Source of the DNA: a virus
IMG/VR virus record: IMGVR_UViG_3300028859_000017
Coordinates: 16,323 to 80,322 of that record
Length of the DNA: 64,000 nucleotides
Strand: one strand, 5' to 3'
How positions within the stretch are numbered: position 1 is the stretch's first letter; every line of letters begins with the position of its first letter. Below, in pieces: positions 1 through 64,000 of the stretch. The notes under the pieces are model-generated. The model was not told the origin of the DNA, made no database searches, and worked only from the letters and a program-made list of their open reading frames with translations. Position numbers and translations under genes: made by a program.

Positions 1-137
1 TTTATACTATCAGCATAATCGTAAGAATTTTTAGGAGCTCTGTTAATATTTTTATAATAAGGACTTTCATCTTGTAGTAGTGGATTAAATGAAGATATCT
101 CTGCTTCTTGTGAAGTGTTATTATGTCTTACAGTCAT
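1..137 (-). CDS. N-terminal part of a virion/tail protein running off the window edge
   Basis: ATG at 137 just after the stop of the 849-aa gene; open to the edge (MTVRHNNTSQEAEISSFNPLLQDESPYYKNINRAPKN...); D..Y...NR...N resembles the DNRPL motif of neighbouring genes. Confidence 0.6.
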   Translation of the reverse strand, partial: MTVRHNNTSQEAEISSFNPLLQDESPYYKNINRAPKNSYDYADSI

Positions 138-138
138 T

Positions 139-2688
139 TTATCTTATCCTTACAATAGAGGCAGTACTGTTTACACCACTACAAGAAGTAGTTCCTACTA
201 ATAAATAAATTTTGTCTAATGGATTTAAAAATACAGTTGTGGAGAAAGAAGTTCCTAAAGTAAACCAGGACCCACTAGCTGTAGCAGACTCATATCTAGA
301 ATCTAAAACATAAATCGTGTTAGAACTATCTACCTTAAGTATAACAGATTGTAAAATAAAGGTTTTATAACTTGTTGGATTAGATAGATTTAAATCTATG
401 TGAAAAACAGCACCTTCAGTTCCTGAATTTAGACCATTAAAGGTATATGAACCATCATTGTTATAGGTAAAGTAAGAAGTAGTAGAAGTGATAAAGCCAT
501 TATCATAATCTGATGTAGGATTAACTGCTGAAACCCAATTAGTGGGACTTTGTGAGGCTCCAAAAGTAGTATTAGAGTAAGACTGTGACCCATTTAAGTT
601 TACATTAGCTCTACTCCAAGAAGCACATATTGAAGGACCTAAAATATTTTCTACTAAGGTATCTAAATTATTGTCTAAATATCCTTTATTTAGAATACAG
701 TTGGCAGCATCTGAAGAGGTAAGAGTGATAGCAGGGTCCATGTAAAGTCTAAAAGTAGAGGTACTATTAGCATTAAAAAGTAAAGAGGCTGAATTACACA
801 CTATAGAAGCTTGACTAACAGGACTATCAGGGCTAGTTATAATTATAGGATTATCATTAGTAAAAGATACAGTATTATTAAAGGTATTAGTTCCAGTAAA
901 AGTTTGGTTGTTAGCTAAAATAGCTGGCCCAACTATTGTGTTAGTGCTTACATACCATTTAACCCAAGAAACGGTAGTTAAATCAGTAGTGTTACTAAAG
1001 GTAGAATCTTGAGTAGTTAATCCTCTAACTGTTTGTAAGCCACCAATTCCAGAACTTGTTAATGCCGAAAATTGAACTGGGTTAGCACTAGCAATATTAG
1101 TAACTGACATTGTATTAAATAGCATAACAGTAGAAGAATCTGAATTACTAGTGACATCAGTATATAAGCTTCCAGTTATAGGATTACTAGATGAATTTCC
1201 TGCTAATGGAATCATATTTGCTATACTACTTGTTAGAGCATTTACAGCAGAATCCACATATGCTTTATTAGTTATTTCTAAGGCGTTTGATGCTGTATTT
1301 TTATAATAAGCTCCTATAGAGGTATTAAGAACTATCATATCAGTATCAAAAGATATTATAGCATTGTTGGCAGAATTTTTATTTGATATAGATAATGTAG
1401 AACTGCCAACTAAAGTAGATACCACATTAGAAGTAGAAGCATCTAAATAATTTAAAGTAGTATCAGTATTTGTTATATATCCTATAAAAGCCCCTAAACC
1501 ATTACTCTTAAAAGTTCCAAAAGAAATACCATGAGAATAGGACATGGCAGTAGTAGTTAAAAAGGGAGATAAAGTAGCACCAGTTATAGAAGTAGCTGTC
1601 TGACCATAACTTGTAGATATAGCATCAAATTGGGCAAACAGACCTATAGTAGAAGTTGCAGCAGAACTATTAAAATAAAGAGAAGTACTTATATTCTGAG
1701 AAAGCTCACTTAAATTAGTTGATAAATTCTGAGAATGAAGCATATAATTTTGAGTGAACCCATATAAGGTTCTTATATTTACTCCAGCTGTTCCGAGCTT
1801 ATCATTACTTAATAAGTCAGCAGCTAGAGCAGGAGAAGCAAAATGTAATTCATCTAATAAACTTTCAACATTAGCAACAGCAAAAGTTCCATCTTGATTT
1901 GTAGTTAGTTGAGAGCTTGAAAAATATACTGGTACAGTTGATGAGAAAGAAGAGGCTGTAAGTGAAGCCACAGAAGAAGCATACCCAACCTGATTTACAT
2001 AAGCTATAAATGGATATGCTGAATTAGTAGTATTTACTAAAACACCAAAATCAGATACTGATGTTACACTATTATCTATATATTTAGTAAGTAATCCAGT
2101 AGTGCTATCATTTATATTTTTAGCAATAAATCTATTATCACTTAATACGCTAACCTGATTACCTCCAAAAGATATAGTATTGGAAGTCAGTATTTTTCCT
2201 ACAAATAAATTTTGATAATTATATCCAGAATAATATAAATCAAAATAAACTTCATCAACTAAAGCTCCTCCAGGTCCAACTTTTAGAGCATTACCGGTAG
2301 AGGTAGATAAAAAACTATTATATAAATTAGAAATTGTAATAGTAGAGGAAAAGGAAAGTGCCTTATAATTAGAATTTCCCAAGGCAGCCGTTATCAAATA
2401 TATAGGTACAGTAGCATAATCTATAACGGTAATAGCTTGAGAAATATCTATTGGATGAAGAAGTCCATTATACCCAACATAAGCACAGGTTAAAGGTAAA
2501 AAACCACCAACAGGTTCTGTCTCTGGGTCAGCTGATATTTCTTGATAAAAACCAGCAGAAGCTATGACACTATTTAATAAATCAACATTACTGGAAATAT
2601 TATACAAAGGTCTGTTGTCCGAATTATACTCGTATATATCGGAAGCATTATAATAATTTACAGTATTCAGAGTGACTTTACTTGACAT
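139..2688 (-). CDS. virion tail/fibre-associated structural protein, 849 aa
   Basis: Ser/Thr/Asn-rich; fibre-type motifs (TNKAYVD, NQTFTGTNTF, LNKGYLD); N-terminal DNRPL motif shared with 4650..5939; in tail module. Confidence 0.65.
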   Translation of the reverse strand: MSSKVTLNTVNYYNASDIYEYNSDNRPLYNISSNVDLLNSVIASAGFYQEISADPETEPVGGFLPLTCAYVGYNGLLHPIDISQAITVIDYATVPIYLITAALGNSNYKALSFSSTITISNLYNSFLSTSTGNALKVGPGGALVDEVYFDLYYSGYNYQNLFVGKILTSNTISFGGNQVSVLSDNRFIAKNINDSTTGLLTKYIDNSVTSVSDFGVLVNTTNSAYPFIAYVNQVGYASSVASLTASSFSSTVPVYFSSSQLTTNQDGTFAVANVESLLDELHFASPALAADLLSNDKLGTAGVNIRTLYGFTQNYMLHSQNLSTNLSELSQNISTSLYFNSSAATSTIGLFAQFDAISTSYGQTATSITGATLSPFLTTTAMSYSHGISFGTFKSNGLGAFIGYITNTDTTLNYLDASTSNVVSTLVGSSTLSISNKNSANNAIISFDTDMIVLNTSIGAYYKNTASNALEITNKAYVDSAVNALTSSIANMIPLAGNSSSNPITGSLYTDVTSNSDSSTVMLFNTMSVTNIASANPVQFSALTSSGIGGLQTVRGLTTQDSTFSNTTDLTTVSWVKWYVSTNTIVGPAILANNQTFTGTNTFNNTVSFTNDNPIIITSPDSPVSQASIVCNSASLLFNANSTSTFRLYMDPAITLTSSDAANCILNKGYLDNNLDTLVENILGPSICASWSRANVNLNGSQSYSNTTFGASQSPTNWVSAVNPTSDYDNGFITSTTSYFTYNNDGSYTFNGLNSGTEGAVFHIDLNLSNPTSYKTFILQSVILKVDSSNTIYVLDSRYESATASGSWFTLGTSFSTTVFLNPLDKIYLLVGTTSCSGVNSTASIVRIR

Positions 2689-2705
2689 TATATATTACCT
2701 TATAA

Positions 2706-3527
2706 TTAATTGACTTTTTCTATTGTAAAACCATTAGTCTTATAACCCAACTTAGCTGCTCTTGAAATATTAGTTATATTATACTGTTTAGAAATCTCAT
2801 TTAATCCAATAACATATTCTACAATTCCATCTGGGTGTATGATTTTCCACTGTTTCTTATTTAATTCTCCAACTAAATGTCTTGATTTTATTATGTTTTC
2901 CTTCTTTTGTTTTATTAAATATTCTCTGTTTTCAATAGCTTTTTGATTTAATTTAGTATCTTCAAATTTACAAGTCCATCCCCAATAAGTTTCAGAAGGA
3001 CTTTTTCCTGCAGCTAGTGAGTAAAGGGCATGTCTTATTACAACCTCATTTACTCTATTACTATTATTATCATATATCTCAAAATATCTTAAAACTTTTG
3101 TTCTAGTTACTACACCTTCTGGAGATGTCACTATATACCAATATTTAGAGTATGCTTCTGCTTTCTTTTTTTTATATTCTTCACTTCTTTTAATACCTGT
3201 ATTATTATATGCTGTTGGACTGATATTATATCCAATACTACTATCATAAGTTTTATAATAATCTAAATAATATTGTTCTCTAACTTCTAAATTAGAAGTT
3301 AATTCTAATATACCAAAAGTAAAAGAAGATTCTCCATCTATATTATAAGCACTTTGTAAATGTCTTGAATGATGCTTATTAGCTCTCAATAATCTTCTAT
3401 GTTTTCCAAAACGAAGTTTAAAATTATTAGCACTTCCAATATATTTTTTATTGTTTTTTATATTAGTTATTACATAAATACCAGAGTAAGTATTAACTTT
3501 CTTAGAACTCTCTGTTAAACTAATCAT
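2706..3527 (-). CDS. GIY-YIG homing endonuclease (Seg-like)
   Basis: SGIYVITNIKNNKKYIGSA...R...H, conserved E and GYN; NUMOD3-like GIKRSEEYKKK. Confidence 0.92.
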   Translation of the reverse strand: MISLTESSKKVNTYSGIYVITNIKNNKKYIGSANNFKLRFGKHRRLLRANKHHSRHLQSAYNIDGESSFTFGILELTSNLEVREQYYLDYYKTYDSSIGYNISPTAYNNTGIKRSEEYKKKKAEAYSKYWYIVTSPEGVVTRTKVLRYFEIYDNNSNRVNEVVIRHALYSLAAGKSPSETYWGWTCKFEDTKLNQKAIENREYLIKQKKENIIKSRHLVGELNKKQWKIIHPDGIVEYVIGLNEISKQYNITNISRAAKLGYKTNGFTIEKVN

Positions 3528-3542
3528 ATAGTTAATTCCTAT

Positions 3543-3575
3543 AAAAATAGCCTACTAAATATAGGCTATTTTTTT
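3543..3575. terminator. intrinsic terminator, possibly bidirectional
   Basis: AAAAATAGCCTA-N7-TAGGCTATTTTTTT. Confidence 0.8.
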
Positions 3576-3859
3576 GAAACATCATCAAATTGTTTTTTTC
3601 TATCTACTTCCAGCTGTTCTGCTCTTTGTTGTAAATAAACTAAATCAATAGGCAATATATATTCTGTATACAGATACTCCATTTTAAGAGAAAAACGCAA
3701 AAGAACTTGTATATCGTATAAATAATGATGACTATAAAAGTTAGTAAAAAAGTAATACTGTATAGCCTCAAAATTATCCACGGATTCCAAGGTTACTGGG
3801 TAGTCAGCTCCTATGTAATTATAGAAAAAAGATATCAGTAAATGGTATATCGTAATCAT
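3566..3859 (-). CDS. small baseplate-hub assembly protein (gp51-like position); start uncertain
   Basis: Directly follows and overlaps the gp26-like gene; helical, charged C-terminus; no well-placed start codon with SD. Confidence 0.5.
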   Translation of the reverse strand: MITIYHLLISFFYNYIGADYPVTLESVDNFEAIQYYFFTNFYSHHYLYDIQVLLRFSLKMEYLYTEYILPIDLVYLQQRAEQLEVDRKKQFDDVSKK

Positions 3860-4631
3860 TTACTTCATGGCAAAAAGGACACTCAGGATGTGCAGTTCCC
3901 ACAACTCCAAAATTACTAGTGCCCTCAAAAGCATTAGTAATTCGCTCAGCATCATTAGCAGAAAATATCTCTAGTAATTGGTCTTTAGGAACTTCTACTG
4001 GAAATCCAGTTACTGAAACTATATATGTCTTTAAGTATTCTAATAAAGGATATACTTTTCTACCAAAGCCTTCTTTAGCTGCTAACTCTGTTTGGATTCG
4101 CAGAGTACGCTCTATCTCCACTATATCCTTTCTAGTTAATCTCTTAACTTCAACTAAAATATGTAAATTATGCTCTTCTAAAAATCTAGGTAATTCAACA
4201 GTTTTAGTTTTCTCTATCATATCTGAGGCATAAGTTATAGAGGCCACTTCTGAAATATCATAATCAAATTTAAACTGTTTACGACATTTATTATTATCAC
4301 ACGATTTAAGAGAACTTACCTTAGAACCATTACTGTATAATCTAATCATATAAATTATATAGTTATAATCCTCCATAGATAAAAGCTGTAAATTTATAGG
4401 TTCTTGGATACAAGAAGTTAAAGTAGAATCAAATACCTTATTATCTAATCTTCCTGTAGCAGTTAAATTTTTTAATTCTTTAACTGTTAATCCTCTTACA
4501 TGTATGTTCTCAGGCACTGCTGGGTCAAAAAAACCAGAGGATGGTAGCCTTATTTCATGGTAAGGAGGTAGAAAAGCAGCTAATGAAAAAGAAGGTAGAA
4601 TAGCTTGTTGATGTTGTGTCATATTACTCAA
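3819..4631 (-). CDS. baseplate hub assembly protein (T4 gp26-like)
   Basis: IRLPSSG...VRGLTVKE, IRLYSNG, C-x4-C and C-terminal CPFC motifs typical of the gp26 family; likely start ATG 4622. Confidence 0.8.
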   Translation of the reverse strand: MSNMTQHQQAILPSFSLAAFLPPYHEIRLPSSGFFDPAVPENIHVRGLTVKELKNLTATGRLDNKVFDSTLTSCIQEPINLQLLSMEDYNYIIYMIRLYSNGSKVSSLKSCDNNKCRKQFKFDYDISEVASITYASDMIEKTKTVELPRFLEEHNLHILVEVKRLTRKDIVEIERTLRIQTELAAKEGFGRKVYPLLEYLKTYIVSVTGFPVEVPKDQLLEIFSANDAERITNAFEGTSNFGVVGTAHPECPFCHEVNDYDIPFTDIFFL

Positions 4632-4649
4632 CTATAAAATTACGGCATA

Positions 4650-5939
4650 TTAATAAATAGAAGGAGTTGTTATATTAGCTCTAAATATACTTGTATTTGC
4701 ATATAGATTATCGGCAGCTGTTCCAGATAAAATAGCTCTATATTGAGTTATTTGTCTTCCTAAACTATCGTAGACAAAAAAATCACAAACTATATTTCTA
4801 ATAGACTCACCACCTAGATTAGAATTTCCATTATATTTAGCATCATATACTGTAACGGTAGCAGTTACTTTACCATATAACGGATTAGTTAATGAAGTTA
4901 CTCTGGCATATTGATAGAACTTATTAATTTGAAAGCCTTTAAAAGTAGCTAAATTAGTAGAAAGAGTAAAGTCTAAACCACCATTAACTGCTTGCATTTC
5001 ATAATTCTCTAATCCAGAATTTGTTCCCAAAGTAAAAGTAGTTGGATATGATAAAGCTGACCATGAACTGGTAGTAAGTGAGGTCCCATTAGCATAAATT
5101 ACTGAATCTGTTCCATCATTATTTAAAAACTGTGAATAACTTTCTATAATTACCCAGTTAGGAGATAGGGTAGTATCATAAACTATACCACTTCCTATGG
5201 CATCATTAGTACTATCAACTAAAACTTGAGAAGTGGCTGGATTATAAGCTATTTTTAAAGGATTCATTTGAGAAGAAATACTACTTTGATATACTGTATT
5301 CTTTGTAAACTGTACTGGTGTAGCTCCAGCAGCCTGTAATAAAGCAAAGTTACGCTTCCTTGTTACTGCATAGTTATTAAGTGCATTTACTTCTGGTGTG
5401 GGGTCAACTGAGATGGCTTGATTTGTATTTTGTCCACCAACAGTAATATAATTATTTCTTACAACAGTGCCTAATACTAAACTAGAAGAGGAGTAGGTAG
5501 TAGATAAAACAATATTATTAGCAGAAGAAGATGGAGATATTAGTAAATACTGCCCTGGAGTAGTTCCATTAGGTAATATACCAGATAAGCCTAATACATC
5601 TAAATCAAGTAATCCAGCATTCCAAATAACTTTACTTAAACCAGCACCTGTGGAACCTATTACTAAACCTAAAATAGCTGGAGAATCTGAAGAGATTCCA
5701 GTAGAAGAGTCTGGATACTTAATTAAACCACTTGAGAGCAGTTCTACTCCACTACCTGGAGATAAGGCACTACCAGACACTGAAGCATGTTCACCATAGC
5801 CTATACCAGCTAACGAGCCAGCTACTGCCTCAATATTAGATTGTACTTGATATAAAGGTCTATTATCAGTAAGGTAATTATAGGTATCTGTAGGTGTGTA
5901 ATATAAAATATCTGATAATACTGGAGTAGGGGAATACAT
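4650..5939 (-). CDS. virion tail/baseplate structural protein, 429 aa
   Basis: Ser/Thr/Gly-rich; N-terminal YY..D.Y.Y..DNRPLY shared with 139..2688. Confidence 0.6.
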   Translation of the reverse strand: MYSPTPVLSDILYYTPTDTYNYLTDNRPLYQVQSNIEAVAGSLAGIGYGEHASVSGSALSPGSGVELLSSGLIKYPDSSTGISSDSPAILGLVIGSTGAGLSKVIWNAGLLDLDVLGLSGILPNGTTPGQYLLISPSSSANNIVLSTTYSSSSLVLGTVVRNNYITVGGQNTNQAISVDPTPEVNALNNYAVTRKRNFALLQAAGATPVQFTKNTVYQSSISSQMNPLKIAYNPATSQVLVDSTNDAIGSGIVYDTTLSPNWVIIESYSQFLNNDGTDSVIYANGTSLTTSSWSALSYPTTFTLGTNSGLENYEMQAVNGGLDFTLSTNLATFKGFQINKFYQYARVTSLTNPLYGKVTATVTVYDAKYNGNSNLGGESIRNIVCDFFVYDSLGRQITQYRAILSGTAADNLYANTSIFRANITTPSIY

Positions 5940-5965
5940 CTATTATCCTTAAAATAATTCTAAAC

Positions 5966-6460
5966 TTAATTGCCTATTATTGTTAAGGAACCAGTACCGG
6001 AAACATAAAAGCTTCTACTAGAATCCATTACCATATTTAAAGTAAATGCCTGTCCATCATTTGTTGTATCTGGAATTATAGGAATTTGATAAATTGTAGG
6101 AGGAGTTGTATTTGGTGAAATCCATCCAGAGAAAGATACTAAACAATTAGTTGATGTAGTCACAAATTGAAAATTAGTACAGAATTTGCCCAGAGTTATC
6201 AATGACCATGTACCGACTCCTGGAAGAGCTGTAGTTATGGCAACAGGAGCATTTGTATCAATAGTGGGACCAATAACCGTATAAGCACCCACTGGAACTA
6301 GACCGCCAGTATTAGAAAATCCAGAAGCATTTATCTGTGCCAAAGCTGCTTCAGAGACTGGCTGAATATCTCCTGGCTTTAATATTAAATTATTCCATTG
6401 AGAACTAGACTCTAACATTAGAGTTAACGTTGTTGAAGTATTTTGAATTAGATATTGCAT
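5966..6460 (-). CDS. probable virion structural protein, 164 aa
   Basis: AAGGA SD, late-type motif upstream, beta-rich composition, tail module. Confidence 0.55.
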   Translation of the reverse strand: MQYLIQNTSTTLTLMLESSSQWNNLILKPGDIQPVSEAALAQINASGFSNTGGLVPVGAYTVIGPTIDTNAPVAITTALPGVGTWSLITLGKFCTNFQFVTTSTNCLVSFSGWISPNTTPPTIYQIPIIPDTTNDGQAFTLNMVMDSSRSFYVSGTGSLTIIGN

Positions 6461-6497
6461 ATATTGTGTCCTTTATTTAATTAGCATAAGAGATTAG

Positions 6498-8783
6498 TTA
6501 ATTTCCTTTACCTACTTGAAAAAAGCTTGCTGTAGCTATGGGAGTCATTGCTGGTACAGCTTTCCTCATAGTATTCTCATTTCCTGAAATACTTGCGAAT
6601 TGCTTTCCTTGAAGGGTTTGTATTACTACATCTAATTTATCATTAGTTGTGCTAGTATTATCCGCAGTTTGCTGTTGAACATCTAAGGCCTGTTGAGCTG
6701 TATCTAACTTATTACGCTCCATCCCAGCTAAGCTAAATTGTCCTTCTTTGTTTATTATCAAATCAGTATCTTTAAATCCTGATAAATCTTCTTTTTCTTT
6801 CGCTATAGCTGCCAATTTATTTGACATAGCAATCACTTTAGTATTTTGATTAACAGCTAGTGTATTATTTCTATTAGCTATATCTAATGGACCAAAAGCA
6901 GCTGTAACATCCATTTTTAAAATGTTTCCAAGACCTCCAGTATTAGTAGCATAAGATTTATCTCCACCAAGTAAGGAAGGAGCAGTTGTTTTCCAGGCAT
7001 AGGTAATGGCATCTGCAATTATTTGGCCGCCAAGCATTAAAACTTTAAGTAATGGATGAATTAAAGCATCCCAAAAAATAACCTTTAAAACACCAAGAAA
7101 TCCATTTGCGTTGCTAAGCTTATTGAAAATATCTCCTACCCAACCCATGAACTTATTTATCCAAGGAATCAAATTAGTAAAGAAACTATCAGCACCACTA
7201 AATACCTTCTCGATAAAATTACCCAAGCCAGTTACCATTTTACTTATTGGAGAACCTGGATTAGATAATTGTATTAAATATCTCTGTAAAGTCTCTCCCA
7301 TGTGGTCTAATAACTTCTGAATACCTGAATTTCCTGACACTGCTCTTTGGAACATATTAAATAAGGTATTTCTAAATCTATCAAATACTGAGGTAAAAGT
7401 TGCAGTAACATTTTTCCATGAATCTTCTAATCCACCAGACTTCATATATTCTGCATCTTGCTTAGCTTGTTCTAATGCCTTTTTCTGAGCTCCGGTCATA
7501 GTGGCTAGTTTAATAGCCATATCCTTAGACATTCCAAAAGACTGTTCAGCAACCTGTCCCAATATATTTAAATTTCCTCCAAATTGCTTACTTAAAGTCT
7601 CTAATTTAGTTGAGATTTTTAACATGGCATCAGTTCTATTAAACTGATTATTTAGCATATCACTTATGTTAGCTCCACCAGATATAGCCAATATAGCTCT
7701 AAAACCAGATTCCTGAGAAGTTATTAAATTTCCAGCTTGTTCAAAACTTGAGTTAATAGTGCTAACTGATATATTTAGAGCCTGTGCTAATCCTGCTAAT
7801 CCTGCTAAATCTGCTGTTAAATGCTCTGTAAATTTCTCACCTTTGTTTGAGGCTATCAAAAGAGCTGTTCCTACAGAGTTTATAGCTTCTTTAAAAGCAT
7901 CAAAAGATATAGTCCCTATCTTACCTGACATTTCAGCAGACTTATTAAACTTAGTAAAAGAATTTCCAATATTCTGAAAAGAATTTACTGTGAGTCCTGA
8001 ACCTCTCATTATTCCTGAGAAGAATGAGGCCATAGAATCAGCAGACTCTCCAGTAACTGTACTGAGCTGTAGAGTAGCCTTAGTTAGACTAACATTAGTA
8101 GCAATAGCTGGATTTAATCCGTTCTTAATATATCCTCCAATAGAGGCTAAAGTATCACCCAAAGCAAATCCATACCCACTTAAAGATTTTAAATTATTAT
8201 TTATTTCATTATTAAACATTCTAATCCTACTACTAGCAATACCTCCCATCATCTTACTAAACTCATTTAATTCATCCTGCCACTCTATAGCTGCTCCAAT
8301 AACATTTTTAAGACCTTGTAAAACTAGTATCAATCCTTGAAATAGCAAGCCAAAACCAAACGTAACTAAAGCATTTACAGCTCCTGCCAAAACTCCTATA
8401 GAATCTGACATAAGATAAATTTTACCTACAGTACTTGCTAATCCTTTTCCTATAAAACCTAATGAATTATAAAATTCTTGGTTACTATCTCCCCCAGCCT
8501 TTGATACTGCACCCATCATTGACATTTGTTTAACAAATCTAACATTACTTGGAGTTAGATTATCCAACATTTTTCCTATGCCTGGAAGCTTACCAAAAAA
8601 AGTATTTTTCATGTCTGTGGTTTTACTAAAATCAGACATATATTTAGCTATAGGAGTTAAAGCCTTCTTAATTTGCTGTTCATTTGCTGGATCTATTTGT
8701 ATACCAACTCTAGCAAAGGCCTTCAAAAAAGAAGCTTCTTTTCCAGCCGAGCCTTCTGAATTTGGTGTTGGAGTATCTGCCAT
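6498..8783 (-). CDS. tail tape-measure-like protein
   Basis: 761 aa, helical and Ala/Gly/Met-rich with hydrophobic segments; next to baseplate hub gene. Confidence 0.7.
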   Translation of the reverse strand: MADTPTPNSEGSAGKEASFLKAFARVGIQIDPANEQQIKKALTPIAKYMSDFSKTTDMKNTFFGKLPGIGKMLDNLTPSNVRFVKQMSMMGAVSKAGGDSNQEFYNSLGFIGKGLASTVGKIYLMSDSIGVLAGAVNALVTFGFGLLFQGLILVLQGLKNVIGAAIEWQDELNEFSKMMGGIASSRIRMFNNEINNNLKSLSGYGFALGDTLASIGGYIKNGLNPAIATNVSLTKATLQLSTVTGESADSMASFFSGIMRGSGLTVNSFQNIGNSFTKFNKSAEMSGKIGTISFDAFKEAINSVGTALLIASNKGEKFTEHLTADLAGLAGLAQALNISVSTINSSFEQAGNLITSQESGFRAILAISGGANISDMLNNQFNRTDAMLKISTKLETLSKQFGGNLNILGQVAEQSFGMSKDMAIKLATMTGAQKKALEQAKQDAEYMKSGGLEDSWKNVTATFTSVFDRFRNTLFNMFQRAVSGNSGIQKLLDHMGETLQRYLIQLSNPGSPISKMVTGLGNFIEKVFSGADSFFTNLIPWINKFMGWVGDIFNKLSNANGFLGVLKVIFWDALIHPLLKVLMLGGQIIADAITYAWKTTAPSLLGGDKSYATNTGGLGNILKMDVTAAFGPLDIANRNNTLAVNQNTKVIAMSNKLAAIAKEKEDLSGFKDTDLIINKEGQFSLAGMERNKLDTAQQALDVQQQTADNTSTTNDKLDVVIQTLQGKQFASISGNENTMRKAVPAMTPIATASFFQVGKGN

Positions 8784-8817
8784 TAATCTACCTAATTTCT
8801 AAAACTTAATTCAAATA

Positions 8818-11403
8818 TTAGCTACTAGTTCCAGTATTTATAGTAGTGCCATTGCTTGTAGTAGTTGTAGTTGTTACCGAGGCCCCTGCTGTTGTAGTTG
8901 TTGTAGTAGTGCCATTAGTGCTTGTTGTAGTAGTATTAGAAGATGTTGTTGGATTTTGAACAGCTGAATTTAAAGAGGCAAACTCAGCAAAAGCAGCATC
9001 CATCTGAGTTTTCAAAGACCCTGTCAGTAAAGTGCTAGTTAAAACCTGAGCTTGAGATTGAGTTGTAGATGAATAACTACTAGTATTAGTAGCAGGTACT
9101 GTAAGTTTAGAATTTCCCTGAGAAGACAGGCTCTCTAAGTTTACAGTCATTATATCATCTATAAGAGATGTATAATTATCAGAAGTAGTGGTTGAACTAG
9201 AGGAAGTTAATATGCTACTATAACTTTGAGTAGCTGTATTAGATACGTCATTAGGAACTTTAACTGCTCGTATTTCAGTTGTATAATCTCCTAAAGAAAT
9301 TCTATGTATAACAGTTTGAGGAAAATAAACACCACTAACCATTGGATTAAACTTAAAAGAAACTCCATCAGAAGTTGGATAATAGTTTATTATTTCAAAA
9401 ACCCCAATACCCTGTCTCAATAAATACGGGTCACCTAATACAGTCATACCAATAGTTAGTGGATACTGTAAAAAAGTACCTAATCGTTCAGATAATTTAT
9501 CATAAGAAAATTTATAAATGTTATTAGCATTAAAATAAGACTTATTAGCCCCTACTCCAGCAGTTAGAATAGCATCACTATCTCCAGCATATAGTTTTCT
9601 ATCTGCTAATCCTTTTTTAAATCTTCCTTTAATTACTTTGAATTTTTTCATTAAAGAAGTTCTCCAAATCTCTAAAGCTTGTTCAGGAGTTACATTAGCT
9701 GTATTTATTCCCAGTCCTTGTAATTTCTTTATAATAGTAGCTGTTGTGAGAGCTGATTGAGAAGAACTTGACACTTTATTTAAAGATAGTTTTACAGTAC
9801 CATTAGTGGCATTTATAGGAACGCCATCTTGTCTGGCGAATACTTCTTCATCATAATTATTTTTCATTACGGCTATATAATCATTAAAATTTAGTGTTAA
9901 ATCTAATACTTCACCTACAGTATTAGAGATTCCAGAAGCACCATATGAGTTATTTATTTGGGCTAATCGTTGAAATACATTTTCTCCGCCACCATAAAAA
10001 TACGGTATAGACGACCCTCCTGGACCATATATTACAGGTAAATTAGCTGCCATTATTGAAATATCTTCTGTATATTTAGGCAACATAACAAAAGCACCCG
10101 TATTTGTTAAATCACTAGATTGTAAATATACATTATTAGATGAAGTATATATATTTGCTGGAAAATAAGGCACCCAAATTAAAATACAACAATTAGCTAA
10201 TTTTACAGCATTACTATTTAACTGAGTTATATCAGATATTTTTTGAATACTGCTATCATTTTTGAATTGCTGTCGTAAAGCTGTTATATTAGCTGTGGCA
10301 CTGGAAGCATCTGATATAGCTGTATTTAAATTAGCGTTATTTACTGGATACCATCTACAATAAATATACTCTAATAATTCATTTATAGTATTTTCTAAAT
10401 TATTAGAATTTATTCTTAATGGGGCAGACTGAGGATTAACGAAAAAAGTTTCATTATAATATTGAGAAGAGGTAGATGAAGAAGTAGAAATTCCACTAGA
10501 GGTATTACTTGAGTTAGAGCCTAACTGTAATAAATCATCTAATGTAAATAATCGTAATCCTATAACTTTTTCTATAAGTAGTCTCAATTGTTGCTGAGGA
10601 TAATCTGATAATATTCCCAATGTAGCACTTGAATTTTGTAAACAGGCAGACCCAGCATCCTGTAATGTTAGAGTAAATTCAGAACCCATAGTTTTTCCAG
10701 GGTCTGTCATTTGTATATTAGTTACTAAAAAAGACATCATTGGAGAACGTATCTGTGTACCTGTAGTAGTACCGTCAGCAATATTCCAGCCAACTTTAAT
10801 TTCACAGACCGGTAATCCTGGAGTGGTATCTGATATATCTGAAGATTGGTCATTTAATCCGTCTGTTATAAAAGCTAATAATTCAATTGGGGTTCTACTA
10901 AAAAGTTTTAAGGTGCCTGTAATGGTATTATTAACACCTCCCATAGGCATAGATAATTCTAAATCTTCAAATAATACTTCTATTTGTAAAGAATTAAAAT
11001 AATTATCTGGAGAGATATCAACCCCAGATACATTTGCTTGTGGTATTAATGGAACAGCCTTTGCTCCATTTAAATATATTTCGGTGTATGGTACCCTAGT
11101 ATTATAGGTAGGTAATACTGGGTTTACTGTAGAAGAGGTAGTTAGAGCAGACTGAGTTGCTGCTTGTGCTGCTTCTGAACCCATTAGAGAAGTTAATAAT
11201 GTATTTATAGCATTAATGTTATTAGTTCTAACTGTCTGTAATGTAGAGGTTAAATTTGTAGATGAAGTATTAGTAGAAGTAACATCAGTTCCGATTACTT
11301 GTTGATTATTGCTTACAAAATTTTTATAAAATGTCTGTAAAGCAGCTAAAGCAGTTGCTGAAGTAACTTGAGAGGAAGAATCACTAGAAGAAGTTGTTGC
11401 CAT
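8818..11403 (-). CDS. baseplate hub protein (gp27/GpD-like)
   Basis: IKVGW, C-terminal MTVLGDPYL...SGVYF...VIHRI...DYTTEI signature of contractile-tail hub proteins; Thr-rich tail. Confidence 0.7.
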   Translation of the reverse strand: MATTSSSDSSSQVTSATALAALQTFYKNFVSNNQQVIGTDVTSTNTSSTNLTSTLQTVRTNNINAINTLLTSLMGSEAAQAATQSALTTSSTVNPVLPTYNTRVPYTEIYLNGAKAVPLIPQANVSGVDISPDNYFNSLQIEVLFEDLELSMPMGGVNNTITGTLKLFSRTPIELLAFITDGLNDQSSDISDTTPGLPVCEIKVGWNIADGTTTGTQIRSPMMSFLVTNIQMTDPGKTMGSEFTLTLQDAGSACLQNSSATLGILSDYPQQQLRLLIEKVIGLRLFTLDDLLQLGSNSSNTSSGISTSSSTSSQYYNETFFVNPQSAPLRINSNNLENTINELLEYIYCRWYPVNNANLNTAISDASSATANITALRQQFKNDSSIQKISDITQLNSNAVKLANCCILIWVPYFPANIYTSSNNVYLQSSDLTNTGAFVMLPKYTEDISIMAANLPVIYGPGGSSIPYFYGGGENVFQRLAQINNSYGASGISNTVGEVLDLTLNFNDYIAVMKNNYDEEVFARQDGVPINATNGTVKLSLNKVSSSSQSALTTATIIKKLQGLGINTANVTPEQALEIWRTSLMKKFKVIKGRFKKGLADRKLYAGDSDAILTAGVGANKSYFNANNIYKFSYDKLSERLGTFLQYPLTIGMTVLGDPYLLRQGIGVFEIINYYPTSDGVSFKFNPMVSGVYFPQTVIHRISLGDYTTEIRAVKVPNDVSNTATQSYSSILTSSSSTTTSDNYTSLIDDIMTVNLESLSSQGNSKLTVPATNTSSYSSTTQSQAQVLTSTLLTGSLKTQMDAAFAEFASLNSAVQNPTTSSNTTTTSTNGTTTTTTTAGASVTTTTTTSNGTTINTGTSS

Positions 11404-11408
11404 AAATA

Positions 11409-12728
11409 TTAACTTCCTAACGCTTTAGATATACGTGAGCCATAATTTTTATTAATAGTAGTTTGTACAACTGCTGTTAATCCTGAAGTTATGCTGCCCA
11501 AAGCAGCTATAGATTGTGAGTTATTAGCTGTAGTTGGTAACCCTAAATTCTGTAAATACTGTGCTGTATTAAACTGTCCTGACTGAGTAATTACTGTTCC
11601 AACACCTCCAGCAGTTCCTACCACAGAATATGTTATTTCTCCAGTAGAATCATCATAGGTAGCTGTAGAATTTCCAGCAAAAAAATCAGGAGAAGTTAAT
11701 ACTGGATTAAAGGAAGTATTATACTCACCTAATGTAGAGGAGTTAGTTTGCTCTATTCCTCCATTAAATCCATAATCAACAATATCCTCAGCATATTGAA
11801 CTGAATTTTGTTGGCTAGTTACTGTAAAATTAAATGTGACATAATAAATATAGGGAGAATGTGATAATAAAGAAGAAGAGCCAGACGAGGTTGAGGAGGT
11901 TACTGGAACATACCAAGGACCTTGAAAATCTATTGACATACTAGTGGTTATACAACGTAAAGCTTTCCAATTACCTATTTTAACTTTTACAGGTGAAGGC
12001 ATAAAATGATTTTTTGAAGGAGTTACCAAGGCAAATAATTGTTTTTCTAAATTTATATTTTCTGATAGTTGACCAGCACTGTCTGCAAAAAAAGTACCTG
12101 CTAAGGAAAAAGTTACTGGACTAGAAGAAGCAAAGATTTGAACTGGCTCTGGTCTGCCATAAAAATCTTTTTGATTCCAGTTAGCTGATTTTGAAAAAGA
12201 AATACTATCAGGTGTAGACTGAAATAAAATATACAAAGGAGAAGGTGAAGTAGTTGTGGAAGTATTACTAGTTCCTGCTAAGTTAAATTCAGTTTGTATA
12301 ACTATTGGAATAAAAGTAGAAGATATTTTAAAATTTTGATTATTTATAGAATCAGATGTAGTGGTGGAATTACCCGATTTTATAAAATTGATAACCCCAT
12401 TTATTATTGAACCAGTACTTCCGCTAACTGTTCCATTTCTACTTAAATAGGTTCCTAATTGAAAATCGGCAATTTCTGATACACTAGTCTTAAATCCAAT
12501 AGGTAAGGCAGCTAAGGCACCTGAAGCCACACCAGCACTAACTCCAGTTCCTAGTGTTGGAGAACTTGATGTTAGGTTACTATAATATCCAGAACTCTGC
12601 TGGGTAATACTTGATGGAGAGTTACTTGGTGTAGCTGTGGCTTGTAAGTCTGTTGCTGCTGTAGTAGAAGAGATGGCAGCAGAGGAAGTAGTTGACGAAG
12701 CTGCTACAGAAATATAACTATCAGACAT
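11409..12728 (-). CDS. tail-tube initiator/baseplate protein (gp48/gp54-like, CIS tube-type)
   Basis: FQSTPDSISFSKSANW...GRPEPVQIF...PSPVKVKIG...ITTSMSI; directly downstream of sheath. Confidence 0.7.
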   Translation of the reverse strand: MSDSYISVAASSTTSSAAISSTTAATDLQATATPSNSPSSITQQSSGYYSNLTSSSPTLGTGVSAGVASGALAALPIGFKTSVSEIADFQLGTYLSRNGTVSGSTGSIINGVINFIKSGNSTTTSDSINNQNFKISSTFIPIVIQTEFNLAGTSNTSTTTSPSPLYILFQSTPDSISFSKSANWNQKDFYGRPEPVQIFASSSPVTFSLAGTFFADSAGQLSENINLEKQLFALVTPSKNHFMPSPVKVKIGNWKALRCITTSMSIDFQGPWYVPVTSSTSSGSSSLLSHSPYIYYVTFNFTVTSQQNSVQYAEDIVDYGFNGGIEQTNSSTLGEYNTSFNPVLTSPDFFAGNSTATYDDSTGEITYSVVGTAGGVGTVITQSGQFNTAQYLQNLGLPTTANNSQSIAALGSITSGLTAVVQTTINKNYGSRISKALGS

Positions 12729-12752
12729 ACAATATCCTTATAAAGTTAATTC

Positions 12753-12788
12753 AAAAAAAATAAAGGACCTAAAATATAAGGTCCTTTA
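12753..12788 (-). terminator. intrinsic terminator after tail sheath
   Basis: TAAAGGACCT-N8-AGGTCCTTTA hairpin followed by a T8 tract on minus. Confidence 0.85.
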
Positions 12789-12808
12789 CATTTAACTATA
12801 ATAAGCTA

Positions 12809-15511
12809 TTAAGAAGTTGAAGAAACAGTAGTAGTAGATGAGGTAAGACCAGTTTGTGGCATAACTTGGAAGGTCTCCACAATTATTTCTGCTGCTAAAG
12901 TTGGAACAATACTAATTACCATTGCTAACTGGTTATTTGATAATACTAGGGCAGTATTAACATCTGGACCTACATCAATAGTGTAAGACTGTATAGCTCC
13001 TGCTTTAAGTTTAGCACTTAGTAAGGTATCAGCAACTTGCTTTAGCTGATAGGCTGTAGTAGAATTACCTGGCTGGAATTCAAAAGTAACTGAAGCAGTA
13101 GCAATGACTTTACGAAGATTAAGTAGCATTCGTCTAACATTTACTCTATCTAAAGCAGTACTTGCAGTTTGTAAGGTTGCTTGACCCTTAATATAAATGC
13201 CATAAGAAGGTTCATTAACAATAGGGTTAATACCAGCCAAAGCTAAGGCATCTCTATCCCCCTGAGAGAACTTTCTTTCTGTTGATAGGGCATCAGTTAA
13301 CATACCACGATTAATACCTGCTGGAGCATAATATACATCAGCAACATTATCATTATATGCATACTGTCCTGCTACCATTCCAGAAGGTGGAACATACACA
13401 TTCTTACTATTAACAGAATCTGCTATCTTAATCCATGGATAATACATAGCAGCATAAGAGCTATTTATATTTGCTATATTATTACGATAAGAAATTACTT
13501 CCTGTACAGTTAGTCCAAAAGGAGTATCTATAATAGCTATAGAGTCACCACGAGCAGCACAGATAGTTACCATAGCAGCAGAAACACCTGGATCAGCAGA
13601 CCAACCTGGAGCAACTAATATATTTATATCAATTGTACCAGCATTATTAAAAGAGTATAATCCAGTGGAAACACCATCACCTATAATATCATAAGAGGTT
13701 ATGGCAGAACCCACAGAACCACCCAGTAAAAATCCAGTTAATGATTTATTATAACCACTAGTAGTTGATATATAATTTGTTCCACTTGTAATTCCAGAAC
13801 TAGTTTCAGAAAGCAGGAAACCAGGAGTCCAAGTTAAATTATCGCCATTATTTGTTAATGTACCAGTAGTAATATTTAGAATATCAACTGTAGTATAATC
13901 TATTTTTAGAAGGGCTATTCTAGATGAAGAGGCCATCTGAGATTGAATATTCTCTATAGTACCATAGTAAGATTCCTTTAAAGTAAAATCAGAGAGTCTT
14001 ACTGATGAAGTGGATATAGAGGAAGAAGCAGTTCTAGAATATATATTGACAGTGTAGTTTTGTTCACTAGTGCTGGTAATATCCCCAGCAACCATACTTA
14101 AAGTAATTGAAGTATCTGAATCATCAGTTTCTCCTAGACTTGTAAACTTAATAACAGTTGGTACATAAGAACTACCTGAAGTCACCATACTCCAACTTGG
14201 TCTATAATAACCAACAGCAAAAGTTCCAGTAAGAATCTGGTCTGTAGAAACTATATGAGAACTAACTGCTAAGGTTTGTGTTGAGTATTTAAATACTCCA
14301 GAAAATCCTGCTACTAATGAAGCCAGTCTAAGTTGCAGAATGTTTCCATTAGCATCTAAGTTAGTAGTTACAGCACTAAATCCCTCAGAGTTACCTCCTG
14401 AAGTTATTGAGCCAATACCATATACTGTAGAGGAAGGTAGCAAAGTTCTGCAGTTATTATAGAATAATAAACTGTTAGGAGAACCAGAAGTGGGAGCTGT
14501 AGTAGAGTTAACTAAAGCCAGTAAAGCAGTTAATGTAGCATTAAGTATTGCGAGAGTATTTGCATTATTTCCAGAAACTGTGGGATCAAAAATAGGAACT
14601 TCTATATTATAAGAAGTAACTGTGCCTGTTGAAGGAGTAACTGATAGTAGACTTTCTAAATCAGAATTACTAAAAGTGCCTGCCTGAACATGCTCTAGTA
14701 AAGTAGTTCCGCTAGCTGAAGTATATACTAAATTTATAGGAACACTAGTAGAGGTTAAACCTACAGTAATGAGACCAGTTCCTGTAGAAGGTGCTGTCCA
14801 AGTAGTAGGAACAGCTAAGGCAATAGTTCCACTAGGAAGAGCAGTAGCAGGAGAATTAGAAGATGCAAAGGCACTTAATGAAAGTGATACCTGTGGGATA
14901 GAGCCAGATACTCCTACTCCAGTTATAGTTGGAGTAGTATTTTTTCCTGCACCTGTTAAAATAGTAAATGGAACACCTAGAACAGGAGAGTTAGCCCCCA
15001 AAGTAGCTAGGGTAGAAAAATCTGAACCTAACTTTCCATTAGCATGTGCTGTATTAGTAGTATCAGTTGGGTCGAAATAAGGTATTGAAGTATCAGCAGG
15101 TAAGACTATAGTGCATCCAGGACCAGAAACTGTTGGTAAGTCAGCTAGATTAAAGGTAAGAGTAGAGCTAGTTTGTCCAGCTAATGTCCAAGTTCCAGTA
15201 TATTGAGTATATCCTTGTGGTAAAAACATAGCTTCAGAAGCATAGGAAGCTGTGCTAGAGGCTACCCGAGTAACCCATAACATAGTGCCCTGTTCTAAAT
15301 AAGCCATGGCAGCATAACCCATATAATCCGATGGATCAACTTTACCAAAAGTGCTTACAAATTCAGCCTGAGTAGTTATTAAGGTTGGGGAATTTGTTGG
15401 ACCAGAGCTAGCAGTTCCAACCATACCCACAATAGTAGTTGATAAGTCTGATACATAGGCTGATAAATCTAATTCGACAGTATATACACCAGGTGATACG
15501 TAAGTGCTCAT
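12809..15511 (-). CDS. gp18: tail sheath protein
   Basis: MSTYVSPGVYTVELD, VGTASSGPTN, INILVAPG, YAAMYYPW, VPPSG, APAG..RG, INPI, RVNVRR. Confidence 0.96.
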   Translation of the reverse strand: MSTYVSPGVYTVELDLSAYVSDLSTTIVGMVGTASSGPTNSPTLITTQAEFVSTFGKVDPSDYMGYAAMAYLEQGTMLWVTRVASSTASYASEAMFLPQGYTQYTGTWTLAGQTSSTLTFNLADLPTVSGPGCTIVLPADTSIPYFDPTDTTNTAHANGKLGSDFSTLATLGANSPVLGVPFTILTGAGKNTTPTITGVGVSGSIPQVSLSLSAFASSNSPATALPSGTIALAVPTTWTAPSTGTGLITVGLTSTSVPINLVYTSASGTTLLEHVQAGTFSNSDLESLLSVTPSTGTVTSYNIEVPIFDPTVSGNNANTLAILNATLTALLALVNSTTAPTSGSPNSLLFYNNCRTLLPSSTVYGIGSITSGGNSEGFSAVTTNLDANGNILQLRLASLVAGFSGVFKYSTQTLAVSSHIVSTDQILTGTFAVGYYRPSWSMVTSGSSYVPTVIKFTSLGETDDSDTSITLSMVAGDITSTSEQNYTVNIYSRTASSSISTSSVRLSDFTLKESYYGTIENIQSQMASSSRIALLKIDYTTVDILNITTGTLTNNGDNLTWTPGFLLSETSSGITSGTNYISTTSGYNKSLTGFLLGGSVGSAITSYDIIGDGVSTGLYSFNNAGTIDINILVAPGWSADPGVSAAMVTICAARGDSIAIIDTPFGLTVQEVISYRNNIANINSSYAAMYYPWIKIADSVNSKNVYVPPSGMVAGQYAYNDNVADVYYAPAGINRGMLTDALSTERKFSQGDRDALALAGINPIVNEPSYGIYIKGQATLQTASTALDRVNVRRMLLNLRKVIATASVTFEFQPGNSTTAYQLKQVADTLLSAKLKAGAIQSYTIDVGPDVNTALVLSNNQLAMVISIVPTLAAEIIVETFQVMPQTGLTSSTTTVSSTS

Positions 15512-15641
15512 AGTTCTAACCTTTACAAAATATTACTAAATAAACCTCTGATAAACCACTAACTATAAATTAATTACATATTATATTTCACAAGACTTTT
15601 TAAACTTTTTTATTGTATTGTGTTATTTTTTATTGACATAT

Positions 15642-15680
15642 AAAAATATTGCTACAAACATATTATCATTTGTAGCAATA
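15642..15680 (-). terminator. intrinsic terminator after tail tube gene
   Basis: TATTGCTACAAA-N10-TTTGTAGCAATA followed by a T tract on minus. Confidence 0.8.
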
Positions 15681-15689
15681 GCTGTATTA

Positions 15690-15760
15690 TTTATGTGGCA
15701 TTTTTCTAAAGCTGTTAAAAACTCAAACTGTTTATCAGCCAAATTCACTATATAATTCTT
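15690..15760 (-). pseudogene. degenerate N-terminal remnant of a zinc-repeat homing endonuclease
   Basis: Translates as VNLADKQFEFLTALEKC, resembling DITGQKFNRLLALEP and DLVNKKFGRLTALN of 19752..20822 and 60296..61330. Confidence 0.4.
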
Positions 15761-15763
15761 TCA

Positions 15764-16255
15764 TTAAGAAGTAGTTATAGTCACTTCATCTACAGCTAAT
15801 ACTAAAGTGATTTCCTGGTGACCATCTTTATCTTCCCAGCTTAAATCTTTCCTAGCAAAACTCTTAGGCCAAGCACCAACCAATACCCAAGACTCAACTA
15901 CTGAGTGGTCAGGACCATACATTAGTAAGGTTATATTTTTCTTATAAGCAGAAGGAAAGCCCATTAAAGAAGTAGAGACATCAAAAATAGAAGTATGCCA
16001 AGTTTCAATAGAAGTAAGTGCTGAGCTATCTGTGAAGTCGTAGAACACGCAAGTCACATCACTATAGCTAATTTTGGAACCAGCTACTTTATAGTAAGTA
16101 TGCATTCTATGTATATCAGTCTCTTCTACTGATATTTGTGGTATTGTTACACTCTTACAGGTCAGTCTTAAATTATCGTCTAGTAATAACTCGTACCGGT
16201 TTAAGCGTTTAGGTTCTTGAGTGTTCGCCGTCCAGCCCATTAAACTTGAAGACAT
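15764..16255 (-). CDS. gp19: tail tube protein
   Basis: EPKRLNRYEL, CKSVTIP, VAGSK, YKKNITL..YGP...VESWVLVGAWP..LSW. Confidence 0.93.
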   Translation of the reverse strand: MSSSLMGWTANTQEPKRLNRYELLLDDNLRLTCKSVTIPQISVEETDIHRMHTYYKVAGSKISYSDVTCVFYDFTDSSALTSIETWHTSIFDVSTSLMGFPSAYKKNITLLMYGPDHSVVESWVLVGAWPKSFARKDLSWEDKDGHQEITLVLAVDEVTITTS

Positions 16256-16355
16256 TGTAGTTAACTCCTTAATAATACGTATATCACTTTACTTATTAGT
16301 CTAACACATATAAATTAATTACTTCTTTTATCCTTATATTCTTTAATAAAATTTT

Positions 16356-16442
16356 CTAGCCAACTTTTTCAATTACTGTAAGCCTTCCAAAAATAAAGCC
16401 AATACTAACACAAGTATTTGTTGTAGCTAATCTATCTCCCAT
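16356..16442 (-). pseudogene. 28-codon truncated homing-endonuclease start
   Basis: AAGGA SD, then MGDRLATTNTCVSIGFIFGRLTVIEKVG*; G..FGRLTVI is the start of the zinc-repeat unit found in intact endonucleases here. Confidence 0.6.
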
Positions 16443-16564
16443 TTTGTATTCCTTTTATTCTCCTCTAGTTTCTTTTTATTTGGTATAATTCTTGTGTAGT
16501 GTTCTGGACTAAGTCTACCCTTTATATAGGTAAACAAGGGCTTATGTTTCTTTTTATACTTCAT
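16427..16564 (-). CDS. small basic hypothetical protein, 45 aa (not in ORF track)
   Basis: MKYKKKHKPLFTYIKGRLSPEHYTRIIPNKKKLEENKRNTKWEID; start overlaps upstream gene end, GGAG upstream. Confidence 0.5.
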   Translation of the reverse strand: MKYKKKHKPLFTYIKGRLSPEHYTRIIPNKKKLEENKRNTKWEID

Positions 16565-16823
16565 CAGGCTTTACTCCAACTTTAGCAAATATTACATGAG
16601 CAATTTCCTTGATACTAGATACTGAATAGCCACCAATTGTAAGATAGAATAAATAATCAGTAAACTTACCAACATATGTAAAATTAGTAAATATTTTCCA
16701 TGGATTTATTAATATCACAATATGTAGCAGAATCATAATAGCAAAAGCAGCTGTTGATATAAGTCTTCCAAAACTAGCAGACACATCATCTGAATAAACC
16801 TTACTTAGCCAATTTAAAAACAT
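16554..16823 (-). CDS. small two-TM membrane protein (holin candidate)
   Basis: 89 aa, two hydrophobic helices, S..R motif before the first TM; GGGAG SD. Confidence 0.55.
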   Translation of the reverse strand: MFLNWLSKVYSDDVSASFGRLISTAAFAIMILLHIVILINPWKIFTNFTYVGKFTDYLFYLTIGGYSVSSIKEIAHVIFAKVGVKPDEV

Positions 16824-16832
16824 ATTTACTCC

Positions 16833-17339
16833 CTACATATATTTAATTATAATGCTATCTAATTGGCTATATAGATTCTCAAATGATGAATTATTATCTA
16901 CTATATAATCATAATCAGTAAAGAAATCTAACTCTAATTCTGAAGAGTGGTTCATATTGGTTGCTCCCCTACTAATTCTTACATCCTCATTAGCTACTAT
17001 TCTAATAACAATAAAACCTTCCTCTTTTAATTTAATAAGTTCATTGAGATATCTAGAGTCTGTGATAAATATAGAATTTGTATTACATTTCATTTTATCT
17101 ATTAATTTAGATACCCAAATATCAGATTGCTGTTGTCTAGCCCAATCACCTAAAAATTGTAAAAACACTCTATTTTTTTCTTGTTTAAATCCTAAATTAT
17201 CTTGAACCATATGTAAAATATCGTATATGGGCTCAGCAAATGAGAACAATTCGGCATTTTTAATATAATTATGTTTAATATAAGTAGCAGAAACATCCTT
17301 ACCGCTCCTCATATTTCCAGCAAAGGCTATTTTTATCAT
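16833..17339 (-). CDS. deoxynucleoside monophosphate kinase (T4 gp1-like)
   Basis: P-loop GNMRSGKD, SFAEPI, R..LQ.LG, ITDSRY.NE, HSSE. Confidence 0.92.
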   Translation of the reverse strand: MIKIAFAGNMRSGKDVSATYIKHNYIKNAELFSFAEPIYDILHMVQDNLGFKQEKNRVFLQFLGDWARQQQSDIWVSKLIDKMKCNTNSIFITDSRYLNELIKLKEEGFIVIRIVANEDVRISRGATNMNHSSELELDFFTDYDYIVDNNSSFENLYSQLDSIIIKYM

Positions 17340-18568
17340 ACTGTAATCTCCTCGATATATTGTTCTAAGTTCTTTTCTTCTGTGTATGGAATAATTATTA
17401 GTTTTATATTATTTTCCTTAGCATATTGAACTTTCTCTATATCACGTTGCCTAGCTTTTAAATATTGTTCTTCTGTTTTATGAAAGTAATTTGGATAGAT
17501 ATAATGCTGATAACCATGATATTCAAAGGCTATTTTATGGTCTTCATTATAGCCATCCCATTCATATCTTTTACTATCGTACAAAAACCTTGTTTTAGTC
17601 AGAGTAAAACCAAACTTAGATTCTAATAATTCCTTACATCTAAGTTCTGTCTTAAAGGAAGCACATTCAGGACACCAAGTATTACTATTTTTAATATGGC
17701 CCCAATTAGCTTCCCATTGATGTGTTTCTTTACATTCCCATAATAATTTATTACTATTATCTATATAAGTTGTGGATAACAATTTTCCTTTTTTACTCTT
17801 AGCAAAATTTTGTAGCTCTATAATATCAGGTTTAGCCTTCCTAGCACAAATAGCACACCAGCTATTACTATTTTTAATACTGCCCCAATTGGCTTTCCAC
17901 TCATGTCCTTTTTCACATTTCCATAACATCTTAGTAATATTATTTATATACTCAGTAGAGACTAACTTGCCACCTTTATTTATGGCATATTCTTGTAATT
18001 CAGTTATATTAGGTTTAAGTGAGGAGCACCCAGGACACCAACTTTTTTTATTTTTAATATCTGTCCATTTAGCTTCCCATTGATGCCCTTCCTCACATTC
18101 CCATAACATCTTAGTAATATTATTTATATACTCAGTAGAGACTAACTTGCCACCTTTATTTATGGCATATTCTTGTAATTCAGTTATATTAGGTTTAACA
18201 CTACCTGAACAGTAGGGACACCAACTTTTTTTATTTTTAATATCTGTCCATTTAGCTTCCCATTGATGCCCTTCCTCACATTCCCATAACATTTTAGTCT
18301 TACTATTTATATATTTAATAGATACTAACTTGCCACTTCTGCTTCTAGCAAATTTTTGTAATTCAGTTATATTACATTTTTTAACCTTCCAAGCACAGTA
18401 AGGACACCAACTTCCTTGACGAACACTATTCCAGTTAGCTTCCCATTGATGCTTTTCTTTACATTCCCATGACATTTTTGTGAGAGCATTTATATACTCA
18501 GTAGATATTAACTTACCATCTTTATTAAGGGCAAATTCTTGACATACTTCTAAGTTACACTTTTTCAT
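17336..18568 (-). CDS. zinc-repeat (5 units) endonuclease with C-terminal Vsr/DUF559-like PD-(D/E)XK domain
   Basis: 5x WxCxxxHxW...WCPxC; C-terminal E...EWDGY...IAFEYHGYQH...D..K.....IKLIIIPY. Confidence 0.85.
   Translation of the reverse strand: MKKCNLEVCQEFALNKDGKLISTEYINALTKMSWECKEKHQWEANWNSVRQGSWCPYCAWKVKKCNITELQKFARSRSGKLVSIKYINSKTKMLWECEEGHQWEAKWTDIKNKKSWCPYCSGSVKPNITELQEYAINKGGKLVSTEYINNITKMLWECEEGHQWEAKWTDIKNKKSWCPGCSSLKPNITELQEYAINKGGKLVSTEYINNITKMLWKCEKGHEWKANWGSIKNSNSWCAICARKAKPDIIELQNFAKSKKGKLLSTTYIDNSNKLLWECKETHQWEANWGHIKNSNTWCPECASFKTELRCKELLESKFGFTLTKTRFLYDSKRYEWDGYNEDHKIAFEYHGYQHYIYPNYFHKTEEQYLKARQRDIEKVQYAKENNIKLIIIPYTEEKNLEQYIEEITV
17921..18292. repeat. identical intragenic tandem-repeat segments (period 180-183 bp)
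   Basis: 17921-18018 = 18101-18198 (98 bp) and 18033-18109 = 18216-18292 (77 bp). Confidence 0.9.
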
Positions 18569-18583
18569 ATCACAATATTCCTA

Positions 18584-19747
18584 TTAGATATACTTAACAT
18601 AAACCAGCTTTCCGCAGTCAAAGACGCGGAATTGAAAAAGCACATCTCTTGTATAATCGAGCTCAGTTTGTGTTGGAAGAATACCATGAAGATTACATTT
18701 TTTATTTGATTGCTTTCCTCTAACAATACATTTGCCTTCCTTAGCCGATTCCACAGAACACCAATAAGAATAATCGGATTGTAAAGTAGCATATAATTCA
18801 AAGTTTAAAACATTATAAAGATTACCTTGACTTATTCTTCTATCTGCCCAAGAGACAACGGTGTTATATCCTTTAGACTTTAAATCTTTTTCAGCAAAGG
18901 CCAAAACCTTACTTGAGCCACCTGGAATATTATAATTTGATTTTATAGCCAATCTATCTAATACAGTTGTGGTAGGCGAATTCCAGATACTTTGCGCACG
19001 GTGATGTCTTCCAAATGATACAACTTCAATTAAGACATTATTTACATCATATAGCCCATAAAAAAGATAAGATAAATTAGCAGGCCCTTGAATATGCTCT
19101 TCTTTTAAAAACTCATTTGCTTCTTGTTTAGTTATTGCTTTTACTGTACATTTTCTGGCAAATACTGTAATTTTATTTTGTTTAAGTGCTGAAGATAAGA
19201 AGTTAATCATCTTACTTCTTTTGGACTCCCATTCGTTTTCAAACACTGTAAGAACACGATTTCCGTCATTAACAAGTTCCTCCATATTTGAAATAATTAC
19301 TTTCTTAGCCTCAGCATAAGTTTTACACTTTCCTGATGATACTAGAATTTCTTGATGAAACTTACTTAGCTCAACAAAGGTAATAGCAAGCTTACTATTT
19401 TCTTCAAGTAAGGCTGATAATCCAAACTTCATATTTTTGAGAGTAAATGTTAGATTTGGATATAGTTTAATAATATCACTATAAAAAGTATCAGTAGCTG
19501 TTACTGGTATTACTGGAGCCACTTGAACTATTGCTGATTTGTTAAAGGTTTTTCTAATAACATCCCTATAGCAGCCACATGAAGTAGTATTTCCAGAAAC
19601 TAATGAGCCTGTAGCAACTTCTGTAGTTTTTCCACACTCACAAAGACATTCCCATATAGCTTTACGTTGATATCTCTTATCAGAAAGCTTAACAACAGTT
19701 AGCTTTCCATAAACATTACCAAGAAGAGATTTTGGTTTTCCAGACAT
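18584..19747 (-). CDS. Hef-like homing-endonuclease family protein with N-terminal zinc module and C-terminal GNAT/Mom-like region
   Basis: YGKLTV..WECLCECG..SCGC; ARKC...FL..EHIQG, GGSSK, SWADRRISQGNLY, FDCG. Confidence 0.75.
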   Translation of the reverse strand: MSGKPKSLLGNVYGKLTVVKLSDKRYQRKAIWECLCECGKTTEVATGSLVSGNTTSCGCYRDVIRKTFNKSAIVQVAPVIPVTATDTFYSDIIKLYPNLTFTLKNMKFGLSALLEENSKLAITFVELSKFHQEILVSSGKCKTYAEAKKVIISNMEELVNDGNRVLTVFENEWESKRSKMINFLSSALKQNKITVFARKCTVKAITKQEANEFLKEEHIQGPANLSYLFYGLYDVNNVLIEVVSFGRHHRAQSIWNSPTTTVLDRLAIKSNYNIPGGSSKVLAFAEKDLKSKGYNTVVSWADRRISQGNLYNVLNFELYATLQSDYSYWCSVESAKEGKCIVRGKQSNKKCNLHGILPTQTELDYTRDVLFQFRVFDCGKLVYVKYI

Positions 19748-19751
19748 TAGA

Positions 19752-20822
19752 TTAGTTCTCCATAAGTTCTGTTAAATAATTTTGAATATTTGTATTAATC
19801 TCATCTATAACTAACAAGTCTATTGGATTAGTAGACTCTCTAAGTGAGGCTACCTTAGATAAATACTCAGCAAACTCCATATCTACATCACCATTAAAGT
19901 TATTACAGTGGGCCTGTCCATGGTGTAGTTTACATAAAGTAATTAGATTAGTAGGTTCTGCTGCCAATGAAATATCCTCTGCTCTTTTAGTAATATGATG
20001 AACATACAAGTCTCCTCCTTGTTTATTACAGATAGCACATTTATAACCATCCGATTTCATAACTAATCTAGTAACAGGCCTTATAATACTTGAAATATGT
20101 TCTCTAATAGTTGACATTAAAATATCAGCAGGTTGTCCTTTTGATAGTCTATATTCCATAAAACGTTTCTGTGTTGCTTCCTTATTTAGACATCCACAAG
20201 ATTTAACAGCACCACTTAATAAATTACAAATATTAACTTCAGTGATTATTCCACAGTCACATACACATTTCCAAAAGTATCCTCCACCAGTTCTTCTATC
20301 CAAAGAACTAATAGCTGTTAATTTACCAAACTTTTGATTTGTAATATCTTTCTTATTTGAAATACCCTGAGCCTTAGCTTGATCCATATGAGCACAGCCA
20401 CATGATTTGGTATTACCTCTCTTAACATCTGAAAGTGGCTTTTCTACTATATTACCACAGTCACATCTAAATTTCCAAATAGTCACACCATTTTTCTTAT
20501 TTTCTGTTGGCTCCAATGCCAAAAGTCTATTAAACTTTTGTCCAGTTATATCCTTAGTATTAACTATTTTTCGTTGTTCTGCTCCAAAGCAACCACAACT
20601 TACAGTTACTCCACTAGTCAAAGCACTTCCTATAACTGTAGAATAATTTCCGCAAGAACATTTACATAGCCAAAATATAGTTCCAGTATTAGATTTTCCT
20701 GTATTTTCTATAGGATACAAAGCAACTAACTTTCCATAAACATTATTTGTTAGGTCTTTAGCTTTTTTTGTTAATGAAATCCTGTTTAACAATGTGACAT
20801 CATAATCTGATGGGTATACCAT
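19752..20822 (-). CDS. HNH homing endonuclease with three N-terminal zinc modules
   Basis: 3x (F/Y)G.L...W.C.C.CG...SCGC (first Cys replaced in unit 2); CAIC...VHHI...NLITLC..HH; GGAGG SD. Confidence 0.9.
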   Translation of the reverse strand: MVYPSDYDVTLLNRISLTKKAKDLTNNVYGKLVALYPIENTGKSNTGTIFWLCKCSCGNYSTVIGSALTSGVTVSCGCFGAEQRKIVNTKDITGQKFNRLLALEPTENKKNGVTIWKFRCDCGNIVEKPLSDVKRGNTKSCGCAHMDQAKAQGISNKKDITNQKFGKLTAISSLDRRTGGGYFWKCVCDCGIITEVNICNLLSGAVKSCGCLNKEATQKRFMEYRLSKGQPADILMSTIREHISSIIRPVTRLVMKSDGYKCAICNKQGGDLYVHHITKRAEDISLAAEPTNLITLCKLHHGQAHCNNFNGDVDMEFAEYLSKVASLRESTNPIDLLVIDEINTNIQNYLTELMEN

Positions 20823-20841
20823 GTAGCACCTCCAACATATA

Positions 20842-20868
20842 TTATCGGCAATGGTGATATAAAGTGTA
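20842..20868 (-). promoter_or_regulatory. sigma28/FliA-like promoter
   Basis: TACACTTT-N11-GCCGATAA upstream of the HNH gene. Confidence 0.8.
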
Positions 20869-20915
20869 GGGAAAATAAAAAATTATTTGCTATGTCACAT
20901 AAGGCCTAGCCACAC

Positions 20916-20942
20916 AAAAAGAAGGCCCAATAAAGGGCCCTC
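20916..20942 (-). terminator. intrinsic terminator after major capsid gene
   Basis: minus strand GAGGGCCC-TTTATT-GGGCCTTC-TTTTT. Confidence 0.85.
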
Positions 20943-20972
20943 ATTTTGCTTATAGTTACTATAGGATTAAGG

Positions 20973-22577
20973 TTAAACAACACCATAATCAGAGGCAGGA
21001 GTGGAACCAGATGTATAGAGGTTCTGAACCTGGAGAACACCTAAACCGTACGCGCCGTCGAGTAGAAGCTGATGGTCGTAACGTTGCTGTAAGCCGACAA
21101 CAGTTGAGAAAATATCACCTGAGAGGACATCAATTGAAGGTGGGGTAAGATATGTCACGAAGGGAAAGTACGCATATGGAGCCTTGCCTAAATCTTTAGA
21201 AGTGAAGCCCATGAGAATCTTGTCTGACTGGGGAAACTGAGGAGCCTTAGCAACAGTGAAGTTGTTGATGCTACCAAACTTCTCAGCATCAATACTGAAA
21301 TCACCCTGAGCCTTATGACCAGTATCAGTAGCCATCTTAAATTCGGCAGTATTCTGAAGCAGTGTAAATACATGGGGATGGGTAACAGCAAACATACCCT
21401 CACCACGAAGGAAGTCAATACTCATATCATTAGCAAGATAGTTCATCTTATGAACTAGTTCCTGGTTCTTCTGGAACATAGTGCCCCGGAAAGAGTTTGC
21501 AGGATAAGAAGCATCATAAGTAGAAATCTTACCAGCATTGGCCATCATGTCAAGCATCATTTCTAGGTCAATTTCAAGTGCCATTGACTCAGTCATGCCA
21601 CCAACTAGTTCCTTTAGAGCATCCATACGACCTTCAGTATAAGCTTCAAGGTCCTGAATAGCTTCTGCGGAAATCTGAGCAAAGTTCTTACGTGAACGAG
21701 TGCTAACCTGGATTAGACTCTGAACGAAACTAACTTCACCAAGAGCCTTATTACGTTCCTGATTATACTGATAGGTTACTGAGAAAGTAGCTGTTCCAGT
21801 AATAGTAAGACCAACAGCAGTAGCGGCAGCAGCAGCAGTCTGATTGAAGGTAATAGAAGGAACACCAGAACCATTAGTAGTTACAGTGCCATTAACATTG
21901 TCAGGGGAAACTGCAGCCATAACACCAGCACTATTATCAATAGCCACTACTACGGAATTACGAGGAATAGCACTATCATAAACTGCAATTGAAGCAGTGC
22001 CACTAATGTACGGAGTATAGGTGGGAGTATAACCAGATAAAGTAGAAGTTCCACCTACCTCAGTTACCTGCTGACCTGAGTAGTTGGCATCAATACCTGA
22101 AGTGGTATCTTCATACTGTGTTGCGCCTGAACCATAACGCTTGTAGGAAGCTGGGTTCATGTATTCCTGACCGGCAGTTGTAGCACCCTTAGTGGTATTA
22201 CGAGAAAGTCGGAAGGTCTGAATTACCTGAGTAGGAACATCAAGCTGGCGAGTAGCAATAAACTTAGTAACAACAATCTGTGGGAATACACGAGTTATAA
22301 TTGTTGGAAGCATTGCTTTGTTATAAGTTGCAACAGAGGCTGAGGTAGTTGCTTCAGTCAGTGGCTGATTCTTGGTGGCATACTGGAGTGATTTTACAGC
22401 ATGAAGAAAAACAGTATTACGATATTCAGCATCTGGAATAGCAGTCTGTAGATTTTCATTAAAAGTCTTCCAGAAAGAAGACTTGCCAGCCTTCTTAGCT
22501 GCTTGTTCATCACGCTCAAGAATTGCTCGTACTCGTTGCTCACTTAGCATTTCTAAATTAACAGGGTTTGTAAACAT
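20973..22577 (-). CDS. gp23: major capsid protein
   Basis: LTE|A cleavage-type site, PTIITRVFP, TRSRK, EAIQDL, EID, YFPFV, QRY; high-expression codon bias; AGGAG SD. Confidence 0.95.
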   Translation of the reverse strand: MFTNPVNLEMLSEQRVRAILERDEQAAKKAGKSSFWKTFNENLQTAIPDAEYRNTVFLHAVKSLQYATKNQPLTEATTSASVATYNKAMLPTIITRVFPQIVVTKFIATRQLDVPTQVIQTFRLSRNTTKGATTAGQEYMNPASYKRYGSGATQYEDTTSGIDANYSGQQVTEVGGTSTLSGYTPTYTPYISGTASIAVYDSAIPRNSVVVAIDNSAGVMAAVSPDNVNGTVTTNGSGVPSITFNQTAAAAATAVGLTITGTATFSVTYQYNQERNKALGEVSFVQSLIQVSTRSRKNFAQISAEAIQDLEAYTEGRMDALKELVGGMTESMALEIDLEMMLDMMANAGKISTYDASYPANSFRGTMFQKNQELVHKMNYLANDMSIDFLRGEGMFAVTHPHVFTLLQNTAEFKMATDTGHKAQGDFSIDAEKFGSINNFTVAKAPQFPQSDKILMGFTSKDLGKAPYAYFPFVTYLTPPSIDVLSGDIFSTVVGLQQRYDHQLLLDGAYGLGVLQVQNLYTSGSTPASDYGVV

Positions 22578-22597
22578 TCAATTATCTCCTGGATAAA

Positions 22598-22605
22598 ATT
22601 AATTA
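22598..22605 (-). promoter_or_regulatory. putative late promoter motif (T/G)AATTAANT
   Basis: TAATTAATT upstream of the capsid SD; same motif precedes more than 15 late-type genes. Confidence 0.6.
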
Positions 22606-22631
22606 TAGTTTTGTTACACTTTAAGTAGGTA

Positions 22632-23480
22632 TTAACCTAAATAAATCTCATAATCTAAAGCACTTGACTCTTTTGATTCAGTTACAACTTCTTTTTCTTG
22701 CTTTTTAGTTGCCAGATTTTCGGCAATTACTTTAAGTTTATTACGCTGTGGTGTGACTTCTACAGGCTTATCTACTACACTCTCAGTTACAACTACTTCT
22801 GGTTTCTGAGTAGCTTCTACTTCACGTTCCTTTAAAGCCTGTTTAGCAGCTTCAAGACATTTCTTTCCTTCTTCTAAATTCTTTGGTTCCATCTTAGTAA
22901 CTGTTTCATAAAGTAAAGCAATTTTTTCAGTTGGGTAGCCAGAGCATTCTGAGACAACTAGTGAATGTAAATCACCAATTAATGCTTTTGCTTCTAATAC
23001 CTTAATCTTTTTAAGGGACTCGTTAAGCTTATTCTTCATACTATCAAGGTCTGCTTGATTCTTTCCTTCTAGCTCATTTATGTTTATAAAGGGAGCCATT
23101 TCACTAACTGCCTTTGAGAAAGCTTCTTGAATTTTAGTAGATGTATTGGTAGCCTTAACATCTTCTTCTATAGCTTTAGTAATCTTTTTAACAGATTCAT
23201 TCATGAATTCGTAAACTTCTTTACCAAGCTTCTTCTTGGCTTCATTAAACTTAGCTTCATAAAAATCCTTTAGCTTAGTCTCATAAAGATTAGATTTAGC
23301 TAAGATAGTCTTCTTAAAAATAAAGGCTTCCTTTTCAAAGGACTTCTTCTGTTCTACTAATTTAGTTTTTTCAGTGTCTAATTCTGCCTTTGATTCTGCT
23401 ATAGCTGCCTGAATCTGCTCTTCAATAATCTGATGAACATCAGCATTTGCTAATAGTTCTTTAATCTGCTTCATATTCAT
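22632..23480 (-). CDS. gp22: prohead core scaffold protein
   Basis: Coiled-coil, Glu/Lys-rich, many xxE|S sites; between protease and capsid genes. Confidence 0.8.
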   Translation of the reverse strand: MNMKQIKELLANADVHQIIEEQIQAAIAESKAELDTEKTKLVEQKKSFEKEAFIFKKTILAKSNLYETKLKDFYEAKFNEAKKKLGKEVYEFMNESVKKITKAIEEDVKATNTSTKIQEAFSKAVSEMAPFININELEGKNQADLDSMKNKLNESLKKIKVLEAKALIGDLHSLVVSECSGYPTEKIALLYETVTKMEPKNLEEGKKCLEAAKQALKEREVEATQKPEVVVTESVVDKPVEVTPQRNKLKVIAENLATKKQEKEVVTESKESSALDYEIYLG

Positions 23481-23503
23481 ATTTATTCACCTATATAAAA
23501 TAA

Positions 23504-24130
23504 TTACTTACTTCTGAACATATCCCGTAAATCATCGATAAACTTTTTGCGCTCTAACTCATATTCTAACTTACGTTTAAAATCTAAACCTTCATTTACT
23601 GGTTGTATAAATGCTTTTTGTGTAGATGGGTCATGTACTGCATCAAAAGTGACAAGCTTATACTCATCTACAACGGTACTGTCATAACCCTCAGTAACTG
23701 AACCAAAACCTCTACTAGAAATACCGACAGTACAGTTATTTCTAATTAAAGCTCCTAACATTCTTCCTGAAGGGGTTCCTGCTGGGCCTGGGTCATCGAA
23801 AACTACTGCCTCACCTATTAAATCATTACCAGAAAATTTTAAATTTGTAATTACATGACTTACATTTTTTAAAGACACAGTAGGAGATTGGTTTTCTGGG
23901 TGGTCCATCTCGCCCAACATATTGCGTGACATTAAGCTTTCACTAGCTTCTTGAATTGCTTTATCTAAAACTTTGTATGGATAAACACGTCCATTTTGAT
24001 TTTTAGAGTCTGCTCTTTGAAATACACCTCTAAATTTAAGGCATTTCCAAGATGAATTTGAGTTTAGCTTTTCTTCTAAGAGCTCAAAGCCTTTTGTTGA
24101 AGAGGTTACTTCGATTAATGGATTATACAT
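23504..24130 (-). CDS. gp21: prohead protease
   Basis: GVFQRAD.KNQNGRVYP, GEMDHP, VSH, GISSRG.GS, FDAV.DPS. Confidence 0.96.
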   Translation of the reverse strand: MYNPLIEVTSSTKGFELLEEKLNSNSSWKCLKFRGVFQRADSKNQNGRVYPYKVLDKAIQEASESLMSRNMLGEMDHPENQSPTVSLKNVSHVITNLKFSGNDLIGEAVVFDDPGPAGTPSGRMLGALIRNNCTVGISSRGFGSVTEGYDSTVVDEYKLVTFDAVHDPSTQKAFIQPVNEGLDFKRKLEYELERKKFIDDLRDMFRSK

Positions 24131-24176
24131 TTACTGTCTCTTTCCCACAACTCATATTTCGTGCCTATTATTTATA

Positions 24177-25442
24177 TTATATCCCAGGACCTTGCTTTTC
24201 TTGTGTCTCTTCATACCCTGGGAGTGTTTGTGGCTCTACACCTGGAACACCTTGGTCTTCAGGAGTATTTTCGGGCTCTTCAACAGATTCAGGATTTTCG
24301 CCACCATCATCTGCCTTTAGTTCGACTTCTTCAGCACCTAAATCTTGTTCTGGAGTATATAAATCAGAATCTAAGAAGGTTGAAATTATAGGATTCCATC
24401 GAGCCTCTATATCAGATAGTTCATCATCTGCTAGGTCAGGCTTATTTAATATATCTAAATCTGTTTTTAGTCTATCATCTAAATCTGCTGATATATTAAG
24501 ATTTTCACTATTATTTGCTTCACGACTAACAAAGGAGGACATACCATCTAATATGGAAGTTAATATATCTTTATGGAGCTGTTTAACTTCTTCATCACTT
24601 AGATTTTCAGGAGAAAACTCTTCAAAATCCTTTTTACCTTCGTCATCTGGAAAATCTGTTTCTATGTCTTCTGGAGAATTATAATCTTCATCAGAAACAC
24701 TATCAGAATCTTCAGAAGGAAATTTTCCATCATCAAGGCTATAATCATTATCCATAGCCTGTTTAATATCTTCATTTACTTCATTTAATGTTTTAGCAGT
24801 CTCAAAAAGCTTTTCTGTAATACTTTCTGAACGTTCCTTATTACCAAGCAAAGCATCCTCAATTATAGAAACTACCTTGTCTTTACCTAAAAATAATACT
24901 GGGCCACAGGACTCTATAATAGAAGTATAATCTGATAAATCTAAGTCTTCAGCCTCACTTAAGGTAACTAAAGAAAAAATGTCGGATTTAAATTCATTAA
25001 TTAAAGAATTTCCAGATTTACGTAGTTTAAAACCAGGAGCCTTCTTAATGAGATTTTCTGTGAAGGTTTCTGGAAATCGTCTCTTGAGTAGCTGATATTG
25101 ATAAAACTCTTCGCAAAACTTATTTAGGTCATCTTCAGCAGATACATAGTCTTCTTCTACTAAATTATCAATAAGCTTTATTACCTGCTCTTTAAGTTCT
25201 TTATCAGTTTGCTTAGCTGATACATAGATAACTTCATTATCTAATATATCTTCAGCAGTCATCTTAGATTCTGATAAATTGTGCTTAAACTTAGCCAATA
25301 CTAGATAATTATTTTTTTGAAATAGCACGGAATCATCAGTATACTCAAGAATAGAGCAATCCTCAGTTAAAAGGTTATGAAGCTTTTCCTCTAGAGCTCT
25401 ATTTCCACTCTTTAATATAGATGTTAAAGTTTTTAAACTCAT
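24177..25442 (-). CDS. acidic prohead core-associated protein
   Basis: 421 aa, highly acidic, several L(T/S)E sites; between portal and protease. Confidence 0.55.
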   Translation of the reverse strand: MSLKTLTSILKSGNRALEEKLHNLLTEDCSILEYTDDSVLFQKNNYLVLAKFKHNLSESKMTAEDILDNEVIYVSAKQTDKELKEQVIKLIDNLVEEDYVSAEDDLNKFCEEFYQYQLLKRRFPETFTENLIKKAPGFKLRKSGNSLINEFKSDIFSLVTLSEAEDLDLSDYTSIIESCGPVLFLGKDKVVSIIEDALLGNKERSESITEKLFETAKTLNEVNEDIKQAMDNDYSLDDGKFPSEDSDSVSDEDYNSPEDIETDFPDDEGKKDFEEFSPENLSDEEVKQLHKDILTSILDGMSSFVSREANNSENLNISADLDDRLKTDLDILNKPDLADDELSDIEARWNPIISTFLDSDLYTPEQDLGAEEVELKADDGGENPESVEEPENTPEDQGVPGVEPQTLPGYEETQEKQGPGI

Positions 25443-25492
25443 ATAAATATGCCTTTTTAAGTATCTGCTTACAAATTAATTATATAATTTTA

Positions 25493-27415
25493 TTATTTAA
25501 AAATCTCTTCTGGTTCTGTTAATTTAGCTATCTTTTTTTCAGTTAGTGATACGGTACATCTAGAAGAGTCAGTCAATCCTACTAGACCTTCTTTTCTAAT
25601 ACTTTCCTGTAATGATAAAAGCTCTCTTGAATACCGTTTAACTTCACAAATAATATTCTCAGTTTCTATAAGTAAATCTCCTAAATGCCTTCTATTTTGT
25701 AATAGGGGCACTCCACCTACTTGTTCCATACCTTGCTGACCTCCCTGTACTTCTGGAGCCATTTCTTGACCTTGCTGAGGCATTTCTGGAGGAGCTTCCA
25801 TTCCACCACCCATTGCTGAACCTAAATCACCACCCATTGGCATTCCTCCACCCATAGCACCTTCACCACCTTGTTGAGGAGCTGTTGGGTCTATCTCAAA
25901 CATTTTTTCTATCTCTGAATCTGTTTTATGTAGTATATGTTTAGCAACCCAACGACGATTAACTCCAAAACCAGTATAACTACTAGCTAAGTTTAATAAC
26001 TCACTCTCAACTTCTATTCTGGCCTTTTCTTCAACATAAGAGGGTCTGGACATTACTAAACTGAAGGACTTTAAATCAGCCTTCTCTTGTATGCCCTTAA
26101 TAGCTAAATGAATTATACATAAATCTTTAATAGCCTCTAAATAATCTTCTTGTATATTCTGAATAGCCTTACTAAATGTCACATTCTGCTGAGATAACAT
26201 GCCCTTAGAAGACACATCACCCTCATAACCAAGGAAAGATTTAGGAACTTTAAGAGCAGCAAATAACCTATTATTAAGAAAAGACACATCTTCTATTTCA
26301 CCAACATTTGCTACACCCTGTAATTGTTCTACTTTAGTTGCTCCATTCTTCTGTATTGGAATGTAAAGATTAGCATTCATATCAAGTAGCTGATAACGCT
26401 CATTAAGTTTACCAGTTGGGTCAAAATATTCTTTTTTAGCTAAGGCATTTATCTGCTTCTTAACTATGTTTTCAGCATCAGCACCTTGGGCATTACCTAC
26501 ATCAACATAAAATACCAGCCTAGTTGGAGCTCTATTAAGTCTATAAATAATAAGAGAATCAAAAAGTAAATCTAATTTCTTCCAAGTATCAACTGCAGTA
26601 TCGAGAGGTGAACATCCATAGGGCGCGAAAAGACCACTTCCACGAAGTTTAAAATGAAGCATCTCATATTTAAGAAATGTAATCAGAGAAGATTCGTTTT
26701 CCTTATTGGCACTATCACCAGTCATATAGGGCAATGACAAGGTATTAAGATTTATATATGGATTTGTGGTGGTTGAACTAACATTAGCATTTTGTACTGC
26801 TGATTTAAGAACATCTAAATCCTGAACATATCCTATTAAAATTCCTTTTTCCTCTAAACGATACACAGAAATAGCATCAAGTTCCTTAATTCCTGTCACA
26901 CCAGCTACAGAATCTAATTTAAGAGCAGTAAAGTGGTCACCATACTTAACCATATTACGTATAATAGACCAACTTAAATAGTTATTTATACCAGTAGTCT
27001 CTAATAATTCTGATAATTCATCCTCTATATATTTTGAAGATGAATGAACACCTATAACTTTACCATCCTGATTCTTCTGGGTAGCTTCATTAGCATATAC
27101 ATCCAAAGCAGAAGCTATTAAATCAGAATCCATCCGATCGTAGGTCGCATATCTTGCATGTCGTAAAGTCTCTCTTTCCAGATACTTGTGGTAATTTTTT
27201 CCAAGCGAGTCCTCGGCGAAAATTGAACCTCTTCCAAGTCCCTTTTTTGAGATTACTGTGGGCTCAACCATAGGCTTAGCTGCTAATTCTCTATTAGTAG
27301 TAGATAGAGCTTTTTCTATAGAGCTTCTAGCATTAAACTCATTAGGTTTTGAATTACTAAAAATCCTACCTAGAGCAGTAAATATATTCTTTAGCTTAGA
27401 TTCATCATTTGCCAT
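25493..27415 (-). CDS. gp20: portal protein
   Basis: IIYRLNRAPTRLVFYVDVGN, VEQLQG...GEIEDV, ALKVPKS; Gly/Met-rich C-terminal extension. Confidence 0.96.
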   Translation of the reverse strand: MANDESKLKNIFTALGRIFSNSKPNEFNARSSIEKALSTTNRELAAKPMVEPTVISKKGLGRGSIFAEDSLGKNYHKYLERETLRHARYATYDRMDSDLIASALDVYANEATQKNQDGKVIGVHSSSKYIEDELSELLETTGINNYLSWSIIRNMVKYGDHFTALKLDSVAGVTGIKELDAISVYRLEEKGILIGYVQDLDVLKSAVQNANVSSTTTNPYINLNTLSLPYMTGDSANKENESSLITFLKYEMLHFKLRGSGLFAPYGCSPLDTAVDTWKKLDLLFDSLIIYRLNRAPTRLVFYVDVGNAQGADAENIVKKQINALAKKEYFDPTGKLNERYQLLDMNANLYIPIQKNGATKVEQLQGVANVGEIEDVSFLNNRLFAALKVPKSFLGYEGDVSSKGMLSQQNVTFSKAIQNIQEDYLEAIKDLCIIHLAIKGIQEKADLKSFSLVMSRPSYVEEKARIEVESELLNLASSYTGFGVNRRWVAKHILHKTDSEIEKMFEIDPTAPQQGGEGAMGGGMPMGGDLGSAMGGGMEAPPEMPQQGQEMAPEVQGGQQGMEQVGGVPLLQNRRHLGDLLIETENIICEVKRYSRELLSLQESIRKEGLVGLTDSSRCTVSLTEKKIAKLTEPEEIFK

Positions 27416-27419
27416 AAAA

Positions 27420-28517
27420 TTAATTCCTTGATTTTACTTGCTCTAATAACTTTTCTGCCAATTCTTCATCATAGAGTTTTGATACTCCTTTATGAGTTTT
27501 ATATAAGTGACATGTTCTACACACTATTATTAGATTGTCCAAGTCCTTTATTTTTTCTGGAGCCACACTTTTGGGAATTATATGGTGACATTCTAACCTA
27601 TTAGCTGTTGTATCCTGACAACCACATAATTGACATTTATAATTATCTCTCTCAAGTACTTGTGGCTTTAAAACTCTTGACACATACCAGGCTATGCTTA
27701 TATTATTTTTATAATTAATATCTATCTTACATCTACTTGTAGTATATTCAGTGGCTTTTTGTATAATTTCCTTTTTATGCTCTTTATAATACTTAGAATA
27801 CCATACTTTATGTTGCTTTATTATGGCTTCTTTATGTTCTTCGTTATAAGTTTTTTGATACTCTTTTATTCTTTCTAAATTATTTAATTTATATATTTTA
27901 TTGGCTAAGCTTACTTTTTCTTTATTTATTTCTACATAAACTTTCTTTTTTAACTGTAATTCCTTTATATGAGTTTTATAATATACTCTAGTATACTCTT
28001 TTATTTGTTCTGAATGAGCTAACCTATATATTTTTTTCTTCTGTAAAATAATAGACCTATTATCATTACGATATTTCCTATTATAAACTTGTCTACATTC
28101 ATTACAATAGTGATATAATCCATTCTTTACTGCTTTATCTTCAGCAAAATAGGTTTTATTTTTTTCTACTCCACAGATAGAGCATTTTTGAACCTCAGTA
28201 ACTACAGCATCTACTCTTAGTTTGTTTTGTTTTTGATACAAAGATACCTTAGTTTTATTACATTCCTTACAAATTACACTATATCCATCTTTTTTATATT
28301 TATCCTTGGCAAATTCTTTTACATTTTTTTCTATATTACATTTAGTACATTGCTTAACTGTAATTTCCTTATTTACAATACTACAGCCATAAGTTTTAGA
28401 GTATTCTTTTACACACACCTTACACCAAATCTGTAAGCTATCTTTTGTTTTGGAATGCCTACCAAAAAAACTAGTATCCTTCTCAATACCACATTTTGAA
28501 CATGTTTTTACTGGCAT
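27420..28517 (-). CDS. HNH homing endonuclease with three CxxC...CxxC modules
   Basis: 3x K.C..C..EK...F......CxxC; ERDNYKCQLCG...LECHHI...NLIIVC..CH; start moved to ATG 28517 (GAGG SD; promoter overlaps the longer ORF start). Confidence 0.9.
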   Translation of the reverse strand: MPVKTCSKCGIEKDTSFFGRHSKTKDSLQIWCKVCVKEYSKTYGCSIVNKEITVKQCTKCNIEKNVKEFAKDKYKKDGYSVICKECNKTKVSLYQKQNKLRVDAVVTEVQKCSICGVEKNKTYFAEDKAVKNGLYHYCNECRQVYNRKYRNDNRSIILQKKKIYRLAHSEQIKEYTRVYYKTHIKELQLKKKVYVEINKEKVSLANKIYKLNNLERIKEYQKTYNEEHKEAIIKQHKVWYSKYYKEHKKEIIQKATEYTTSRCKIDINYKNNISIAWYVSRVLKPQVLERDNYKCQLCGCQDTTANRLECHHIIPKSVAPEKIKDLDNLIIVCRTCHLYKTHKGVSKLYDEELAEKLLEQVKSRN

Positions 28518-28537
28518 ATCACATACCTCTACATACA

Positions 28538-28564
28538 ATATCGGTAAATCCTATTCATACTGTA
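28538..28564 (-). promoter_or_regulatory. sigma28/FliA-like promoter
   Basis: TACAGTAT-N11-ACCGATAT. Confidence 0.75.
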
Positions 28565-28565
28565 G

Positions 28566-30545
28566 CTATCTATTACGATTACTGAAGAAATTATTATGCA
28601 TTTCTGTGAGGGCTCTAAATTCCTCACTAAATATGTCATCTACTGAAAACTTTCTAGCTGTTGGAATAAGTGATATACTCTCTGCTAAACTATAACTATT
28701 ATCAAGTATTAAGCCTCCCATATTACCTATGAGGTCCTCTGCTGCTCTTTCACGTTCCCATTGCTCTACAGGATGTTGAAGGTCTAAATCCTCTACTCCA
28801 GTACCATCATATTCACCAGATTTTATTTTGTGATATAATATAAGTCTACTCTCCAACATATCCTTAGATATACCCATCTTATTAGAATGATACTCTAAAT
28901 ACTCATCACTATATCTGCCATTCATAAGAGAAGAACTAGCATCATATATTACATTAGAGTCTTCTTGAGGTCTATGAATATGTTCTTTTGGTGTTAGAGA
29001 AACAACAGCTAATGATAGAGCCAATACAGCATCATCATTACCGTGCTTAGCTTCCATTTTTCTAGAGCCATCAGAATATATGGCACCAGCTGTAAAATTC
29101 TGCATTTGTAATTGTAATCTAGAACTATGTAAATTAGAGGCATTGGCTGTATTATTATAAAATAATAATAACTTTTCTATAAGTAAAGACCTAGTTGCTC
29201 TATTAGTCTGAAATCCTGGAGTTCCTTTAATTGGATCATACCATATATTATTATATCTTTTTTGTTCTAATAAATAAAATACCATTTCTGAATAAGAGTT
29301 AGCTTCTATAACTAATATAGCATTATTGTAGTGTCTACCAGCACGTATTAGAATATCTACAAATACTTCAGTTGGTAATTTTCCAATATATTCAGCACAT
29401 TGTTCATAAGTATCTTGGTCGATAACTTGGAAACTAGTATAATCCTTTGCTGTAGGTTTATTAGAGGCACAATCTACCCCTATTATATATTTTCTATTTT
29501 GTTCTGCTTTTTTCCATACAAGAAAAGTATCCTCATAAGTAGCTCCACCATATATTTGATTTAATATAGGCACATTATAATTTATAGCTGCTAATGCTTT
29601 TACATCAAATAATGAAAATAAATTTACCTGGAAAGCACAAAGATACTCTTGTTTAAACTTCTCTTCATTACCATTATCAAGTCTAATCTGGTCCTGTCTA
29701 AAGTTAGGATTCTTTGTAAATATAGATGAAACTGTCCAAGGTAATTCAAATAACTTCCAATTAGTCTCTCCAGGTTTATTTAAAGTTTTATTTGCTTGAG
29801 CAGTTGATACAGTTCTATAAAACCAATTTTCTGGTGAATTACCATTAGGAGTACTAATAGCAATAAGTTTACCATCAGAAGCAGCCACAGTAGGACCAAT
29901 AGCTTTCACAACTTCATCACAATCCTTGACGAAAGCTGCTTCATCAAGTAATACAAGAGTGGCAGAGAACGAACGAGCAGCATTGGCATTTGAAGTAATG
30001 GCTTTTATTCTGGATTTAGTATCAAATTCTACTTCACTTTTACTATATAAAGTACAAGAAGGCTTTAGCCACTCAGGGAGAAACTCGTAAGCTGTTTTAA
30101 GCTTTACAATAAACTCTTCTGCTGATTCTCTTCTATGGGCAACAATTAAACATCTTTTACCAGTTGAAAATATAGAAAACCAAAGAGCATAAAACATTAG
30201 AGATGTAGAAACACCTAACTGTCTTGCCTTTACAGTAATGACATATTTTTCATCAACAAAGGCTCTTAATAAAGTTCTCTGATATGGCTCCAAAACCATA
30301 GGGATTATGCCAGCCCCACCCGGACCGGTTATAAATCCATAAGTATTAGCAAAATATTCAATACTTTCAATACATTTCTTACGTTCTGTCTCAATATATT
30401 CTATTAAACAAGCCTTAATCTCATCTTCATTCTTGCCTTCAACTCTCCAATGCTTTATAAGTCTCTGTGGCTCATAGGAAATATGATGCTTGTCTTCAAC
30501 TTCATGCTGATATTTCTTTGCTAAAACTTTTTTACCTGATGCCAT
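28566..30545 (-). CDS. gp17: terminase large subunit
   Basis: KARQLGVST Walker A, LLDEAAF Walker B, ISTPNG, FKQEY.C.F, IGVD, IEAN, HGNDD. Confidence 0.96.
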   Translation of the reverse strand: MASGKKVLAKKYQHEVEDKHHISYEPQRLIKHWRVEGKNEDEIKACLIEYIETERKKCIESIEYFANTYGFITGPGGAGIIPMVLEPYQRTLLRAFVDEKYVITVKARQLGVSTSLMFYALWFSIFSTGKRCLIVAHRRESAEEFIVKLKTAYEFLPEWLKPSCTLYSKSEVEFDTKSRIKAITSNANAARSFSATLVLLDEAAFVKDCDEVVKAIGPTVAASDGKLIAISTPNGNSPENWFYRTVSTAQANKTLNKPGETNWKLFELPWTVSSIFTKNPNFRQDQIRLDNGNEEKFKQEYLCAFQVNLFSLFDVKALAAINYNVPILNQIYGGATYEDTFLVWKKAEQNRKYIIGVDCASNKPTAKDYTSFQVIDQDTYEQCAEYIGKLPTEVFVDILIRAGRHYNNAILVIEANSYSEMVFYLLEQKRYNNIWYDPIKGTPGFQTNRATRSLLIEKLLLFYNNTANASNLHSSRLQLQMQNFTAGAIYSDGSRKMEAKHGNDDAVLALSLAVVSLTPKEHIHRPQEDSNVIYDASSSLMNGRYSDEYLEYHSNKMGISKDMLESRLILYHKIKSGEYDGTGVEDLDLQHPVEQWERERAAEDLIGNMGGLILDNSYSLAESISLIPTARKFSVDDIFSEEFRALTEMHNNFFSNRNR

Positions 30546-30546
30546 A

Positions 30547-31440
30547 TTATCTACCTATTATATCACTTATATCACTTATATAACTCTCTAAATTTTTCTC
30601 TTCTGTATAGGGTATTATGATTAGTTTTATATTATTCTCTTTGGCATATATCACTTTATCCATATCACGTTGTTTAGCTTTTAAATGCTGTTCTTCTGTT
30701 TTTTGAAAAAAATTTGGAAATATATAGTGCTGATAACCATGATACTCAAATGCTATTTTATGTTCTTCATTATAACCATCCCATTGATATCTATGTTTAT
30801 TATATTTAAAATTAGTCTTTATAAATTTAATATTTAGTTTTTGTTCTAATAACTCTTTACATTTATACTCTGTCTTAAAAGAGGCACATTCAGGACACCA
30901 TTGCCTTTGATCCTTTATAGCATGCCATATAGCATGCCATATAGCATGCCATTGATGACCCTCTTTACATTCCCATAGCATTTTAGTATTATTGTTTATA
31001 TAAACAGAGTCTAAACATTTTCCATTTCTTGATTTAGCATAATTACAGCACTCAGAAATATCGGATTTAACATTCCCGCAGCAATATGGGCACCAAGTAT
31101 TATCTGAGTTAACTACATGCCAACAAGAAAACCATGAGTGACCACTACTACATTCCCACTCCATCTTAGCTTTATTATTGGTGTAGTTAGTTGACTTCAG
31201 TTTTCCTCCTCTAGCTATAGCATAGGCTTGTAAAATCTCTATTGAAGTCCTAACACAACTATTACAAGTAGGACACCAAGTATTATGAAAGCTTACCTCA
31301 CTCCAGTTAGCCTTCCACTGATGACCCTTCTCACATTCCCATAACATCTTTGTTCTATTATTTATATAAACAATATCCAAGCATTTACCATTCTTAGATT
31401 TAGCATGCTCTTGACATACCTCTATAGTTCCTCTTCTCAC
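30547..31440 (-). CDS. zinc-repeat (3 units) endonuclease, paralogue of 17336..18568
   Basis: 3x WEC..GH.W...WCP.C with near-identical C-terminal nuclease domain. Confidence 0.85.
   Translation of the reverse strand: MRRGTIEVCQEHAKSKNGKCLDIVYINNRTKMLWECEKGHQWKANWSEVSFHNTWCPTCNSCVRTSIEILQAYAIARGGKLKSTNYTNNKAKMEWECSSGHSWFSCWHVVNSDNTWCPYCCGNVKSDISECCNYAKSRNGKCLDSVYINNNTKMLWECKEGHQWHAIWHAIWHAIKDQRQWCPECASFKTEYKCKELLEQKLNIKFIKTNFKYNKHRYQWDGYNEEHKIAFEYHGYQHYIFPNFFQKTEEQHLKAKQRDMDKVIYAKENNIKLIIIPYTEEKNLESYISDISDIIGR
30916..30951. repeat. 3 x 12-bp perfect tandem repeat (TATAGCATGCCA)
   Basis: Encodes WHAI-WHAI-WHAI within the third zinc unit. Confidence 0.95.
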
Positions 31441-31442
31441 TA

Positions 31443-31973
31443 CTACTCCTCTGATAGCAAATCAGTTATTGACGATTCCTTTAATGTATTTTTAGTATTT
31501 AAATGCTCTGTTTCAAAATCTAAAGAATCTTCAGCATCTATATCAATAGTTGTAAAAGGTAAAGTCTGTTGATGTGATTTTTTTTCATTTATAGATTTTT
31601 GTGTAGACACTGTAGCCCCTAAAGCCGCTCCCAAACCAATACCAGAGAGTATAGAATCAATATCGGTACCCTGAGACTTTTTCTTAGTACTAACATCAAT
31701 ACTTTTATCACTAACCAGAGTCTTAAGAATGTCATTACGTTTCTTAAAGGTATCCATTCTAATTTCATAGAATCTAGCTAAAGCTATTGCTAAAACAGCA
31801 TCAGTAGATTGTACCACCCTATCTTGGAGAATTTCGACAATAGCATCTAAGTCTGATGAAACTATTTCTAACTCACTAAGTTGTTTAGCTACTTCATCAT
31901 CTACTATGTTATTAGTTTTATCTATTCTTGACTCAGTTTTATTCTTCTTTATTTGTGGAGTAGTATCTGACAT
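31443..31973 (-). CDS. probable terminase small subunit (gp16-like position)
   Basis: 176 aa, helical, upstream of the large subunit and separated from it only by an endonuclease. Confidence 0.5.
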   Translation of the reverse strand: MSDTTPQIKKNKTESRIDKTNNIVDDEVAKQLSELEIVSSDLDAIVEILQDRVVQSTDAVLAIALARFYEIRMDTFKKRNDILKTLVSDKSIDVSTKKKSQGTDIDSILSGIGLGAALGATVSTQKSINEKKSHQQTLPFTTIDIDAEDSLDFETEHLNTKNTLKESSITDLLSEE

Positions 31974-31974
31974 C

Positions 31975-33291
31975 TTATAACTTTCTAAAAATTGTAATCA
32001 TTCTAAATCTATGATTAGTAGACTTACACATTCCTATTACAGCCTCTAAACTAAATTCATCCTTTCTATACATTGGAAGAACTTGGTCTAACCATACAAC
32101 ATAAGTTCCAGATACTAGCCCTCTTCCTAAGGCCTTCATTACTTTATTTCGTTTAATCATAGTAGTTTGATAGTGGTCACAATCCTCAACTGAATATGGA
32201 GGGTCTGCTAATACTAAATCAAAAGTAGCTAATGGAACATTAAGTAGTGATTGAGCATCGTCTACATAATCAGGATTATTAGCTGGATTTATATCTACAG
32301 TCTTACCAGGAAATATAACTGTATCAACTTTACCAGAAAACAAATGAAGAACATTCAATTTATCAGGAAAAAGTGCCTTAATACGTTTTAAATAGCCAGC
32401 TGGGTATGAATTATGAGAAGCCAAACCATAGGCTACAAAAGTTTTTGACTCTGTATTCATACCAATAAATTCATGGTCGGAATTAGTTGGAGTTATACAT
32501 TTAATTTTAATAACTCCATTTTTTATTGGTAATTTCGAATTTATCCAGCCATTTAACATTCTAATTGGCCTAGTAATTCCAAGAAGCATTAATGAATCTG
32601 AAAAATTGTTAGTTCTTGTTTCACATTGAACTTTGCCAGTTTTTCTGTGCCTCTCTTTAGAAACAAATGGAACTTTAAGCAATGTCAAAATATCTATTAT
32701 TTTACTTTGTACTAATCCTGGATTCTGTGTTATATTAATACGAAGCCCCGCGCCGGAATCTAAATTGCCTTCTCCATCAATAATTCCACCTAACCAACCA
32801 GCATCATTACTGTTGTCTACATTATCCCATTGATTACATACCGCTCTAATTAAATCTCCATTTTTAAGCTCATCTGCCCTTCTCCATGTAGTTCTATTTT
32901 TTGGTTTACTATTCCCATTAACTAGCCAAAGATGACTATTACTACAGATAAAATTCCTCCCGTCTTCTAATTCAATTTTTATTCCCGGTAAAGTTACTGG
33001 TCCCACATCAATTACCTTTGTTGGGTATACTGCTCTTTTATTTAAATTAATAATAGTTTCGTCAAATCCAACAAGCATATCACCCGCTTTGACTTTGGAC
33101 ATAGGAATCCATCGTAAATCAGCAGTAAGCACTGGAGCATCTGGTGCCAAACAGCCATAATAATCTTTTCTTGCTTGATAGTTATTGCCCATAATCCAAG
33201 TCCCTACAACCCTATCATCCTCTCCTATAAATAAAGACTTAGGAAATCCTGTCTCTTTTACATAATTTTCTATTCTTTCTTCCCAGTTCAT
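31975..33291 (-). CDS. amino (m6A/m4C) DNA methyltransferase interrupted by an intein
   Basis: Spliced product about 190 aa with LHLFSG (motif I) and LADPPY (motif IV). Confidence 0.85.
   Translation of the reverse strand: MNWEERIENYVKETGFPKSLFIGEDDRVVGTWIMGNNYQARKDYYGCLAPDAPVLTADLRWIPMSKVKAGDMLVGFDETIINLNKRAVYPTKVIDVGPVTLPGIKIELEDGRNFICSNSHLWLVNGNSKPKNRTTWRRADELKNGDLIRAVCNQWDNVDNSNDAGWLGGIIDGEGNLDSGAGLRINITQNPGLVQSKIIDILTLLKVPFVSKERHRKTGKVQCETRTNNFSDSLMLLGITRPIRMLNGWINSKLPIKNGVIKIKCITPTNSDHEFIGMNTESKTFVAYGLASHNSYPAGYLKRIKALFPDKLNVLHLFSGKVDTVIFPGKTVDINPANNPDYVDDAQSLLNVPLATFDLVLADPPYSVEDCDHYQTTMIKRNKVMKALGRGLVSGTYVVWLDQVLPMYRKDEFSLEAVIGMCKSTNHRFRMITIFRKL
32410..33153 (-). mobile_element. 248-aa intein with a single LAGLIDADG motif
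   Basis: YYG|CLAPDAPVLT...CSNSHLW (block B)...WLGGIIDGEG...FVAYGLASHN|SYP. Confidence 0.93.
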
Positions 33292-33292
33292 A

Positions 33293-34273
33293 TCATTCCT
33301 TATCTTCTATACTATCTGAAACATTTTGCTTTTGAGAGAATATTATTAGAGGTCCAAATGTCTCTTTTAATAACTCAAGAGCATCCTGAACCTCTTTTAT
33401 CTTAACACCACATTCATTTTTTAAAGTAAATACTAAATTATTTGCTAATCGTGGCCCTGCTTCTGGTATATGAATAAGTTCCAATAATTTTGTTATTATT
33501 TTTTTATTTAAAGGAGTTATTAAATCATCTTCTATGTTTGATAAATACTCTAAAACTAATAAAAATTCCTGGAAAATTATAGGGGCATCAGTAGAAAGAT
33601 AGGCTTCATTACCAAATAATCGTGAAATATTATCATAACTAACATTAGTGATTCGTTCAGCACCATAGTTCATAGTAATTGTAGTTATACCATAGTTTAA
33701 AATCATTACAAAATATGTGAATACTCTGGCATAAATTGGATTACCCCTATCATCAGTTCCTACAACTCTATTAGGGTCAAACTTATCCATGGCCTGAATA
33801 ATTTTTAATATGGCACTTTGAAAAATTTCCTCATATGCTAACCCATGCTTATGACGGGCATATTTGAAGATTACCCCATCGATAAGCTGATAACAATAAG
33901 TTAAAAAATCATTCCTATCATTATAGTCTTTACTATCATGCCATTTAGTCCATAAATATTTTCCTACATCCTCTATAAAATAGTTATTAGACTTCTTTCC
34001 TCTTTTCTTTTTATCGGCAAGTTCTGGATATCTTTCAGGATATAAGCTATATGCCTTTAATAGAAAAGAAGAACTATACTTATTATTAGGAAATTTATCA
34101 AGCATTTCACCAATAATTCGTTTTTCCATAAAGTCCACATCAATTTTAGAATATAGAATTACTCTATATCCGTGCTTAACATCTTTTCCAATATCATCTC
34201 GGTCTATGCCAAGATTATCATATATATTTTCATAAGTTGGTAAATTTACTTCAAAATTATTATCTATTTCCAA
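33293..34273 (-). CDS. phage sigma factor, gp55-like late sigma with N-terminal extension
   Basis: KKSNNYF...EEIFQSAILKIIQAMDKFDP...VFTYF, matching the sigma region 2 pattern. Confidence 0.75.
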   Translation of the reverse strand: MEIDNNFEVNLPTYENIYDNLGIDRDDIGKDVKHGYRVILYSKIDVDFMEKRIIGEMLDKFPNNKYSSSFLLKAYSLYPERYPELADKKKRGKKSNNYFIEDVGKYLWTKWHDSKDYNDRNDFLTYCYQLIDGVIFKYARHKHGLAYEEIFQSAILKIIQAMDKFDPNRVVGTDDRGNPIYARVFTYFVMILNYGITTITMNYGAERITNVSYDNISRLFGNEAYLSTDAPIIFQEFLLVLEYLSNIEDDLITPLNKKIITKLLELIHIPEAGPRLANNLVFTLKNECGVKIKEVQDALELLKETFGPLIIFSQKQNVSDSIEDKE

Positions 34274-34308
34274 AGCATACCTTCTTTAATTACTTAATTA
34301 TAACTACA

Positions 34309-34335
34309 ATATCGGATAAACTAAATTAATTCTTA
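34309..34335 (-). promoter_or_regulatory. sigma28/FliA-like promoter of the sigma gene
   Basis: TAAG-N15-TCCGATAT, followed by two AATTAA late-type motifs (34285-34300). Confidence 0.7.
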
Positions 34336-34339
34336 ATAT

Positions 34340-34373
34340 AAAAATACCCTAATTTAGTAAGAATTAGGGTATT
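34340..34373 (-). terminator. intrinsic terminator
   Basis: AATACCCTAATT-N7-AATTAGGGTATT with T tract on minus. Confidence 0.8.
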
Positions 34374-34398
34374 CAATATAGTAAGTAAGAAATAAAAA

Positions 34399-35460
34399 TT
34401 ATATAGTTATATTCTCTATTTGCTTATTAATATATTCCTCTAAATTATTATTTTCAGTATATGGAATAATTATTAATTTTATATTATTTTCATTAGCATA
34501 TATCACTTTATCCATATCTCTTTGAACTGCTTTTTCATGTATCTCTAAAGTTCTATGCCAATGATTAGGATAAATATAATGCTGAATTCCTTGATACTCA
34601 AAGGCTGCTTTATGTTCCTCATTATAGCCATCAAATTCATATCTATTACCCTTGTAAATAAAACGTGTCTTCTTAAATTTATAACCTAATTTTTGCTCTA
34701 AAAGTTCTTTACATTTATATTCTGTTTTAAAAGAAGAACATTCAGGGCACCAACTATGGTTATTTTTAATATTATCCCAAATAGCTTCCCACTGATGACC
34801 TTTTTCACACCCCCATACCATTTTTGTATTACTATTTATATATTTAGTGGATATTAATTTACCTTGTTTGCTAGAGGCAAATTGCTGTAACTCAATAATG
34901 CTACATTTTCGTAATTCAGCACAGCACTCTGGACACCAACTTTTGGAATTTTTAATGTGATCCCAACGAGCTTCCCATTGATGACCCTCTGAACACTCCC
35001 ATAATAATTTAGTATTATTATTTATATATTTAATAGATAATAGTCTTCCATTTTTATTTTCAGCATGTTTTTGTAACTCCTTTATATCACAAAGGGTGCT
35101 AGAACATGCTGGACACCACTGACCAGCATTTTTAATATTATTCCAACAAGCTTCCCATTGATGCCCCTCTGAACACTCCCATAATAATTTAGTATTATTA
35201 TTTATATATTTAGTGGATATTAATTTACCTTGTTTGCTAGAGGCATATTCCTGTAATTCAATTATATTAGGTTTAGCTTTTCCAGCACAATAAGGACACC
35301 AACTACCACTATTAATACTATTCCAATGAGCTTCCCATTGATGCCCATCTTTACATTGCCACAATAATTTATGCTTACTATCAACATATTCTGTAGATAA
35401 TAATAAGCCACCTTTAGCAGCAGCAAAGGCCTGTAAGGTAGCTACATCATATTTTTTCAT
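34399..35460 (-). CDS. zinc-repeat (4 units) endonuclease, paralogue of 17336..18568
   Basis: 4x W.C..GHQW...WCP.C plus EFDGY...AFEYQGIQH domain. Confidence 0.85.
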   Translation of the reverse strand: MKKYDVATLQAFAAAKGGLLLSTEYVDSKHKLLWQCKDGHQWEAHWNSINSGSWCPYCAGKAKPNIIELQEYASSKQGKLISTKYINNNTKLLWECSEGHQWEACWNNIKNAGQWCPACSSTLCDIKELQKHAENKNGRLLSIKYINNNTKLLWECSEGHQWEARWDHIKNSKSWCPECCAELRKCSIIELQQFASSKQGKLISTKYINSNTKMVWGCEKGHQWEAIWDNIKNNHSWCPECSSFKTEYKCKELLEQKLGYKFKKTRFIYKGNRYEFDGYNEEHKAAFEYQGIQHYIYPNHWHRTLEIHEKAVQRDMDKVIYANENNIKLIIIPYTENNNLEEYINKQIENITI

Positions 35461-36624
35461 TTAATCATCTATTCCAGATAAGTCAGCTATATCTCTAATA
35501 TCAGAAGCATCAGGAAGAATAGCCTCTTCAGAACCAGCTGAAAAATTAAGTTTCTCACTATAGCAATTACGCATCATTTTTAGAAAATGCTGCTTATTTT
35601 CCTCAGACTCGTTAAATAATTTAGTGAATGTATCAATAGAATTAAACTTTTTCTCGGAACCATCTGGCATGATAATAGTCTTCCAAGCAGCTTTACCCAT
35701 ATAATCAGCATCATTTAATAAATCATAGACAATATGTGGATTGTAATAACCACGGTCATCATAATACAAACGTAGCGGAATGGTCCTCCCTAAAGCAGCC
35801 GAGGACTTACATTTTATTATTTTTGTTCTCACGAAATGACCAGAAGGAAGCTTGGGGTCAGAGCCTATAAATTTACCTCTATCCATAAATAATCTAGAAA
35901 TACAGGCATAACGAACAGCATCTCCTCCAACAGTAGTATATACAGGTCCTTGCCAAGAACTAGTCATGCCACCAATTTGCTGTCTTACTTGATTTATAAT
36001 TAATACAGCTAGGTTAGTCTCACGGCACAGCATTTTAGTTCGTTTTAGACCTTTTGAAATCATTTTAGCAGTCATGGCCACAGTGCTTGTCTCATAATCA
36101 CTTTCTAATTCGGCCCTGGTGCTTAATCCTGCCAGGGAATCTAAAACTACTAAACTAGGAACAGATATATTTTTACGCTGAATATAATTAGCGATTTTTT
36201 CAATTTGAGCAAAAGCACGTTCTGCCAAATCCTCTACTGTAATAATACACTTTTTAGTGTCAACACCGAAATTTTCCATTCTAAACCGATCGCCTGACCC
36301 GCCCTCAGTGTCAATAAGGCAAGCAAGGCCACCAAGCTTCTGAACTTGAGCCAACATATGAATACCGAAGGAGCTCTTCCCCGACCCCTCTTTTCCCGAA
36401 ATTTCTGCCATAGCTCCCTGTATAAGGCCTCCTCCAAGTAAGAAATCTAACGAATCTATTCCAGTTGGTATAAAAGACCTTACAAAGTCTTCATCATCTA
36501 GTGCTGTATTGCCACCAAATTCCTTTCTCAATTGGCTCTTAAATTCGTCAAGGTCATTAAAATTATCGGTAGCATTAATGATACTTATATCTCTATCTAA
36601 TTTATTTGATTTTTTGGCTGGCAT
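35461..36624 (-). CDS. uvsX: RecA-like recombinase UvsX
   Basis: IPTG..SLD..LGGG, GKEGSGKS, IDTEG, VLDSLA, INQVR; start moved to ATG 36624 (GGAG SD, promoter upstream). Confidence 0.95.
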   Translation of the reverse strand: MPAKKSNKLDRDISIINATDNFNDLDEFKSQLRKEFGGNTALDDEDFVRSFIPTGIDSLDFLLGGGLIQGAMAEISGKEGSGKSSFGIHMLAQVQKLGGLACLIDTEGGSGDRFRMENFGVDTKKCIITVEDLAERAFAQIEKIANYIQRKNISVPSLVVLDSLAGLSTRAELESDYETSTVAMTAKMISKGLKRTKMLCRETNLAVLIINQVRQQIGGMTSSWQGPVYTTVGGDAVRYACISRLFMDRGKFIGSDPKLPSGHFVRTKIIKCKSSAALGRTIPLRLYYDDRGYYNPHIVYDLLNDADYMGKAAWKTIIMPDGSEKKFNSIDTFTKLFNESEENKQHFLKMMRNCYSEKLNFSAGSEEAILPDASDIRDIADLSGIDD

Positions 36625-36644
36625 TATGTCATCTCCATAGTATA

Positions 36645-36671
36645 TTATCGACAAATACAAGAAAAGCCTGA
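36645..36671 (-). promoter_or_regulatory. sigma28/FliA-like promoter of uvsX
   Basis: TCAG-N15-GTCGATAA. Confidence 0.7.
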
Positions 36672-36690
36672 GAGATATCCCAGGCACCTT

Positions 36691-36843
36691 CTATAGGTTA
36701 GTGATATAATCTTCTAAATTCTTTTCTTCTGTATAGGGTATTATTAATAATTTTATATTATTTTCTCTAGCATATTCTATCTTATCTAAATCACGTTGTT
36801 TTGCTGCTAAATGTCTAAGGTCTGTAATAGTATAAGTAATCAT
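36691..36843 (-). pseudogene. internally deleted fourth copy of the zinc-repeat endonuclease (50 codons)
   Basis: MITYTITDLRHLAAKQRDLDKIEYARENNIKLLIIPYTEEKNLEDYITNL; C-terminus nearly identical to the three intact copies. Confidence 0.85.
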
Positions 36844-36859
36844 AGGATATACCAGAAAT

Positions 36860-36890
36860 AAAAATGCCTACAAATTATCTTGTAGGCATT
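36860..36890 (-). terminator. intrinsic terminator after gp32
   Basis: AATGCCTACAA-N6-TTGTAGGCATT followed by T tract on minus. Confidence 0.8.
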
Positions 36891-36907
36891 CCATTATCTA
36901 GTCTTTA

Positions 36908-37774
36908 TTAGTCCTCATCCAAAAGTTTTCGCATTTCATCAAGGTCTATTTCACTACCTACTTCTGGTTCCTTTGACTGAGCCTTTCGTGGTTCTGGCTT
37001 ATACTTATCGAGCATTGCGTGTTCTATTTCAGCTTCATCAAGCTCTTCATCAGCCTCTACTGGAGTTGAACTAAATTCCTTAAACTTAGCAGCAAGTTCA
37101 GTATCATTGAGAGGAGAAACAACACTAGTGAGGTCTGGAGAAGCATCAACAAGAGAGTCCCAAATTTTCTTAGCATTTTTGCCATCAAAGGCAGCAGATG
37201 AATCGCCGAAATCCCAGCTGATCGTTGTAACCGTATTCTTTCCTGTGGCTTTGGTTTTTAGAAGCTCCACATCACGACCGGTCTGAAAATCAACAAAATC
37301 AATTTCCTTTTCTAGCTTGCTTTCAATAAGGCTCATTACCGACTGAGAAGAAGCTCTAACAATCTTAATATCATCAGAGGAAATGTTAGCTGGATCAATT
37401 TCATTTGGCTGAAAACCAACTAGCAAATAATGCTTTTTAGCAAATAACTTCTTAGCTGCTTCGAGATATTCCTTGTCATTAGTCTTTGTAAACTTACGAT
37501 AAGTCTTTGAGGCTAAATCACAGAAGGGGCAGAAACGATCCTCTGTTTGACGGGGGCAGGCAATACTCTCAAAATGACCATCAGGGAATGTGACAGCATG
37601 ATGATTAAAAATACTAATAGGAAGCTCTAGATTTTCTGACTTTAGTGGTAGAAATCTCAGAGTGTACTTATGACCAGCATCATACTTCATCCAATTGAGA
37701 CCAGAAGAAGCTTTCTTGGCCTTTGACTGTTCCATCTTCTGCTTAAACTTTTCGAAATTAGTAGTAGTAGCCAA
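36908..37774 (-). CDS. gp32: single-stranded DNA-binding protein
   Basis: LRFLP, H...CP....CPFC zinc site, D..TGRD, acidic C-terminus; probable TTG start at 37774 after AAAGGA. Confidence 0.9.
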   Translation of the reverse strand: MATTTNFEKFKQKMEQSKAKKASSGLNWMKYDAGHKYTLRFLPLKSENLELPISIFNHHAVTFPDGHFESIACPRQTEDRFCPFCDLASKTYRKFTKTNDKEYLEAAKKLFAKKHYLLVGFQPNEIDPANISSDDIKIVRASSQSVMSLIESKLEKEIDFVDFQTGRDVELLKTKATGKNTVTTISWDFGDSSAAFDGKNAKKIWDSLVDASPDLTSVVSPLNDTELAAKFKEFSSTPVEADEELDEAEIEHAMLDKYKPEPRKAQSKEPEVGSEIDLDEMRKLLDED

Positions 37775-37902
37775 TTTATTTCCTTTTGCGAACTTAATCG
37801 CTGAAAAGATACCCACTTAGGCATCAAAATTATTAATCATATAATTAATTCAGTAGTTTCTTGGTAGCTGTTTCTCTGTCTGCTACCCTTGCTACATAAC
37901 TA

Positions 37903-37929
37903 ATATCGGTAAGCACTCAGAAAACATGA
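37903..37929 (-). promoter_or_regulatory. sigma28/FliA-like promoter of gp32
   Basis: TCATGTTT-N11-ACCGATAT. Confidence 0.75.
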
Positions 37930-37947
37930 GAAAAAATTTTTGAAAAT

Positions 37948-38484
37948 TTACCACATAACCTGACCCATAGGAACGAAATCACTAGGGTGAAGGGCATAAT
38001 CATCAGGTTCAACTACATCATTATACTTACACCAAGAGGTATTAGCACTAACTTCAAGCATATTAGCCACTAATACTGAGCAGTCCATTGCCCTATAACG
38101 AAATAGCTGCTGAAAAATAGGCTTAAATGTCCAACAACCAAAGGTAAGCCTATGTAAGAAATGGTTTAAGGCAGAATCAGCTAAACATAAATATCCATAA
38201 GGCTCATGTCTCCAAAAACTTTTTTCATTAATTTCTGGAAGATTAAAAGTTGGTCTAAAACAAAAAACTTCCTCAGCATCTTCTAAATAATAAAAAGGAG
38301 CATAGGATAAAGTTCTCAAAGTAAGTGCTTCAAGAATGTATAGCTTTCCATCCACCTCTCTGACAGCAGCTGAATGGACAAAAGAACTTCCTTCAATCAA
38401 TCTAATTAGTTTCTGAAGGAAAGTTGCTTTTTCTTTATGTGTAAAAAGTAAAATATCGCCATGACGCAATTCGGTATACAGCAT
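37948..38484 (-). CDS. permuted papain-like NlpC/P60 amidase (YiiX/YebB-like)
   Basis: GDILLF, HSAA, Y, DCSVLV, P.D order with His before Cys; AGGAGG SD; late-type motif upstream. Confidence 0.8.
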   Translation of the reverse strand: MLYTELRHGDILLFTHKEKATFLQKLIRLIEGSSFVHSAAVREVDGKLYILEALTLRTLSYAPFYYLEDAEEVFCFRPTFNLPEINEKSFWRHEPYGYLCLADSALNHFLHRLTFGCWTFKPIFQQLFRYRAMDCSVLVANMLEVSANTSWCKYNDVVEPDDYALHPSDFVPMGQVMW

Positions 38485-38538
38485 TAAACCTCCTAAAATT
38501 AATTATTTAGGATACCAAATATTTATTTTCAAAAACCC

Positions 38539-38565
38539 TAAAGTTTCTCCAATATTATACGATAA
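38539..38565 (+). promoter_or_regulatory. sigma28/FliA-like promoter with a perfect extended -35
   Basis: TAAAGTTT-N11-TACGATAA. Confidence 0.8.
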
Positions 38566-38670
38566 TAAAGCAGCAACTTGTCGCTTAAATATTAACCTTC
38601 AAGCAAAGCAAAGAAAGCCTAAACAAACAAGTAAAACCTAAAAGATAGAAGTTCAAAACAAAAATAAATC

Positions 38671-38722
38671 GTTCGAAGCGAAGCTGAGAACTGGGTTGAG
38701 AGAACGAAGTTCGAGCAACCCA
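38671..38722 (+). other. twin GAA-triloop hairpins in a purine-rich non-coding strand-switch region (candidate origin or structured RNA)
   Basis: GTTC-gaa-GC(GAA)GC-tga-GAAC abutting TGGGTTG-aga-GAAC(GAA)GTTC-gag-CAACCCA. Confidence 0.6.
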
Positions 38723-38785
38723 TAAGGAACTGGAACTAGAACTAAGAAGATAAATAAGTAGTATGAAAGCTGACAATGAATAACT

Positions 38786-39928
38786 ATGGCTTCTATTAAA
38801 TTTAGACAAAAATTATCTGGAAGACTTAGAACTGGAAAAAGGTCTAAAAAACTTAATACCAGAACTAAGATATCTGAGAATAATAACAATCCTCTTCTAA
38901 TTGTTGATATAACTTATCTTGAGGAATTATTGTTATTCAGACAGCAGTGTAAAACTTCTGCTCTCTATAATAAATCCATAGAAGAATTAGTTAAAAGAGT
39001 ATATACATGGCTATATTCTGCTTTTACTATAATAAACCCTTCTGGAATTCTGTTTATTTCAGAACAAAATACAACTTTAACACAGGCTTTAAATCAGTCT
39101 GTAATATATGGAAATGTTAAAAATATCATATTCTCTTTACTTAATCAACAGATAAATAATAAATCTATCTGTATTCTTTCTAATAATTTAGATTTATGGT
39201 CTCTAGTCTCCTTTTCTGCTAAAATATCTTTTCTGGCTATAAATTCAGATAATAGACTTTATTACTATAATAATAAAACTGGTTTAGATATTCTTTCTAA
39301 ACTTATAGGAACTTATAAAATAGTAAATAAACTTGGATTAGATAGTTTAAAGTATATGAGTCTTCAATATCTTTATATGTTGCTTTTTTATATTCAATTT
39401 ACTAACAAGAAGAAAAATGAAGATTTTTATTTTGATAAAGATTATTTTAAAAACAACTATAAAAAATTTTCTAAATCAAATGGATTAGGTCTGGAACTCA
39501 TAGCTAAAGCCCATAAGTTTTTAAGTTATGCTTTTTTAACTAAACCAGAATTTTTAGATTATTTCTTTCTGGGCAACTCTTCCCACTTCTCCTTAAATCT
39601 TCAGCGTTTAATGAAGCTTTTATATTTTGATAGAGTTTTATTAGAGGGTATGAAAGCATCCTATGATAAAGTTCAAAAACCTTCTGTAATACCTAATATA
39701 GACTTCTCTAATACCCAGCCAGAGCTCCCAAGTCAGTTTAAATGTTATACTATGCTGTGGAATAATGATACCTCCTGTGATAGCCTACAAGAGCAGAAAA
39801 TATTTGATAGAATAAGTAATAGGTATAATAAAAAACTTGAGGAACCTATTGAACAAGCTGAAATTACCGATAATAATAGTATTAATACTGTTGAGAATTA
39901 TGTAAAAAACCTTTTATCGGAGATATAG
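38786..39928 (+). CDS. degenerate PIN/5'-3' exonuclease-like protein
   Basis: LLIVDITYL and CILSNNLDLWSLV parallel LLIDGHNL and IILSNDSDFLQLV of the next gene; most catalytic acids absent. Confidence 0.5.
   Translation: MASIKFRQKLSGRLRTGKRSKKLNTRTKISENNNNPLLIVDITYLEELLLFRQQCKTSALYNKSIEELVKRVYTWLYSAFTIINPSGILFISEQNTTLTQALNQSVIYGNVKNIIFSLLNQQINNKSICILSNNLDLWSLVSFSAKISFLAINSDNRLYYYNNKTGLDILSKLIGTYKIVNKLGLDSLKYMSLQYLYMLLFYIQFTNKKKNEDFYFDKDYFKNNYKKFSKSNGLGLELIAKAHKFLSYAFLTKPEFLDYFFLGNSSHFSLNLQRLMKLLYFDRVLLEGMKASYDKVQKPSVIPNIDFSNTQPELPSQFKCYTMLWNNDTSCDSLQEQKIFDRISNRYNKKLEEPIEQAEITDNNSINTVENYVKNLLSEI
39847..39873 (+). promoter_or_regulatory. sigma28-like promoter (weak -35) upstream of rnh
   Basis: TATT-N15-ACCGATAA within the 3' end of the previous gene. 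Confidence 0.5.
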
Positions 39929-40983
39929 TGGTAAGTCCTAAATTCATGGATTCACAAAATGTTCTCTTAATTGATGGACACAATCTCTTAATAAGGGTAA
40001 TGTTTTCTAAGAATAAGGGTTCAGTAGTGATATCCGAACCTGAGTTAATACAGGAATGTGCTGAAATTTTTATTAATCAAATCAGTCTTTGTATCAGGAA
40101 ATATTCTTGTAAGCGACTTTATGTAGCATTTGATAATGGTGGCTCTATAAGAAAGAAAGCTATCTTTGAAGCATATAAAGCAAATAGACCTGCCTCAGGA
40201 ACTAACTATGGACAAGTTTCCGCTTTTAATGATACTAGTAGTGATTTATTTAGTAAGTTAAAAGAAAAAGTATTAGAGCTTTGTAATATACTTAATCTAA
40301 CTGTTTTCTGTGAGTATGGAATAGAAGCAGATGATTACATAGGAATTGCTACTAAAGAGCTTACTAATATAGGTAAGCAAGTTATTATTCTGAGTAATGA
40401 TAGCGACTTTCTTCAGCTTGTTAGAACCCCTTCTGTAATTTGTTCTATTCCCTATAATAAATCAGAGGTATCTTTAGATAATTTTACTCGTTACTTTTCT
40501 GAATTGCCAAAAACAAAAGGAGTAACTATTAGTAGTTATGAATATTTGTTTTATAAGGTTATAGTTGGAGATACTTCAGATAATATTAATGGAATTAAAG
40601 GAATTGGTTATAAGACTTTATTTAAATTAATGAAAGAACAATTACCATTAGAAAATAAATCTACTTTAGATATTTATGTTAAAAATAATTTAGATTATAT
40701 TAAACTTCTTTCTTCACGGAATTCAACTAAATTAGAGAAACTTATTCACGAGAATATAGAATTACTTGAACGTAATTATAAGTTAATAGATTTAACTTCT
40801 TCTGTAATTTCTTCAAATACAGTATCCTTAACCTTAAAAAAGTTATTAGAGGTCGGTGAGCTTCCTGGAAAAAAAGAAACCATTCATAAATTTCATGAGT
40901 TATTTCCATTAGCTACTAATTATATAGACTTTGTTATCAGCACTTTATTTGCCTTTAAACCGGTCTATAAAGAACCTGAGTAA
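39928..40983 (+). CDS. rnh: RNase H / 5'-3' flap exonuclease
   Basis: LIDGHN, AFD, YKANR, EADD, SNDSD, GDTSDNI.GIKGIG.KT. Confidence 0.93.
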   Translation: MVSPKFMDSQNVLLIDGHNLLIRVMFSKNKGSVVISEPELIQECAEIFINQISLCIRKYSCKRLYVAFDNGGSIRKKAIFEAYKANRPASGTNYGQVSAFNDTSSDLFSKLKEKVLELCNILNLTVFCEYGIEADDYIGIATKELTNIGKQVIILSNDSDFLQLVRTPSVICSIPYNKSEVSLDNFTRYFSELPKTKGVTISSYEYLFYKVIVGDTSDNINGIKGIGYKTLFKLMKEQLPLENKSTLDIYVKNNLDYIKLLSSRNSTKLEKLIHENIELLERNYKLIDLTSSVISSNTVSLTLKKLLEVGELPGKKETIHKFHELFPLATNYIDFVISTLFAFKPVYKEPE

Positions 40984-40994
40984 TTTGTCGATAC
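40968..40994 (+). promoter_or_regulatory. sigma28/FliA-like promoter of primase
   Basis: TAAA-N15-GTCGATAC, then GGGAGG SD. Confidence 0.8.
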
Positions 40995-41012
40995 TTACTG
41001 TGGGAGGTTGCA

Positions 41013-41915
41013 ATGTCTGACTCTGAGTATGTGATAAACTGTCCAAGATGTGATTCTTGTAAGTCTCCTAAGCTTTATGTAAATCCAACGAAGGCAATGT
41101 TTAATTGCTTCAGATGTGGATGGCATGGTAGGCTTTCTGAATTGTATAAATATCCTGAGATAATATCTTCTTTACAAGATAAGATTAGCTTATCTGAATT
41201 TACTAAGTTGAAATCTTTTAAACCTTTAACAGTTAAGAATGTAGATGCCTTAGAGGATTTAAATCCAGTTCGTGAAATTTCCTTTGAAGATGCTCAATAT
41301 TCTTACTTAGTTTCAAGAGGATGGTCAGAGGAGCTTATTTTTATTTACAGACCTTTAGTTTCTTTAAATCCTGCTTATTTAGATAGGGTTATTTTGCCTG
41401 TGATTAGAGAAGATAAGATAGTTTATTGGACCGCAAGAAGTATTAAATCAGATGGCTCAATGAAATATAAAAATCCTTCTATCCCAAGAAAGGATATTAT
41501 ATTTGAGTCTAAGTTATCTGAAAATAAGTTTTTTCCAGATAGTTTAGTAATATGTGAGGGTATTTTTGATGCTTGCTCTATTCCAAATGCTGTGGCTTTA
41601 TTTGGAAAAACTATAACCAAGGAAAATGAGACTAACTTACTTCAAAAATTAATGGGAAAATCTAAGGTATATGTAGCATTGGATTTTGGAGCAGAATCTT
41701 GGATACAAACTATCTGTAGTAAGCTTCATAATTGGATGCCTAATAAGGAGGTATACTACATAGATACTTCTAAATATAAAGACAATGATTTAGGAAAATT
41801 AGCTGAGACTTTAAGTTCCTTTGATTTAATGGCTTGGATACAAACAAATAGTATTAGATATATGCCACAATCAACAATGGAAACTTTAAAGAGTAGACTG
41901 AAGCTGTATAATTAA
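41013..41915 (+). CDS. DNA primase (gp61-like)
   Basis: CPRC...CFRC zinc domain, KYKNP, CEGIFD and ALD TOPRIM motifs. Confidence 0.92.
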   Translation: MSDSEYVINCPRCDSCKSPKLYVNPTKAMFNCFRCGWHGRLSELYKYPEIISSLQDKISLSEFTKLKSFKPLTVKNVDALEDLNPVREISFEDAQYSYLVSRGWSEELIFIYRPLVSLNPAYLDRVILPVIREDKIVYWTARSIKSDGSMKYKNPSIPRKDIIFESKLSENKFFPDSLVICEGIFDACSIPNAVALFGKTITKENETNLLQKLMGKSKVYVALDFGAESWIQTICSKLHNWMPNKEVYYIDTSKYKDNDLGKLAETLSSFDLMAWIQTNSIRYMPQSTMETLKSRLKLYN

Positions 41916-41919
41916 GTTT

Positions 41920-43056
41920 ATGGATATTCCAAAATTTATTATCTCAGAAAATTTTTCATGGCTTCTAAAAGAATTAGAGGCATATGACGATCCAAAGGTT
42001 ACTTATAAATGGCAGGGCCGCAAAGATTTAAGAGGTGGCCTTAGGATGATGTATAGAGAGTATGTTGATTTTGCTAAAAATGTAATTATAACTAAATCTC
42101 CCTCTCCTACTAATGTTAGTTTTGGTGCTACCACAGTAGAGTGTGATGAGTGGCATGTCCTACACAATGACTATCAAAATAAAGAGTTAAAGGAAAGATA
42201 TCCTAAAAATGGTTATACTTGTTTAGTTACGAGTAGAAATTCATTACTAAATGGAACAGCTACTCGTTATTATTGTTCTTGTGATTGTATGGCATTTCAG
42301 ACTTTATTTAAGTCAGAAATGCTAAAATATGGATATACAAATGGAACTACTTTACCTTCTACAGGCGTGAAAAAACAACAGGCTGCTGTATGTAAGCATT
42401 TATTTTCTATATTGACCAAGAAATATGCTGATTTTATCTCCAAAGAATCTGGCCCTGAAGAAAGTGCCTTTATTGTATCTAAGGAAATTAAGGCACAAGA
42501 ACAACCCTTGCCAGCTGAACCTATTCAAGCAGTTTCGCCAAGTGAAGTAAAGAAAAGGGGAAGAATTGCTAAGACTACAGATGAGCGTAAAGCAGATTAT
42601 GAGAAAGTAATTAGACGCTCTTTAAAGTTCTTTAGTAATGTTATGCCAAATACTGTTGAAGTGTATAAAAATTCCAGAGCTAAAAATGCTTCTGGAGAAT
42701 TATATAAGAAATACAAATTTATGGTTAAGAAGTATTTTCAAGGTTGGGTTATTGTGTTTACTAATCCAGCACTCAATCCATTACGAGATAAAATAAAAGA
42801 TAAAGACTTAGTTCCAATAATGACTAGATTAGCTAATAAGACAGTTCCCTCTGGAGATACTATAGTAGTATACACTAAGTATTTTTCAAAAGATGAACTT
42901 ATGAATATGATTAAATCAGAAACTAGAGAAATACAGCAAAATCAAATAGATAAACTTAACAAATCTGGAATAGCCTATACTTTAACAGAAGGAATAGAGA
43001 TTTTAGATAGTGACGATAATACTTCAATACTTCACGTATTACTAGGGGTTTCTTAA
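41920..43056 (+). CDS. SWIM zinc-finger protein
   Basis: CSCDC..F...VCKHL. Confidence 0.7.
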   Translation: MDIPKFIISENFSWLLKELEAYDDPKVTYKWQGRKDLRGGLRMMYREYVDFAKNVIITKSPSPTNVSFGATTVECDEWHVLHNDYQNKELKERYPKNGYTCLVTSRNSLLNGTATRYYCSCDCMAFQTLFKSEMLKYGYTNGTTLPSTGVKKQQAAVCKHLFSILTKKYADFISKESGPEESAFIVSKEIKAQEQPLPAEPIQAVSPSEVKKRGRIAKTTDERKADYEKVIRRSLKFFSNVMPNTVEVYKNSRAKNASGELYKKYKFMVKKYFQGWVIVFTNPALNPLRDKIKDKDLVPIMTRLANKTVPSGDTIVVYTKYFSKDELMNMIKSETREIQQNQIDKLNKSGIAYTLTEGIEILDSDDNTSILHVLLGVS

Positions 43057-43457
43057 TGACTATAACTCTTATATTTGAAAAAACTGTAGCTGTAAAATAT
43101 GATACAGTTAATTATCCTGCTGATACTACTGCTGCTTTAGTTAGGCCTTACACAGATTTGCTAGTTGTTTCTAGCAATACTGATACTCCTCCGCAAGTTA
43201 CGGATTTCGATGCCACTCAAATATCTGTGTTTTATAATGGCCAGGAACTAGGGACTACTACCACTTCAAAATATTTTTATTCAGTTACCGCAACCCCAGC
43301 AAGCCCTTCTACAGCTACCTTAACTGGTTTTACTATTACAATACATGCCAATCAATCTTATACTAGTCCAGGATATGTTGGTCAGACTGCTTATGCCCTT
43401 TTAATAGGTCCTAACGATTTATTCTTCTTAAATTATACTTATACAATATATAGTTAG
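43056..43457 (+). CDS. hypothetical protein (Thr-rich, virion-like)
   Basis: 133 aa, TAATG coupled start, GGGG SD. Confidence 0.6.
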   Translation: MTITLIFEKTVAVKYDTVNYPADTTAALVRPYTDLLVVSSNTDTPPQVTDFDATQISVFYNGQELGTTTTSKYFYSVTATPASPSTATLTGFTITIHANQSYTSPGYVGQTAYALLIGPNDLFFLNYTYTIYS

Positions 43458-43464
43458 GAATATA

Positions 43465-43950
43465 ATGCTAAAAACGCAAGAGAAACTTTTACAAGATGCT
43501 AAAATACAAATAGCACAATATTTGTATAGGTCATTACAAGAACCTACTAATGTCTTAACTATGCTGCTACAGGATATTTCTGGTAATGGAAATCTAAATT
43601 GGCAGATGGATTCAAATAAAAATAAATTATCTAAAGTATTTTATGAGATAGCTAAAAAAATAAATGCCTACACTTTAGATAATGGTGATTTTAGAACTTA
43701 TGTTTTATTACAATTAGTTGAAATTGTATATAATGAATATAAAGAAGAATTATTTACCCAGTTTTTACAGCAAGGGTATAATGCCCTACCTGAAAGTATA
43801 GTAGCTTCTTTGTCTGATGACTATTCTAAACAGCCTCCACAAAATACAAATTTTCCAGGAACTGAAAATACGTCAGATAAATTTATACCTATTTCAGTAA
43901 AAGACAGATTAATACCTGAAGCCTTATACTCAGTAAAAGACATTGATTAA
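43465..43950 (+). CDS. hypothetical protein
   Basis: 161-aa ORF, AGGA SD. Confidence 0.65.
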   Translation: MLKTQEKLLQDAKIQIAQYLYRSLQEPTNVLTMLLQDISGNGNLNWQMDSNKNKLSKVFYEIAKKINAYTLDNGDFRTYVLLQLVEIVYNEYKEELFTQFLQQGYNALPESIVASLSDDYSKQPPQNTNFPGTENTSDKFIPISVKDRLIPEALYSVKDID

Positions 43951-44314
43951 AAAACTAAAGTTGACTGATTTTTTATCCCATACCTCTATTATCGACAGTC
44001 CTTTAACTTTTCAACCAAAGGAATTCGACAATATGAGTTATCCTATGTCGGATTTTTATAAGGCCATATCAGAACATACTGGATTATTTATAGTTAATGG
44101 TATAAGTTATACCTCTCTTATACCATCTATAAATAATCTATATTTTTTTATTAAGGAGTCAGTCAATGTTGAATACTTGTTATCTTTCAATGCTATTATT
44201 GACATTAAACAGAAAAAGCTTAATGAATTTATAGTGTTTTATTATCCAGATAGTAAGGTAACTATATTATTACAGGATTTTAATAATGTCAAAGAAAACA
44301 AAACAACAACTTAA
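43943..44314 (+). CDS. hypothetical protein
   Basis: 123-aa ORF tiling the operon; start uncertain. Confidence 0.55.
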   Translation: MIKKLKLTDFLSHTSIIDSPLTFQPKEFDNMSYPMSDFYKAISEHTGLFIVNGISYTSLIPSINNLYFFIKESVNVEYLLSFNAIIDIKQKKLNEFIVFYYPDSKVTILLQDFNNVKENKTTT

Positions 44315-44699
44315 GGCCAATCTATATGAGAATGATTATGATTATTTTGAAGAAGAGTTAGAAGCTCCAGTAACTAAATTTAAACATATAACTAATACAG
44401 TAGTTAAAAAAATAAAACCAATAGTTATACAGACAACAGGAGTTACTGAAGCTGAAAAAAAGTTAGAATTACAAAATAAAGTCTTTGGTGGAAAAATATC
44501 AGATAAAACTGTCTCTTGTAATTGTAATAAATGTGGTCATCATATTAATGGAGTATTAGTAAGTACTATTTATTCTCCCATTTCTGATTTGGTAACTCCC
44601 TTTATTTCTTATGAGTGTTCTTATTGTAAACACATAGGCTATAGAAGTGTTAAAGAAAAATCATTAATAGCAAAAGAATTTGATGCAATTTATTTCTAA
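44286..44699 (+). CDS. zinc-ribbon hypothetical protein
   Basis: CNKCGH...CSYCKH; AGGA SD. Confidence 0.65.
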   Translation: MSKKTKQQLKANLYENDYDYFEEELEAPVTKFKHITNTVVKKIKPIVIQTTGVTEAEKKLELQNKVFGGKISDKTVSCNCNKCGHHINGVLVSTIYSPISDLVTPFISYECSYCKHIGYRSVKEKSLIAKEFDAIYF

Positions 44700-44710
44700 T
44701 TTACCGATAT
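44684..44710 (+). promoter_or_regulatory. sigma28-like promoter
   Basis: TGCAATTT-N11-ACCGATAT. Confidence 0.6.
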
Positions 44711-44731
44711 TTTAATAAAGGACTTTAACTT

Positions 44732-45073
44732 ATGGATTTAATAAAGAAAGCATATGTTTGTGTTAATTGTAAACACAAGGGAGTAATTCTTAATGCTATT
44801 AAAAAGAACGAAGTAATTAGTACTGATTTTTTAAGTGATTATGTTAGACCTTTGGGAATAATTACTGATTCAAAAATTTATAAATACAATATCATTAGAG
44901 ATGACTGTGACATTGTTGTAAGTAAGAAACCTTTTGAGTGTGTGTGTGAGAAGTGTGGAAAATCCTCAATAGAATATATACCAACTCAGAAGTTTGATAA
45001 TGTTCTTAACTTCTATAGTGCTGCTGAACCTGAGAAATGGCTTAGGGGCTTTAATGGCTTGGGAAAACGGTAG
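44732..45073 (+). CDS. zinc-ribbon hypothetical protein
   Basis: CVNC...CEKCG; AAGGA SD. Confidence 0.65.
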   Translation: MDLIKKAYVCVNCKHKGVILNAIKKNEVISTDFLSDYVRPLGIITDSKIYKYNIIRDDCDIVVSKKPFECVCEKCGKSSIEYIPTQKFDNVLNFYSAAEPEKWLRGFNGLGKR

Positions 45074-45114
45074 AATAGTAATTAAATGTAGTAAGTTTTT
45101 ACATCTGAAGGATT

Positions 45115-48100
45115 GTGATGGTTGACCGTTTATTTAAAAACCTTTTTCAAGAAGCTAAAAGTCCACGAAGAATAAAAGACCCCTTAGCTTTTACTTCACT
45201 AGCTAAGAAGGAAGAAGAGTCAAAGGGTAAGAAACCAGATAAGAAAACCGTAGCTGTTAATGAGCCTTCTGTGGATACTACTCCACTCTCTTTCAATACC
45301 CTAGATAGTGAAAAACGAGTTGAGGAATTAGCTAAATCTAAGTATGTCAATAAGGCTACTTCAGAAAGTGACCCCAATAAAAATTCAGAGGATACTAATT
45401 TAGAAGCTAGATGGGCAGAAGAAAAGGCCCAATATGGCTCTTCTTATATTAAAAATAGAAAATCAGTAAATGAGTTCTTTGAGGATGCCAAAGAATTACC
45501 CGTACTTATAAGTAGTGGAAGATGTAGATATCTAGTAGATAGTATTAAGAATATAATAACCACTAACGAAAATGTATTAGCTGCTTCAGAAACTGACCCT
45601 TCATTTAAAGAGTTAATGTTATTGCTATCAAACCAATCAAATTTCGGTTTAAATTCAAGAAAGCTTAGTGATGTAAATGCTAATATGCCAGGATATGTAT
45701 TTTTTCTATCCTTGGTTTTTCCACTATTAGAACAGAATATAGTGGTTGATTTTTTTAAAAATGCCAATACAGTAAATTTCTTTTCTTCCCTACAAAAAAT
45801 GTATTCTGGAACTATTTTTAACTCAATAGAATTTTCACCAGAAACTAATTTCAATTCCTTAGAACACATAAAAGACAGTAAGTTAAAATCATTTATTCAT
45901 ATATTACAAGAGAGTGTTGTATCTGATTCTGAAGAAGATGCTGAAATTAAACGATTACTTTCTATAGGGTTAAACTATGTAGCATTAGGAATGAAAGAAA
46001 GTACAATAAAAGCTATTGGCAATAATAAGCATAGAAATGAAATTTCAAAAACTATTTATTATTCTATTTTAAGTTCATATACTCCATTTAATATGGACTT
46101 ATTTCAATTAGACAATAAAAAAGTAACTGATAATATGGCAAGTAATCGCACTTCTGATGACTTTTTGACTTCTAGTGCTGATACACTAGTAGCAGCTAAA
46201 AGAACTTTAATACTAGAAGACCCTATTCTAACTAAGGGCACTTTAGGTAGAAACATAAGAGATGAATTAGCTTTTACTTATGCAAAAAATAGTGATAAGC
46301 TTAAAAAGCAAAGAAAGAATACCAGAATAGCAAAAGTAAGAGAAGTTGAAAAGATAAATAATGACACTATTAAATTTTTTCATGTGGTAGTAGAGAATTT
46401 CCCAGAATTAAAAGACTCCTTTACTGAATTAGATAATATTTTAGAGGACTTTTTTACAGAGACTTCCTTACCTACTAAGGAAGAAGATAAAAATCAAAAC
46501 GATAAGTTAACTAGTCTGTGTCATGAGGCTTTTGAGAGGCTACATACTTTTGCAATAAATGGTCTAGATAAGTTAGATGTAGTTTTAACTAATCCGGATT
46601 ATCTAACCAATATTTTTAATTCAGCAATAAAAAATAATCCAAAAATATTAGAGGAATTATCAACAGAGCAGGATAGACTGTCTTATGTGAATAGCACATA
46701 TGTGGCTCCATTTAAGGCTACTCTAGAAAGAAAATATAGAGAGTTTTCAGAAGTTACTGAGGGTGATATTTATGTATTACTTAAGACAGTAGTTTCTATA
46801 ACACTGGCTAAAACTGGCTTGTTATCTATAAAAGAATTAAAGAAGAATTTAGAAGAAACATATAAAAAGCATTTAAGTGATGCTTCCCTTACTTCAAATG
46901 GATATAGATTTGATGGCTTTATCTTTTTTAGAAGTGTATTAAAATTAGATGAACTTTTATTGGAAGCTGATAAGATAGTAAGAAAATCTCCCAAACAATT
47001 AGAGGCTTCTTTAAATACTAAAAAAGCAGAGAGAGATACTCATGCGGATTATTTTAATCAGCTACAGACTGCTAGAAAGAGAATTTTAGATACAGAGTAT
47101 TTATTACATCATATGAATGCTGCGGTATCCCTTTTATTTAAAAAGATTTCTGCTAAAATAGCTAATGCTGATTTAGCTACTCTGAGAGAATTAGTATTTG
47201 GTATAGAAGATACTGATAAAGAAACTAATAATGGACTATCATCGTTCTTTAATGATTTAATAAAGGATATATCAGCTAATTTCTTTTCTGAGCAATCTCC
47301 ATATAAATTATACCTGCTATCAGAGGAAGATATACTACAAAATTCAGAAAAGGCCAATATTTTAATTGTTAATGATTTAATACAAAAAGCCAAGAATAAA
47401 GTGTTAGCCACTGAAGGTGTTTTCAGTACTAATATGGATTATTATGAAGGTTTAACTAATGACTATATAGACTTTATCAATTTAGCTGCCTCAATACAAA
47501 AGAATTTTTCTGGTCTAAGTATGACTTCTGAGGGTATTCCAGAATTAAACTTCAATCTTGACCCAGCAAGTGATTCTAATAGTTTCTTCGGTAATTTTTT
47601 TAGTGGATTACCTACTACTGTATCTATTAATCCAATAGCAACTTTATGTTTTCATAAGTTTATTCTTTCTAAATTAACCTCTTTAGTATCTCCAGTATTA
47701 CAGACTGTTTCTGTAGATAGAATTCTTTTACCAGATGTTAAAAAGGCTAATAAAGGTGCTGTATCGCAAATAGATGCTTATTTTAAAAACTTATATTCAG
47801 TATCAGTAATTGGACTTAAAACAGCTATTAAAGACATAGATGCTAGAATACTAGAGGCTGCGGGTAATACTACTCAACGATTCGTTTTAAGTGCTGAGAA
47901 CTCAAGTACCTATTTTATTCCAGGTGAAATAAATGAGGATTTTAATAAATTTACAATGTTATTAGGAAGTAAGGCTGTATTATATGCCCTTAGAAAATCT
48001 AATAACCTAAAAAATTCTGCTCAGTTGTTTTTTAATAGTATAGCTGTTTCTCAGGCTTTTGAATCTACTCCAAAAACTAGTGACCCAGCAACTGACCCGT

Positions 48101-50181
48101 CCTCATATGCTATCTCTAAAATACAAAGTGCCGTAGATATTATATCTACAGCTATTAATTTAAAGGCTTTCAGTTGTGCTACCTTAGGTAATCCAGAAAC
48201 CAATGAACTATTAGCTAATTTAGTTAATAAGTATCAAAAAGAAGGAGAAGAAGCTAAGGCTAATGATGTAATGAATAATATGGCTAAGGCAACTTCCCTA
48301 CTTGATAAGTTTACAAAAGAATCTGGTTTTATAGGAACTCAACTTATAAACAAAGAAGATAATAGAATATCAAATCCTATTTTAACTTTAATTTTAGATA
48401 AATTTAATAAGTTTATAACAAATGAACAGATTGATAAGATTGTAGCAGAGGTTAAGACTCAGCGAGAAGAGTCAGAAACTTCAGGAACTGCTTCTTTCTC
48501 TAAGGCAGAGACTGTGTTACCTAAGACTGGAATAATGTATTTAAATACAGTTATTACAGAAAAGGAGCCTGAAGAAACCACTCCAGAAACTCCATTAGGT
48601 AACGTAGAAAATCCTGAGGCTAATCCTACAGAAACTAATCCCTCTCCATTTGTAAATGAGAATGGTATATTAAAGTTTACTTTACAGCCTATTAAAAATA
48701 TAGTTAAAGAATTAAACTCTACCATAAGTGGAGAAACTCATACTACTTTAGGAAAAGATAAAAGATACGGTACAAATGTAGTGCAGGTAAAATCCTATTC
48801 GCAATATATAAGTGAGTTAACTGGAGCTATCTCAGTTGCTTCAAATTCTTATATAGATTTCTATAATGGAATTGGATTACCAGCTATTGCTTCTGAAGTA
48901 AAGACATTATCTGATGCTTCTTTTTATAATTGCTCTACTTTAAGTGGTTTTTTTAAGGTAATAGCTAAGGAGTATATTTTTAATGTGGGCACTCAAACTA
49001 CTCTATTAAATTTATTGGCCAAATTAAAACCAGAAGGGGCCATTACACAAAAAGATACCTCCACTGGAACAGATACTTCAAATATAACACTACCAGAATT
49101 ATTTTCAATTGAGCACTTTAAAGCAAAAAATAGTAATGATATGTTAGAGCAAAATTTTAATGCCTATAAAGGGTCCAAACACGTATTTAGTTTATTAGGT
49201 ATGGGATATACTATATCTCAGATATTAAGTAAAGTTAATACTATTTTACTAGAAAAAGGAAATGATCCAGAATTCTTAGAGTTGGCTGATGAAGAAATTT
49301 CATTATATTCAGAATCATCCTCTTATAATCAAGCAGAGGATGATTTGACTAAGAGCAGTATACAACCAACTCCATCGTATGTTGAACCCTCTGAAGATAA
49401 TATGCCTTTAGGGAATGAGCAAGAATTTTTAGGGTCTCCTTATTATATTAAAAGTAGACCTTGGACAGCATCTAAATTAAACTCTGCATTTATTACCAGA
49501 TACTGTACCTTACTTGACCCCAATACCTATCTATCCAATAATATTACACCAGAAGAGAAAGAAAGAAATAAGAAAGCAGCAATAAGTCTTCTTAAAACTC
49601 TTTCAAATATCTCATCTACAGAGCAAGGCAAAAAAATTAATGCTGATATAACTCAGGCTATTAAATCTGGGATTGGTGTAAATGCTATAACTGGGAATCC
49701 AGTATCTTCTATAATAACTGATGAAACTCAGTTTCCCTCCTTTGTTAAAGAGAATATACTTCAGTTAGCTAAGCAGATATTAGAAGCAGTTGAAGGAGAG
49801 AAGCAACTTCCTAACCCAACTACAGAAACTAATGCTAATAATAATGCTTTACAGGAAGATTCTAGGACATTAAATATTTTAGCAGCCGTTTTACGAGTAT
49901 ACCATCACGTAAATCCCTCTCAGCAAGGACTGTTAAAAGCAGATAATACTCCATTTACATTTAGTTTTATGGAACCAGAATATTGGATTTTACAAAAAGT
50001 AAACAGTTCACTACAACAGGCTCTTAAGGTGATTGATAAGTTTGCGAAACGACAAGATAAAATTCAATTTAGAATAAATACTAAAAGTCCTAATAACATG
50101 GCCTATATTCAAGTATTTCATTTTGCTAAACTAAAGGCCTTAATAACTAACTTCTATACTCCAACTTCTGAGCAGATATAA
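45115..50181 (+). CDS. giant (1688 aa) orphan protein, probable head-internal/ejected protein
   Basis: Late-type motif at 45079; N-terminal LFQE|A; no recognisable catalytic motif. Confidence 0.6.
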   Translation: MMVDRLFKNLFQEAKSPRRIKDPLAFTSLAKKEEESKGKKPDKKTVAVNEPSVDTTPLSFNTLDSEKRVEELAKSKYVNKATSESDPNKNSEDTNLEARWAEEKAQYGSSYIKNRKSVNEFFEDAKELPVLISSGRCRYLVDSIKNIITTNENVLAASETDPSFKELMLLLSNQSNFGLNSRKLSDVNANMPGYVFFLSLVFPLLEQNIVVDFFKNANTVNFFSSLQKMYSGTIFNSIEFSPETNFNSLEHIKDSKLKSFIHILQESVVSDSEEDAEIKRLLSIGLNYVALGMKESTIKAIGNNKHRNEISKTIYYSILSSYTPFNMDLFQLDNKKVTDNMASNRTSDDFLTSSADTLVAAKRTLILEDPILTKGTLGRNIRDELAFTYAKNSDKLKKQRKNTRIAKVREVEKINNDTIKFFHVVVENFPELKDSFTELDNILEDFFTETSLPTKEEDKNQNDKLTSLCHEAFERLHTFAINGLDKLDVVLTNPDYLTNIFNSAIKNNPKILEELSTEQDRLSYVNSTYVAPFKATLERKYREFSEVTEGDIYVLLKTVVSITLAKTGLLSIKELKKNLEETYKKHLSDASLTSNGYRFDGFIFFRSVLKLDELLLEADKIVRKSPKQLEASLNTKKAERDTHADYFNQLQTARKRILDTEYLLHHMNAAVSLLFKKISAKIANADLATLRELVFGIEDTDKETNNGLSSFFNDLIKDISANFFSEQSPYKLYLLSEEDILQNSEKANILIVNDLIQKAKNKVLATEGVFSTNMDYYEGLTNDYIDFINLAASIQKNFSGLSMTSEGIPELNFNLDPASDSNSFFGNFFSGLPTTVSINPIATLCFHKFILSKLTSLVSPVLQTVSVDRILLPDVKKANKGAVSQIDAYFKNLYSVSVIGLKTAIKDIDARILEAAGNTTQRFVLSAENSSTYFIPGEINEDFNKFTMLLGSKAVLYALRKSNNLKNSAQLFFNSIAVSQAFESTPKTSDPATDPSSYAISKIQSAVDIISTAINLKAFSCATLGNPETNELLANLVNKYQKEGEEAKANDVMNNMAKATSLLDKFTKESGFIGTQLINKEDNRISNPILTLILDKFNKFITNEQIDKIVAEVKTQREESETSGTASFSKAETVLPKTGIMYLNTVITEKEPEETTPETPLGNVENPEANPTETNPSPFVNENGILKFTLQPIKNIVKELNSTISGETHTTLGKDKRYGTNVVQVKSYSQYISELTGAISVASNSYIDFYNGIGLPAIASEVKTLSDASFYNCSTLSGFFKVIAKEYIFNVGTQTTLLNLLAKLKPEGAITQKDTSTGTDTSNITLPELFSIEHFKAKNSNDMLEQNFNAYKGSKHVFSLLGMGYTISQILSKVNTILLEKGNDPEFLELADEEISLYSESSSYNQAEDDLTKSSIQPTPSYVEPSEDNMPLGNEQEFLGSPYYIKSRPWTASKLNSAFITRYCTLLDPNTYLSNNITPEEKERNKKAAISLLKTLSNISSTEQGKKINADITQAIKSGIGVNAITGNPVSSIITDETQFPSFVKENILQLAKQILEAVEGEKQLPNPTTETNANNNALQEDSRTLNILAAVLRVYHHVNPSQQGLLKADNTPFTFSFMEPEYWILQKVNSSLQQALKVIDKFAKRQDKIQFRINTKSPNNMAYIQVFHFAKLKALITNFYTPTSEQI

Positions 50182-50182
50182 T

Positions 50183-52294
50183 ATGACTCTTAATAAAGAG
50201 GATTTATATAAATCTATTTTAACAAGACTCGATAAAAGAGAATTGGAGGAAGTTTTAGCTGTTCCTAAGATAGCTGGCTTCGGATTAGATACTGTTCCAA
50301 TGAAGCCAAAAAAAACAACTGGTTCTACTGTAAGTGATTTTTTACAGAACACTAAAGATGACTATTCCAAGCAACATATTGTTCCACATCTTATTAATAC
50401 TGATATGATGAAACATTTTGGACAACTTACTCCAGAACAACAGTCACAATTACAGCAACAAGCAATAGATTATAGTAATAAAATAAAAGAGGTTAATTGG
50501 ACACAATATTTTTATAACACTGATATTTTACGTCAAAAAAGAGTTAGATTATATACCTTTCTAAAAAAAGCTTCTGTTTCCTCTGTAGCACCTACAACAG
50601 AAAGTTTTTATACTAATTATGCGTGTAATTTATTTGAGGCCTCCATATCTACCACTCCAGGAGATAGATCAGGTGACTATTTATTTTTAAACTCTAATGA
50701 AGAAACTAGAGCCTATGTTAGAGCAGATTTAGAATCTAATTTATATGTAGGAACTTCTAGTAAGGGTCCTAGATATTTTGAGTTTATACAAGGACACTTA
50801 ACTGTTAATACAGAAGAGGCTAGAAGAGTAGTCTCTTTTTCTTCCTCTATATTAGAAGAAATAAAAGCAAAAGTAATTTCAGAGTTGACTCCCTATTTTA
50901 ATAGTCCATCTGAAAAGGACTTTTTAAATAATATATCTAATAATCAACTTCCTTTAGTTTTTCTTGATTCTCTTATGTTTGGATTAGTGGACACTTTAAA
51001 TTTTCCATCAACTAAGGATTATGGAACTGGTCATCAAGCAGGTAATGGATTGCTTGGAAATCCTATACTATCTAATAGTAATATAGAACCAGCATTAAGT
51101 GAAAATATAAAAAATAATTTAACAAAATGTATTCATAACACTAATCCTTATCTAAAAAATATCTCTAATCTATTACAAGTAATGAGTAAATCTCGTTCTA
51201 AAAACACAGTTTATAATTCATTAACTAACGTAATCATAGGAAATTTTGCCAATCTTAATGCTAAGTTAGCATCAGTTTGTGGTGTAAGTAATTTTGATTT
51301 TACTCCTATTTTTTGTTCGGAAGATTCAGAAAATAGAATATCCACTCTTATATCATTAGGAGAAAATGAATTTTTTAGGTCTTTTAGTAATGTAGAGAGA
51401 ACAATTCCAAATCCATTTATTAGACTTACCTTTACTAAAGCTTCTTTAAGTTATAATAAGGATAAACAAGCATATTTGTTAATGACTAAAAATGTTAGTG
51501 GTATTAGTTGTAAATCTAAATCCACAGAAAGATATTCTACAACTAGTAATTGGCATGGCTTAGGAATTCCTTTGGACCAACATAATTTTATTTTACAAAA
51601 AGCCCAACAGGATTTTGGTAATATAGATGCTTCTTCTTATCTTTCTGTATTAGCCTCCCTAGACACAAGAGGAGAGACTGCTCAAAATATATACTCAGGA
51701 GGCTCTGAAAACTCTACTGCTGTTCAGTTTCAACAATTTTTAGCCTCTATTTATCAATCTGATGGTAGTTTTAAAACTAATTTTGTAGTATTTGCTTTAA
51801 TACCAAGAATATTTTTTCAGTATAATTCTGACTATACTACTTTAAAAGGATTTAAATCAAGTACTAGACCATTATATTTTAGTAATTTATATGACAAAGT
51901 AAGAACTACGACTATAGATAGTGTATATACCCCAGTAAATCCTGAGGTTAATCTAATGGCTACTGAGGATATGGAGCTATTAGACGATATTAGAGATAGA
52001 TTTTTACAAATAATGTATAACTTTAATACCACTACTTCACAGGTAGAGGATTTAAAGAATGATTTTATAGCCTTAACTACAAATATTATAAATGGATACT
52101 GGACTTGTGATAAATTTATTATACGTCATGAATCGGATTCCTCAGTATATAGTCAGGATTTAGGTTTATTTAATCCACTTAATGAAATTAAGGGTGATTT
52201 ACAGTTTAATAGGGAATTACTAGAAAAATCTAATATATTAACTTTACGAGAAAATTGGATTTCAGAGCAAGAAAAATTAAGGGAAGGTAAGTAA
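50183..52294 (+). CDS. large orphan protein, 703 aa (probably virion-associated)
   Basis: Coupled to the previous gene; NLFE|A motif. Confidence 0.55.
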   Translation: MTLNKEDLYKSILTRLDKRELEEVLAVPKIAGFGLDTVPMKPKKTTGSTVSDFLQNTKDDYSKQHIVPHLINTDMMKHFGQLTPEQQSQLQQQAIDYSNKIKEVNWTQYFYNTDILRQKRVRLYTFLKKASVSSVAPTTESFYTNYACNLFEASISTTPGDRSGDYLFLNSNEETRAYVRADLESNLYVGTSSKGPRYFEFIQGHLTVNTEEARRVVSFSSSILEEIKAKVISELTPYFNSPSEKDFLNNISNNQLPLVFLDSLMFGLVDTLNFPSTKDYGTGHQAGNGLLGNPILSNSNIEPALSENIKNNLTKCIHNTNPYLKNISNLLQVMSKSRSKNTVYNSLTNVIIGNFANLNAKLASVCGVSNFDFTPIFCSEDSENRISTLISLGENEFFRSFSNVERTIPNPFIRLTFTKASLSYNKDKQAYLLMTKNVSGISCKSKSTERYSTTSNWHGLGIPLDQHNFILQKAQQDFGNIDASSYLSVLASLDTRGETAQNIYSGGSENSTAVQFQQFLASIYQSDGSFKTNFVVFALIPRIFFQYNSDYTTLKGFKSSTRPLYFSNLYDKVRTTTIDSVYTPVNPEVNLMATEDMELLDDIRDRFLQIMYNFNTTTSQVEDLKNDFIALTTNIINGYWTCDKFIIRHESDSSVYSQDLGLFNPLNEIKGDLQFNRELLEKSNILTLRENWISEQEKLREGK

Positions 52295-52557
52295 TGGAAA
52301 ACCAACCAGCTACATTCTCACAGCAAGAAATGACACTAGCAGAAATGATGTTTATCTTAAGTGCTAGTTTTTATGTTGAGGCTTCTAATATAGGACAAAA
52401 GGCCCTGGAAGAAAAAAATCAAAATTTCGTAGTAGTTAGAAATGAAAATGACCCAACAGTAAAGGATGAGGAAGCTAAAGCAGAGTCTGAAATGGCCTCG
52501 ATGGAGTCGGAGGAGGCCTCATTAGAGCCACCTCCCGAAGATTCTTCTATCAGTTAA
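52294..52557 (+). CDS. small acidic hypothetical protein
   Basis: 87 aa, TAATG coupling, AAGG SD. Confidence 0.6.
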   Translation: MENQPATFSQQEMTLAEMMFILSASFYVEASNIGQKALEEKNQNFVVVRNENDPTVKDEEAKAESEMASMESEEASLEPPPEDSSIS

Positions 52558-52575
52558 TCCTGAATTTGTCGATAC
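52549..52575 (+). promoter_or_regulatory. sigma28-like promoter
   Basis: ATCAGTTA-N11-GTCGATAC upstream of the Cas4-like nuclease. Confidence 0.6.
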
Positions 52576-52597
52576 TAGTATTACCTCGGAGGCTTCG

Positions 52598-53992
52598 TTG
52601 TTGGACGAAACTACTATAAATTATATACAGCCCAGTTTAAAATTTTCTATAAAGAAATATTTTCCTCTAAAAGAGAAAACTTTACTGTATGATGCTCTGC
52701 TATTCTGTAGCCTAGTGTCCAAGACACCATCCTTTGCCTCATCTTCTGATTTGGATGCTTTTTCTATTCTGATAAACAACTGTAAGCAGTGTAATATCTC
52801 ATTAGGTAAATATTTAAGTTGTGCTTACTCCTATATTCAAAAATATACCTCACCTGGACACAAACTTAGTTTAGGATATTTTCTAAACGATTCAGTAGTT
52901 GAGTATTGTAGTAAATTTATAGATAATTTTACTACTTCTTCTTTATTATTAGAACAAGTTAAGGATGACATTCTTCTAACTGAAAAAAATATAAGAGAAA
53001 TTGCTGTCACGGATTCTGTTTCTTATGAGGATGCCTTTAATAAATATAAAAAGGAAGGAAAATTAACTTCTTATTTTTTAGCCTATAAAAGATATTGTCA
53101 CTCTCCTCTTGTAGCATCCTCGGGTTCTTTATATTTAGATAAACTTTCAGTTATTTTGGAGCCTTTCTTCACTTATATTTTAGCTAAAAATAGCACATAT
53201 GTTTCAGATAAAATAGAGGAATGGAATAATTCTAAGTTAGAAGATTTTAGTTTCTGTCCTAAATATTTTACAGATAGATATATTACAAATGAATTGGTAG
53301 AGGAATGTTTAGGTAATGAGGCTACAAAACAAGGTTCTAAATTACATCTTATTTTTGAGACTATTTTTACCAGATACAATAAAAGTAAAACTAAAAATCT
53401 TAAAAATATAGCCTCTAACTATTTTTCTTCTAATAAATATTTAGACATCAAGAATGAGTTAGCAGAACATACTCCATTTATAGAAAGTTTATTCTTGGAT
53501 GATACTTCTATTTTTTATCAGTTAATAAATCCTTCATCTATTGTATTAGTAGAACATTTAATGAAGGGTAATTTGTCGAATTATGACTTTTATGGAACTG
53601 CTGATTTAATTATAATTAATGAAAATATAGCTCATATTTTAGATTATAAATCATCTAAATTAGATGAGAAATATTTAGAAAAAAACAATACTAAATATAA
53701 TAAACAAATTAGCTTATATGCTAAGCTTCTAAAAAATGAATATCCTAAGTTAGAAACAATTGATGGCACCTTAATTTATACTAGAGGTCTATTACATCCA
53801 TTTAAGGAATTGGCTTTTAATATTGATATAGATAGGGCAAAAGACATAACAAAGATTAAACAAACTTTAAAGTCTGGTATACTTCTTCCTAATACTAGAA
53901 GTTGTTTTTTATGTAGGCATCCTAATTGTATTTTTAGAACTAGGGAAAGTATTTGGGACATTAATGGGAATAAAAAGAAAAAGATTAATTAA
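52598..53992 (+). CDS. Cas4/RecB-like PD-(D/E)XK exonuclease with N-terminal extension
   Basis: FCPK, G..LH, GTADL, ILDYKS, Q..LYA and C-terminal CFLC....C (four-Cys Fe-S pattern). Confidence 0.85.
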   Translation: MLDETTINYIQPSLKFSIKKYFPLKEKTLLYDALLFCSLVSKTPSFASSSDLDAFSILINNCKQCNISLGKYLSCAYSYIQKYTSPGHKLSLGYFLNDSVVEYCSKFIDNFTTSSLLLEQVKDDILLTEKNIREIAVTDSVSYEDAFNKYKKEGKLTSYFLAYKRYCHSPLVASSGSLYLDKLSVILEPFFTYILAKNSTYVSDKIEEWNNSKLEDFSFCPKYFTDRYITNELVEECLGNEATKQGSKLHLIFETIFTRYNKSKTKNLKNIASNYFSSNKYLDIKNELAEHTPFIESLFLDDTSIFYQLINPSSIVLVEHLMKGNLSNYDFYGTADLIIINENIAHILDYKSSKLDEKYLEKNNTKYNKQISLYAKLLKNEYPKLETIDGTLIYTRGLLHPFKELAFNIDIDRAKDITKIKQTLKSGILLPNTRSCFLCRHPNCIFRTRESIWDINGNKKKKIN

Positions 53993-54009
53993 CTTTGATG
54001 AGGTATAGT

Positions 54010-54606
54010 ATGAATTTAAAAATAAGAGACTTTCTTCAAGAAGCTATTGATGATGTAAATCTTCCCAAAGAACCTACAAGTGCCCAGGAAGTAAGTGGTG
54101 CCCCAATGTCGGATGCTGATTTTCCTGCTGCTACAGGTGCTTCTGATGCTGCCCCTGCTAAGCCTGGACTAACTGCCCCTCAAATGCCTTCTCCGTCAGG
54201 TTCTGCTTCTAATACTGTTCAGAAAGATGTAATTAATCCAGAACTTATACGTGCTATAACCATTCCACTAAAGAGTTATGTAGGTTCTTTTGAAAAACTC
54301 TTTGATAAAGATATGACTGTAGATAACGCAGTTCCTCATATTGATGAGTTTTTAAAGATATTAGCTGGCTGTGCTGATAGTATAGCAACATTGGCTGGTG
54401 GACAGGCTACAGAGCCTCCAATTGAGCCATCAGTTGCCCAAGCACCCATTGAGCCCACTGCTGAACCAGTTCCCACAGAACAGCCTGCAGAGGCCTTATC
54501 AGCTCCTTTAGAGGCCCCTTCTGCTGGTGGTCAAGAAGGATATACTGATCCATTTGGTCATGCAGATGAGTCTCCATATACTAATCCACTTGAGGCTGCT
54601 TATTAA
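54010..54606 (+). CDS. acidic Pro/Ala-rich protein, probably head-internal
   Basis: ATG 54010 with GAGG SD; MNLKIRDFLQE|A; late-type motif at 53986. Confidence 0.6.
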   Translation: MNLKIRDFLQEAIDDVNLPKEPTSAQEVSGAPMSDADFPAATGASDAAPAKPGLTAPQMPSPSGSASNTVQKDVINPELIRAITIPLKSYVGSFEKLFDKDMTVDNAVPHIDEFLKILAGCADSIATLAGGQATEPPIEPSVAQAPIEPTAEPVPTEQPAEALSAPLEAPSAGGQEGYTDPFGHADESPYTNPLEAAY

Positions 54607-54899
54607 TGTCTTCCTATACTACTAAATTTAATGTGGGCGATACAGCTTATAGAATTTATCATGATAATCCAGTATCTGTTAATATTACTGATATTTATAT
54701 TCATGATTCTTTAAGTAATGTTGGTTGCCCTGAAGTTTCGTATAAGATTTCCTATGCTCTAAATGCCTCTGGAGTAGGAAATCCAAGGCCTGGACCTACT
54801 TTATTTAATGAGCATGAGCTATTTTATTTAGATGAAATTACAGGTATTCTGACGGTTATTTTAGCACAAAAAACAGCTAATTTACAGGCCTTACAATAA
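54606..54899 (+). CDS. hypothetical protein (paralogue of next gene)
   Basis: TTKFNVGDTAY...V.IT.IY....V.Y. Confidence 0.65.
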   Translation: MSSYTTKFNVGDTAYRIYHDNPVSVNITDIYIHDSLSNVGCPEVSYKISYALNASGVGNPRPGPTLFNEHELFYLDEITGILTVILAQKTANLQALQ

Positions 54900-55177
54900 T
54901 GACTACACAACAACTTACAGCAAATTTTTCGGTAAATGACATAGCTTATTTTGTTATTTTTGCTACTGCTAATTTATATGCTGTAAAGATTACTAATGTG
55001 TATTTAAAAACTATAGACAGCCAATCTACTGTTATGTATGATTTGTTAAGATTAGATAAAAATTTTATAATTCAAGCAATACCTCAAAATCAAGTGCTTA
55101 CCTTTACAGAAGCAAAAACTAGTTTGATTAATTATTTACAAACACAGCTTTCTATAGTAAATAACTTAACGGCATAA
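54899..55177 (+). CDS. hypothetical protein (paralogue of previous gene)
   Basis: TANFSVNDIAY...V.IT.VY....V.Y. Confidence 0.65.
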   Translation: MTTQQLTANFSVNDIAYFVIFATANLYAVKITNVYLKTIDSQSTVMYDLLRLDKNFIIQAIPQNQVLTFTEAKTSLINYLQTQLSIVNNLTA

Positions 55178-55178
55178 A

Positions 55179-55709
55179 ATGACAACTTTGTATAATAAAT
55201 TATTTGAGACTTTTAGTAGTTTAACAGCAAAAGATGCTGTTAATGGAGTTATAGGTGGTGTAGTCTCCCCATACTCAGTTCCAGCTAAAGATTCTATAGG
55301 TATTTCTATTGAATCATTGAATGACTCTAAAAAGATACAAAGTCAGATAATTTTAGTACATAAGAAGTGTAGTGAACATATTTATATGGCTTCTTCACCT
55401 AATGTGGAGGGTTTTAAGACTCTTTGTGCCAGATTAAAGACAGCTATAGAACTTAACAAACTATTCAGTGATGACCCTGTGCTACAAAATAAATTAGCCG
55501 AGATTTTAGCTTACGGATATATATCTAAGAATTCTGAGTATTTAATCTATCCCGATTTTGGAGTAGCTAAAACAAAAGCCCAAAACGTGTATCAGGTTGT
55601 AAATAAACTAGGTTTAACCGCATTTTCACCTAATGATGAAAATCTAATTAAGACCTTATTACTATCCGTTTTCTATTCACCTAAAAAAGAAGATAAGAAA
55701 GAAGCATAA
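55179..55709 (+). CDS. hypothetical protein
   Basis: 176 aa, N-terminal KLFE|T. Confidence 0.6.
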   Translation: MTTLYNKLFETFSSLTAKDAVNGVIGGVVSPYSVPAKDSIGISIESLNDSKKIQSQIILVHKKCSEHIYMASSPNVEGFKTLCARLKTAIELNKLFSDDPVLQNKLAEILAYGYISKNSEYLIYPDFGVAKTKAQNVYQVVNKLGLTAFSPNDENLIKTLLLSVFYSPKKEDKKEA

Positions 55710-55710
55710 C

Positions 55711-56328
55711 ATGAGTCTAGGCACTGATTTAACATTTATAGAAAAATATCACAGGGATATTATTTGGATTCTTCTAGCTGGTCTTGCTGTATTTGGAACT
55801 ATTTATATTAAAGATAGGCTACACAATGAAACTATTACTAAAGAGAATGCTCAAATAGCAAGTCTAAATATAGAAGCTGTGAAACTAACTGCTGCCAAAG
55901 ATACTGCTGATGCTGCTGCTACTTCTGTCTATAATTTATATCAGTTAGAACATTCAAAAGTAGTAGCCTTATTGAGTAAAAAGCCTGTAATTACACCAAC
56001 ACCTACTGTTAGTAATGCTGTAGTGGCACCTGCTCCTTTAGTTCAATTACCAAATACTCCAACACCTACTACATTACCTGATTGTCAACAAGAATTAGCT
56101 GCAGTTAAAGCAGATGATGCTCAGTGTGTAGATACTGTAAACGATTTACAGACAGACAAGGCAGCTGATCAAGCTTTAATAAACAATCAATCACAGACTA
56201 TCTTTAATGTTGATGTAGAGAACACACAATTAAAAAAGGATGTTAATGTCCAGACTAAGAGAAAAAAGCTATGGCGTGATTCAGCATTAGCAGAAGCTGC
56301 TTTAATTGCTCTACACTTCTTACTTTAA
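55711..56328 (+). CDS. spanin-like membrane coiled-coil protein
   Basis: N-terminal TM, coiled coil, Pro/Thr hinge, two Cys, second coiled coil, hydrophobic C-terminus; next to a peptidoglycan enzyme. Confidence 0.55.
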   Translation: MSLGTDLTFIEKYHRDIIWILLAGLAVFGTIYIKDRLHNETITKENAQIASLNIEAVKLTAAKDTADAAATSVYNLYQLEHSKVVALLSKKPVITPTPTVSNAVVAPAPLVQLPNTPTPTTLPDCQQELAAVKADDAQCVDTVNDLQTDKAADQALINNQSQTIFNVDVENTQLKKDVNVQTKRKKLWRDSALAEAALIALHFLL

Positions 56329-56356
56329 GTAAAAACAGCAATCTAAGAGGTAATCC

Positions 56357-56767
56357 ATGAGTATAACTTTTAAAATAACTACTGGAACTATAACTAATGA
56401 TGAGGATTCCACTGTCTTAACTAGTAGTGCTTATGCTGGTAATGATAGTAGAATACCTCAAAATCCAAATAGAATACATGGTAAAAATAATCCAAATATG
56501 TGCTCGGTTCATTTTATAGGCCCATTACCACCTGGAAAATATAATATAGGCTCCTTTGAAAACCATCCAGTAGTAGGCGAAAATAGTGCTCAATTAACTC
56601 AAATTTCTGGAAATACCTTTGGAAGGTCTGCTTTTTTTATTCATGGACAAGAAGCTCCAAATGGTTCTAATTATTTACAGGAATCAGAAGGCTGTATAGT
56701 TGTTCCACATAATGATAGACTAAAAATAGCAGCCCTTGCTCCAAAAATTTTAACTGTAATAGTATAA
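56357..56767 (+). CDS. Tlde1/DUF2778 L,D-transpeptidase-fold peptidoglycan enzyme (endolysin candidate)
   Basis: YAG...NP...GPLPPGKY...GRSAFFIHG...SEGCIV; GAGG SD. Confidence 0.85.
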   Translation: MSITFKITTGTITNDEDSTVLTSSAYAGNDSRIPQNPNRIHGKNNPNMCSVHFIGPLPPGKYNIGSFENHPVVGENSAQLTQISGNTFGRSAFFIHGQEAPNGSNYLQESEGCIVVPHNDRLKIAALAPKILTVIV

Positions 56768-56791
56768 TTATTATTTTATATTTGTCGATAA
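56765..56791 (+). promoter_or_regulatory. sigma28/FliA-like promoter
   Basis: TAAT-N15-GTCGATAA. Confidence 0.7.
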
Positions 56792-56808
56792 TAGATTTTG
56801 GAGACTGT

Positions 56809-56985
56809 ATGAATGATGAACAAAGTATTACGTTTACACAACAAGAATTACGTGTTTTGTTAGATATATTAAATAAGTATAGTATTTCAATAAGTGTTAG
56901 TGATTTATCAAAGATACAAAAGCAAGAAATACAGTCTCCATTATTAACTATTTTTGACAAGTTAACTGAATCACAAGGGAGCTAA
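56809..56985 (+). CDS. small hypothetical protein, 58 aa
   Basis: ATG 56809 with GGAG SD downstream of the promoter. Confidence 0.6.
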   Translation: MNDEQSITFTQQELRVLLDILNKYSISISVSDLSKIQKQEIQSPLLTIFDKLTESQGS

Positions 56986-57085
56986 TATATGGTTTGTTTG
57001 TCCGAAAAGGCAAGAGCAAATTATGAGAGTAGTATTGAAGTAAGTAATTAAATTATATCAATAAGTTAATGAAAGGATATTATAA

Positions 57086-57235
57086 ATGAAGAATGGTAGC
57101 GAAAAGCATGGTGTTGGAGGCGAGCAGAAAGGTCCTGTAAAGGTTCCTGGTAAGACTCAGAAGAATGGTATTTTACGTGATACTCGTAAGGGTACTGTAA
57201 AGCCTAGTGGTGGTATTAAGGAAGATAAGCGTTAA
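57086..57235 (+). CDS. 49-aa Lys/Gly-rich protein (not in ORF track)
   Basis: AAGGA SD; MKNGSEKHGVGGEQKGPVKVPGKTQKNGILRDTRKGTVKPSGGIKEDKR; AAG/GGT/CGT codon use like gp23. Confidence 0.75.
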   Translation: MKNGSEKHGVGGEQKGPVKVPGKTQKNGILRDTRKGTVKPSGGIKEDKR

Positions 57236-57265
57236 TTAGTAATGTAATTTAAAGGAGATAATAAG

Positions 57266-57379
57266 ATGGTAGATAAAAAGAAAGACTCAGGTAAGAAACT
57301 TCCACCCTGGCTTAAGAAGGATGGTAAGGACGATAAGAAGATGGATAAGAAAGACAAGAAGGGTAAGGATTGTAAGTAG
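57266..57379 (+). CDS. 37-aa Lys/Asp-rich protein (not in ORF track)
   Basis: AAGGAG SD; MVDKKKDSGKKLPPWLKKDGKDDKKMDKKDKKGKDCK. Confidence 0.75.
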   Translation: MVDKKKDSGKKLPPWLKKDGKDDKKMDKKDKKGKDCK

Positions 57380-57400
57380 TCTTTATTTGTGGGTGCTGTA

Positions 57401-57544
57401 GTGCCATTTAAATCAGATAAGCAGCGAAAGTTCTTTAACATTAATAAAGGTAAGTTAGAGAACTCAGGTGTTAACGTTGAAGAATGGAATAAGTCTAGTA
57501 AGGGCAAGAAATTACCAAAAGTAGCACCCAACAAAAAGAAATAA
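57401..57544 (+). CDS. 47-aa basic protein with MPFKS start (not in ORF track)
   Basis: GTG start; MPFKSDKQRKFFNINKGKLENSGVNVEEWNKSSKGKKLPKVAPNKKK. Confidence 0.75.
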   Translation: MPFKSDKQRKFFNINKGKLENSGVNVEEWNKSSKGKKLPKVAPNKKK

Positions 57545-57573
57545 TAAATAGTTATCGATTTTGATTATATCTT

Positions 57574-57602
57574 AGAGACCCGTTAATTTGGGTCTCTTTT
57601 TT
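57574..57602 (+). terminator. intrinsic terminator
   Basis: AGAGACCC-GTTAATTT-GGGTCTCT-TTTTT. Confidence 0.88.
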
Positions 57603-57603
57603 G

Positions 57604-57630
57604 TAATTTTTTGTATGATTTGACCGATAC
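57604..57630 (+). promoter_or_regulatory. sigma28/FliA-like promoter of nrdJ
   Basis: TAATTTTT-N11-ACCGATAC directly after the terminator. Confidence 0.7.
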
Positions 57631-57699
57631 TCATTATTACATAAAATTGCTATTCCTGTGGCTAGGGTATCGCAATTAAATATACAGGAGTCGAAGCAC

Positions 57700-60294
57700 A
57701 TGCCAGAAGCACTAAATGACGAAGCATTACAGTATCTTCTAAATAAGAACGTAGCGGTAGAAACCGCTACAGCAGCACAATTATCAGATGCCGTAGCCTA
57801 TGGAGATTGTTATAAATGGTACATTGAGAATCAGAAAGTAATGCCGAATACTGCTGATTTAGCCTCTGCTATATTTATACAGAAGTATGCCTTACATGAT
57901 AATAGTGGAATTTGTCTTGAACAAACCCCAGAAGATATGTGGGATAGAATTGCTAAAGTTCTCGCTGAGGAAGAAGTAAAAACTAATCCAGATATATCAA
58001 AAACTTATGATTTTTGGTTTACTCAATTTAGAGATATTCTGACTAATTGGAAATATACTCCTCAGGGTTCTGGACTGTATTCTTTAGGTAATCCATATGT
58101 AAAAGCTTCAGCCAGTAATTGTTTTATTTTAGAAAAAATATCTGACAACCTTGATTCTATCTTCGATACAGCAAAGAATATGGCTAAGATATATGCAGCA
58201 AGAGGTGGTTGTGGTATAAACTTATCTAATCTGCGTCCAAGTGGCTCTCAAACTAACAATGCTGCCAAAAGTTCTACCGGGGCTTATAGTTTTTGCGACT
58301 TCTTCTCACATGTTACTGCTGCCATAGGACAATCAGGTAGGCGTGGTGCTTTAATGTGCTGCCTTGAAGTTCATCACCCAGACATTTTTAACTTTATACA
58401 GATGAAGCAGGATTTAGATAAGCAATGGTTTTTTAATGAGTTATCAGAATCTGGAATAGATATTAATAATTGGAAGTATTCTAGTATTGCTGATAGACTA
58501 AAATCAACTTCCCATGCTAATGTGTCAGTATTAGTAGATAACACTTTTATTAACGCAGTAGAAAATGACTTAGATTATGAACTTTGGTATGAGTTTGAGA
58601 ATAACCAATACCCTAGAATTTCAAAAACTGTAAAAGCTAAGGATATTTGGAGCAAACTTATAGAAGGAGCTACTAATTCAGCAGAACCTGGAATAATAAA
58701 TTTTGAGTTAGTAAAGAAAGAATCTCCCGCTGACTGTTATTCAGAGATTACTGATTATATTATTATTGATCCAATAACAAATACTACTAAGAATGTATCG
58801 TATTCCTTTGAGACTGTAGGTTTTAATCCTTGTGCTGAGGTTCCTGCTAGTAGAGATGATTCTTGTTGCTTAGGTACACATAACCTTACAGCATTTGTTA
58901 TTAGTCCATATAAAGACAATGCTACATTTCATTATACAGAATTTGAACGTGTTGTTAAGTTATCTACAAGAGCTCAGGACAATATTAAAAATATAGATAT
59001 AATGCTACTTCCATTAGAAGGATTACGCAATTCAGCTATATTAGGAAGACGTATTGGAATGGGCTGTACAGGGCTCGCAGACACGTTAGCAATGCTTGGG
59101 CTACGGTACGACTCTGAAGAAGCTATTGAGACTTCTAGACGTATTTATGAGCTATTAAGAGACTCTGTATATGCTTCTTCTGAACAGTTAGCTATTGAGA
59201 AGGGTGCTTTTCCTGCTTATGATGCTACTAAAGAAAATGGCCATGTATTTCTGTCAAGACTACCAAAAGAACTTCAAAATAAGCCACGAAGAAATATAGC
59301 TTGTTTAACCAGTGCTCCAAATGGTTCAATGTCAATATTGATGCGTAATACTTCTTCTGGATTAGAGCCAGTATTTGAAACTGAAGAGTATACTAGAAAT
59401 GTTAAAAAGCCAGGAACTAATGACTTTGTTCAATTCAAAGTAAAGCATCAAGCTATTGAGGATTGTATAAATGCAGGTGGTGACCCTTCTGTATTTGTTA
59501 AAGCAGGTAATATTAATGGTGATATGAGAATAAAACTTCAGGCAACTATTCAACTATATATTGACCATGCCATTAGTTCAACAATAAACCTACCCAAAGG
59601 AACTACACAAGAGACTGTTGGCAAGCTATATATGAGTGCCTTTAAAGCTGGATGCAAGGGACTTACCGTTTATGTTGATGAATGTCGTTCTGGAGTTTTG
59701 AATGTTATAAAAGAAGAGCCTAAAAATAAGCCAAATAAAAGTATAGAAAGACCAAAAACTACTGATGTTGATATATTTAAGACTCGTTATAAGGAAAAAT
59801 CTTATATGATTTTAGTAGGAAAAGCAGATAATATCCCCTGTGAGATTTTTGGCGGGGAAGAATCCGGTCTAAGTCTTCCAACTAAATATAAATCTGCTAC
59901 TTTAACTAAAAAATCGCGTGGTCATTACACTCTTCAAATCCAACTTTCAGACGACCCAGAAGATATTTTAAAGGTTAATAACTTAGGAAATCTATTTCCA
60001 GCAGGTGATGTTATAACTATAGCAAGAATGATTAGTATGTCACTACGAAATGGAATAGCAGTTTCTGAAATCGTAGAACAGCTAGCTAAGAGTGGGTCTT
60101 CATTATATGATGCCCCAACTGTGTTTGCTAGAGTTCTTAAAAACTATATTTCAGATGAGGAAGTTATAGCTAAAGAAAAAGCTAAAAATAAGCCATGCCC
60201 AGAATGTGGTTCTGAGTTACTCTATAAACGTGAGTCTGGATGTCTTACTGAGGTATGTTCTAGTTGTAATTACTCTAATTCAAAATGCGGTTAA
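57700..60294 (+). CDS. nrdJ: class II (B12-dependent) ribonucleotide reductase
   Basis: SNCF, GGCG.N.S.LRP, Q.GRRGA, EPG, NPCAE, RRIG.G..G, APNG, ISSTIN, KGLTVY; TSCPD-like and zinc-ribbon C-terminus; ATG 57700 with AGGAG SD. Confidence 0.93.
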   Translation: MPEALNDEALQYLLNKNVAVETATAAQLSDAVAYGDCYKWYIENQKVMPNTADLASAIFIQKYALHDNSGICLEQTPEDMWDRIAKVLAEEEVKTNPDISKTYDFWFTQFRDILTNWKYTPQGSGLYSLGNPYVKASASNCFILEKISDNLDSIFDTAKNMAKIYAARGGCGINLSNLRPSGSQTNNAAKSSTGAYSFCDFFSHVTAAIGQSGRRGALMCCLEVHHPDIFNFIQMKQDLDKQWFFNELSESGIDINNWKYSSIADRLKSTSHANVSVLVDNTFINAVENDLDYELWYEFENNQYPRISKTVKAKDIWSKLIEGATNSAEPGIINFELVKKESPADCYSEITDYIIIDPITNTTKNVSYSFETVGFNPCAEVPASRDDSCCLGTHNLTAFVISPYKDNATFHYTEFERVVKLSTRAQDNIKNIDIMLLPLEGLRNSAILGRRIGMGCTGLADTLAMLGLRYDSEEAIETSRRIYELLRDSVYASSEQLAIEKGAFPAYDATKENGHVFLSRLPKELQNKPRRNIACLTSAPNGSMSILMRNTSSGLEPVFETEEYTRNVKKPGTNDFVQFKVKHQAIEDCINAGGDPSVFVKAGNINGDMRIKLQATIQLYIDHAISSTINLPKGTTQETVGKLYMSAFKAGCKGLTVYVDECRSGVLNVIKEEPKNKPNKSIERPKTTDVDIFKTRYKEKSYMILVGKADNIPCEIFGGEESGLSLPTKYKSATLTKKSRGHYTLQIQLSDDPEDILKVNNLGNLFPAGDVITIARMISMSLRNGIAVSEIVEQLAKSGSSLYDAPTVFARVLKNYISDEEVIAKEKAKNKPCPECGSELLYKRESGCLTEVCSSCNYSNSKCG

Positions 60295-60295
60295 T

Positions 60296-61330
60296 GTGAA
60301 ATTAGAAGATCTATATAAATATCAGTTTGATAGTAATGTATCTCCAAAAAACAACATTATTGGTAAGGTTTTCGGGCAGCTAAAAATTTTAGACCTAGTT
60401 GGTAAATGTCTAAAAAATAAAAGTAGGGTCATTTATTATAAGGCACAGTGTTCTTGTGGTAATTTTACTCTAGTTTCTTCACAGGACCTAGTTAAAGGGG
60501 ATACTAAAAGTTGTGGATGTTTAAAAATTAAGTTAGCATCTAGTGATTTAGTAAATAAAAAATTTGGTAGATTGACTGCTTTAAATACAGTTCCTAGAAA
60601 AGAAAAAAATAAAAGTAATTTAGCTTATTGGAATTGCTTATGTGATTGTGGTAATTATCATATAGCTTCTTCTAGGTCATTAATTGATGGTCTTGTTACT
60701 AGTTGTGGATGTTTGTTAATAGAAAAACAAAAAATAAATTTTGAAAAAGTTAAAAGCATAGGCCAAGTTGAATATATAGAACCACTAAAACTACTTCAAT
60801 CAGGAAAAATTTTATGTTTGTGTCATGGGTGTAATAAATTGATAGAAAGAAAGGCATCTAGTTTAATAAGAATGGAAGTAAAATCTTGCGGCTGTAAGGC
60901 AAATGAATTAAAATCAAAGGCAGCCGGCGGGACAGGTAACTCTGGTGAAGTAGTAAAATTAAGTAGAATAATAAGAGAATACATAAGTGAGAAATGGACT
61001 AAAAAATTAAGACTTCTTTACGGCATTCAAGACACTTCTAAGGAGGTAATCCATCATCTGAATACGGTTTCTAATATCCTTATGAAGTTCAAAATAAAAA
61101 CAACAGAAGATTATATGGGCCTATCAGAAGAAACTTTACTGGCCTTAGAAAATGACTTATTAGATTATTCAAATGGCTTGCCTTTAATAATTGAATGGCA
61201 TAAGCAATTACATAAAGCTCTAGGATATAATCATACTAAAAAGCAATCATTAATTTGGATTAATAATAAAAGGAAAGAAAATGGTCTGTTATTCTTGACC
61301 TGGAATGAGCAACTTCAGAAGTATGAGTAG
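60296..61330 (+). CDS. zinc-module homing endonuclease (HNH-like C-terminus)
   Basis: 3x C.C.(C)G...SCGC modules like 19752..20822; VIHHL...WH..LH; GTG 60296 just after the nrdJ stop. Confidence 0.75.
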   Translation: MKLEDLYKYQFDSNVSPKNNIIGKVFGQLKILDLVGKCLKNKSRVIYYKAQCSCGNFTLVSSQDLVKGDTKSCGCLKIKLASSDLVNKKFGRLTALNTVPRKEKNKSNLAYWNCLCDCGNYHIASSRSLIDGLVTSCGCLLIEKQKINFEKVKSIGQVEYIEPLKLLQSGKILCLCHGCNKLIERKASSLIRMEVKSCGCKANELKSKAAGGTGNSGEVVKLSRIIREYISEKWTKKLRLLYGIQDTSKEVIHHLNTVSNILMKFKIKTTEDYMGLSEETLLALENDLLDYSNGLPLIIEWHKQLHKALGYNHTKKQSLIWINNKRKENGLLFLTWNEQLQKYE

Positions 61331-61435
61331 TGTTAAGCCCTATAATATAAATAAAGGATGAGGCTGTTTTATTGTATAAATATAGAATGTAATTAACTGT
61401 ATACTTAATATAAATTAATAACTGGAGACATTCTA

Positions 61436-63724
61436 ATGTCAGAACAACGCATAACTACACCAGGAATTATAACTACTAGTGTATCAACTCTTCCATTAAG
61501 AACTCCACTTCTTAATTTAGAATTAGATCAAAGCGCATCACCATCAAGTATAGCCAATCTATTAGCAATAGACACAGCAGTAGGACAAGCTGCTTTAGGT
61601 AATAGTGGTAGTGTATCTCCCATTCCTTCTAGTGTTGCTCTTAGAGACTCTAGTGGTAATTTAGCAGCTAATCAATTCAACGGTTCTGCTTTGGGATTAA
61701 CCGGTCTTACTTCAAACCAAATAACTAACGCATTAGGATTTACTCCATATAATACTTCTAATACTGCTGGTTATATAACCTCTTCTGCTCTGTCTTCCTA
61801 TGCAGTTTTAAATTCTTCCCCTACTTTTACAGGTTCTATTACTTGCTCTTCTATTATAACATCTGGGGCTAGTATTACCTCTAATACTATACCAGTAACT
61901 TCATTGAATGTAACAGGAACAGCTAGTAGTAGTACTTATTTAAGAGGAGACGGTAGCTGGAATACTGCCCCAGGTGCTGTTCCTTCAGCTATATCTTATA
62001 CTGCTACTGGAGGATCTACTTCATCCAGTCTTCAGTCTATTCTGGATACTAGTGGTGTAAATGTTATATCTTTTGGTGCTATTCCAAATAATCTTACCTT
62101 TGATCAATCAAGTGCTTTTAATAATGCCATTGCTTATGCTGTAGCACATGGTATAGGTAAGGTAATTGTTCCATGTGGTTATTATGCTTGTAATATATTA
62201 ATAACTCAAAATGGAGTATTACTAGAATGTGGGCAACCTCAGGACTGGTATACTCCAAAAGCCTATCTTACGGCTTGGACTTTATCTAGTCCAGTAATAC
62301 AGGTAGGAAACGATACTGGATTTGTTTATGGTGTATCCTTAAATAATGTGTGTCTTAATGGGAGCGGCCCTAATGGACAAGGAACACTTGGATTATTTTT
62401 GGGAGGTGGCTGTAATGGTATTAATATATCTAATTTTTCTTGCGAGAACTTTACCAGTGCTGGATTACTGATAGGTGGCTCTACTAATTACCAAGTAGAG
62501 TATATTAACTTTGCTAATTGTAATTTTTCTGGCCATTATACCCAAGCATATACTTCTATAATTACCGTAAATGCTGGAACTGGATCAGTATGGACTAGTG
62601 CTGTGTATTTATCAAATTGTAATTTAATAAGTAATACATATGGAACTTATAGTATATTATTAAATAGTTCCTCGCTTATTTGGAATGGAGGTTGGTTACA
62701 AATAGGATTAAATGGTATAACTATTACAGGGTCAGGTGGTGGAATTTCTGGATCAGGGACACAAATTGAATATGCTGCGGCCGGTGCTGCATTGGTTGTT
62801 CCTAGTGCTACCAATGTTTGTGTTTCTTCCTATATATCAGGAAATATAACCATAAATACCCTGGATTTATTAAAAGACTCAAATGGAGTTACACATGCTA
62901 TAAATCAACCAGGACTAGGCCCTAATTGTGAGATAGGAATGTTTTGTCATCATATAGGTCTACAGTATTTTACTGGATATAATGGTAATGGGGCCTCCTC
63001 TACAGATACTACTATGTATTTGAGTGGTGGATATAACAGCACTGGAAGTTTTGATATGGGAAATAATATTGGAACTTCAGTAAACACCAGATTACGTTCA
63101 GATGGTTCCTTTCTAGTTATGTCATCTGGAGGAACTCAGATGGTTGTTTCTCCAGTATCAAGTGCTACTAATTGGTTTGCTGTACAAGGCTCTAATGGAG
63201 GAGCTGTACAAATAGGAACTGCTAACAACTCAGAAAGCGGTTCAATCGGTTTAAATATAGTTACTCAGGGTGGTGGTGCTGTTCAAATAAGTGGTCATAC
63301 TATTTTAGCAACCTCCAGTGCTGTTACTTCCCATACATCTGCTGCCCCTACTGGAACTACCTTAACTACTGCTGTTATGATGGCAATTGGAGGAACTATT
63401 ACTCCAGTAAATTCAACAAGAGTAGAGGTAACTATTTGTGGTATGTTATCAAATACTACAGCAGGAGATGGAGCAACAGTAGATTTGAGATACGGTACAG
63501 GAACAGCACCCATAAATGGAGCAGCAGTTACAGGAACACTACTTGGTTTGTCAATAGGGCCAATAATTTCATCAGTGGCTGCTCAAAAAACCCCATTTAC
63601 TATTACATATAGTGCTACTGGATTAACTATTGCTACTGCTTATTGGATAGATTGTTCTTTGATGGCAGTTACTGGAGGTACCGCCTCTGTGTCAAATATC
63701 TCAATATCAGCAACAGAAATATAA
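61436..63724 (+). CDS. tailspike/fibre with pectate-lyase-like beta-helix
   Basis: ALGFTP and TYLRGDGSW fibre motifs; VNVISFGA...D.S.AFNNAI...V.VP.G.Y beta-helix start; GGAG SD; late-type motif at 61390. Confidence 0.8.
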   Translation: MSEQRITTPGIITTSVSTLPLRTPLLNLELDQSASPSSIANLLAIDTAVGQAALGNSGSVSPIPSSVALRDSSGNLAANQFNGSALGLTGLTSNQITNALGFTPYNTSNTAGYITSSALSSYAVLNSSPTFTGSITCSSIITSGASITSNTIPVTSLNVTGTASSSTYLRGDGSWNTAPGAVPSAISYTATGGSTSSSLQSILDTSGVNVISFGAIPNNLTFDQSSAFNNAIAYAVAHGIGKVIVPCGYYACNILITQNGVLLECGQPQDWYTPKAYLTAWTLSSPVIQVGNDTGFVYGVSLNNVCLNGSGPNGQGTLGLFLGGGCNGINISNFSCENFTSAGLLIGGSTNYQVEYINFANCNFSGHYTQAYTSIITVNAGTGSVWTSAVYLSNCNLISNTYGTYSILLNSSSLIWNGGWLQIGLNGITITGSGGGISGSGTQIEYAAAGAALVVPSATNVCVSSYISGNITINTLDLLKDSNGVTHAINQPGLGPNCEIGMFCHHIGLQYFTGYNGNGASSTDTTMYLSGGYNSTGSFDMGNNIGTSVNTRLRSDGSFLVMSSGGTQMVVSPVSSATNWFAVQGSNGGAVQIGTANNSESGSIGLNIVTQGGGAVQISGHTILATSSAVTSHTSAAPTGTTLTTAVMMAIGGTITPVNSTRVEVTICGMLSNTTAGDGATVDLRYGTGTAPINGAAVTGTLLGLSIGPIISSVAAQKTPFTITYSATGLTIATAYWIDCSLMAVTGGTASVSNISISATEI

Positions 63725-63802
63725 TTACTATTAATAACTAGTAAATATATAGGGAATATATAAACTGTCTGCTAGTCTGGAATAAGTAACTCCCTCTAAT
63801 AT

Positions 63803-63836
63803 AAATAAAGGACCTTATTACTGGTCCTTTATTTTT
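63803..63836 (+). terminator. intrinsic terminator
   Basis: AAATAAAGGACC-N8-GGTCCTTTATTT-TT. Confidence 0.85.
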
Positions 63837-64000
63837 ATATATTTATTTATATTTTACTATAGGGTAATAAGTCTATAATCTACACCAGCATTAAGACATT
63901 GAACAACACCAGCTGCCTCTAAATAATTTTCAACAAATATAATATTTTTATTATCAGGATATATTACATCTTTAAGACATGTAGTATTTTCTTTTACCAC

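Follow-up and report, generated by a model that had tools for sequence, protein, structure and literature searches.

The window analysed here, a 64,000-nucleotide stretch of virus DNA, carries three related genes, termed HEG-A, HEG-B and HEG-C, together with a decayed copy. These genes, their parts and their neighbours are the following:

16833..17339, minus strand: dNMP kinase gene (PF21448), neighbour of HEG-A
17336..18568, minus strand: HEG-A, 410 aa, five zinc units and a C-terminal nuclease with a predicted Vsr fold
17657..18571, minus strand: the five units of HEG-A (18389-18571, 18203-18388, 18020-18205, 17840-18025 and 17657-17842)
17336..17656, minus strand: nuclease domain of HEG-A (FKTE...DGY...FEYHGYQH...QRD)
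28566..30545, minus strand: terminase large subunit gene (TerL), neighbour of HEG-B
30547..31440, minus strand: HEG-B, 297 aa, three units and the nuclease
30925..30948 (approximate), minus strand: in-frame 12-nt duplication (IWHA-IWHA) in the variable segment of HEG-B unit 3
33293..34273, minus strand: sigma-factor-like gene (weak Sigma70_r2 match), downstream of HEG-C
34399..35460, minus strand: HEG-C, 353 aa, four units (35281-35460, 35098-35283, 34918-35103 and 34732-34917) and the nuclease (34399-34731)
35461..36687, minus strand: RecA/UvsX-like recombinase gene (PF00154), with the remnant upstream and HEG-C downstream
36691..36843, minus strand: decayed copy, a 50-codon ORF with the C-terminal tail of the nuclease only, between gp32 and recA
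36908..37816, minus strand: gene for a gp32-like ssDNA-binding protein (PF08804), upstream of the remnant

The initial annotation had described three intact paralogues with 5, 3 and 4 units, one deleted copy and a location next to conserved genes. All of this holds: the three paralogues are minus-strand ORFs, the deleted copy is the 50-codon ORF at 36691-36843, and dNMP kinase, terS/TerL, RecA and gp32 were found as neighbours. HEG-A ends in an ATGA within which its stop codon and the dNMP kinase start overlap. HEG-B is inserted exactly at the junction between a terS-like gene and TerL, its GTG start overlapping the terS stop region and its stop lying 1 nt ahead of the TerL ATG, and the ATG of HEG-C immediately follows the recA stop (TAAATG). 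Contig L006, which is 99% identical, does not have the 12-nt IWHA duplication of HEG-B unit 3. Beyond the window there is a further mini-copy, also of 50 codons (G000:9577-9729, minus strand), and the same genome block also holds an intein and HNH HEG-like genes.

The zinc units and the C-terminal nuclease domain

Each gene encodes 3-5 tandem units of ~61 aa ahead of a C-terminal nuclease domain of ~110 aa. HEG-A matched PF14311 (DUF4379) with 79.3 bits (E 2.5e-22) and PF21817 (the CapR homology domain) with 71.9 bits (E 5e-20), and HEG-C scored 79.5 and 74.4 bits against the same two profiles, for which the Pfam gathering cutoffs are 24.5 and 24.2. HEG-B scored 27.3 bits against PF14311, also above the cutoff. 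By profile comparison, then, the units are members of the DUF4379/CapR homology domain family. The unit profile, compared by sequence with Pfam and PDB, returned nothing.

Across 140 units, G19, W35, C37, H41, C57 and C60 are invariant. The four conserved ligand residues form two pairs, in keeping with the some 20-26 residues expected between the pairs in this unit family, and make a CHCC set as against CCCC in CapR, with C-x3-H located in a hairpin and C-x2-C following a helix of 6 residues that is itself free of ligands. Along a unit, a first helix would be followed by a beta-hairpin with the C-x3-H pair, then by a short helix starting at the conserved tryptophan and last by a C-P-x-C knuckle; by analogy with CapR, each unit probably binds one zinc ion through its CHCC set and contributes to DNA binding. 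The short helix begins at the tryptophan in both AF2 models. Since the conserved W and I stand three residues apart at the predicted start of this helix, this spacing suggests that the variable side chains flanking the tryptophan point outward, and these residues may face the DNA.

A C2H2 finger is a beta-beta-alpha fold with two cysteines in the hairpin and two histidines in the recognition helix. The C-x3-H/C-x2-C ligands, the ligand-free helix and the lack of any Pfam zf-C2H2 match in the HEG proteins rule out that the units are C2H2 zinc fingers. Moreover, when a model of one unit (pLDDT 84) was used in fold searches, these returned no convincing solved relative, the best hits being kinetoplastid mitoribosomal proteins (Z 3.6), and neither a C2H2 finger nor any other zinc module bound to DNA, a missing match that does not show the fold to be new. 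The likeness to C2H2 fingers drawn in the initial annotation therefore has to be abandoned, as the ligand layout differs and no solved fold matches the unit.

As for the C-terminal domain, residues 243-353 of the HEG-C AF2 model (pLDDT 86) superpose on Vsr (1cw0; Z 10.1, rmsd 2.4 Å, 105 residues aligned) and on I-Bth0305I (3r3p; Z 9.5, 94 of 97 residues aligned), and Foldseek gave the latter a probability of 1.00. In HEG-C numbering, E247, D277, E288, H294 and D315 are invariant in 30 of 30 homologues. Their spacing, D-11-E-6-H-21-D, is intermediate between those of I-Bth0305I (12, 5, 9) and Vsr (13, 5, 28), and judging by order and spacing alone they are probably the counterparts of Vsr D51/H69/D97. 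The domain is under purifying selection (dN/dS 0.11-0.37) and, if the predicted structure is a guide, it would cut DNA with a Vsr-type active site. The assignment as a nuclease rests on predicted structure because neither the domain nor its profile had any sequence match in Pfam or PDB up to E 10. The Vsr/DUF559-like nuclease proposed earlier is recovered as a Vsr fold in the predicted structure, and Pfam Vsr or DUF559 gave no match at E 10; the nuclease domains of the paralogues, which had been called near-identical, share 66-70% identity. The overall picture of modular zinc-unit arrays on a Vsr-fold nuclease is borne out by the Pfam matches of the units and the AF2 fold match. A homodimer prediction for the nuclease domain scored 0.12 (mark 0.42), which says nothing either way on dimerisation.

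Variation among units and turnover of the genes

The tetrads around the second tryptophan are NWNS/KWTD/KWTD/NWGS/NWGH in HEG-A, NWSE/CWHV/IWHA in HEG-B and HWNS/CWNN/RWDH/IWDN in HEG-C, each exactly as first listed. We measured variability in three ways: entropy over 109 unique units, differences within 35 close unit pairs (80-99% identity) and Nei-Gojobori per-site counts over 33 independent unit pairs. Among the close pairs, the residue before the tryptophan of x-W-x-x-I differs in 57%, position +1 in 71% and position +2 in 49%, compared with differences in at most 17% of these pairs in the N-terminal helix half. Positions -1 and +2 of the short helix are exactly the fastest-changing sites outside the linker, with pN/mean pS of 1.36 and 1.31 against 0.45 overall, and polar residues (S, T, N, D, H, R, K) predominate at the hot sites. 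This concentration of substitutions beside the tryptophan that starts the short helix is novel here. The variability noticed in the initial annotation around this tryptophan is thus real, but it is not exclusive, as nearly as much variation occurs at the x of CPxC, in the loops that precede WCP and the first hairpin strand, and in the linker that joins the units. Purifying selection on the unit scaffold is clear, many sites having pN/pS <0.3.

The per-column entropy and dN/dS analysis that had been proposed as a check places the hot spots beside the tryptophan and gives them an about neutral rate (pN/pS ~1.3). Strong positive selection at these sites was rejected, as ~1.3 is not clearly above neutrality and recombination confounds the estimate. 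A small, TALE/RVD-like residue vocabulary was likewise discarded: the 192 units display 144 distinct (-1,+1,+2) triplets, near the 155.6 +/- 3.6 expected under independent sampling.

Whole units also come and go. At one locus in near-identical peat-phage contigs, with flanks that are 99.6-100% identical, we found 4-unit, 6-unit and 4-unit alleles, including a 75%-identical allele. The 6-unit allele of HEG-C is that of L006 (3943-5370), and further natural alleles are those of L010 (7165-8232) and L095. Precisely one unit of 61 aa is what separates P0002 from P0009. Within the window, unit 3 of HEG-A is an exact hybrid, identical to unit 4 over the 87 nt on its 5′ side and to unit 2 over the ~78 nt on its 3′ side (over the 162-nt core compared, from 28 codons before the WxC knuckle to CxxC), and was made by unequal crossover. 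The allelic series at one locus and the exact hybrid unit are new here, and they give substance to the repeat shuffling suggested at the outset, with units gained, lost and recombined. Separately, in contigs of four peat runs covering the HEG-C locus, the flanks lie in long clean contigs and the array in fragments, some of them joined in such a way that 180 or 372 nt (one or two units) are left out; these joints were not counted as evidence because they may be assembler artefacts across repeats.

The genes as a whole are sporadic in relatives. L008 and L009 (~70% aa identity) are without all three: terS and TerL abut, and the site between recA and the sigma-factor-like gene is occupied by a GIY-YIG+NUMOD3 HEG. 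Between gp32 and recA, the 99%-related L010 retains two units and a frameshifted tail, as compared with the 50-codon stub found in the window and in L006, and all close relatives that were found have HEG-C. The window genes show the pattern of free-standing HEGs: they occur sporadically between conserved genes, have paralogues and decayed copies, and are replaced by HEGs of other families at the same sites in relatives. At none of the sites A, B and C did scans of viral contigs with TerL, RecA and dNMP kinase, and of metagenome contigs with RecA, turn up a HEG-less allele with more than 90% nt identity; in consequence of this lack among close relatives, no target site can be deduced.

Probable homing elements and the possible role of their arrays

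The domain identities, the fold, the conservation of catalytic residues, the series of presence, absence and decay, the gain and loss of units and the hot spots that we observed are very probably best explained by free-standing HEGs that join a CapR-like zinc-unit array to an EDxHD/Vsr-fold nuclease and occupy gaps between conserved genes in a large, uncultured phage from peat. By analogy with HEGs of other families, the enzyme would, upon co-infection, cut a HEG-less allele near its own insertion site, and repair would then copy the HEG into the cut allele; fixed copies would later decay to mini-ORFs, and unequal crossover and gene conversion among units, paralogues and alleles would reshape the arrays. 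Cleavage, a target site and homing are thus what we infer for these enzymes, and one genome block may illustrate the HEG life cycle from insertion through array remodelling to decay.

That the genes are not selfish but domesticated, as CapR-like repressors, as exclusion nucleases against competing phages or satellites, or for host-DNA degradation, appears improbable. There is precedent for such a fate of both this unit and HEG nucleases (CapR, Odn; PMC8096241, PMC10448857), and the fixation of HEG-C in all close relatives found, like the purifying selection on the nuclease, would agree with it. HEG turnover nevertheless fits better than a single domesticated function, because three paralogues and two decayed copies occupy separate intergenic sites beside core genes, because the genes are missing from the next-closest relatives, where other HEG families sit at the same sites, and because an intein and HNH HEG-like genes share the block.

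It is conceivable, with odds clearly below even, that the arrays are mainly affinity or anchoring modules of low sequence specificity, the target being set chiefly by the nuclease domain, and that their variation reflects neutral drift and repeat-driven recombination with no role in retargeting. The near-neutral rates at the hot sites and the random-looking residue combinations are consistent with such anchors, as are the interchangeability of arrays at one locus, the intrinsically recombinogenic nature of repeats exemplified by the exact hybrid unit, and the precedent of I-Bth0305I, in which a ~60-bp footprint goes with specificity mainly in the central 14 bp. However, CapR, made of this unit type alone, discriminates DNA probes in EMSA, so that the unit can be sequence-specific, and the purifying selection on the unit scaffold (pN/pS <0.3 at many sites) is clear. 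It also has to be set against anchors of low specificity that HEGs generally need long targets, by which their own genome is spared from cutting.

At the other extreme, each unit would read a few bp through the residues around the tryptophan (helix -1, +2 and +3), and this modular code would retarget the nuclease to the adjacent gene, making the array a ZFN/TALEN-like programmable scaffold. We consider this unlikely. It would account for -1 and +2 being the fastest non-linker sites, with differences in 57-71% of close pairs, for the helix starting at the tryptophan in both AF2 models and for the polar residues at the hot sites; whole units are gained and lost in nature, and the 12-nt duplication of HEG-B lies in the same variable segment. 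Yet neutral drift at surface sites free of constraint is compatible with rates of ~1.3, the triplet count indicates no RVD-like vocabulary, the linker, two loops and the x of CPxC, which are other surface sites, vary about as much, and the one EDxHD enzyme that has been characterised owes its specificity mainly to the central 14 bp and not to the accessory DNA-binding region (PMC3239194). A programmable code per unit is unproven given the near-neutral hot sites, the lack of a small vocabulary or a solved structure, and a fold other than C2H2. As regards retargeting to the neighbouring gene, conserved genes do adjoin the HEGs as had been proposed, but the four very different arrays found at one locus between 99.6-100% identical flanks argue against arrays tuned to that gene.

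Were the CapR-type unit nonetheless a true modular reader, recognising a short predictable sub-site through -1, +2, +3 and the x of CPxC, with unit turnover retargeting the nuclease, a proposition that we hold to be doubtful, it would join C2H2 fingers and TALEs as a third programmable protein-DNA code found in nature, to which the 4-, 6- and 4-unit alleles of one locus would hold the key. In near-clonal peat phages, a HEG that differs at one locus in unit number and a few helix residues between identical flanks amounts to a natural experiment, and such alleles could distinguish a modular code, useful for protein engineering, from generic anchors.

Comparison with known systems

The architecture and the idea of modular repeats are already published (PMC10448857, PMC12350094), and the present genes are not a new kind of system. 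The family is very large: a single search returned 1507 matches at E<1e-10, viral contigs hold 212 loci, and arrays in cells reach ~10 units. A tblastn search with HEG-C gave full-length matches (90-95% coverage, ~28% identity) in cultured Staphylococcus, Bacillus, Lactococcus and Listeria phages, where they carry a homing endonuclease annotation.

CapR of the V. cholerae PLE satellite binds DNA specifically in EMSA and requires its four cysteines (2021, PMC8096241), and for the same repeat type "beads-on-a-string" shuffling was proposed, with modular zinc repeats diversifying HEG targets (2023, PMC10448857). CapR and the ICP1 T5orf172 HEGs with CapR domains share with the window genes the zinc unit family (PF21817 above cutoff) and the tandem repeats, and intragenic repeat recombination and domain shuffling were already described in them (PMC8096241, PMC10448857). 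They differ by having a T5orf172/GIY-YIG-type nuclease or none, and CapR by its CxxC...CxC ligands, whereas the window genes combine a predicted Vsr-fold nuclease with C-x3-H...C-x2-C ligands. The likeness to ZFNs (C2H2 arrays with FokI) and TALENs is an analogy of design alone, namely tandem DNA-binding modules with a separate nuclease; fold, zinc-ligand layout and nuclease all differ, and the window genes have no demonstrated per-module code or small vocabulary.

Vsr (1CW0/1VSR) is the best structural match of the C-terminal domain, yet this repair enzyme nicks mismatches as a monomer, has a zinc site of its own and carries no repeat array. I-Bth0305I, the EDxHD prototype (PDB 3R3P), has a ~60-bp footprint, of which it is mainly the central 14 bp, where cleavage occurs, that determine specificity (PMC3239194). 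Like the window enzymes, it is phage-borne and recA-associated and has a Vsr-like catalytic fold with acidic and histidine residues in the same order; unlike them, it uses NUMOD/HTH motifs in place of zinc units and is intron-encoded, and similarity between the two is undetectable at the sequence level. Closest are the phage HEGs described in NAR in 2025, with 3-5 CapR/DUF4379/DUF723-like domains of ~60 aa and a C-terminal EDxHD/Vsr-like nuclease (PMC12350094), which were termed a 'large unrecognized outgroup of EDxHD/Vsr HEGs' and whose relation to Vsr and EDxHD proteins was called distant. Both sets share the architecture, the size and number (3-5) of the units and the kind of nuclease; the published cases reside inside group I/II introns, whereas the copies in the window are free-standing in late/replication operons.

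Gene organisation and the probable homing cycle

The window comes from an 80,322-bp IMG/VR viral contig (about 46% complete by CheckV); it is AT-rich (GC about 32%), and the same DNA is present in at least 19 peat-metagenome runs. Between 16.8 and 37.8 kb, a block on the minus strand carries the genes for dNMP kinase, capsid, portal, TerL, a terS-like protein, a small methyltransferase, a sigma-like protein, RecA/UvsX and gp32. The homing endonuclease genes (HEGs) with tandem zinc units, and their remnants, are as follows.

Zinc-unit HEGs and remnants
HEG-A, 17336-18568, minus strand: 410 aa, 5 units, intact
HEG-B, 30547-31440, minus strand: 297 aa, 3 units, intact
HEG-C, 34399-35460, minus strand: 353 aa, 4 units, intact
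Nuclease-tail remnant, 36691-36843, minus strand: 50-codon ORF, only the nuclease tail left
Second mini-copy, G000:C1:9577-9729 (L094, outside the window), minus strand: 50 codons, among structural genes

The three intact paralogues with 5, 3 and 4 repeats reported in the initial annotation are thus confirmed as minus-strand ORFs, and the residue tetrads listed around the tryptophan of x-W-x-x-I in each unit are exact. The deleted fourth copy also exists, at 36691-36843, as just a 50-codon ORF with the nuclease tail. The nuclease domains, described as near-identical, are homologous but share 66-70% mutual identity. In the mini-copy outside the window, the first helix of unit 1 is joined to the nuclease tail; its length equals that of the remnant, with a different breakpoint.

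HEG-A, HEG-B and HEG-C leave almost no space to the core genes beside them: stop and start codons overlap or abut. All three are missing from two relatives at about 70% protein identity (L008 and L009), where terS directly abuts TerL. At the gp32-recA site, two units and a frameshifted nuclease tail remain in L010, a 99%-related contig, and the 50-codon stub alone remains in the window and in the related contig L006. Altogether, packing, absence in relatives and this decay series trace the classical HEG cycle from insertion through fixation to decay. Moreover, different HEG families occupy the same intergenic slots, since L008 carries a GIY-YIG+NUMOD3 HEG (7568-8281) at the recA-sigma site, equivalent to that of HEG-C, and an HNH_3+AP2 HEG (9820-10299) at the MTase-terS junction.

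Other genes of the window, all on the minus strand, deserve mention.

18584-19747, directly upstream of HEG-A: a single 'YGKL...WECLCECG...SCGC' unit at the N-terminus, joined to a Mom-family domain (PF25680, E 1.4e-9)
19752-20822: four 'YGKL...W.C.C.CG...SCGC' repeats and, by eye, an HNH-like C-terminus; no Pfam match
27420-28538, between TerL and portal: four CxxC...CxxC zinc-ribbon-like repeats and a Pfam HNH domain
31975-33291: small DNA methyltransferase gene interrupted by an intein of about 248 aa (weak Pfam Intein_splicing match)

With the HNH gene and the HNH-like gene, three repeat types serve nucleases in one genome. The methyltransferase gene of L006, 99% identical to the window, encodes 190 aa without intein (6478-7050). 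Extein residues beside the insertion point differ between the alleles (VKSTFYGG versus ARKDYYG...S), suggesting a tract of co-conversion or immunity.

Nuclease domain and zinc unit

The C-terminal residues, about 110 in number, have no sequence match in Pfam or PDB. Their predicted fold matches Vsr (1cw0; Z 10.1, rmsd 2.4 Å, 105 residues), as the initial annotation had suggested, and the catalytic domain of the homing endonuclease I-Bth0305I (3r3p; Z 9.5, 94/97 residues, Foldseek probability 1.00). E247, D277, E288, H294 and D315 (HEG-C numbering) are invariant in 30 homologues and follow one another in an order and at distances that fit the composite motif E-D-x-H-D described from I-Bth0305I and Vsr. 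Purifying selection acts on the nuclease (dN/dS 0.11-0.37).

Two Pfam families recognise the units, with scores well over the gathering thresholds: PF14311 (DUF4379, "probable treble clef zinc finger") and PF21817 (CapR homology domain). Among 140 aligned units, G19, W35, C37, H41, C57 and C60 are invariant, which indicates a C-x3-H...C-x2-C zinc site. AlphaFold2 models of HEG-C (pLDDT 86) and of one unit alone (pLDDT 84) share the same layout: a helix, a short strand, a beta-hairpin bearing C/H, a 6-residue helix that begins at the tryptophan of x-W-x-x-I, and a CPxC knuckle. Among the weak structural neighbours of the single unit, kinetoplastid mitoribosomal proteins alone recur (6sga_Fd, 6hiv_DS, 7ane_at, 6yxx_E2; Z 2.9-3.6 over 57-58/62 residues). 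In P0006, the representative of the HEG-A cluster, glycine replaces the first zinc-ligand cysteine of unit 2 (LWEGEEGH), which probably disables that unit; the rest of the 5-unit array is identical. Long arrays of CapR-type units (up to about 10 units, 550-617 aa) occur in many cellular and metagenomic homologues, including P0008, P0010, P0019 and P0031; some also bear BRCT domains or other families, and one is an Asgard archaeon MAG protein. The unit is therefore not restricted to phage nucleases.

Array turnover and DNA recognition

The most informative result is the array dynamics at the recA-sigma locus, where four alleles were found. Upstream, the flanks of L006, L010 and L095 are 99.6-99.7% identical at the nucleotide level; downstream, identity is 100% for L006 and L010 and 95.4% for L095.

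Alleles at the recA-sigma locus
Window: HWNS-CWNN-RWDH-IWDN; 4 units
L006: RWAN-CWDN-SWDN-CWHN-RWDH-CWSP; 6 units, nuclease domain that of the window at the nucleotide level
L095: the first four units of L006; different nuclease variant
L010: EWHS-KWNS-SWDN-SWDN; 75% identical overall

The database proteins P0002 and P0009 differ by precisely one 61-aa unit. HEG-A unit 3 is an exact hybrid over the 162-nt core compared for each unit of that gene (5′ 87 nt identical to unit 4, 3′ about 78 nt to unit 2), the expected product of a single unequal crossover by which a 4-unit array gained a fifth unit. In HEG-B of the window, a 12-nt duplication (IWHA) lies within the variable segment; L006 lacks it. 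The 4- and 6-unit alleles, the P0002/P0009 pair and the hybrid unit bear out the idea of modular zinc-unit nucleases with repeat turnover.

The strong variation noted around the tryptophan is also real and falls at the helix start. In 35 unit pairs of 80-99% identity, residues differ in 57% (-1 to Trp), 71% (+1) and 49% (+2) of pairs, the x of CPxC in 66%, the loop before WCP in 34-46% and the N-terminal helix half in at most 17%. Per-column entropy (109 units) follows the same pattern and flags linker and helix-surface sites too. As the conserved W and I lie three residues apart, the side chains that vary probably face outward. Nei-Gojobori counts per site, taken over 33 independent pairs of units, put pN/mean pS at 1.36 (-1) and 1.31 (+1), against 0.76 at +2 and 0.45 overall; several loop and linker sites reach about 1.0, and the hot-spot rates are compatible with neutrality.

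Thus, the observation behind the initial annotation is confirmed and its interpretation partly supported. The proposed C2H2 analogy, the reading of a few base pairs by each unit and the retargeting to neighbouring genes by shuffling are unproven, and part of the evidence speaks against them. The 192 units hold 144 different triplets, about as many as independent sampling gives (155.6 ± 3.6), so there is no TALE-like vocabulary. Tuning of arrays to the adjacent gene is hard to reconcile with very different arrays at one locus. The main value of these genes is as a natural allelic series, which makes the DNA-recognition question testable.

Relation to known systems

CapR, built of this unit type, binds a specific probe of about 30 bp and needs its four cysteines (PMC8096241). 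For T5orf172 HEGs, Barth, Dunham and Seed (2023) likened the CapR/DUF723/DUF4379 zinc repeats to "beads on a string"; they reported shuffling of domains and recombination of repeats within genes, which in their proposal diversify target recognition (PMC10448857). HEG-C has 1507 database matches at E<1e-10, full-length relatives in cultured Staphylococcus, Bacillus, Lactococcus, Lactobacillus and Listeria phages, and 212 related viral-contig loci with 2-6 units. In a paper on phage group II introns, HEGs with three to five such domains of about 60 aa and an EDxHD/Vsr-like nuclease were named a large unrecognised outgroup of EDxHD HEGs (NAR 2025; PMC12350094). HEG-A, HEG-B and HEG-C are new members of this already known kind of HEG and, in contrast to those intron-borne genes with the same domains, they are free-standing.

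Follow-up and report, generated by a model that had tools for sequence, protein, structure and literature searches.

Phage sigma cascades are textbook matter for the Bacillus phage SPO1 and for T4, and the sigmas and promoters of these cascades are phage inventions. In SPO1, the host sigma-A is followed by gp28 for the middle genes and then by gp33/gp34 for the late genes. T4 uses sigma-70 together with MotA and AsiA for middle transcription, and gp55, gp33 and gp45 with the late promoter TATAAATA for late transcription. The SPO1 phage sigmas redirect the host core polymerase to successive promoter classes (PMC13401047). Some Bacillus phages carry genes similar to the sporulation sigmas SigF/SigG, recognisable homologues of a host alternative (group 3) sigma (PMC9429907). 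Their targets are programmes of the host, and lytic growth can do without at least one of them (PMC9429907). In the literature, our coverage of which was incomplete, we found no description of a phage that encodes a FliA-type sigma and has a regulon to match.

CGATA boxes in a peat phage genome

The window, a stretch of 64,000 nucleotides, lies inside the 80.3-kb contig G000 of a large uncultured peat phage. This contig represents about 46% of a genome of about 230 kb and is collinear with the region from 106 to 165 kb of G005, a 93%-complete relative; the nearest relative of the window is the G001/G002/L040 lineage, of about 233 kb. Homologues of gp23, gp32, UvsX, RNase H and primase are present.

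The original prediction placed CGATA boxes before 12 genes, and all 12 were located at the coordinates given, always on the coding strand; the tetramers listed 15 nt upstream of the boxes were also correct, every one. CG was indeed as scarce as claimed, with 511 CpG in 64 kb and an observed/expected ratio of 0.30. The features are listed below, where the second of two scores was obtained with a position matrix trained on relatives only, with G000 left out (threshold at least 12 bits).

20841..20869, minus strand: predicted sigma-28-type promoter before the HNH endonuclease gene 19752-20822; -35 CTACAC, -10 GCCGATAAT; predicted +1 20834, 1 nt before the SD GGAGG; 23.4 bits, 18.3 bits
28537..28565, minus strand: predicted sigma-28-type promoter before the HNH endonuclease gene 27420-28517; -35 CTACAG, -10 ACCGATATT; predicted +1 28530; 15.5 bits
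33293..34273, minus strand: divergent sigma-70-family protein of 326 aa, probable late sigma; weak Sigma70_r2 match
34308..34336, minus strand: predicted sigma-28-type promoter upstream of the gene for the 326-aa sigma, immediately behind a terminator hairpin; -35 TTAAGA, -10 TCCGATATT; predicted +1 34301
36644..36672, minus strand: predicted sigma-28-type promoter before uvsX/recA 35461-36624; -35 CTCAGG, -10 GTCGATAAT; predicted +1 36637, 1 nt before GGAG; the best scorer, 27.0 bits, 23.7 bits
37902..37930, minus strand: predicted sigma-28-type promoter upstream of gp32 36908-37816, with AATTAA as a second box behind it; predicted +1 37895
38538..38566, plus strand: predicted sigma-28-type promoter at the strand switch, with a leader of about 210 nt to the first plus-strand gene (38786); -35 CTAAAGTTT, -10 TACGATAAT; predicted +1 38573; 19.3 bits, 18.2 bits
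39846..39874, plus strand: predicted sigma-28-type promoter of the 5'-3' exonuclease/RNase H gene 39928-40983, lying within the last part of the preceding ORF; predicted +1 39881; 16.7 bits
40967..40995, plus strand: predicted sigma-28-type promoter before the primase gene 41013-41915; -35 ATAAAG, -10 GTCGATACT; predicted +1 41002, at the SD GGGAGG; 20.7 bits
44683..44711, plus strand: predicted sigma-28-type promoter before ORF 44732-45073; predicted +1 44718; 13.4 bits
52548..52576, plus strand: predicted sigma-28-type promoter before the Cas4-like PD-(D/E)XK nuclease gene 52598-53992; predicted +1 52583; 24.2 bits, 20.9 bits
56764..56792, plus strand: predicted sigma-28-type promoter before the small ORF 56809-56985; predicted +1 56799, 1 nt before GGAG; 20.7 bits, 17.4 bits
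57603..57631, plus strand: predicted sigma-28-type promoter upstream of nrdJ 57658-60294, lying between a terminator and an AATTAA box; predicted +1 57638
4707..4735, minus strand: weaker candidate, within gene 4650-5939 and 86 nt upstream of gene 3819-4631; 15.2 bits, 15.4 bits

CGATA occurs 61 times on both strands of the whole 80.3-kb contig. Eleven of these copies lie at most 60 nt upstream of a same-strand start, as compared with 2.9% of positions (binomial p = 1e-6), so the enrichment upstream of genes that had been proposed as a check was borne out. In an unbiased 6-mer test of the upstream zones of G000, GTCGAT, TGTCGA, CGATAA and CCGATA ranked just behind AATTAA, and CCGATA and CGATAC were near the top in the relatives G005 and G001. 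The relatives-only matrix gave 15 matches in G000, as compared with 0.97 +/- 0.96 in Markov-1 random genomes (maximum 5 in 200). Its -35 half scored +3.15 bits at the 12 sites and -2.85 bits at the other 49 CGATA copies (Mann-Whitney p = 1.1e-5). Matches in G000, G001, G004 and G005 numbered 15, 17, 11 and 30 against expectations of 0.5, 0.8, 0.8 and 2.1, respectively, and about 85% of matrix matches were co-oriented with the local genes. A few weaker sites are intragenic (4713 and 34016). The claim that no site stands before structural genes was nearly right, except that the structural block does hold sites before inserted HNH endonuclease genes (20847, 28543, and genome position 9749 outside the window).

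The consensus pooled over five related phage contigs was cTaAAG-N14-G(C/A)CGATA(C/A)T. With the C of CGATA counted as 0 and 59 sites pooled, T was found at -21 in 43 sites, A at -19 in 32, G at -17 in 21 and G at -2 in 38, and C or A stood one base upstream of CGATA in 45. Information was sharply peaked at offset -21, with 0.56 bits as compared with at most 0.21 in the neighbouring columns. In G000 alone, T was present at -21 in 11 of the 12 sites, and the -35 box was degenerate at several sites (TTAAGA, ATAATT, GTAATT).

Class 3 flagellar promoters are read by FliA in E. coli, Salmonella and P. aeruginosa, by SigD in B. subtilis and by WhiG in Streptomyces; the phage boxes are likewise of the TCTAAAG type and the GCCGATAA type, in the same register. 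The sigma-28 promoter of P. aeruginosa fliC has the boxes (-36)TCTAAAG(-30) and (-15)GCCGATAA(-8) (PMC12784957), and the phage register agrees with it base for base. The phage -10 box corresponds to GCCGATAA, with its invariant CGA core and extended -10 G/C, and CGATA is present at 12 of 12 sites. The commonest bases at offsets -22 to -14 were CTAAAGTTT, in agreement with the TAAA(G)/TCTAAAG of the -35 box. The fixed spacing of the class, 11 bp from TAAAGTTT to GCCGATAA with the -35 T at -34 and the -10 at -15 to -8, was also found. We were able to demonstrate a flagellar-type (sigma-28) promoter motif with an excess over chance, conservation of position and identity of register with sigma-28 promoters. 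The CG core is retained despite the strongly CpG-depleted DNA. In contrast to class 3 flagellar promoters, the phage favours C/A and then T at -8/-7, the -35 box of G000 is looser, and the genes behind the sites are those of replication, recombination, endonucleases and a second sigma rather than flagellar ones. Judged from these sequence features, the promoters most likely belong to the two-box sigma-28 (FliA/SigD/WhiG) class, with CGATA in the -10 element.

The boxes were kept before the orthologous uvsX, gp32, primase, ORF 44732, Cas4-like, nrdJ and 326-aa sigma genes while the flanks diverged, in contigs whose proteins are 50-75% identical. The uvsX box was kept in G005, and those of primase, ORF 44732 and the Cas4-like gene were each kept in G001 and G005. 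Upstream of gp32, both the CGATA and the AATTAA box were kept in G001, G004 and G005, and the order terminator, CGATAC box, AATTAA box before nrdJ was kept in G000, G001 and G005. A terminator followed by a box also precedes the orthologue of the 326-aa sigma gene in G004 and G005. The strand-switch site has a near-identical counterpart, CCCTAAAGTTT...TACGATACT, in G004, and the box of the exonuclease/RNase H gene is in the same relative place in G005. Promoters of the sigma-28 class start transcription 7-8 nt downstream of the -10 box and depend on a holoenzyme of the sigma-28 family. Assembled metatranscriptome contigs give a weak hint of such starts: two of them, drawn from two studies, have ends at 37877 and 37881, which is 14-18 nt into the gp32 transcript as predicted, and another begins at 39897, 16 nt into the predicted exonuclease transcript.

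Instead of a promoter, the box might be a signal near the ribosome-binding site that acts at the RNA level or binds a protein, for example an operator for translation or for a repressor, or a processing site. Seven sites do show an almost constant distance of 18-23 nt between box and start codon, with the SD directly behind the box. We consider this hardly credible, since the spacer between the two boxes is constant in length but unconserved in sequence, and the upstream one of the boxes frequently falls within the gene ahead of it or immediately behind a terminator. For other boxes (38560, 37908, 57625) the distance to the start codon ranges from about 30 to 220 nt, and the resemblance to sigma-28 promoters includes the register as well as the G and C/A-T at the flanks.

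FliA-type sigmas of the relatives

A sigma gene of G005 at 68421-69077 had FliA_WhiG as its best NCBIfam match, with 144 bits as compared with 74 bits for SigB/F/G. FliA/WhiG (TIGR02479) was the best family throughout, with 144-145 bits for FliA_WhiG, 139 bits for PRK06986 FliA and 74 bits for SigB/F/G, and all 21 clade members matched FliA_WhiG first, with the best E-value of any family. The top PDB sequence matches were all FliA, as were the nearest cellular homologues. The score of about 145 bits is below the curated NCBIfam FliA_WhiG cut-off of 189.6 bits. No region 3 is on record for the phage FliA-type sigmas.

P. aeruginosa sigma-28 contacts DNA through R80, D87 and R97 at the -10 and extended -10 and through S224 and Q228 at the -35 (PMC12784957). 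In the HMMER alignment to 9wsm_F and in the clade alignment, these residues align to R74, D81, R91, S201 and Q205, respectively. R74 is nearly invariant in the phage clade, and the other four are invariant; the aromatic Y76 of P. aeruginosa sigma-28 aligns to a conserved Y/F. On this comparison of sequences, the sigma of the relatives is FliA-like by similarity and contact residues, and outside the family by the curated threshold. It also differs from cellular sigma-28 in being short (218-221 aa) and in that no FlgM-like anti-sigma partner was found on searching the phage.

The nearest relative carries both sigmas: protein P0126 is identical to the G001 orthologue of the 326-aa sigma, P0017 is 99% identical to the L040 sigma, and both are reported on one contig of 233,172 bp. 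The FliA-type gene sits in a tightly packed array of small same-strand genes, and its neighbourhood is syntenic in four more contigs with 30-32% GC. The gene is not in the G000 contig, which covers 46% of the genome; the G005 copy lies at 68 kb, and G000 is collinear with 106-165 kb. From the relatives we infer that this very phage carries such a gene, which would lie to the left of G000, about 38 kb from its end.

Two readers of the boxes had been proposed, the host flagellar sigma and a FliA-like sigma that the phage itself encodes in another part of its genome. It is the latter that gained support from the FliA-type genes in G005 and in the G001/G002/L040 lineage and from promoters that match sigma-28 in the -10, the -35 and the spacing; dependence on the motile state of the host is the less likely branch. 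If host sigma-28 read the boxes, the middle genes and the late sigma would be tied to motility, and a phage FliA-type sigma, if present, would be otherwise employed, for example on host flagellar genes. Host FliA could bind, perhaps as a second reader beside the phage sigma, as the phage promoters match cellular sigma-28 promoters in both boxes and spacing, and the missing FliA-type gene in G000 and the missing FlgM-like protein are in line with such reading. It is nevertheless unlikely. The relatives, including the nearest, carry their own FliA-type sigma with intact DNA-contact residues, so host dependence is unnecessary, and a lytic phage of about 230 kb whose replication had to wait for a late flagellar checkpoint would not succeed in cells that lack motility.

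We favour, with a probability of roughly 0.7, a reading in which host core RNA polymerase with a phage-encoded FliA-type sigma reads the CGATA promoters and drives genes including a second sigma. Transcripts made by this holoenzyme would begin about 8 nt downstream of CGATA, which for most sites places the start 0-5 nt ahead of the ribosome-binding site. The holoenzyme would serve recombination, replication and nucleotide supply (uvsX, gp32, the RNase H-type exonuclease, primase, the Cas4-like nuclease and nrdJ), and also the inserted HNH endonucleases and the divergent 326-aa sigma. The assignment of reader to box, the start sites and the timing implied by a 'middle' class are all what we infer.

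The divergent 326-aa sigma and the AATTAA box

Orthologues of the 326-aa sigma were found in G001, G002, G004 and G005, and the CGATA promoter claimed for this gene was recovered directly before it in three genomes. The AlphaFold model had a pLDDT of 75.5, and its 50 best PDB matches were all sigma factors, each of them weak (E at least 0.01). The predicted fold is that of a multi-domain sigma and may include a -35-reading domain.

AATTAA is the largest promoter class before structural genes. Its signal is a single box, tAATTAAnT; the sequence ahead of this box carries no information, which is what a separate reader that needs one box would lead us to expect. The 326-aa sigma is probably that reader; it would act on tAATTAAnT after its own synthesis, giving a sigma-to-sigma cascade. 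Conversely, it might read the CGATA promoters, including its own, in positive autoregulation, with AATTAA read by something else. Its position directly behind a CGATA promoter would suit this, as would a predicted fold that resembles full-length sigma factors. We regard it as very unlikely, because the protein has no FliA signature and only a weak region-2 match, and because the phage lineage has another protein that carries exactly the contact residues of sigma-28. Only two sigma-like genes were found in the 93%-complete G005, so the AATTAA class would be left without a reader if the 326-aa sigma read CGATA.

The proposed cascade resembles that of SPO1 in that an earlier promoter class would transcribe the gene of the next sigma. 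The SPO1 sigmas and promoters are phage-specific and unlike host alternative sigmas, whereas here the first sigma is FliA/WhiG by similarity and is matched with the promoter of that family. As in T4, replication genes would belong to a pre-late class, and the presumed late genes have a single -10-like box and no -35. T4-type MotA/AsiA middle transcription was considered and rejected, neither PF09010 nor PF09114 having a match in G000 or in G005. In contrast to T4, the phage of the window shows no AsiA/MotA in its contig, its middle class would use a dedicated sigma-28-type promoter, its probable late box is tAATTAAnT, and its candidate late sigma is a protein of 326 aa with a multi-domain sigma-like predicted fold rather than a minimal gp55. 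The sporulation-like phage sigmas differ as well, in that here dozens of matching promoters stand before core genes in the phage genome itself.

There is an even chance, in our estimate, that a lineage of T4-related peat phages of about 230 kb captured a cellular FliA-type sigma and rebuilt its whole pre-late programme on sigma-28-type promoters, including the promoter of the divergent late sigma, and that the captured sigma may have diverged to escape host FlgM. The phage appears to have adopted a host alternative sigma and its promoter grammar for core replication genes. If true, the sigma specificity of an uncultured phage would be predictable from sequence and directly testable with purified proteins, and this raises the question of how the phage FliA-type sigma relates to the host FliA-FlgM checkpoint.

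The phage and its relatives

The contig of the window, G000 (80,322 bp, of which the window is bases 16323-80322), had a G+C content of about 32% and a CheckV completeness of 46%. G000 was collinear with positions 106-165 kb of the related IMG/VR contig G005 (230,154 bp, 93% complete), so the window represents part of a T4-related phage genome of about 230 kb. Further relatives in IMG/VR were G001 and G002 (capsid identity 87%), G003 and G004. Megablast of 12 kb of the window returned no match among GenBank phages, and tblastn with the capsid protein gave one match, at 27%, to an uncultured 595-kb phage. Many peat metagenomes contained DNA of the phage, and parts of it were also found in peat and permafrost metatranscriptomes. 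The gene blocks were arranged as follows.

Long block, minus strand: tail and head genes, then a sigma-like gene, uvsX/recA and gp32
20973-22577, minus strand: gp23-type capsid protein, within this block
33293-34273, minus strand: 326-aa sigma, a divergent sigma-70-family protein and probable late sigma
From about 38.8 kb, plus strand: 5'-3' exonuclease (RNase H type), primase, PD-(D/E)XK Cas4-like nuclease, class II ribonucleotide reductase (nrdJ)

Paralogous Zn-ribbon/HNH endonuclease genes with DUF4379/CapR repeats were located between conserved genes at 17336-20822, 27420-28538, 30547-31440, 34399-35460 and 60206-61330, and were absent from the same places in G005. They are probably homing endonucleases. 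At least three of them carried a sigma-28-type promoter, and one had 82% identity over 121 aa to a copy beside the FliA-like region of the contigs L038/L039.

The CGATA boxes

All 12 CGATA boxes of the original prediction were found, together with every tetramer named upstream of them, and the scarcity of CpG that it noted amounted to 0.30 of expectation. The enrichment before genes was also borne out, as 11 of the 61 copies on the contig had a same-strand start no more than 60 nt downstream, a situation that applies to 2.9% of positions (p = 1e-6). Blind 6-mer enrichment in the upstream zones of G000, G005 and G001 returned two signals, AATTAA and the CGATA family (GTCGAT, CCGATA and CGATAC). 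A matrix built only from the relatives found 15 sites on G000 against 0.97 +/- 0.96 in random genomes, and its -35 half scored +3.15 bits at the 12 predicted sites and -2.85 bits at the other 49 CGATA copies (p = 1.1e-5). With the pooled matrix, observed and expected matches were 15 and 0.5 in G000, 17 and 0.8 in G001, 11 and 0.8 in G004, and 30 and 2.1 in G005, and about 85% of the matches had the orientation of the local genes. Chance or base composition as the origin of the boxes was ruled out by the upstream enrichment, the relatives-only matrix and the pooled-matrix counts. A site of 17.9-18.5 bits at genome position 1963 (+), outside the window at window coordinate -14359, was antisense within a minus-strand gene (genome 484-2721); it may represent an antisense promoter or have arisen by chance.

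Five contigs contributed 59 non-redundant upstream sites to the pooled set, which was aligned with offset 0 at the C of CGATA. In 43 sites T was found at -21; 32 had A at -19 and 21 had G at -17. Taking the most frequent base at each offset, positions -22 to -14 read CTAAAGTTT. Next to CGATA, G was present at -2 in 38 sites and T at +6 in 44, and both -1 and +5 had C or A, with little information in the 14 bases separating the -35 and -10 boxes. The sigma-28 promoter of Pseudomonas aeruginosa fliC reads (-36)TCTAAAG(-30) and (-15)GCCGATAA(-8) (PMC12784957). When the phage C was set at -13, the phage T, A and G fell at -34, -32 and -30, base for base in the register of P. aeruginosa fliC, which places the predicted +1 eight bases beyond CGATA. 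At seven G000 sites (predicted +1 at 20834, 28530, 36637, 41002, 44718, 52583 and 56799) this position was 0-5 nt before a GGAG-type ribosome-binding site. These seven would form a fixed promoter-SD-ATG cassette whose messages would have almost no leader. Leaders of about 20 to about 210 nt were predicted for other sites (57625, 37908, 39868 and 38560). The leader of about 210 nt corresponds to the strand-switch gap (38566-38785) downstream of the site with the best -35, and the equivalent gap in G005 contained a G+C-rich, apparently structured stretch.

Four metatranscriptomes held contigs of the window's phage, with uneven cover. These data were assembled contigs from which starts and strands are undefinable, and parts without RNA cover were not counted as evidence. 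RNA contig ends from two studies, at 37877 and 37881, lay 14-18 nt past the predicted start of the gp32 transcript (+1 37895), and an RNA contig start at 39897 lay 16 nt past the start predicted from the 39868 site, which gives a weak hint in favor of the predicted starts. Contigs from four metatranscriptomes (four studies) all ended at 44060-44066, one with the sequencing adapter directly attached; this point falls within ORF 43943-44314 and shows no terminator-like hairpin in its sequence.

Protein identity among the related contigs was only 50-75% and the intergenic flanks could not be aligned by eye; the CGATA box was nonetheless kept before orthologues.

CGATA boxes kept before orthologous genes in related contigs
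uvsX: G005
gp32: G001, G004, G005
Primase: G001, G005
ORF 44732 orthologue: G001, G005
Cas4-like nuclease: G001, G005
nrdJ: G001, G005
326-aa sigma, each time directly after a terminator hairpin: G004, G005

HNH endonuclease genes that interrupt the structural block accounted for three G000 sites, and one further site, outside the window, preceded a 50-aa remnant. We consider it highly probable (roughly 0.85) that the CGATA boxes are part of sigma-28-class promoters.

The AATTAA box and the 326-aa sigma

Pooled over 114 sites, the second signal read tAATTAAnT and was in most cases separated from the start codon by 14-22 nt. AATTAA ranked first among upstream-zone 6-mers in G000, G005 and G004 and second in G001. 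The signal was found across the window, mostly ahead of structural genes, for example in the following stretches.

22578-22631: AATTAA box upstream of the capsid gene
45074-45114: AATTAA box
12729-12808: AATTAA box

The AATTAA box before the capsid gene was kept in five contigs, and it was the only one of the two boxes kept there. No upstream (-35) position carried information in the 114 pooled sites. The AATTAA box is probably a late promoter, and its flat -35 region agrees with recognition by another factor that does without a -35. Upstream of nrdJ (57560-57700, after a terminator hairpin) and gp32 (37817-37947), CGATA and AATTAA boxes stood in tandem, a pairing shared by three to four related contigs. 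Both promoter classes seem to act on these two genes.

The 326-aa sigma had a weak region-2 match, and its profile matched a sigma factor among PDB sequences at E = 0.044, with nothing stronger. Its AlphaFold model (pLDDT 75.5) gave weak Foldseek scores, and the best 50 PDB matches were all sigma factors. A CGATA promoter preceded its gene in three genomes.

The FliA-type sigma and the proposed wiring

G000, G001, G004 and G005 were searched with the Pfam region-2 and region-4 models, and the near-complete G005 proved to have just two sigma-like genes, the orthologue of the 326-aa sigma and a canonical sigma at 68421-69077. The best NCBIfam match of the latter was FliA_WhiG (144 bits, E = 6e-42, short of the curated threshold, 189.6 bits), followed by the FliA and WhiG equivalogs, SigB/F/G at 74 bits and RpoH at about 50, and all 21 members of its clade behaved in the same way. 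Its best PDB relatives were FliA of P. aeruginosa and Escherichia coli, and the nearest cellular homologues of the phage protein were all FliA, with 33-37% identity. P. aeruginosa sigma-28 contacts its promoter through R80 (-12G), D87, R97 (extended -10 GC), and S224 and Q228 (-35) (PMC12784957). In the alignment to chain 9wsm_F these correspond to phage R74, D81, R91, S201 and Q205, which were invariant or nearly so across the clade.

The phage-encoded FliA-like sigma that the original prediction offered as one alternative was present in relatives, including the nearest one and G005, and was not in the window's own partial contig. The gene is located about 38 kb past the left end of the stretch collinear with G000, so its absence from the window is uninformative. 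The sigma protein P0126, whose contig has a reported length of 233,172 bp, was identical to the 326-aa sigma of G001, and P0017, a FliA-type sigma reported on a contig also of 233,172 bp, was 99% identical to the sigma of L040, a contig from the same sample as G002. From the equal reported size we infer that P0126 and P0017 lie on one contig. The nearest relative of the window's phage has a FliA-type sigma. The same gene neighborhood was found in four further contigs (G+C 30-32%), and a metagenome scan with the sigma alignment, dominated by bacterial FliA, returned only one contig of the phage clade and no further part of the window's phage. There was no FlgM family match in G000 or G005, and the AsiA and MotA families were also absent from both.

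The FliA-type gene belonged to a closely packed series of small genes on the same strand and had no CGATA box directly before it. A sigma-70 consensus scan around it was below shuffled expectation and uninformative. Within about 10 kb around the FliA-like genes of 43 other viral contigs there was no enrichment of sigma-28-type sites, a null that weighs little because even G005 has few sites there. In three lineages the same-strand array contained a sigma-28-type site of 11-18 bits (L037:3802, L039:2014 and L040:4617) at a distance of 5-8 kb upstream from the FliA-like sigma. Each site was at, or just past, the point where one shared orthologue ends, with positions that were not identical. These sites may form a positive feedback loop.

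The FliA-type sigma would read the CGATA promoters, which would control transcription of the replication genes and of the gene for the 326-aa sigma, and the 326-aa sigma would in turn read the AATTAA promoters of the structural genes. We infer this assignment as the simplest wiring, because a CGATA promoter precedes the 326-aa sigma gene and none precedes the FliA-type gene. The full model, including a phage-encoded reader of the CGATA promoters, is likely.

Our literature search, which was not exhaustive, turned up no description of a FliA-type sigma in a phage together with a regulon that matches it. A comparative study of jumbo phages described, for the T4-like ones, only minimal and RpoD-like sigmas (PMC7824862), and a survey of phage sigmas focused on sporulation-like ones (PMC9429907). 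The phage CGATA promoters are of the same class as those of cellular sigma-28, and the strategy would be that of SPO1, and in part of T4, in which phage sigmas redirect the host core polymerase in steps. In contrast to SPO1 and T4, the first sigma here would be a recognizable relative of a host alternative sigma, with its promoter grammar used for core phage genes.

Follow-up and report, generated by a model that had tools for sequence, protein, structure and literature searches.

What function, if any, is served by two abutting hairpins that lie where the coding strand of a peat phage switches from minus to plus? The window analysed here, a stretch of 64,000 nucleotides, covers positions 16323 to 80322 of a linear IMG/VR viral contig that is 80,322 bp long, with 32% G+C and an estimated completeness of ~46% (CheckV). 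The phage is uncultivated, its peat origin was judged from the 14 DNA runs containing the contig, and its relatives have genomes of ~230 kb. An earlier note on this DNA had proposed a promoter-primed replication origin whose displaced strand folds for primase or helicase loading or, alternatively, a structured leader or small RNA. The structured leader is the reading that we favour, on the grounds of a conserved promoter, the lack of an ORF and RNA-library contigs that join the leader to coding sequence.

The gap extends from 38485 to 38785, the minus-strand ORF ending at 38484 and the plus-strand ORF beginning at 38786, which bears out the described flip in coding direction between two divergent gene blocks. 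The minus-strand block comprises a 178-aa ORF, a gp32-like SSB, a UvsX/RecA homologue (27-29% identical to those of cultured phages) and many further genes down to base 139, and the plus-strand block comprises a 380-aa ORF, then a 5'-3' exonuclease and then a DnaG-like primase. The 380-aa protein (38786-39928, plus strand) had no match in Pfam or PHROG, but its AlphaFold model (pLDDT 75) has a FEN / 5'-3' exonuclease-like fold, the best Foldseek matches being nearly all flap endonucleases or 5'-3' exonucleases; 30 clusters of homologues were found, with P0002 and P0003 at 83% and 74% identity, respectively. As this FEN-like ORF immediately precedes the canonical 5'-3' exonuclease gene, two FEN-type genes stand in tandem. 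Its AUG lacks a Shine-Dalgarno sequence here and in every fetched relative; the divergent neighbour gene has GGAGG. This neighbour, the 178-aa ORF (37948-38484, minus strand), belongs to a small unnamed family of 43 clusters with invariant His37 and Cys135, remotely related to the YiiX / Peptidase_C92 permuted papain-like amidases, a kinship that led us to reject it as a DNA-binding regulator of the palindromes described below; its AlphaFold model was unusable (pLDDT 37).

For comparison, six loci were fetched from relatives, corresponding to five distant lineages with 35-61% protein identity. Compared with these, the present lineage alone carries the 178-aa ORF as an insertion separating gp32 from the divergent promoter; in L006-L010 gp32 directly adjoins the intergenic region. 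The locus had no DNA or protein match in the GenBank phage collection and none among genome contigs; metagenome contigs added just duplicates and one fragment, and scans with the exonuclease and gp32 returned the same near-identical strains and no others.

Transcription of the plus-strand block probably starts at a σ28/FliA-consensus promoter (38539-38565, plus strand), made of TAAAGTTT at 38539-38546, a spacing of 13 nt and CGATAA at 38560-38565. It is the single match in the window, with 0.01 expected by chance, and it stands directly upstream of the leader as had been reported; the start of transcription would be near 38571-38574. Both boxes and their spacing precede the homologous gene in L006, L008, L010, L009 and L011, and this promoter is the one thing in the intergenic region that aligns between lineages. 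The other CGATAAT-type sites of the phage have no good -35 box and lie ~10-20 nt from a strong ribosome-binding site, a proximity that marks the long leader at this locus as a special, retained feature. Separately, a recurring TTTGTCGATAAT-like box lies ~8-12 nt before the strong Shine-Dalgarno sequence of replication and nucleotide-metabolism genes, at 36650 and 20847 on the minus strand and at 40989, 52570, 56786 and 57625 on the plus strand; together with a phage sigma-like ORF at 33293-34273, which has a weak match to the sigma-70 family, these boxes suggest a phage-sigma regulon.

The leader of the replication-gene block occupies the 220 nt from 38566 to 38785 (plus strand) and is as strongly skewed as first described, with an A content of 0.47 and a purine content of 0.66; in coding-strand windows of equal length, purines average 0.52 ± 0.04 and never reach 0.66. 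Its first part (38566-38668) is an A-rich, CAAA-rich segment of about 70% A+T in which no stable local fold is predicted. No plus-strand ORF of at least 20 aa is present in the leader, in agreement with an untranslated region. A small protein-coding gene was rejected, the minus-strand ORFs being of low complexity, with TTG starts, and overlapping the start of the real gene. A cmscan search against Rfam (E up to 10, positions 37500-39800) gave no match inside 38485-38785. We also rejected the idea that the leader is a decayed duplicate of the 5' end of the gene: composition accounts for the similarity between the protein sequences (108 of 1000 shuffles), and in a local alignment of the nucleotides the match is slightly out of the ordinary (3 of 500 shuffles, 2 of 100 control segments).

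Two hairpins follow the A-rich segment on the plus strand and abut without a spacer, as the earlier note had seen. Hairpin 1 (38671-38691) reads GTTC-GA-AGC-GAA-GCT-GA-GAAC, with tandem G.A mismatches and a GAA triloop, and contains GCGAAGC at 38678-38684. Hairpin 2 (38692-38722) reads TGGGTTG-AGA-GAAC-GAA-GTTC-GAG-CAACCCA, with a 3x3 purine internal loop (AGA/GAG) around a GAAC-GAA-GTTC core at 38702-38712. Each thus has a C(GAA)G cap and purine-purine internal mismatches. Folded as RNA, the pair (57 nt) reaches -21.1 kcal/mol (z -4.46), with none of 200 shuffles as good. Most of the signal is carried by hairpin 2 (z -6.4 alone as RNA, z -6.1 as DNA), hairpin 1 alone being marginal as RNA (z -1.8, 9 of 200 shuffles), and the structure of the whole 231-nt gap is not unusual (z -1.15). 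Among all 57-nt windows on both strands of the 80-kb contig the pair ranks about 11th, which indicates a structure that is real without being extreme; most of the better-ranked windows are intragenic, and several others are canonical terminators with long perfect stems. All 18 pairs are Watson-Crick, with no G-U, and the sequence therefore does not tell which strand folds. Both loops and every internal-loop mismatch are purine on the transcribed-sense strand, and as RNA this strand is more stable than its complement by 3.9 kcal/mol (-21.1 versus -17.2); with DNA parameters the two are equal (-10.3 versus -10.1).

Immediately downstream are the hexamer repeats GGAACT-GGAACT-AGAACT (38726-38743, plus strand), whose copy number differs between strains: one unit is absent in L002 and in one RNA-library contig of run X19. 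They account for the three GAACT copies (38727, 38733 and 38739) that had been reported together with AGTTC at 38650, all of which we recovered. More broadly, GAAC/GTTC occurs 8 times in 95 nt (the next best in the contig being 5), RGAACT 6 times in 185 nt in a single orientation, extending into the first 80 nt of the ORF, and CGAAG 3 times in 35 nt; these clusters exceed those in the rest of the 80-kb contig and in all 200 block-shuffled genomes.

Such words could be operator or iteron sites in double-stranded DNA for a phage or host protein controlling the divergent promoters or replication, a proposal that we hold to be improbable. The cluster is the densest in the contig and was equalled in none of the 200 shuffled genomes, GAAC-N3-GTTC is a perfect palindrome, and the repeated use of RGAACT in one orientation would suit a row of binding sites. 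However, the direct repeats are spaced by 6 bp, with no helical phasing, and one repeat unit is dispensable in nature. In both palindromes, the mismatched triplets of either arm consist of purines on the plus strand, a bias that a double-stranded site does not need. Nor was a regulator gene found nearby, and the lineage-specific neighbour ORF is a YiiX-like enzyme rather than a DNA binder.

The hairpins and repeats might also be devoid of function of their own, having arisen as quasi-palindromes and short tandem duplications through slippage and template switching in a leader constrained in length and purine richness alone. We regard this as unlikely yet to be taken seriously, and several observations fit it: the copy number of the adjacent hexamer varies between strains that are otherwise 99% identical, the motif is restricted to one narrow lineage, hairpin 1 by itself does not reach significance, lineages diverge freely in the sequence of the leader, and the dense direct and inverted reuse of one 4-6-nt word is the expected product of local duplication. 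Against it, hairpin 2 is very improbable by composition (z -6.4), the two hairpins share an unusual design, with the C(GAA)G cap and purine-purine internal loop, and abut without a spacer, and an analogous hairpin with GA loops occurs in L011 at a similar distance from the ATG.

A terminator scan of 37800-39000 predicted none. A plus-strand terminator or attenuator was rejected, hairpin 2 being followed by AUAAGGAAC on that strand, and no plus-strand terminator is predicted before 57574, hence along the 18-kb block. On the minus strand, the pair and a U-rich run (complement of 38655-38668) could in principle form an intrinsic terminator insulating the gp32-side genes from antisense transcription that leaves the plus-strand block, and UUUAUUUUUGUUUU does lie within 2 nt after the second hairpin on this strand. 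We consider this highly improbable: beyond the negative scan, the hairpin beside the U-run is weak (-4.9 kcal/mol, z -0.9) and unlike the clear terminators of the phage, which have long perfect stems and direct T-runs, and the minus strand has neither a gene nor a promoter to the right. The U-richness of the minus strand simply mirrors the A-rich leader.

Conservation of the hairpins in relatives, which the earlier note had suggested looking for, was contradicted by every fetched relative, all at no more than 61% protein identity. A covariance model of the pair found nothing in any of them or in the whole genome of the 230-kb relative, and a degenerate pattern of hairpin 2 matched two near-identical IMG/VR contigs only. 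To judge from these comparisons, the hairpins appear to be lineage-specific, their sequence and structure being kept in near-identical strains only, with the relatives compared at most 61% identical. The near-identical strains themselves differ in the gap by one SNP and the loss of one GGAACT unit in 300 nt; at 99.2% identity, the intergenic region is conserved no better than the flanking genes (about 0.6-0.8% divergence overall), and the comparison has no power to detect selection.

All five lineages share the σ28 promoter (a -35 box, a CGATA -10 box and 13 nt between the two). In each of them it precedes an untranslated leader, which measures 136-220 nt (136-167 nt in the relatives) and ends in an AUG without a Shine-Dalgarno sequence, and the non-template strand has an excess of purines that ranks within the top 0-6% of coding-strand windows. 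The leader contents differ. L011 carries, at ~-102 relative to the ATG, a non-homologous, significantly stable hairpin whose internal loops are GA/GA (z -4.0), and L009 has another, likewise non-homologous (z -4.8); no significant leader hairpin was found in L006, L008 or L010. A small 5'-proximal hairpin near the start site occurs in some lineages only. Three lineages have Shine-Dalgarno-like purine tracts without a nearby start codon, and in one lineage the leader includes an uninterrupted purine run of 24 nt. The Shine-Dalgarno-like tracts are reminiscent of the STAB-SD and polypurine elements that act as 5' stabilisers in Firmicutes.

Contigs from four peat/permafrost metatranscriptome runs were placed over 37500-40000. 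Coverage of gp32 reached a depth of 8-22 in all four runs, and that of the 380-aa gene was patchy, at a depth of 2-6. In run X19, two contigs of depth 2 cover 38645-38865, and one of them, the contig that lacks a hexamer unit, spans hairpin 2 into the ORF, which is compatible with the hairpins being within the message; this evidence weighs little, because it comes from one run at low depth and from contigs, which reveal neither strand nor transcript ends, with possible DNA carry-over. No contig covers 38511-38644 in the four runs and an X15 contig stops at 38510, which signifies an absence of cover only. As a separate observation, one depth-2 contig of X19 joins 38977 back to 38645 across the 7-nt microhomology ATAGAAG; this junction could result from a template switch of reverse transcriptase at an RNA 5' end near 38645, from a rare tandem duplication or from an artefact.

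Taken together, we favour the view, to which we give somewhat less than an even chance, that the twin hairpins form a stem-loop module restricted to this lineage within the 5' leader of the replication operon, where they would probably serve as a stabiliser or processing barrier. The fold asymmetry toward the sense RNA, the retained long leader without a Shine-Dalgarno sequence and the RNA contigs lead us to this preference, as does the variation between lineages in their stable hairpins or Shine-Dalgarno-like purine tracts; a fold beyond chance, a unique promoter kept in five lineages and the lack of an ORF also speak for it. On the other side stand the lack of conservation beyond near-identical strains, the lack of a leader hairpin in L006, L008 and L010, the reliance on two depth-2 contigs of one run whose library possibly contains DNA, and the 63-nt distance to the AUG.

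In such a leader, transcription would start at the conserved σ28-type promoter near 38572 and produce, in order, an A-rich RNA stretch of ~100 nt without structure, the pair of coaxially abutting stem-loops (38671-38722), the GGAACU repeats and the AUG, which lacks a Shine-Dalgarno sequence, before continuing into the message for the FEN-like protein, the 5'-3' exonuclease, the primase and onward. The hairpins would most likely act in cis and as RNA. With G.A mismatches to stiffen it, the compact pair would block 5'-to-3' decay or mark a processing point after cleavage within the A-rich segment, and this would set the level of the replication-gene message. Both the processing step and the stabilising effect are thus predictions of the model. 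A protein-binding or anti-pausing role appears less likely, and the remaining probability falls to a small RNA or a hairpin promoter.

Several known systems bear on this choice. Gram-positive bacteria and their phages possess 5' mRNA stabilisers of various kinds, including 5' stem-loops, the cryIIIA STAB-SD and the polypurine stabiliser of SP82. They share with the present locus a long untranslated leader in which a stable stem-loop or a Shine-Dalgarno-like purine tract lies well before the start codon, as well as an element type that varies between relatives; by contrast, the leader of the window has just a weak Shine-Dalgarno-like AAGGA. The translational operators of T4 genes 32 and 43 likewise combine a structured element with an A-rich leader free of structure, on the mRNA of a replication gene and in a phage that has gp32. 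However, they overlap or adjoin the ribosome-binding site, whereas the hairpins end 63 nt before the AUG and hence could not directly occlude ribosome binding, and the regulated gene here is not gp32. The put RNA of HK022 (putL and putR), an antiterminator that enables polymerase to pass terminators further downstream, also consists of two adjacent irregular stem-loops in nascent RNA, within a few hundred nucleotides of an early or middle promoter and ahead of a long operon. The differences are that no Rfam or sequence match and no conservation were found, that the element measures 52 nt here versus about 70 nt, and that the 18-kb block contains no predicted terminator to override before 57574.

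The main competing explanation, possible in our view but doubtful, is that the promoter and the purine-rich untranslated stretch form an R-loop origin of the T4 oriF/oriG type. A persistent R-loop, trimmed by phage RNase H/FEN enzymes, would prime leading-strand synthesis. In this lineage, C(GAA)G mini-hairpins formed by the displaced plus strand would keep the bubble open or signal where primase or helicase enters. T4 oriF and oriG each consist of a middle promoter and an A+T-rich downstream element, with R-loops that are sequence-independent, and oriE, oriF and oriG lie at transcriptional divergences with compositional shifts (PMC3016281). The layout of the locus, with a non-housekeeping phage promoter and an A+T-rich downstream element, matches these two defined T4 origins. 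As in oriF (uvsY) and oriG (34), a regulated phage promoter leads into A+T-rich sequence that is not conserved (here at the A+T level of the genome background), and the candidate stands at a transcriptional divergence and compositional shift beside recombination and replication genes, among them those for gp32 and an RNase H-like exonuclease. It lies at the main strand switch, with gp32/UvsX on one side and the FEN-like protein, 5'-3' exonuclease and primase on the other, a junction also present in the 230-kb relative. The non-template purine excess in five lineages despite unconserved sequence would fit a sequence-independent stabilisation of the hybrid.

Further support comes from L011, the 230-kb relative, whose leader opens with G7-TTT-G6 (about 2847-2862; G001 142902-142917) on the non-template strand; no other G7 run occurs on that strand in 230 kb, and runs of at least G6 number just three there. 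This tract resembles the mitochondrial CSB II tract. One may imagine, though we think it rather unlikely, that the conserved combination of a σ28-type promoter and a leader with a purine-/G-rich non-template strand between gp32 and FEN/RNase H/primase serves as an R-loop origin across a clade of uncultivated ~230-kb phages, each lineage stabilising the displaced strand or hybrid differently: by C(GAA)G mini-hairpins here, by G7-TTT-G6 in another lineage and by the 24-nt polypurine in a third.

Several results weigh against an origin. The cumulative GC skew of the window does have its minimum at about 38-40 kb, coincident with the strand switch, so that the inflection anticipated by the earlier note exists; however, in the 230-kb relative, which shows two equal minima, GC skew turns at every change of gene orientation. 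As skew follows gene orientation, it provides no origin signal. The first 100 nt of the leader have a GC content of 0.30 versus 0.31 for the background (A+T 70% versus 69% for the genome), so that, with an A+T content (0.70) at background level, no special unwinding element is evident. No helically phased iterons are present, the hairpins are missing from all fetched relatives, and with DNA parameters they are modest (-10.3 kcal/mol) and without strand preference. T4 origins, moreover, need no hairpins (PMC3016281). The candidate origin would thus differ from oriF and oriG in its hairpins and its background A+T, as well as in its promoter, of σ28 type here and MotA/σ70 in T4. Of the origin proposal, what stood is circumstantial, namely the promoter, the purine-rich stretch and the divergence beside replication genes; the hairpins are unconserved and the skew is otherwise explained. 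If the origin reading applies, it does so to the promoter-leader unit as a whole. An R-loop origin and a leader function are not mutually exclusive, and in T4 the origin transcript can double as a message leader.

The hairpin loops have precedents of their own. GCGAAGC is the exact sequence of an extraordinarily stable DNA mini-hairpin, which counts in favour of an origin: hairpins of this type occur at the G4 and RSF1010 ssiA priming sites and in N4 promoters, and their RNA versions are less stable (PMC13037366). The d(GCGNAGC) sites of the phage G4 complementary-strand origin, RSF1010 ssiA and the N4 virion-RNAP promoters resemble the locus in the exact GCGAAGC, supplemented here by a second C(GAA)G cap, and in short stems with 3-nt purine loops. 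They differ in acting on single-stranded or supercoil-extruded DNA and in being conserved within families, whereas the present motif lies in a double-stranded phage region, in one lineage, with no N4-like polymerase detected. N4-like hairpin promoters for an injected polymerase are unsupported, the 1688-aa protein giving no family or Atlas lead.

In themselves, the hairpins are a local curiosity of one peat-phage lineage. The larger interest lies in their surroundings, where a unique full-consensus σ28-type promoter is invariably followed by a long untranslated region rich in purines. This promoter-leader unit, which occupies the main strand switch next to the replication genes, is kept across phages whose neighbouring proteins are just 35-61% identical. 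Were it a regulatory leader, it would show the tuning of a replication operon whose first gene has no ribosome-binding site; were it an R-loop origin, the principle of T4 oriF/oriG would hold in a distant clade as well, and such origins could be sought by a sequence-independent signature, namely a promoter with purine/G skew. Under either reading, a defined fragment of 250 bp can be tested in vitro without a cultured host.

Three observations concern other parts of the window. On the minus strand (37817-37947), gp32 is preceded by a CGATA-type promoter of its own with a leader of 85-110 nt, and an ATGTA(A/G) box and hairpins are common to the gp32 leaders of this phage and its relatives (L006 and L008, about 2700-2800), which suggests gp32 autoregulation as in T4. 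The region 56800-57540 has no plus-strand ORF of at least 100 aa and contains several short plus-strand ORFs with good ribosome-binding sites, including two for lysine-/glycine-rich peptides of about 40-50 aa (about 57087-57236 and 57267-57380), with a clear terminator beyond it at 57574-57597. Finally, at ~30905-30960 on the minus strand, within a coding region, a 12-nt unit (GGCATGCTATAT) forms a perfect triple tandem that is the most stable 57-nt fold of the contig (-26.3 kcal/mol).
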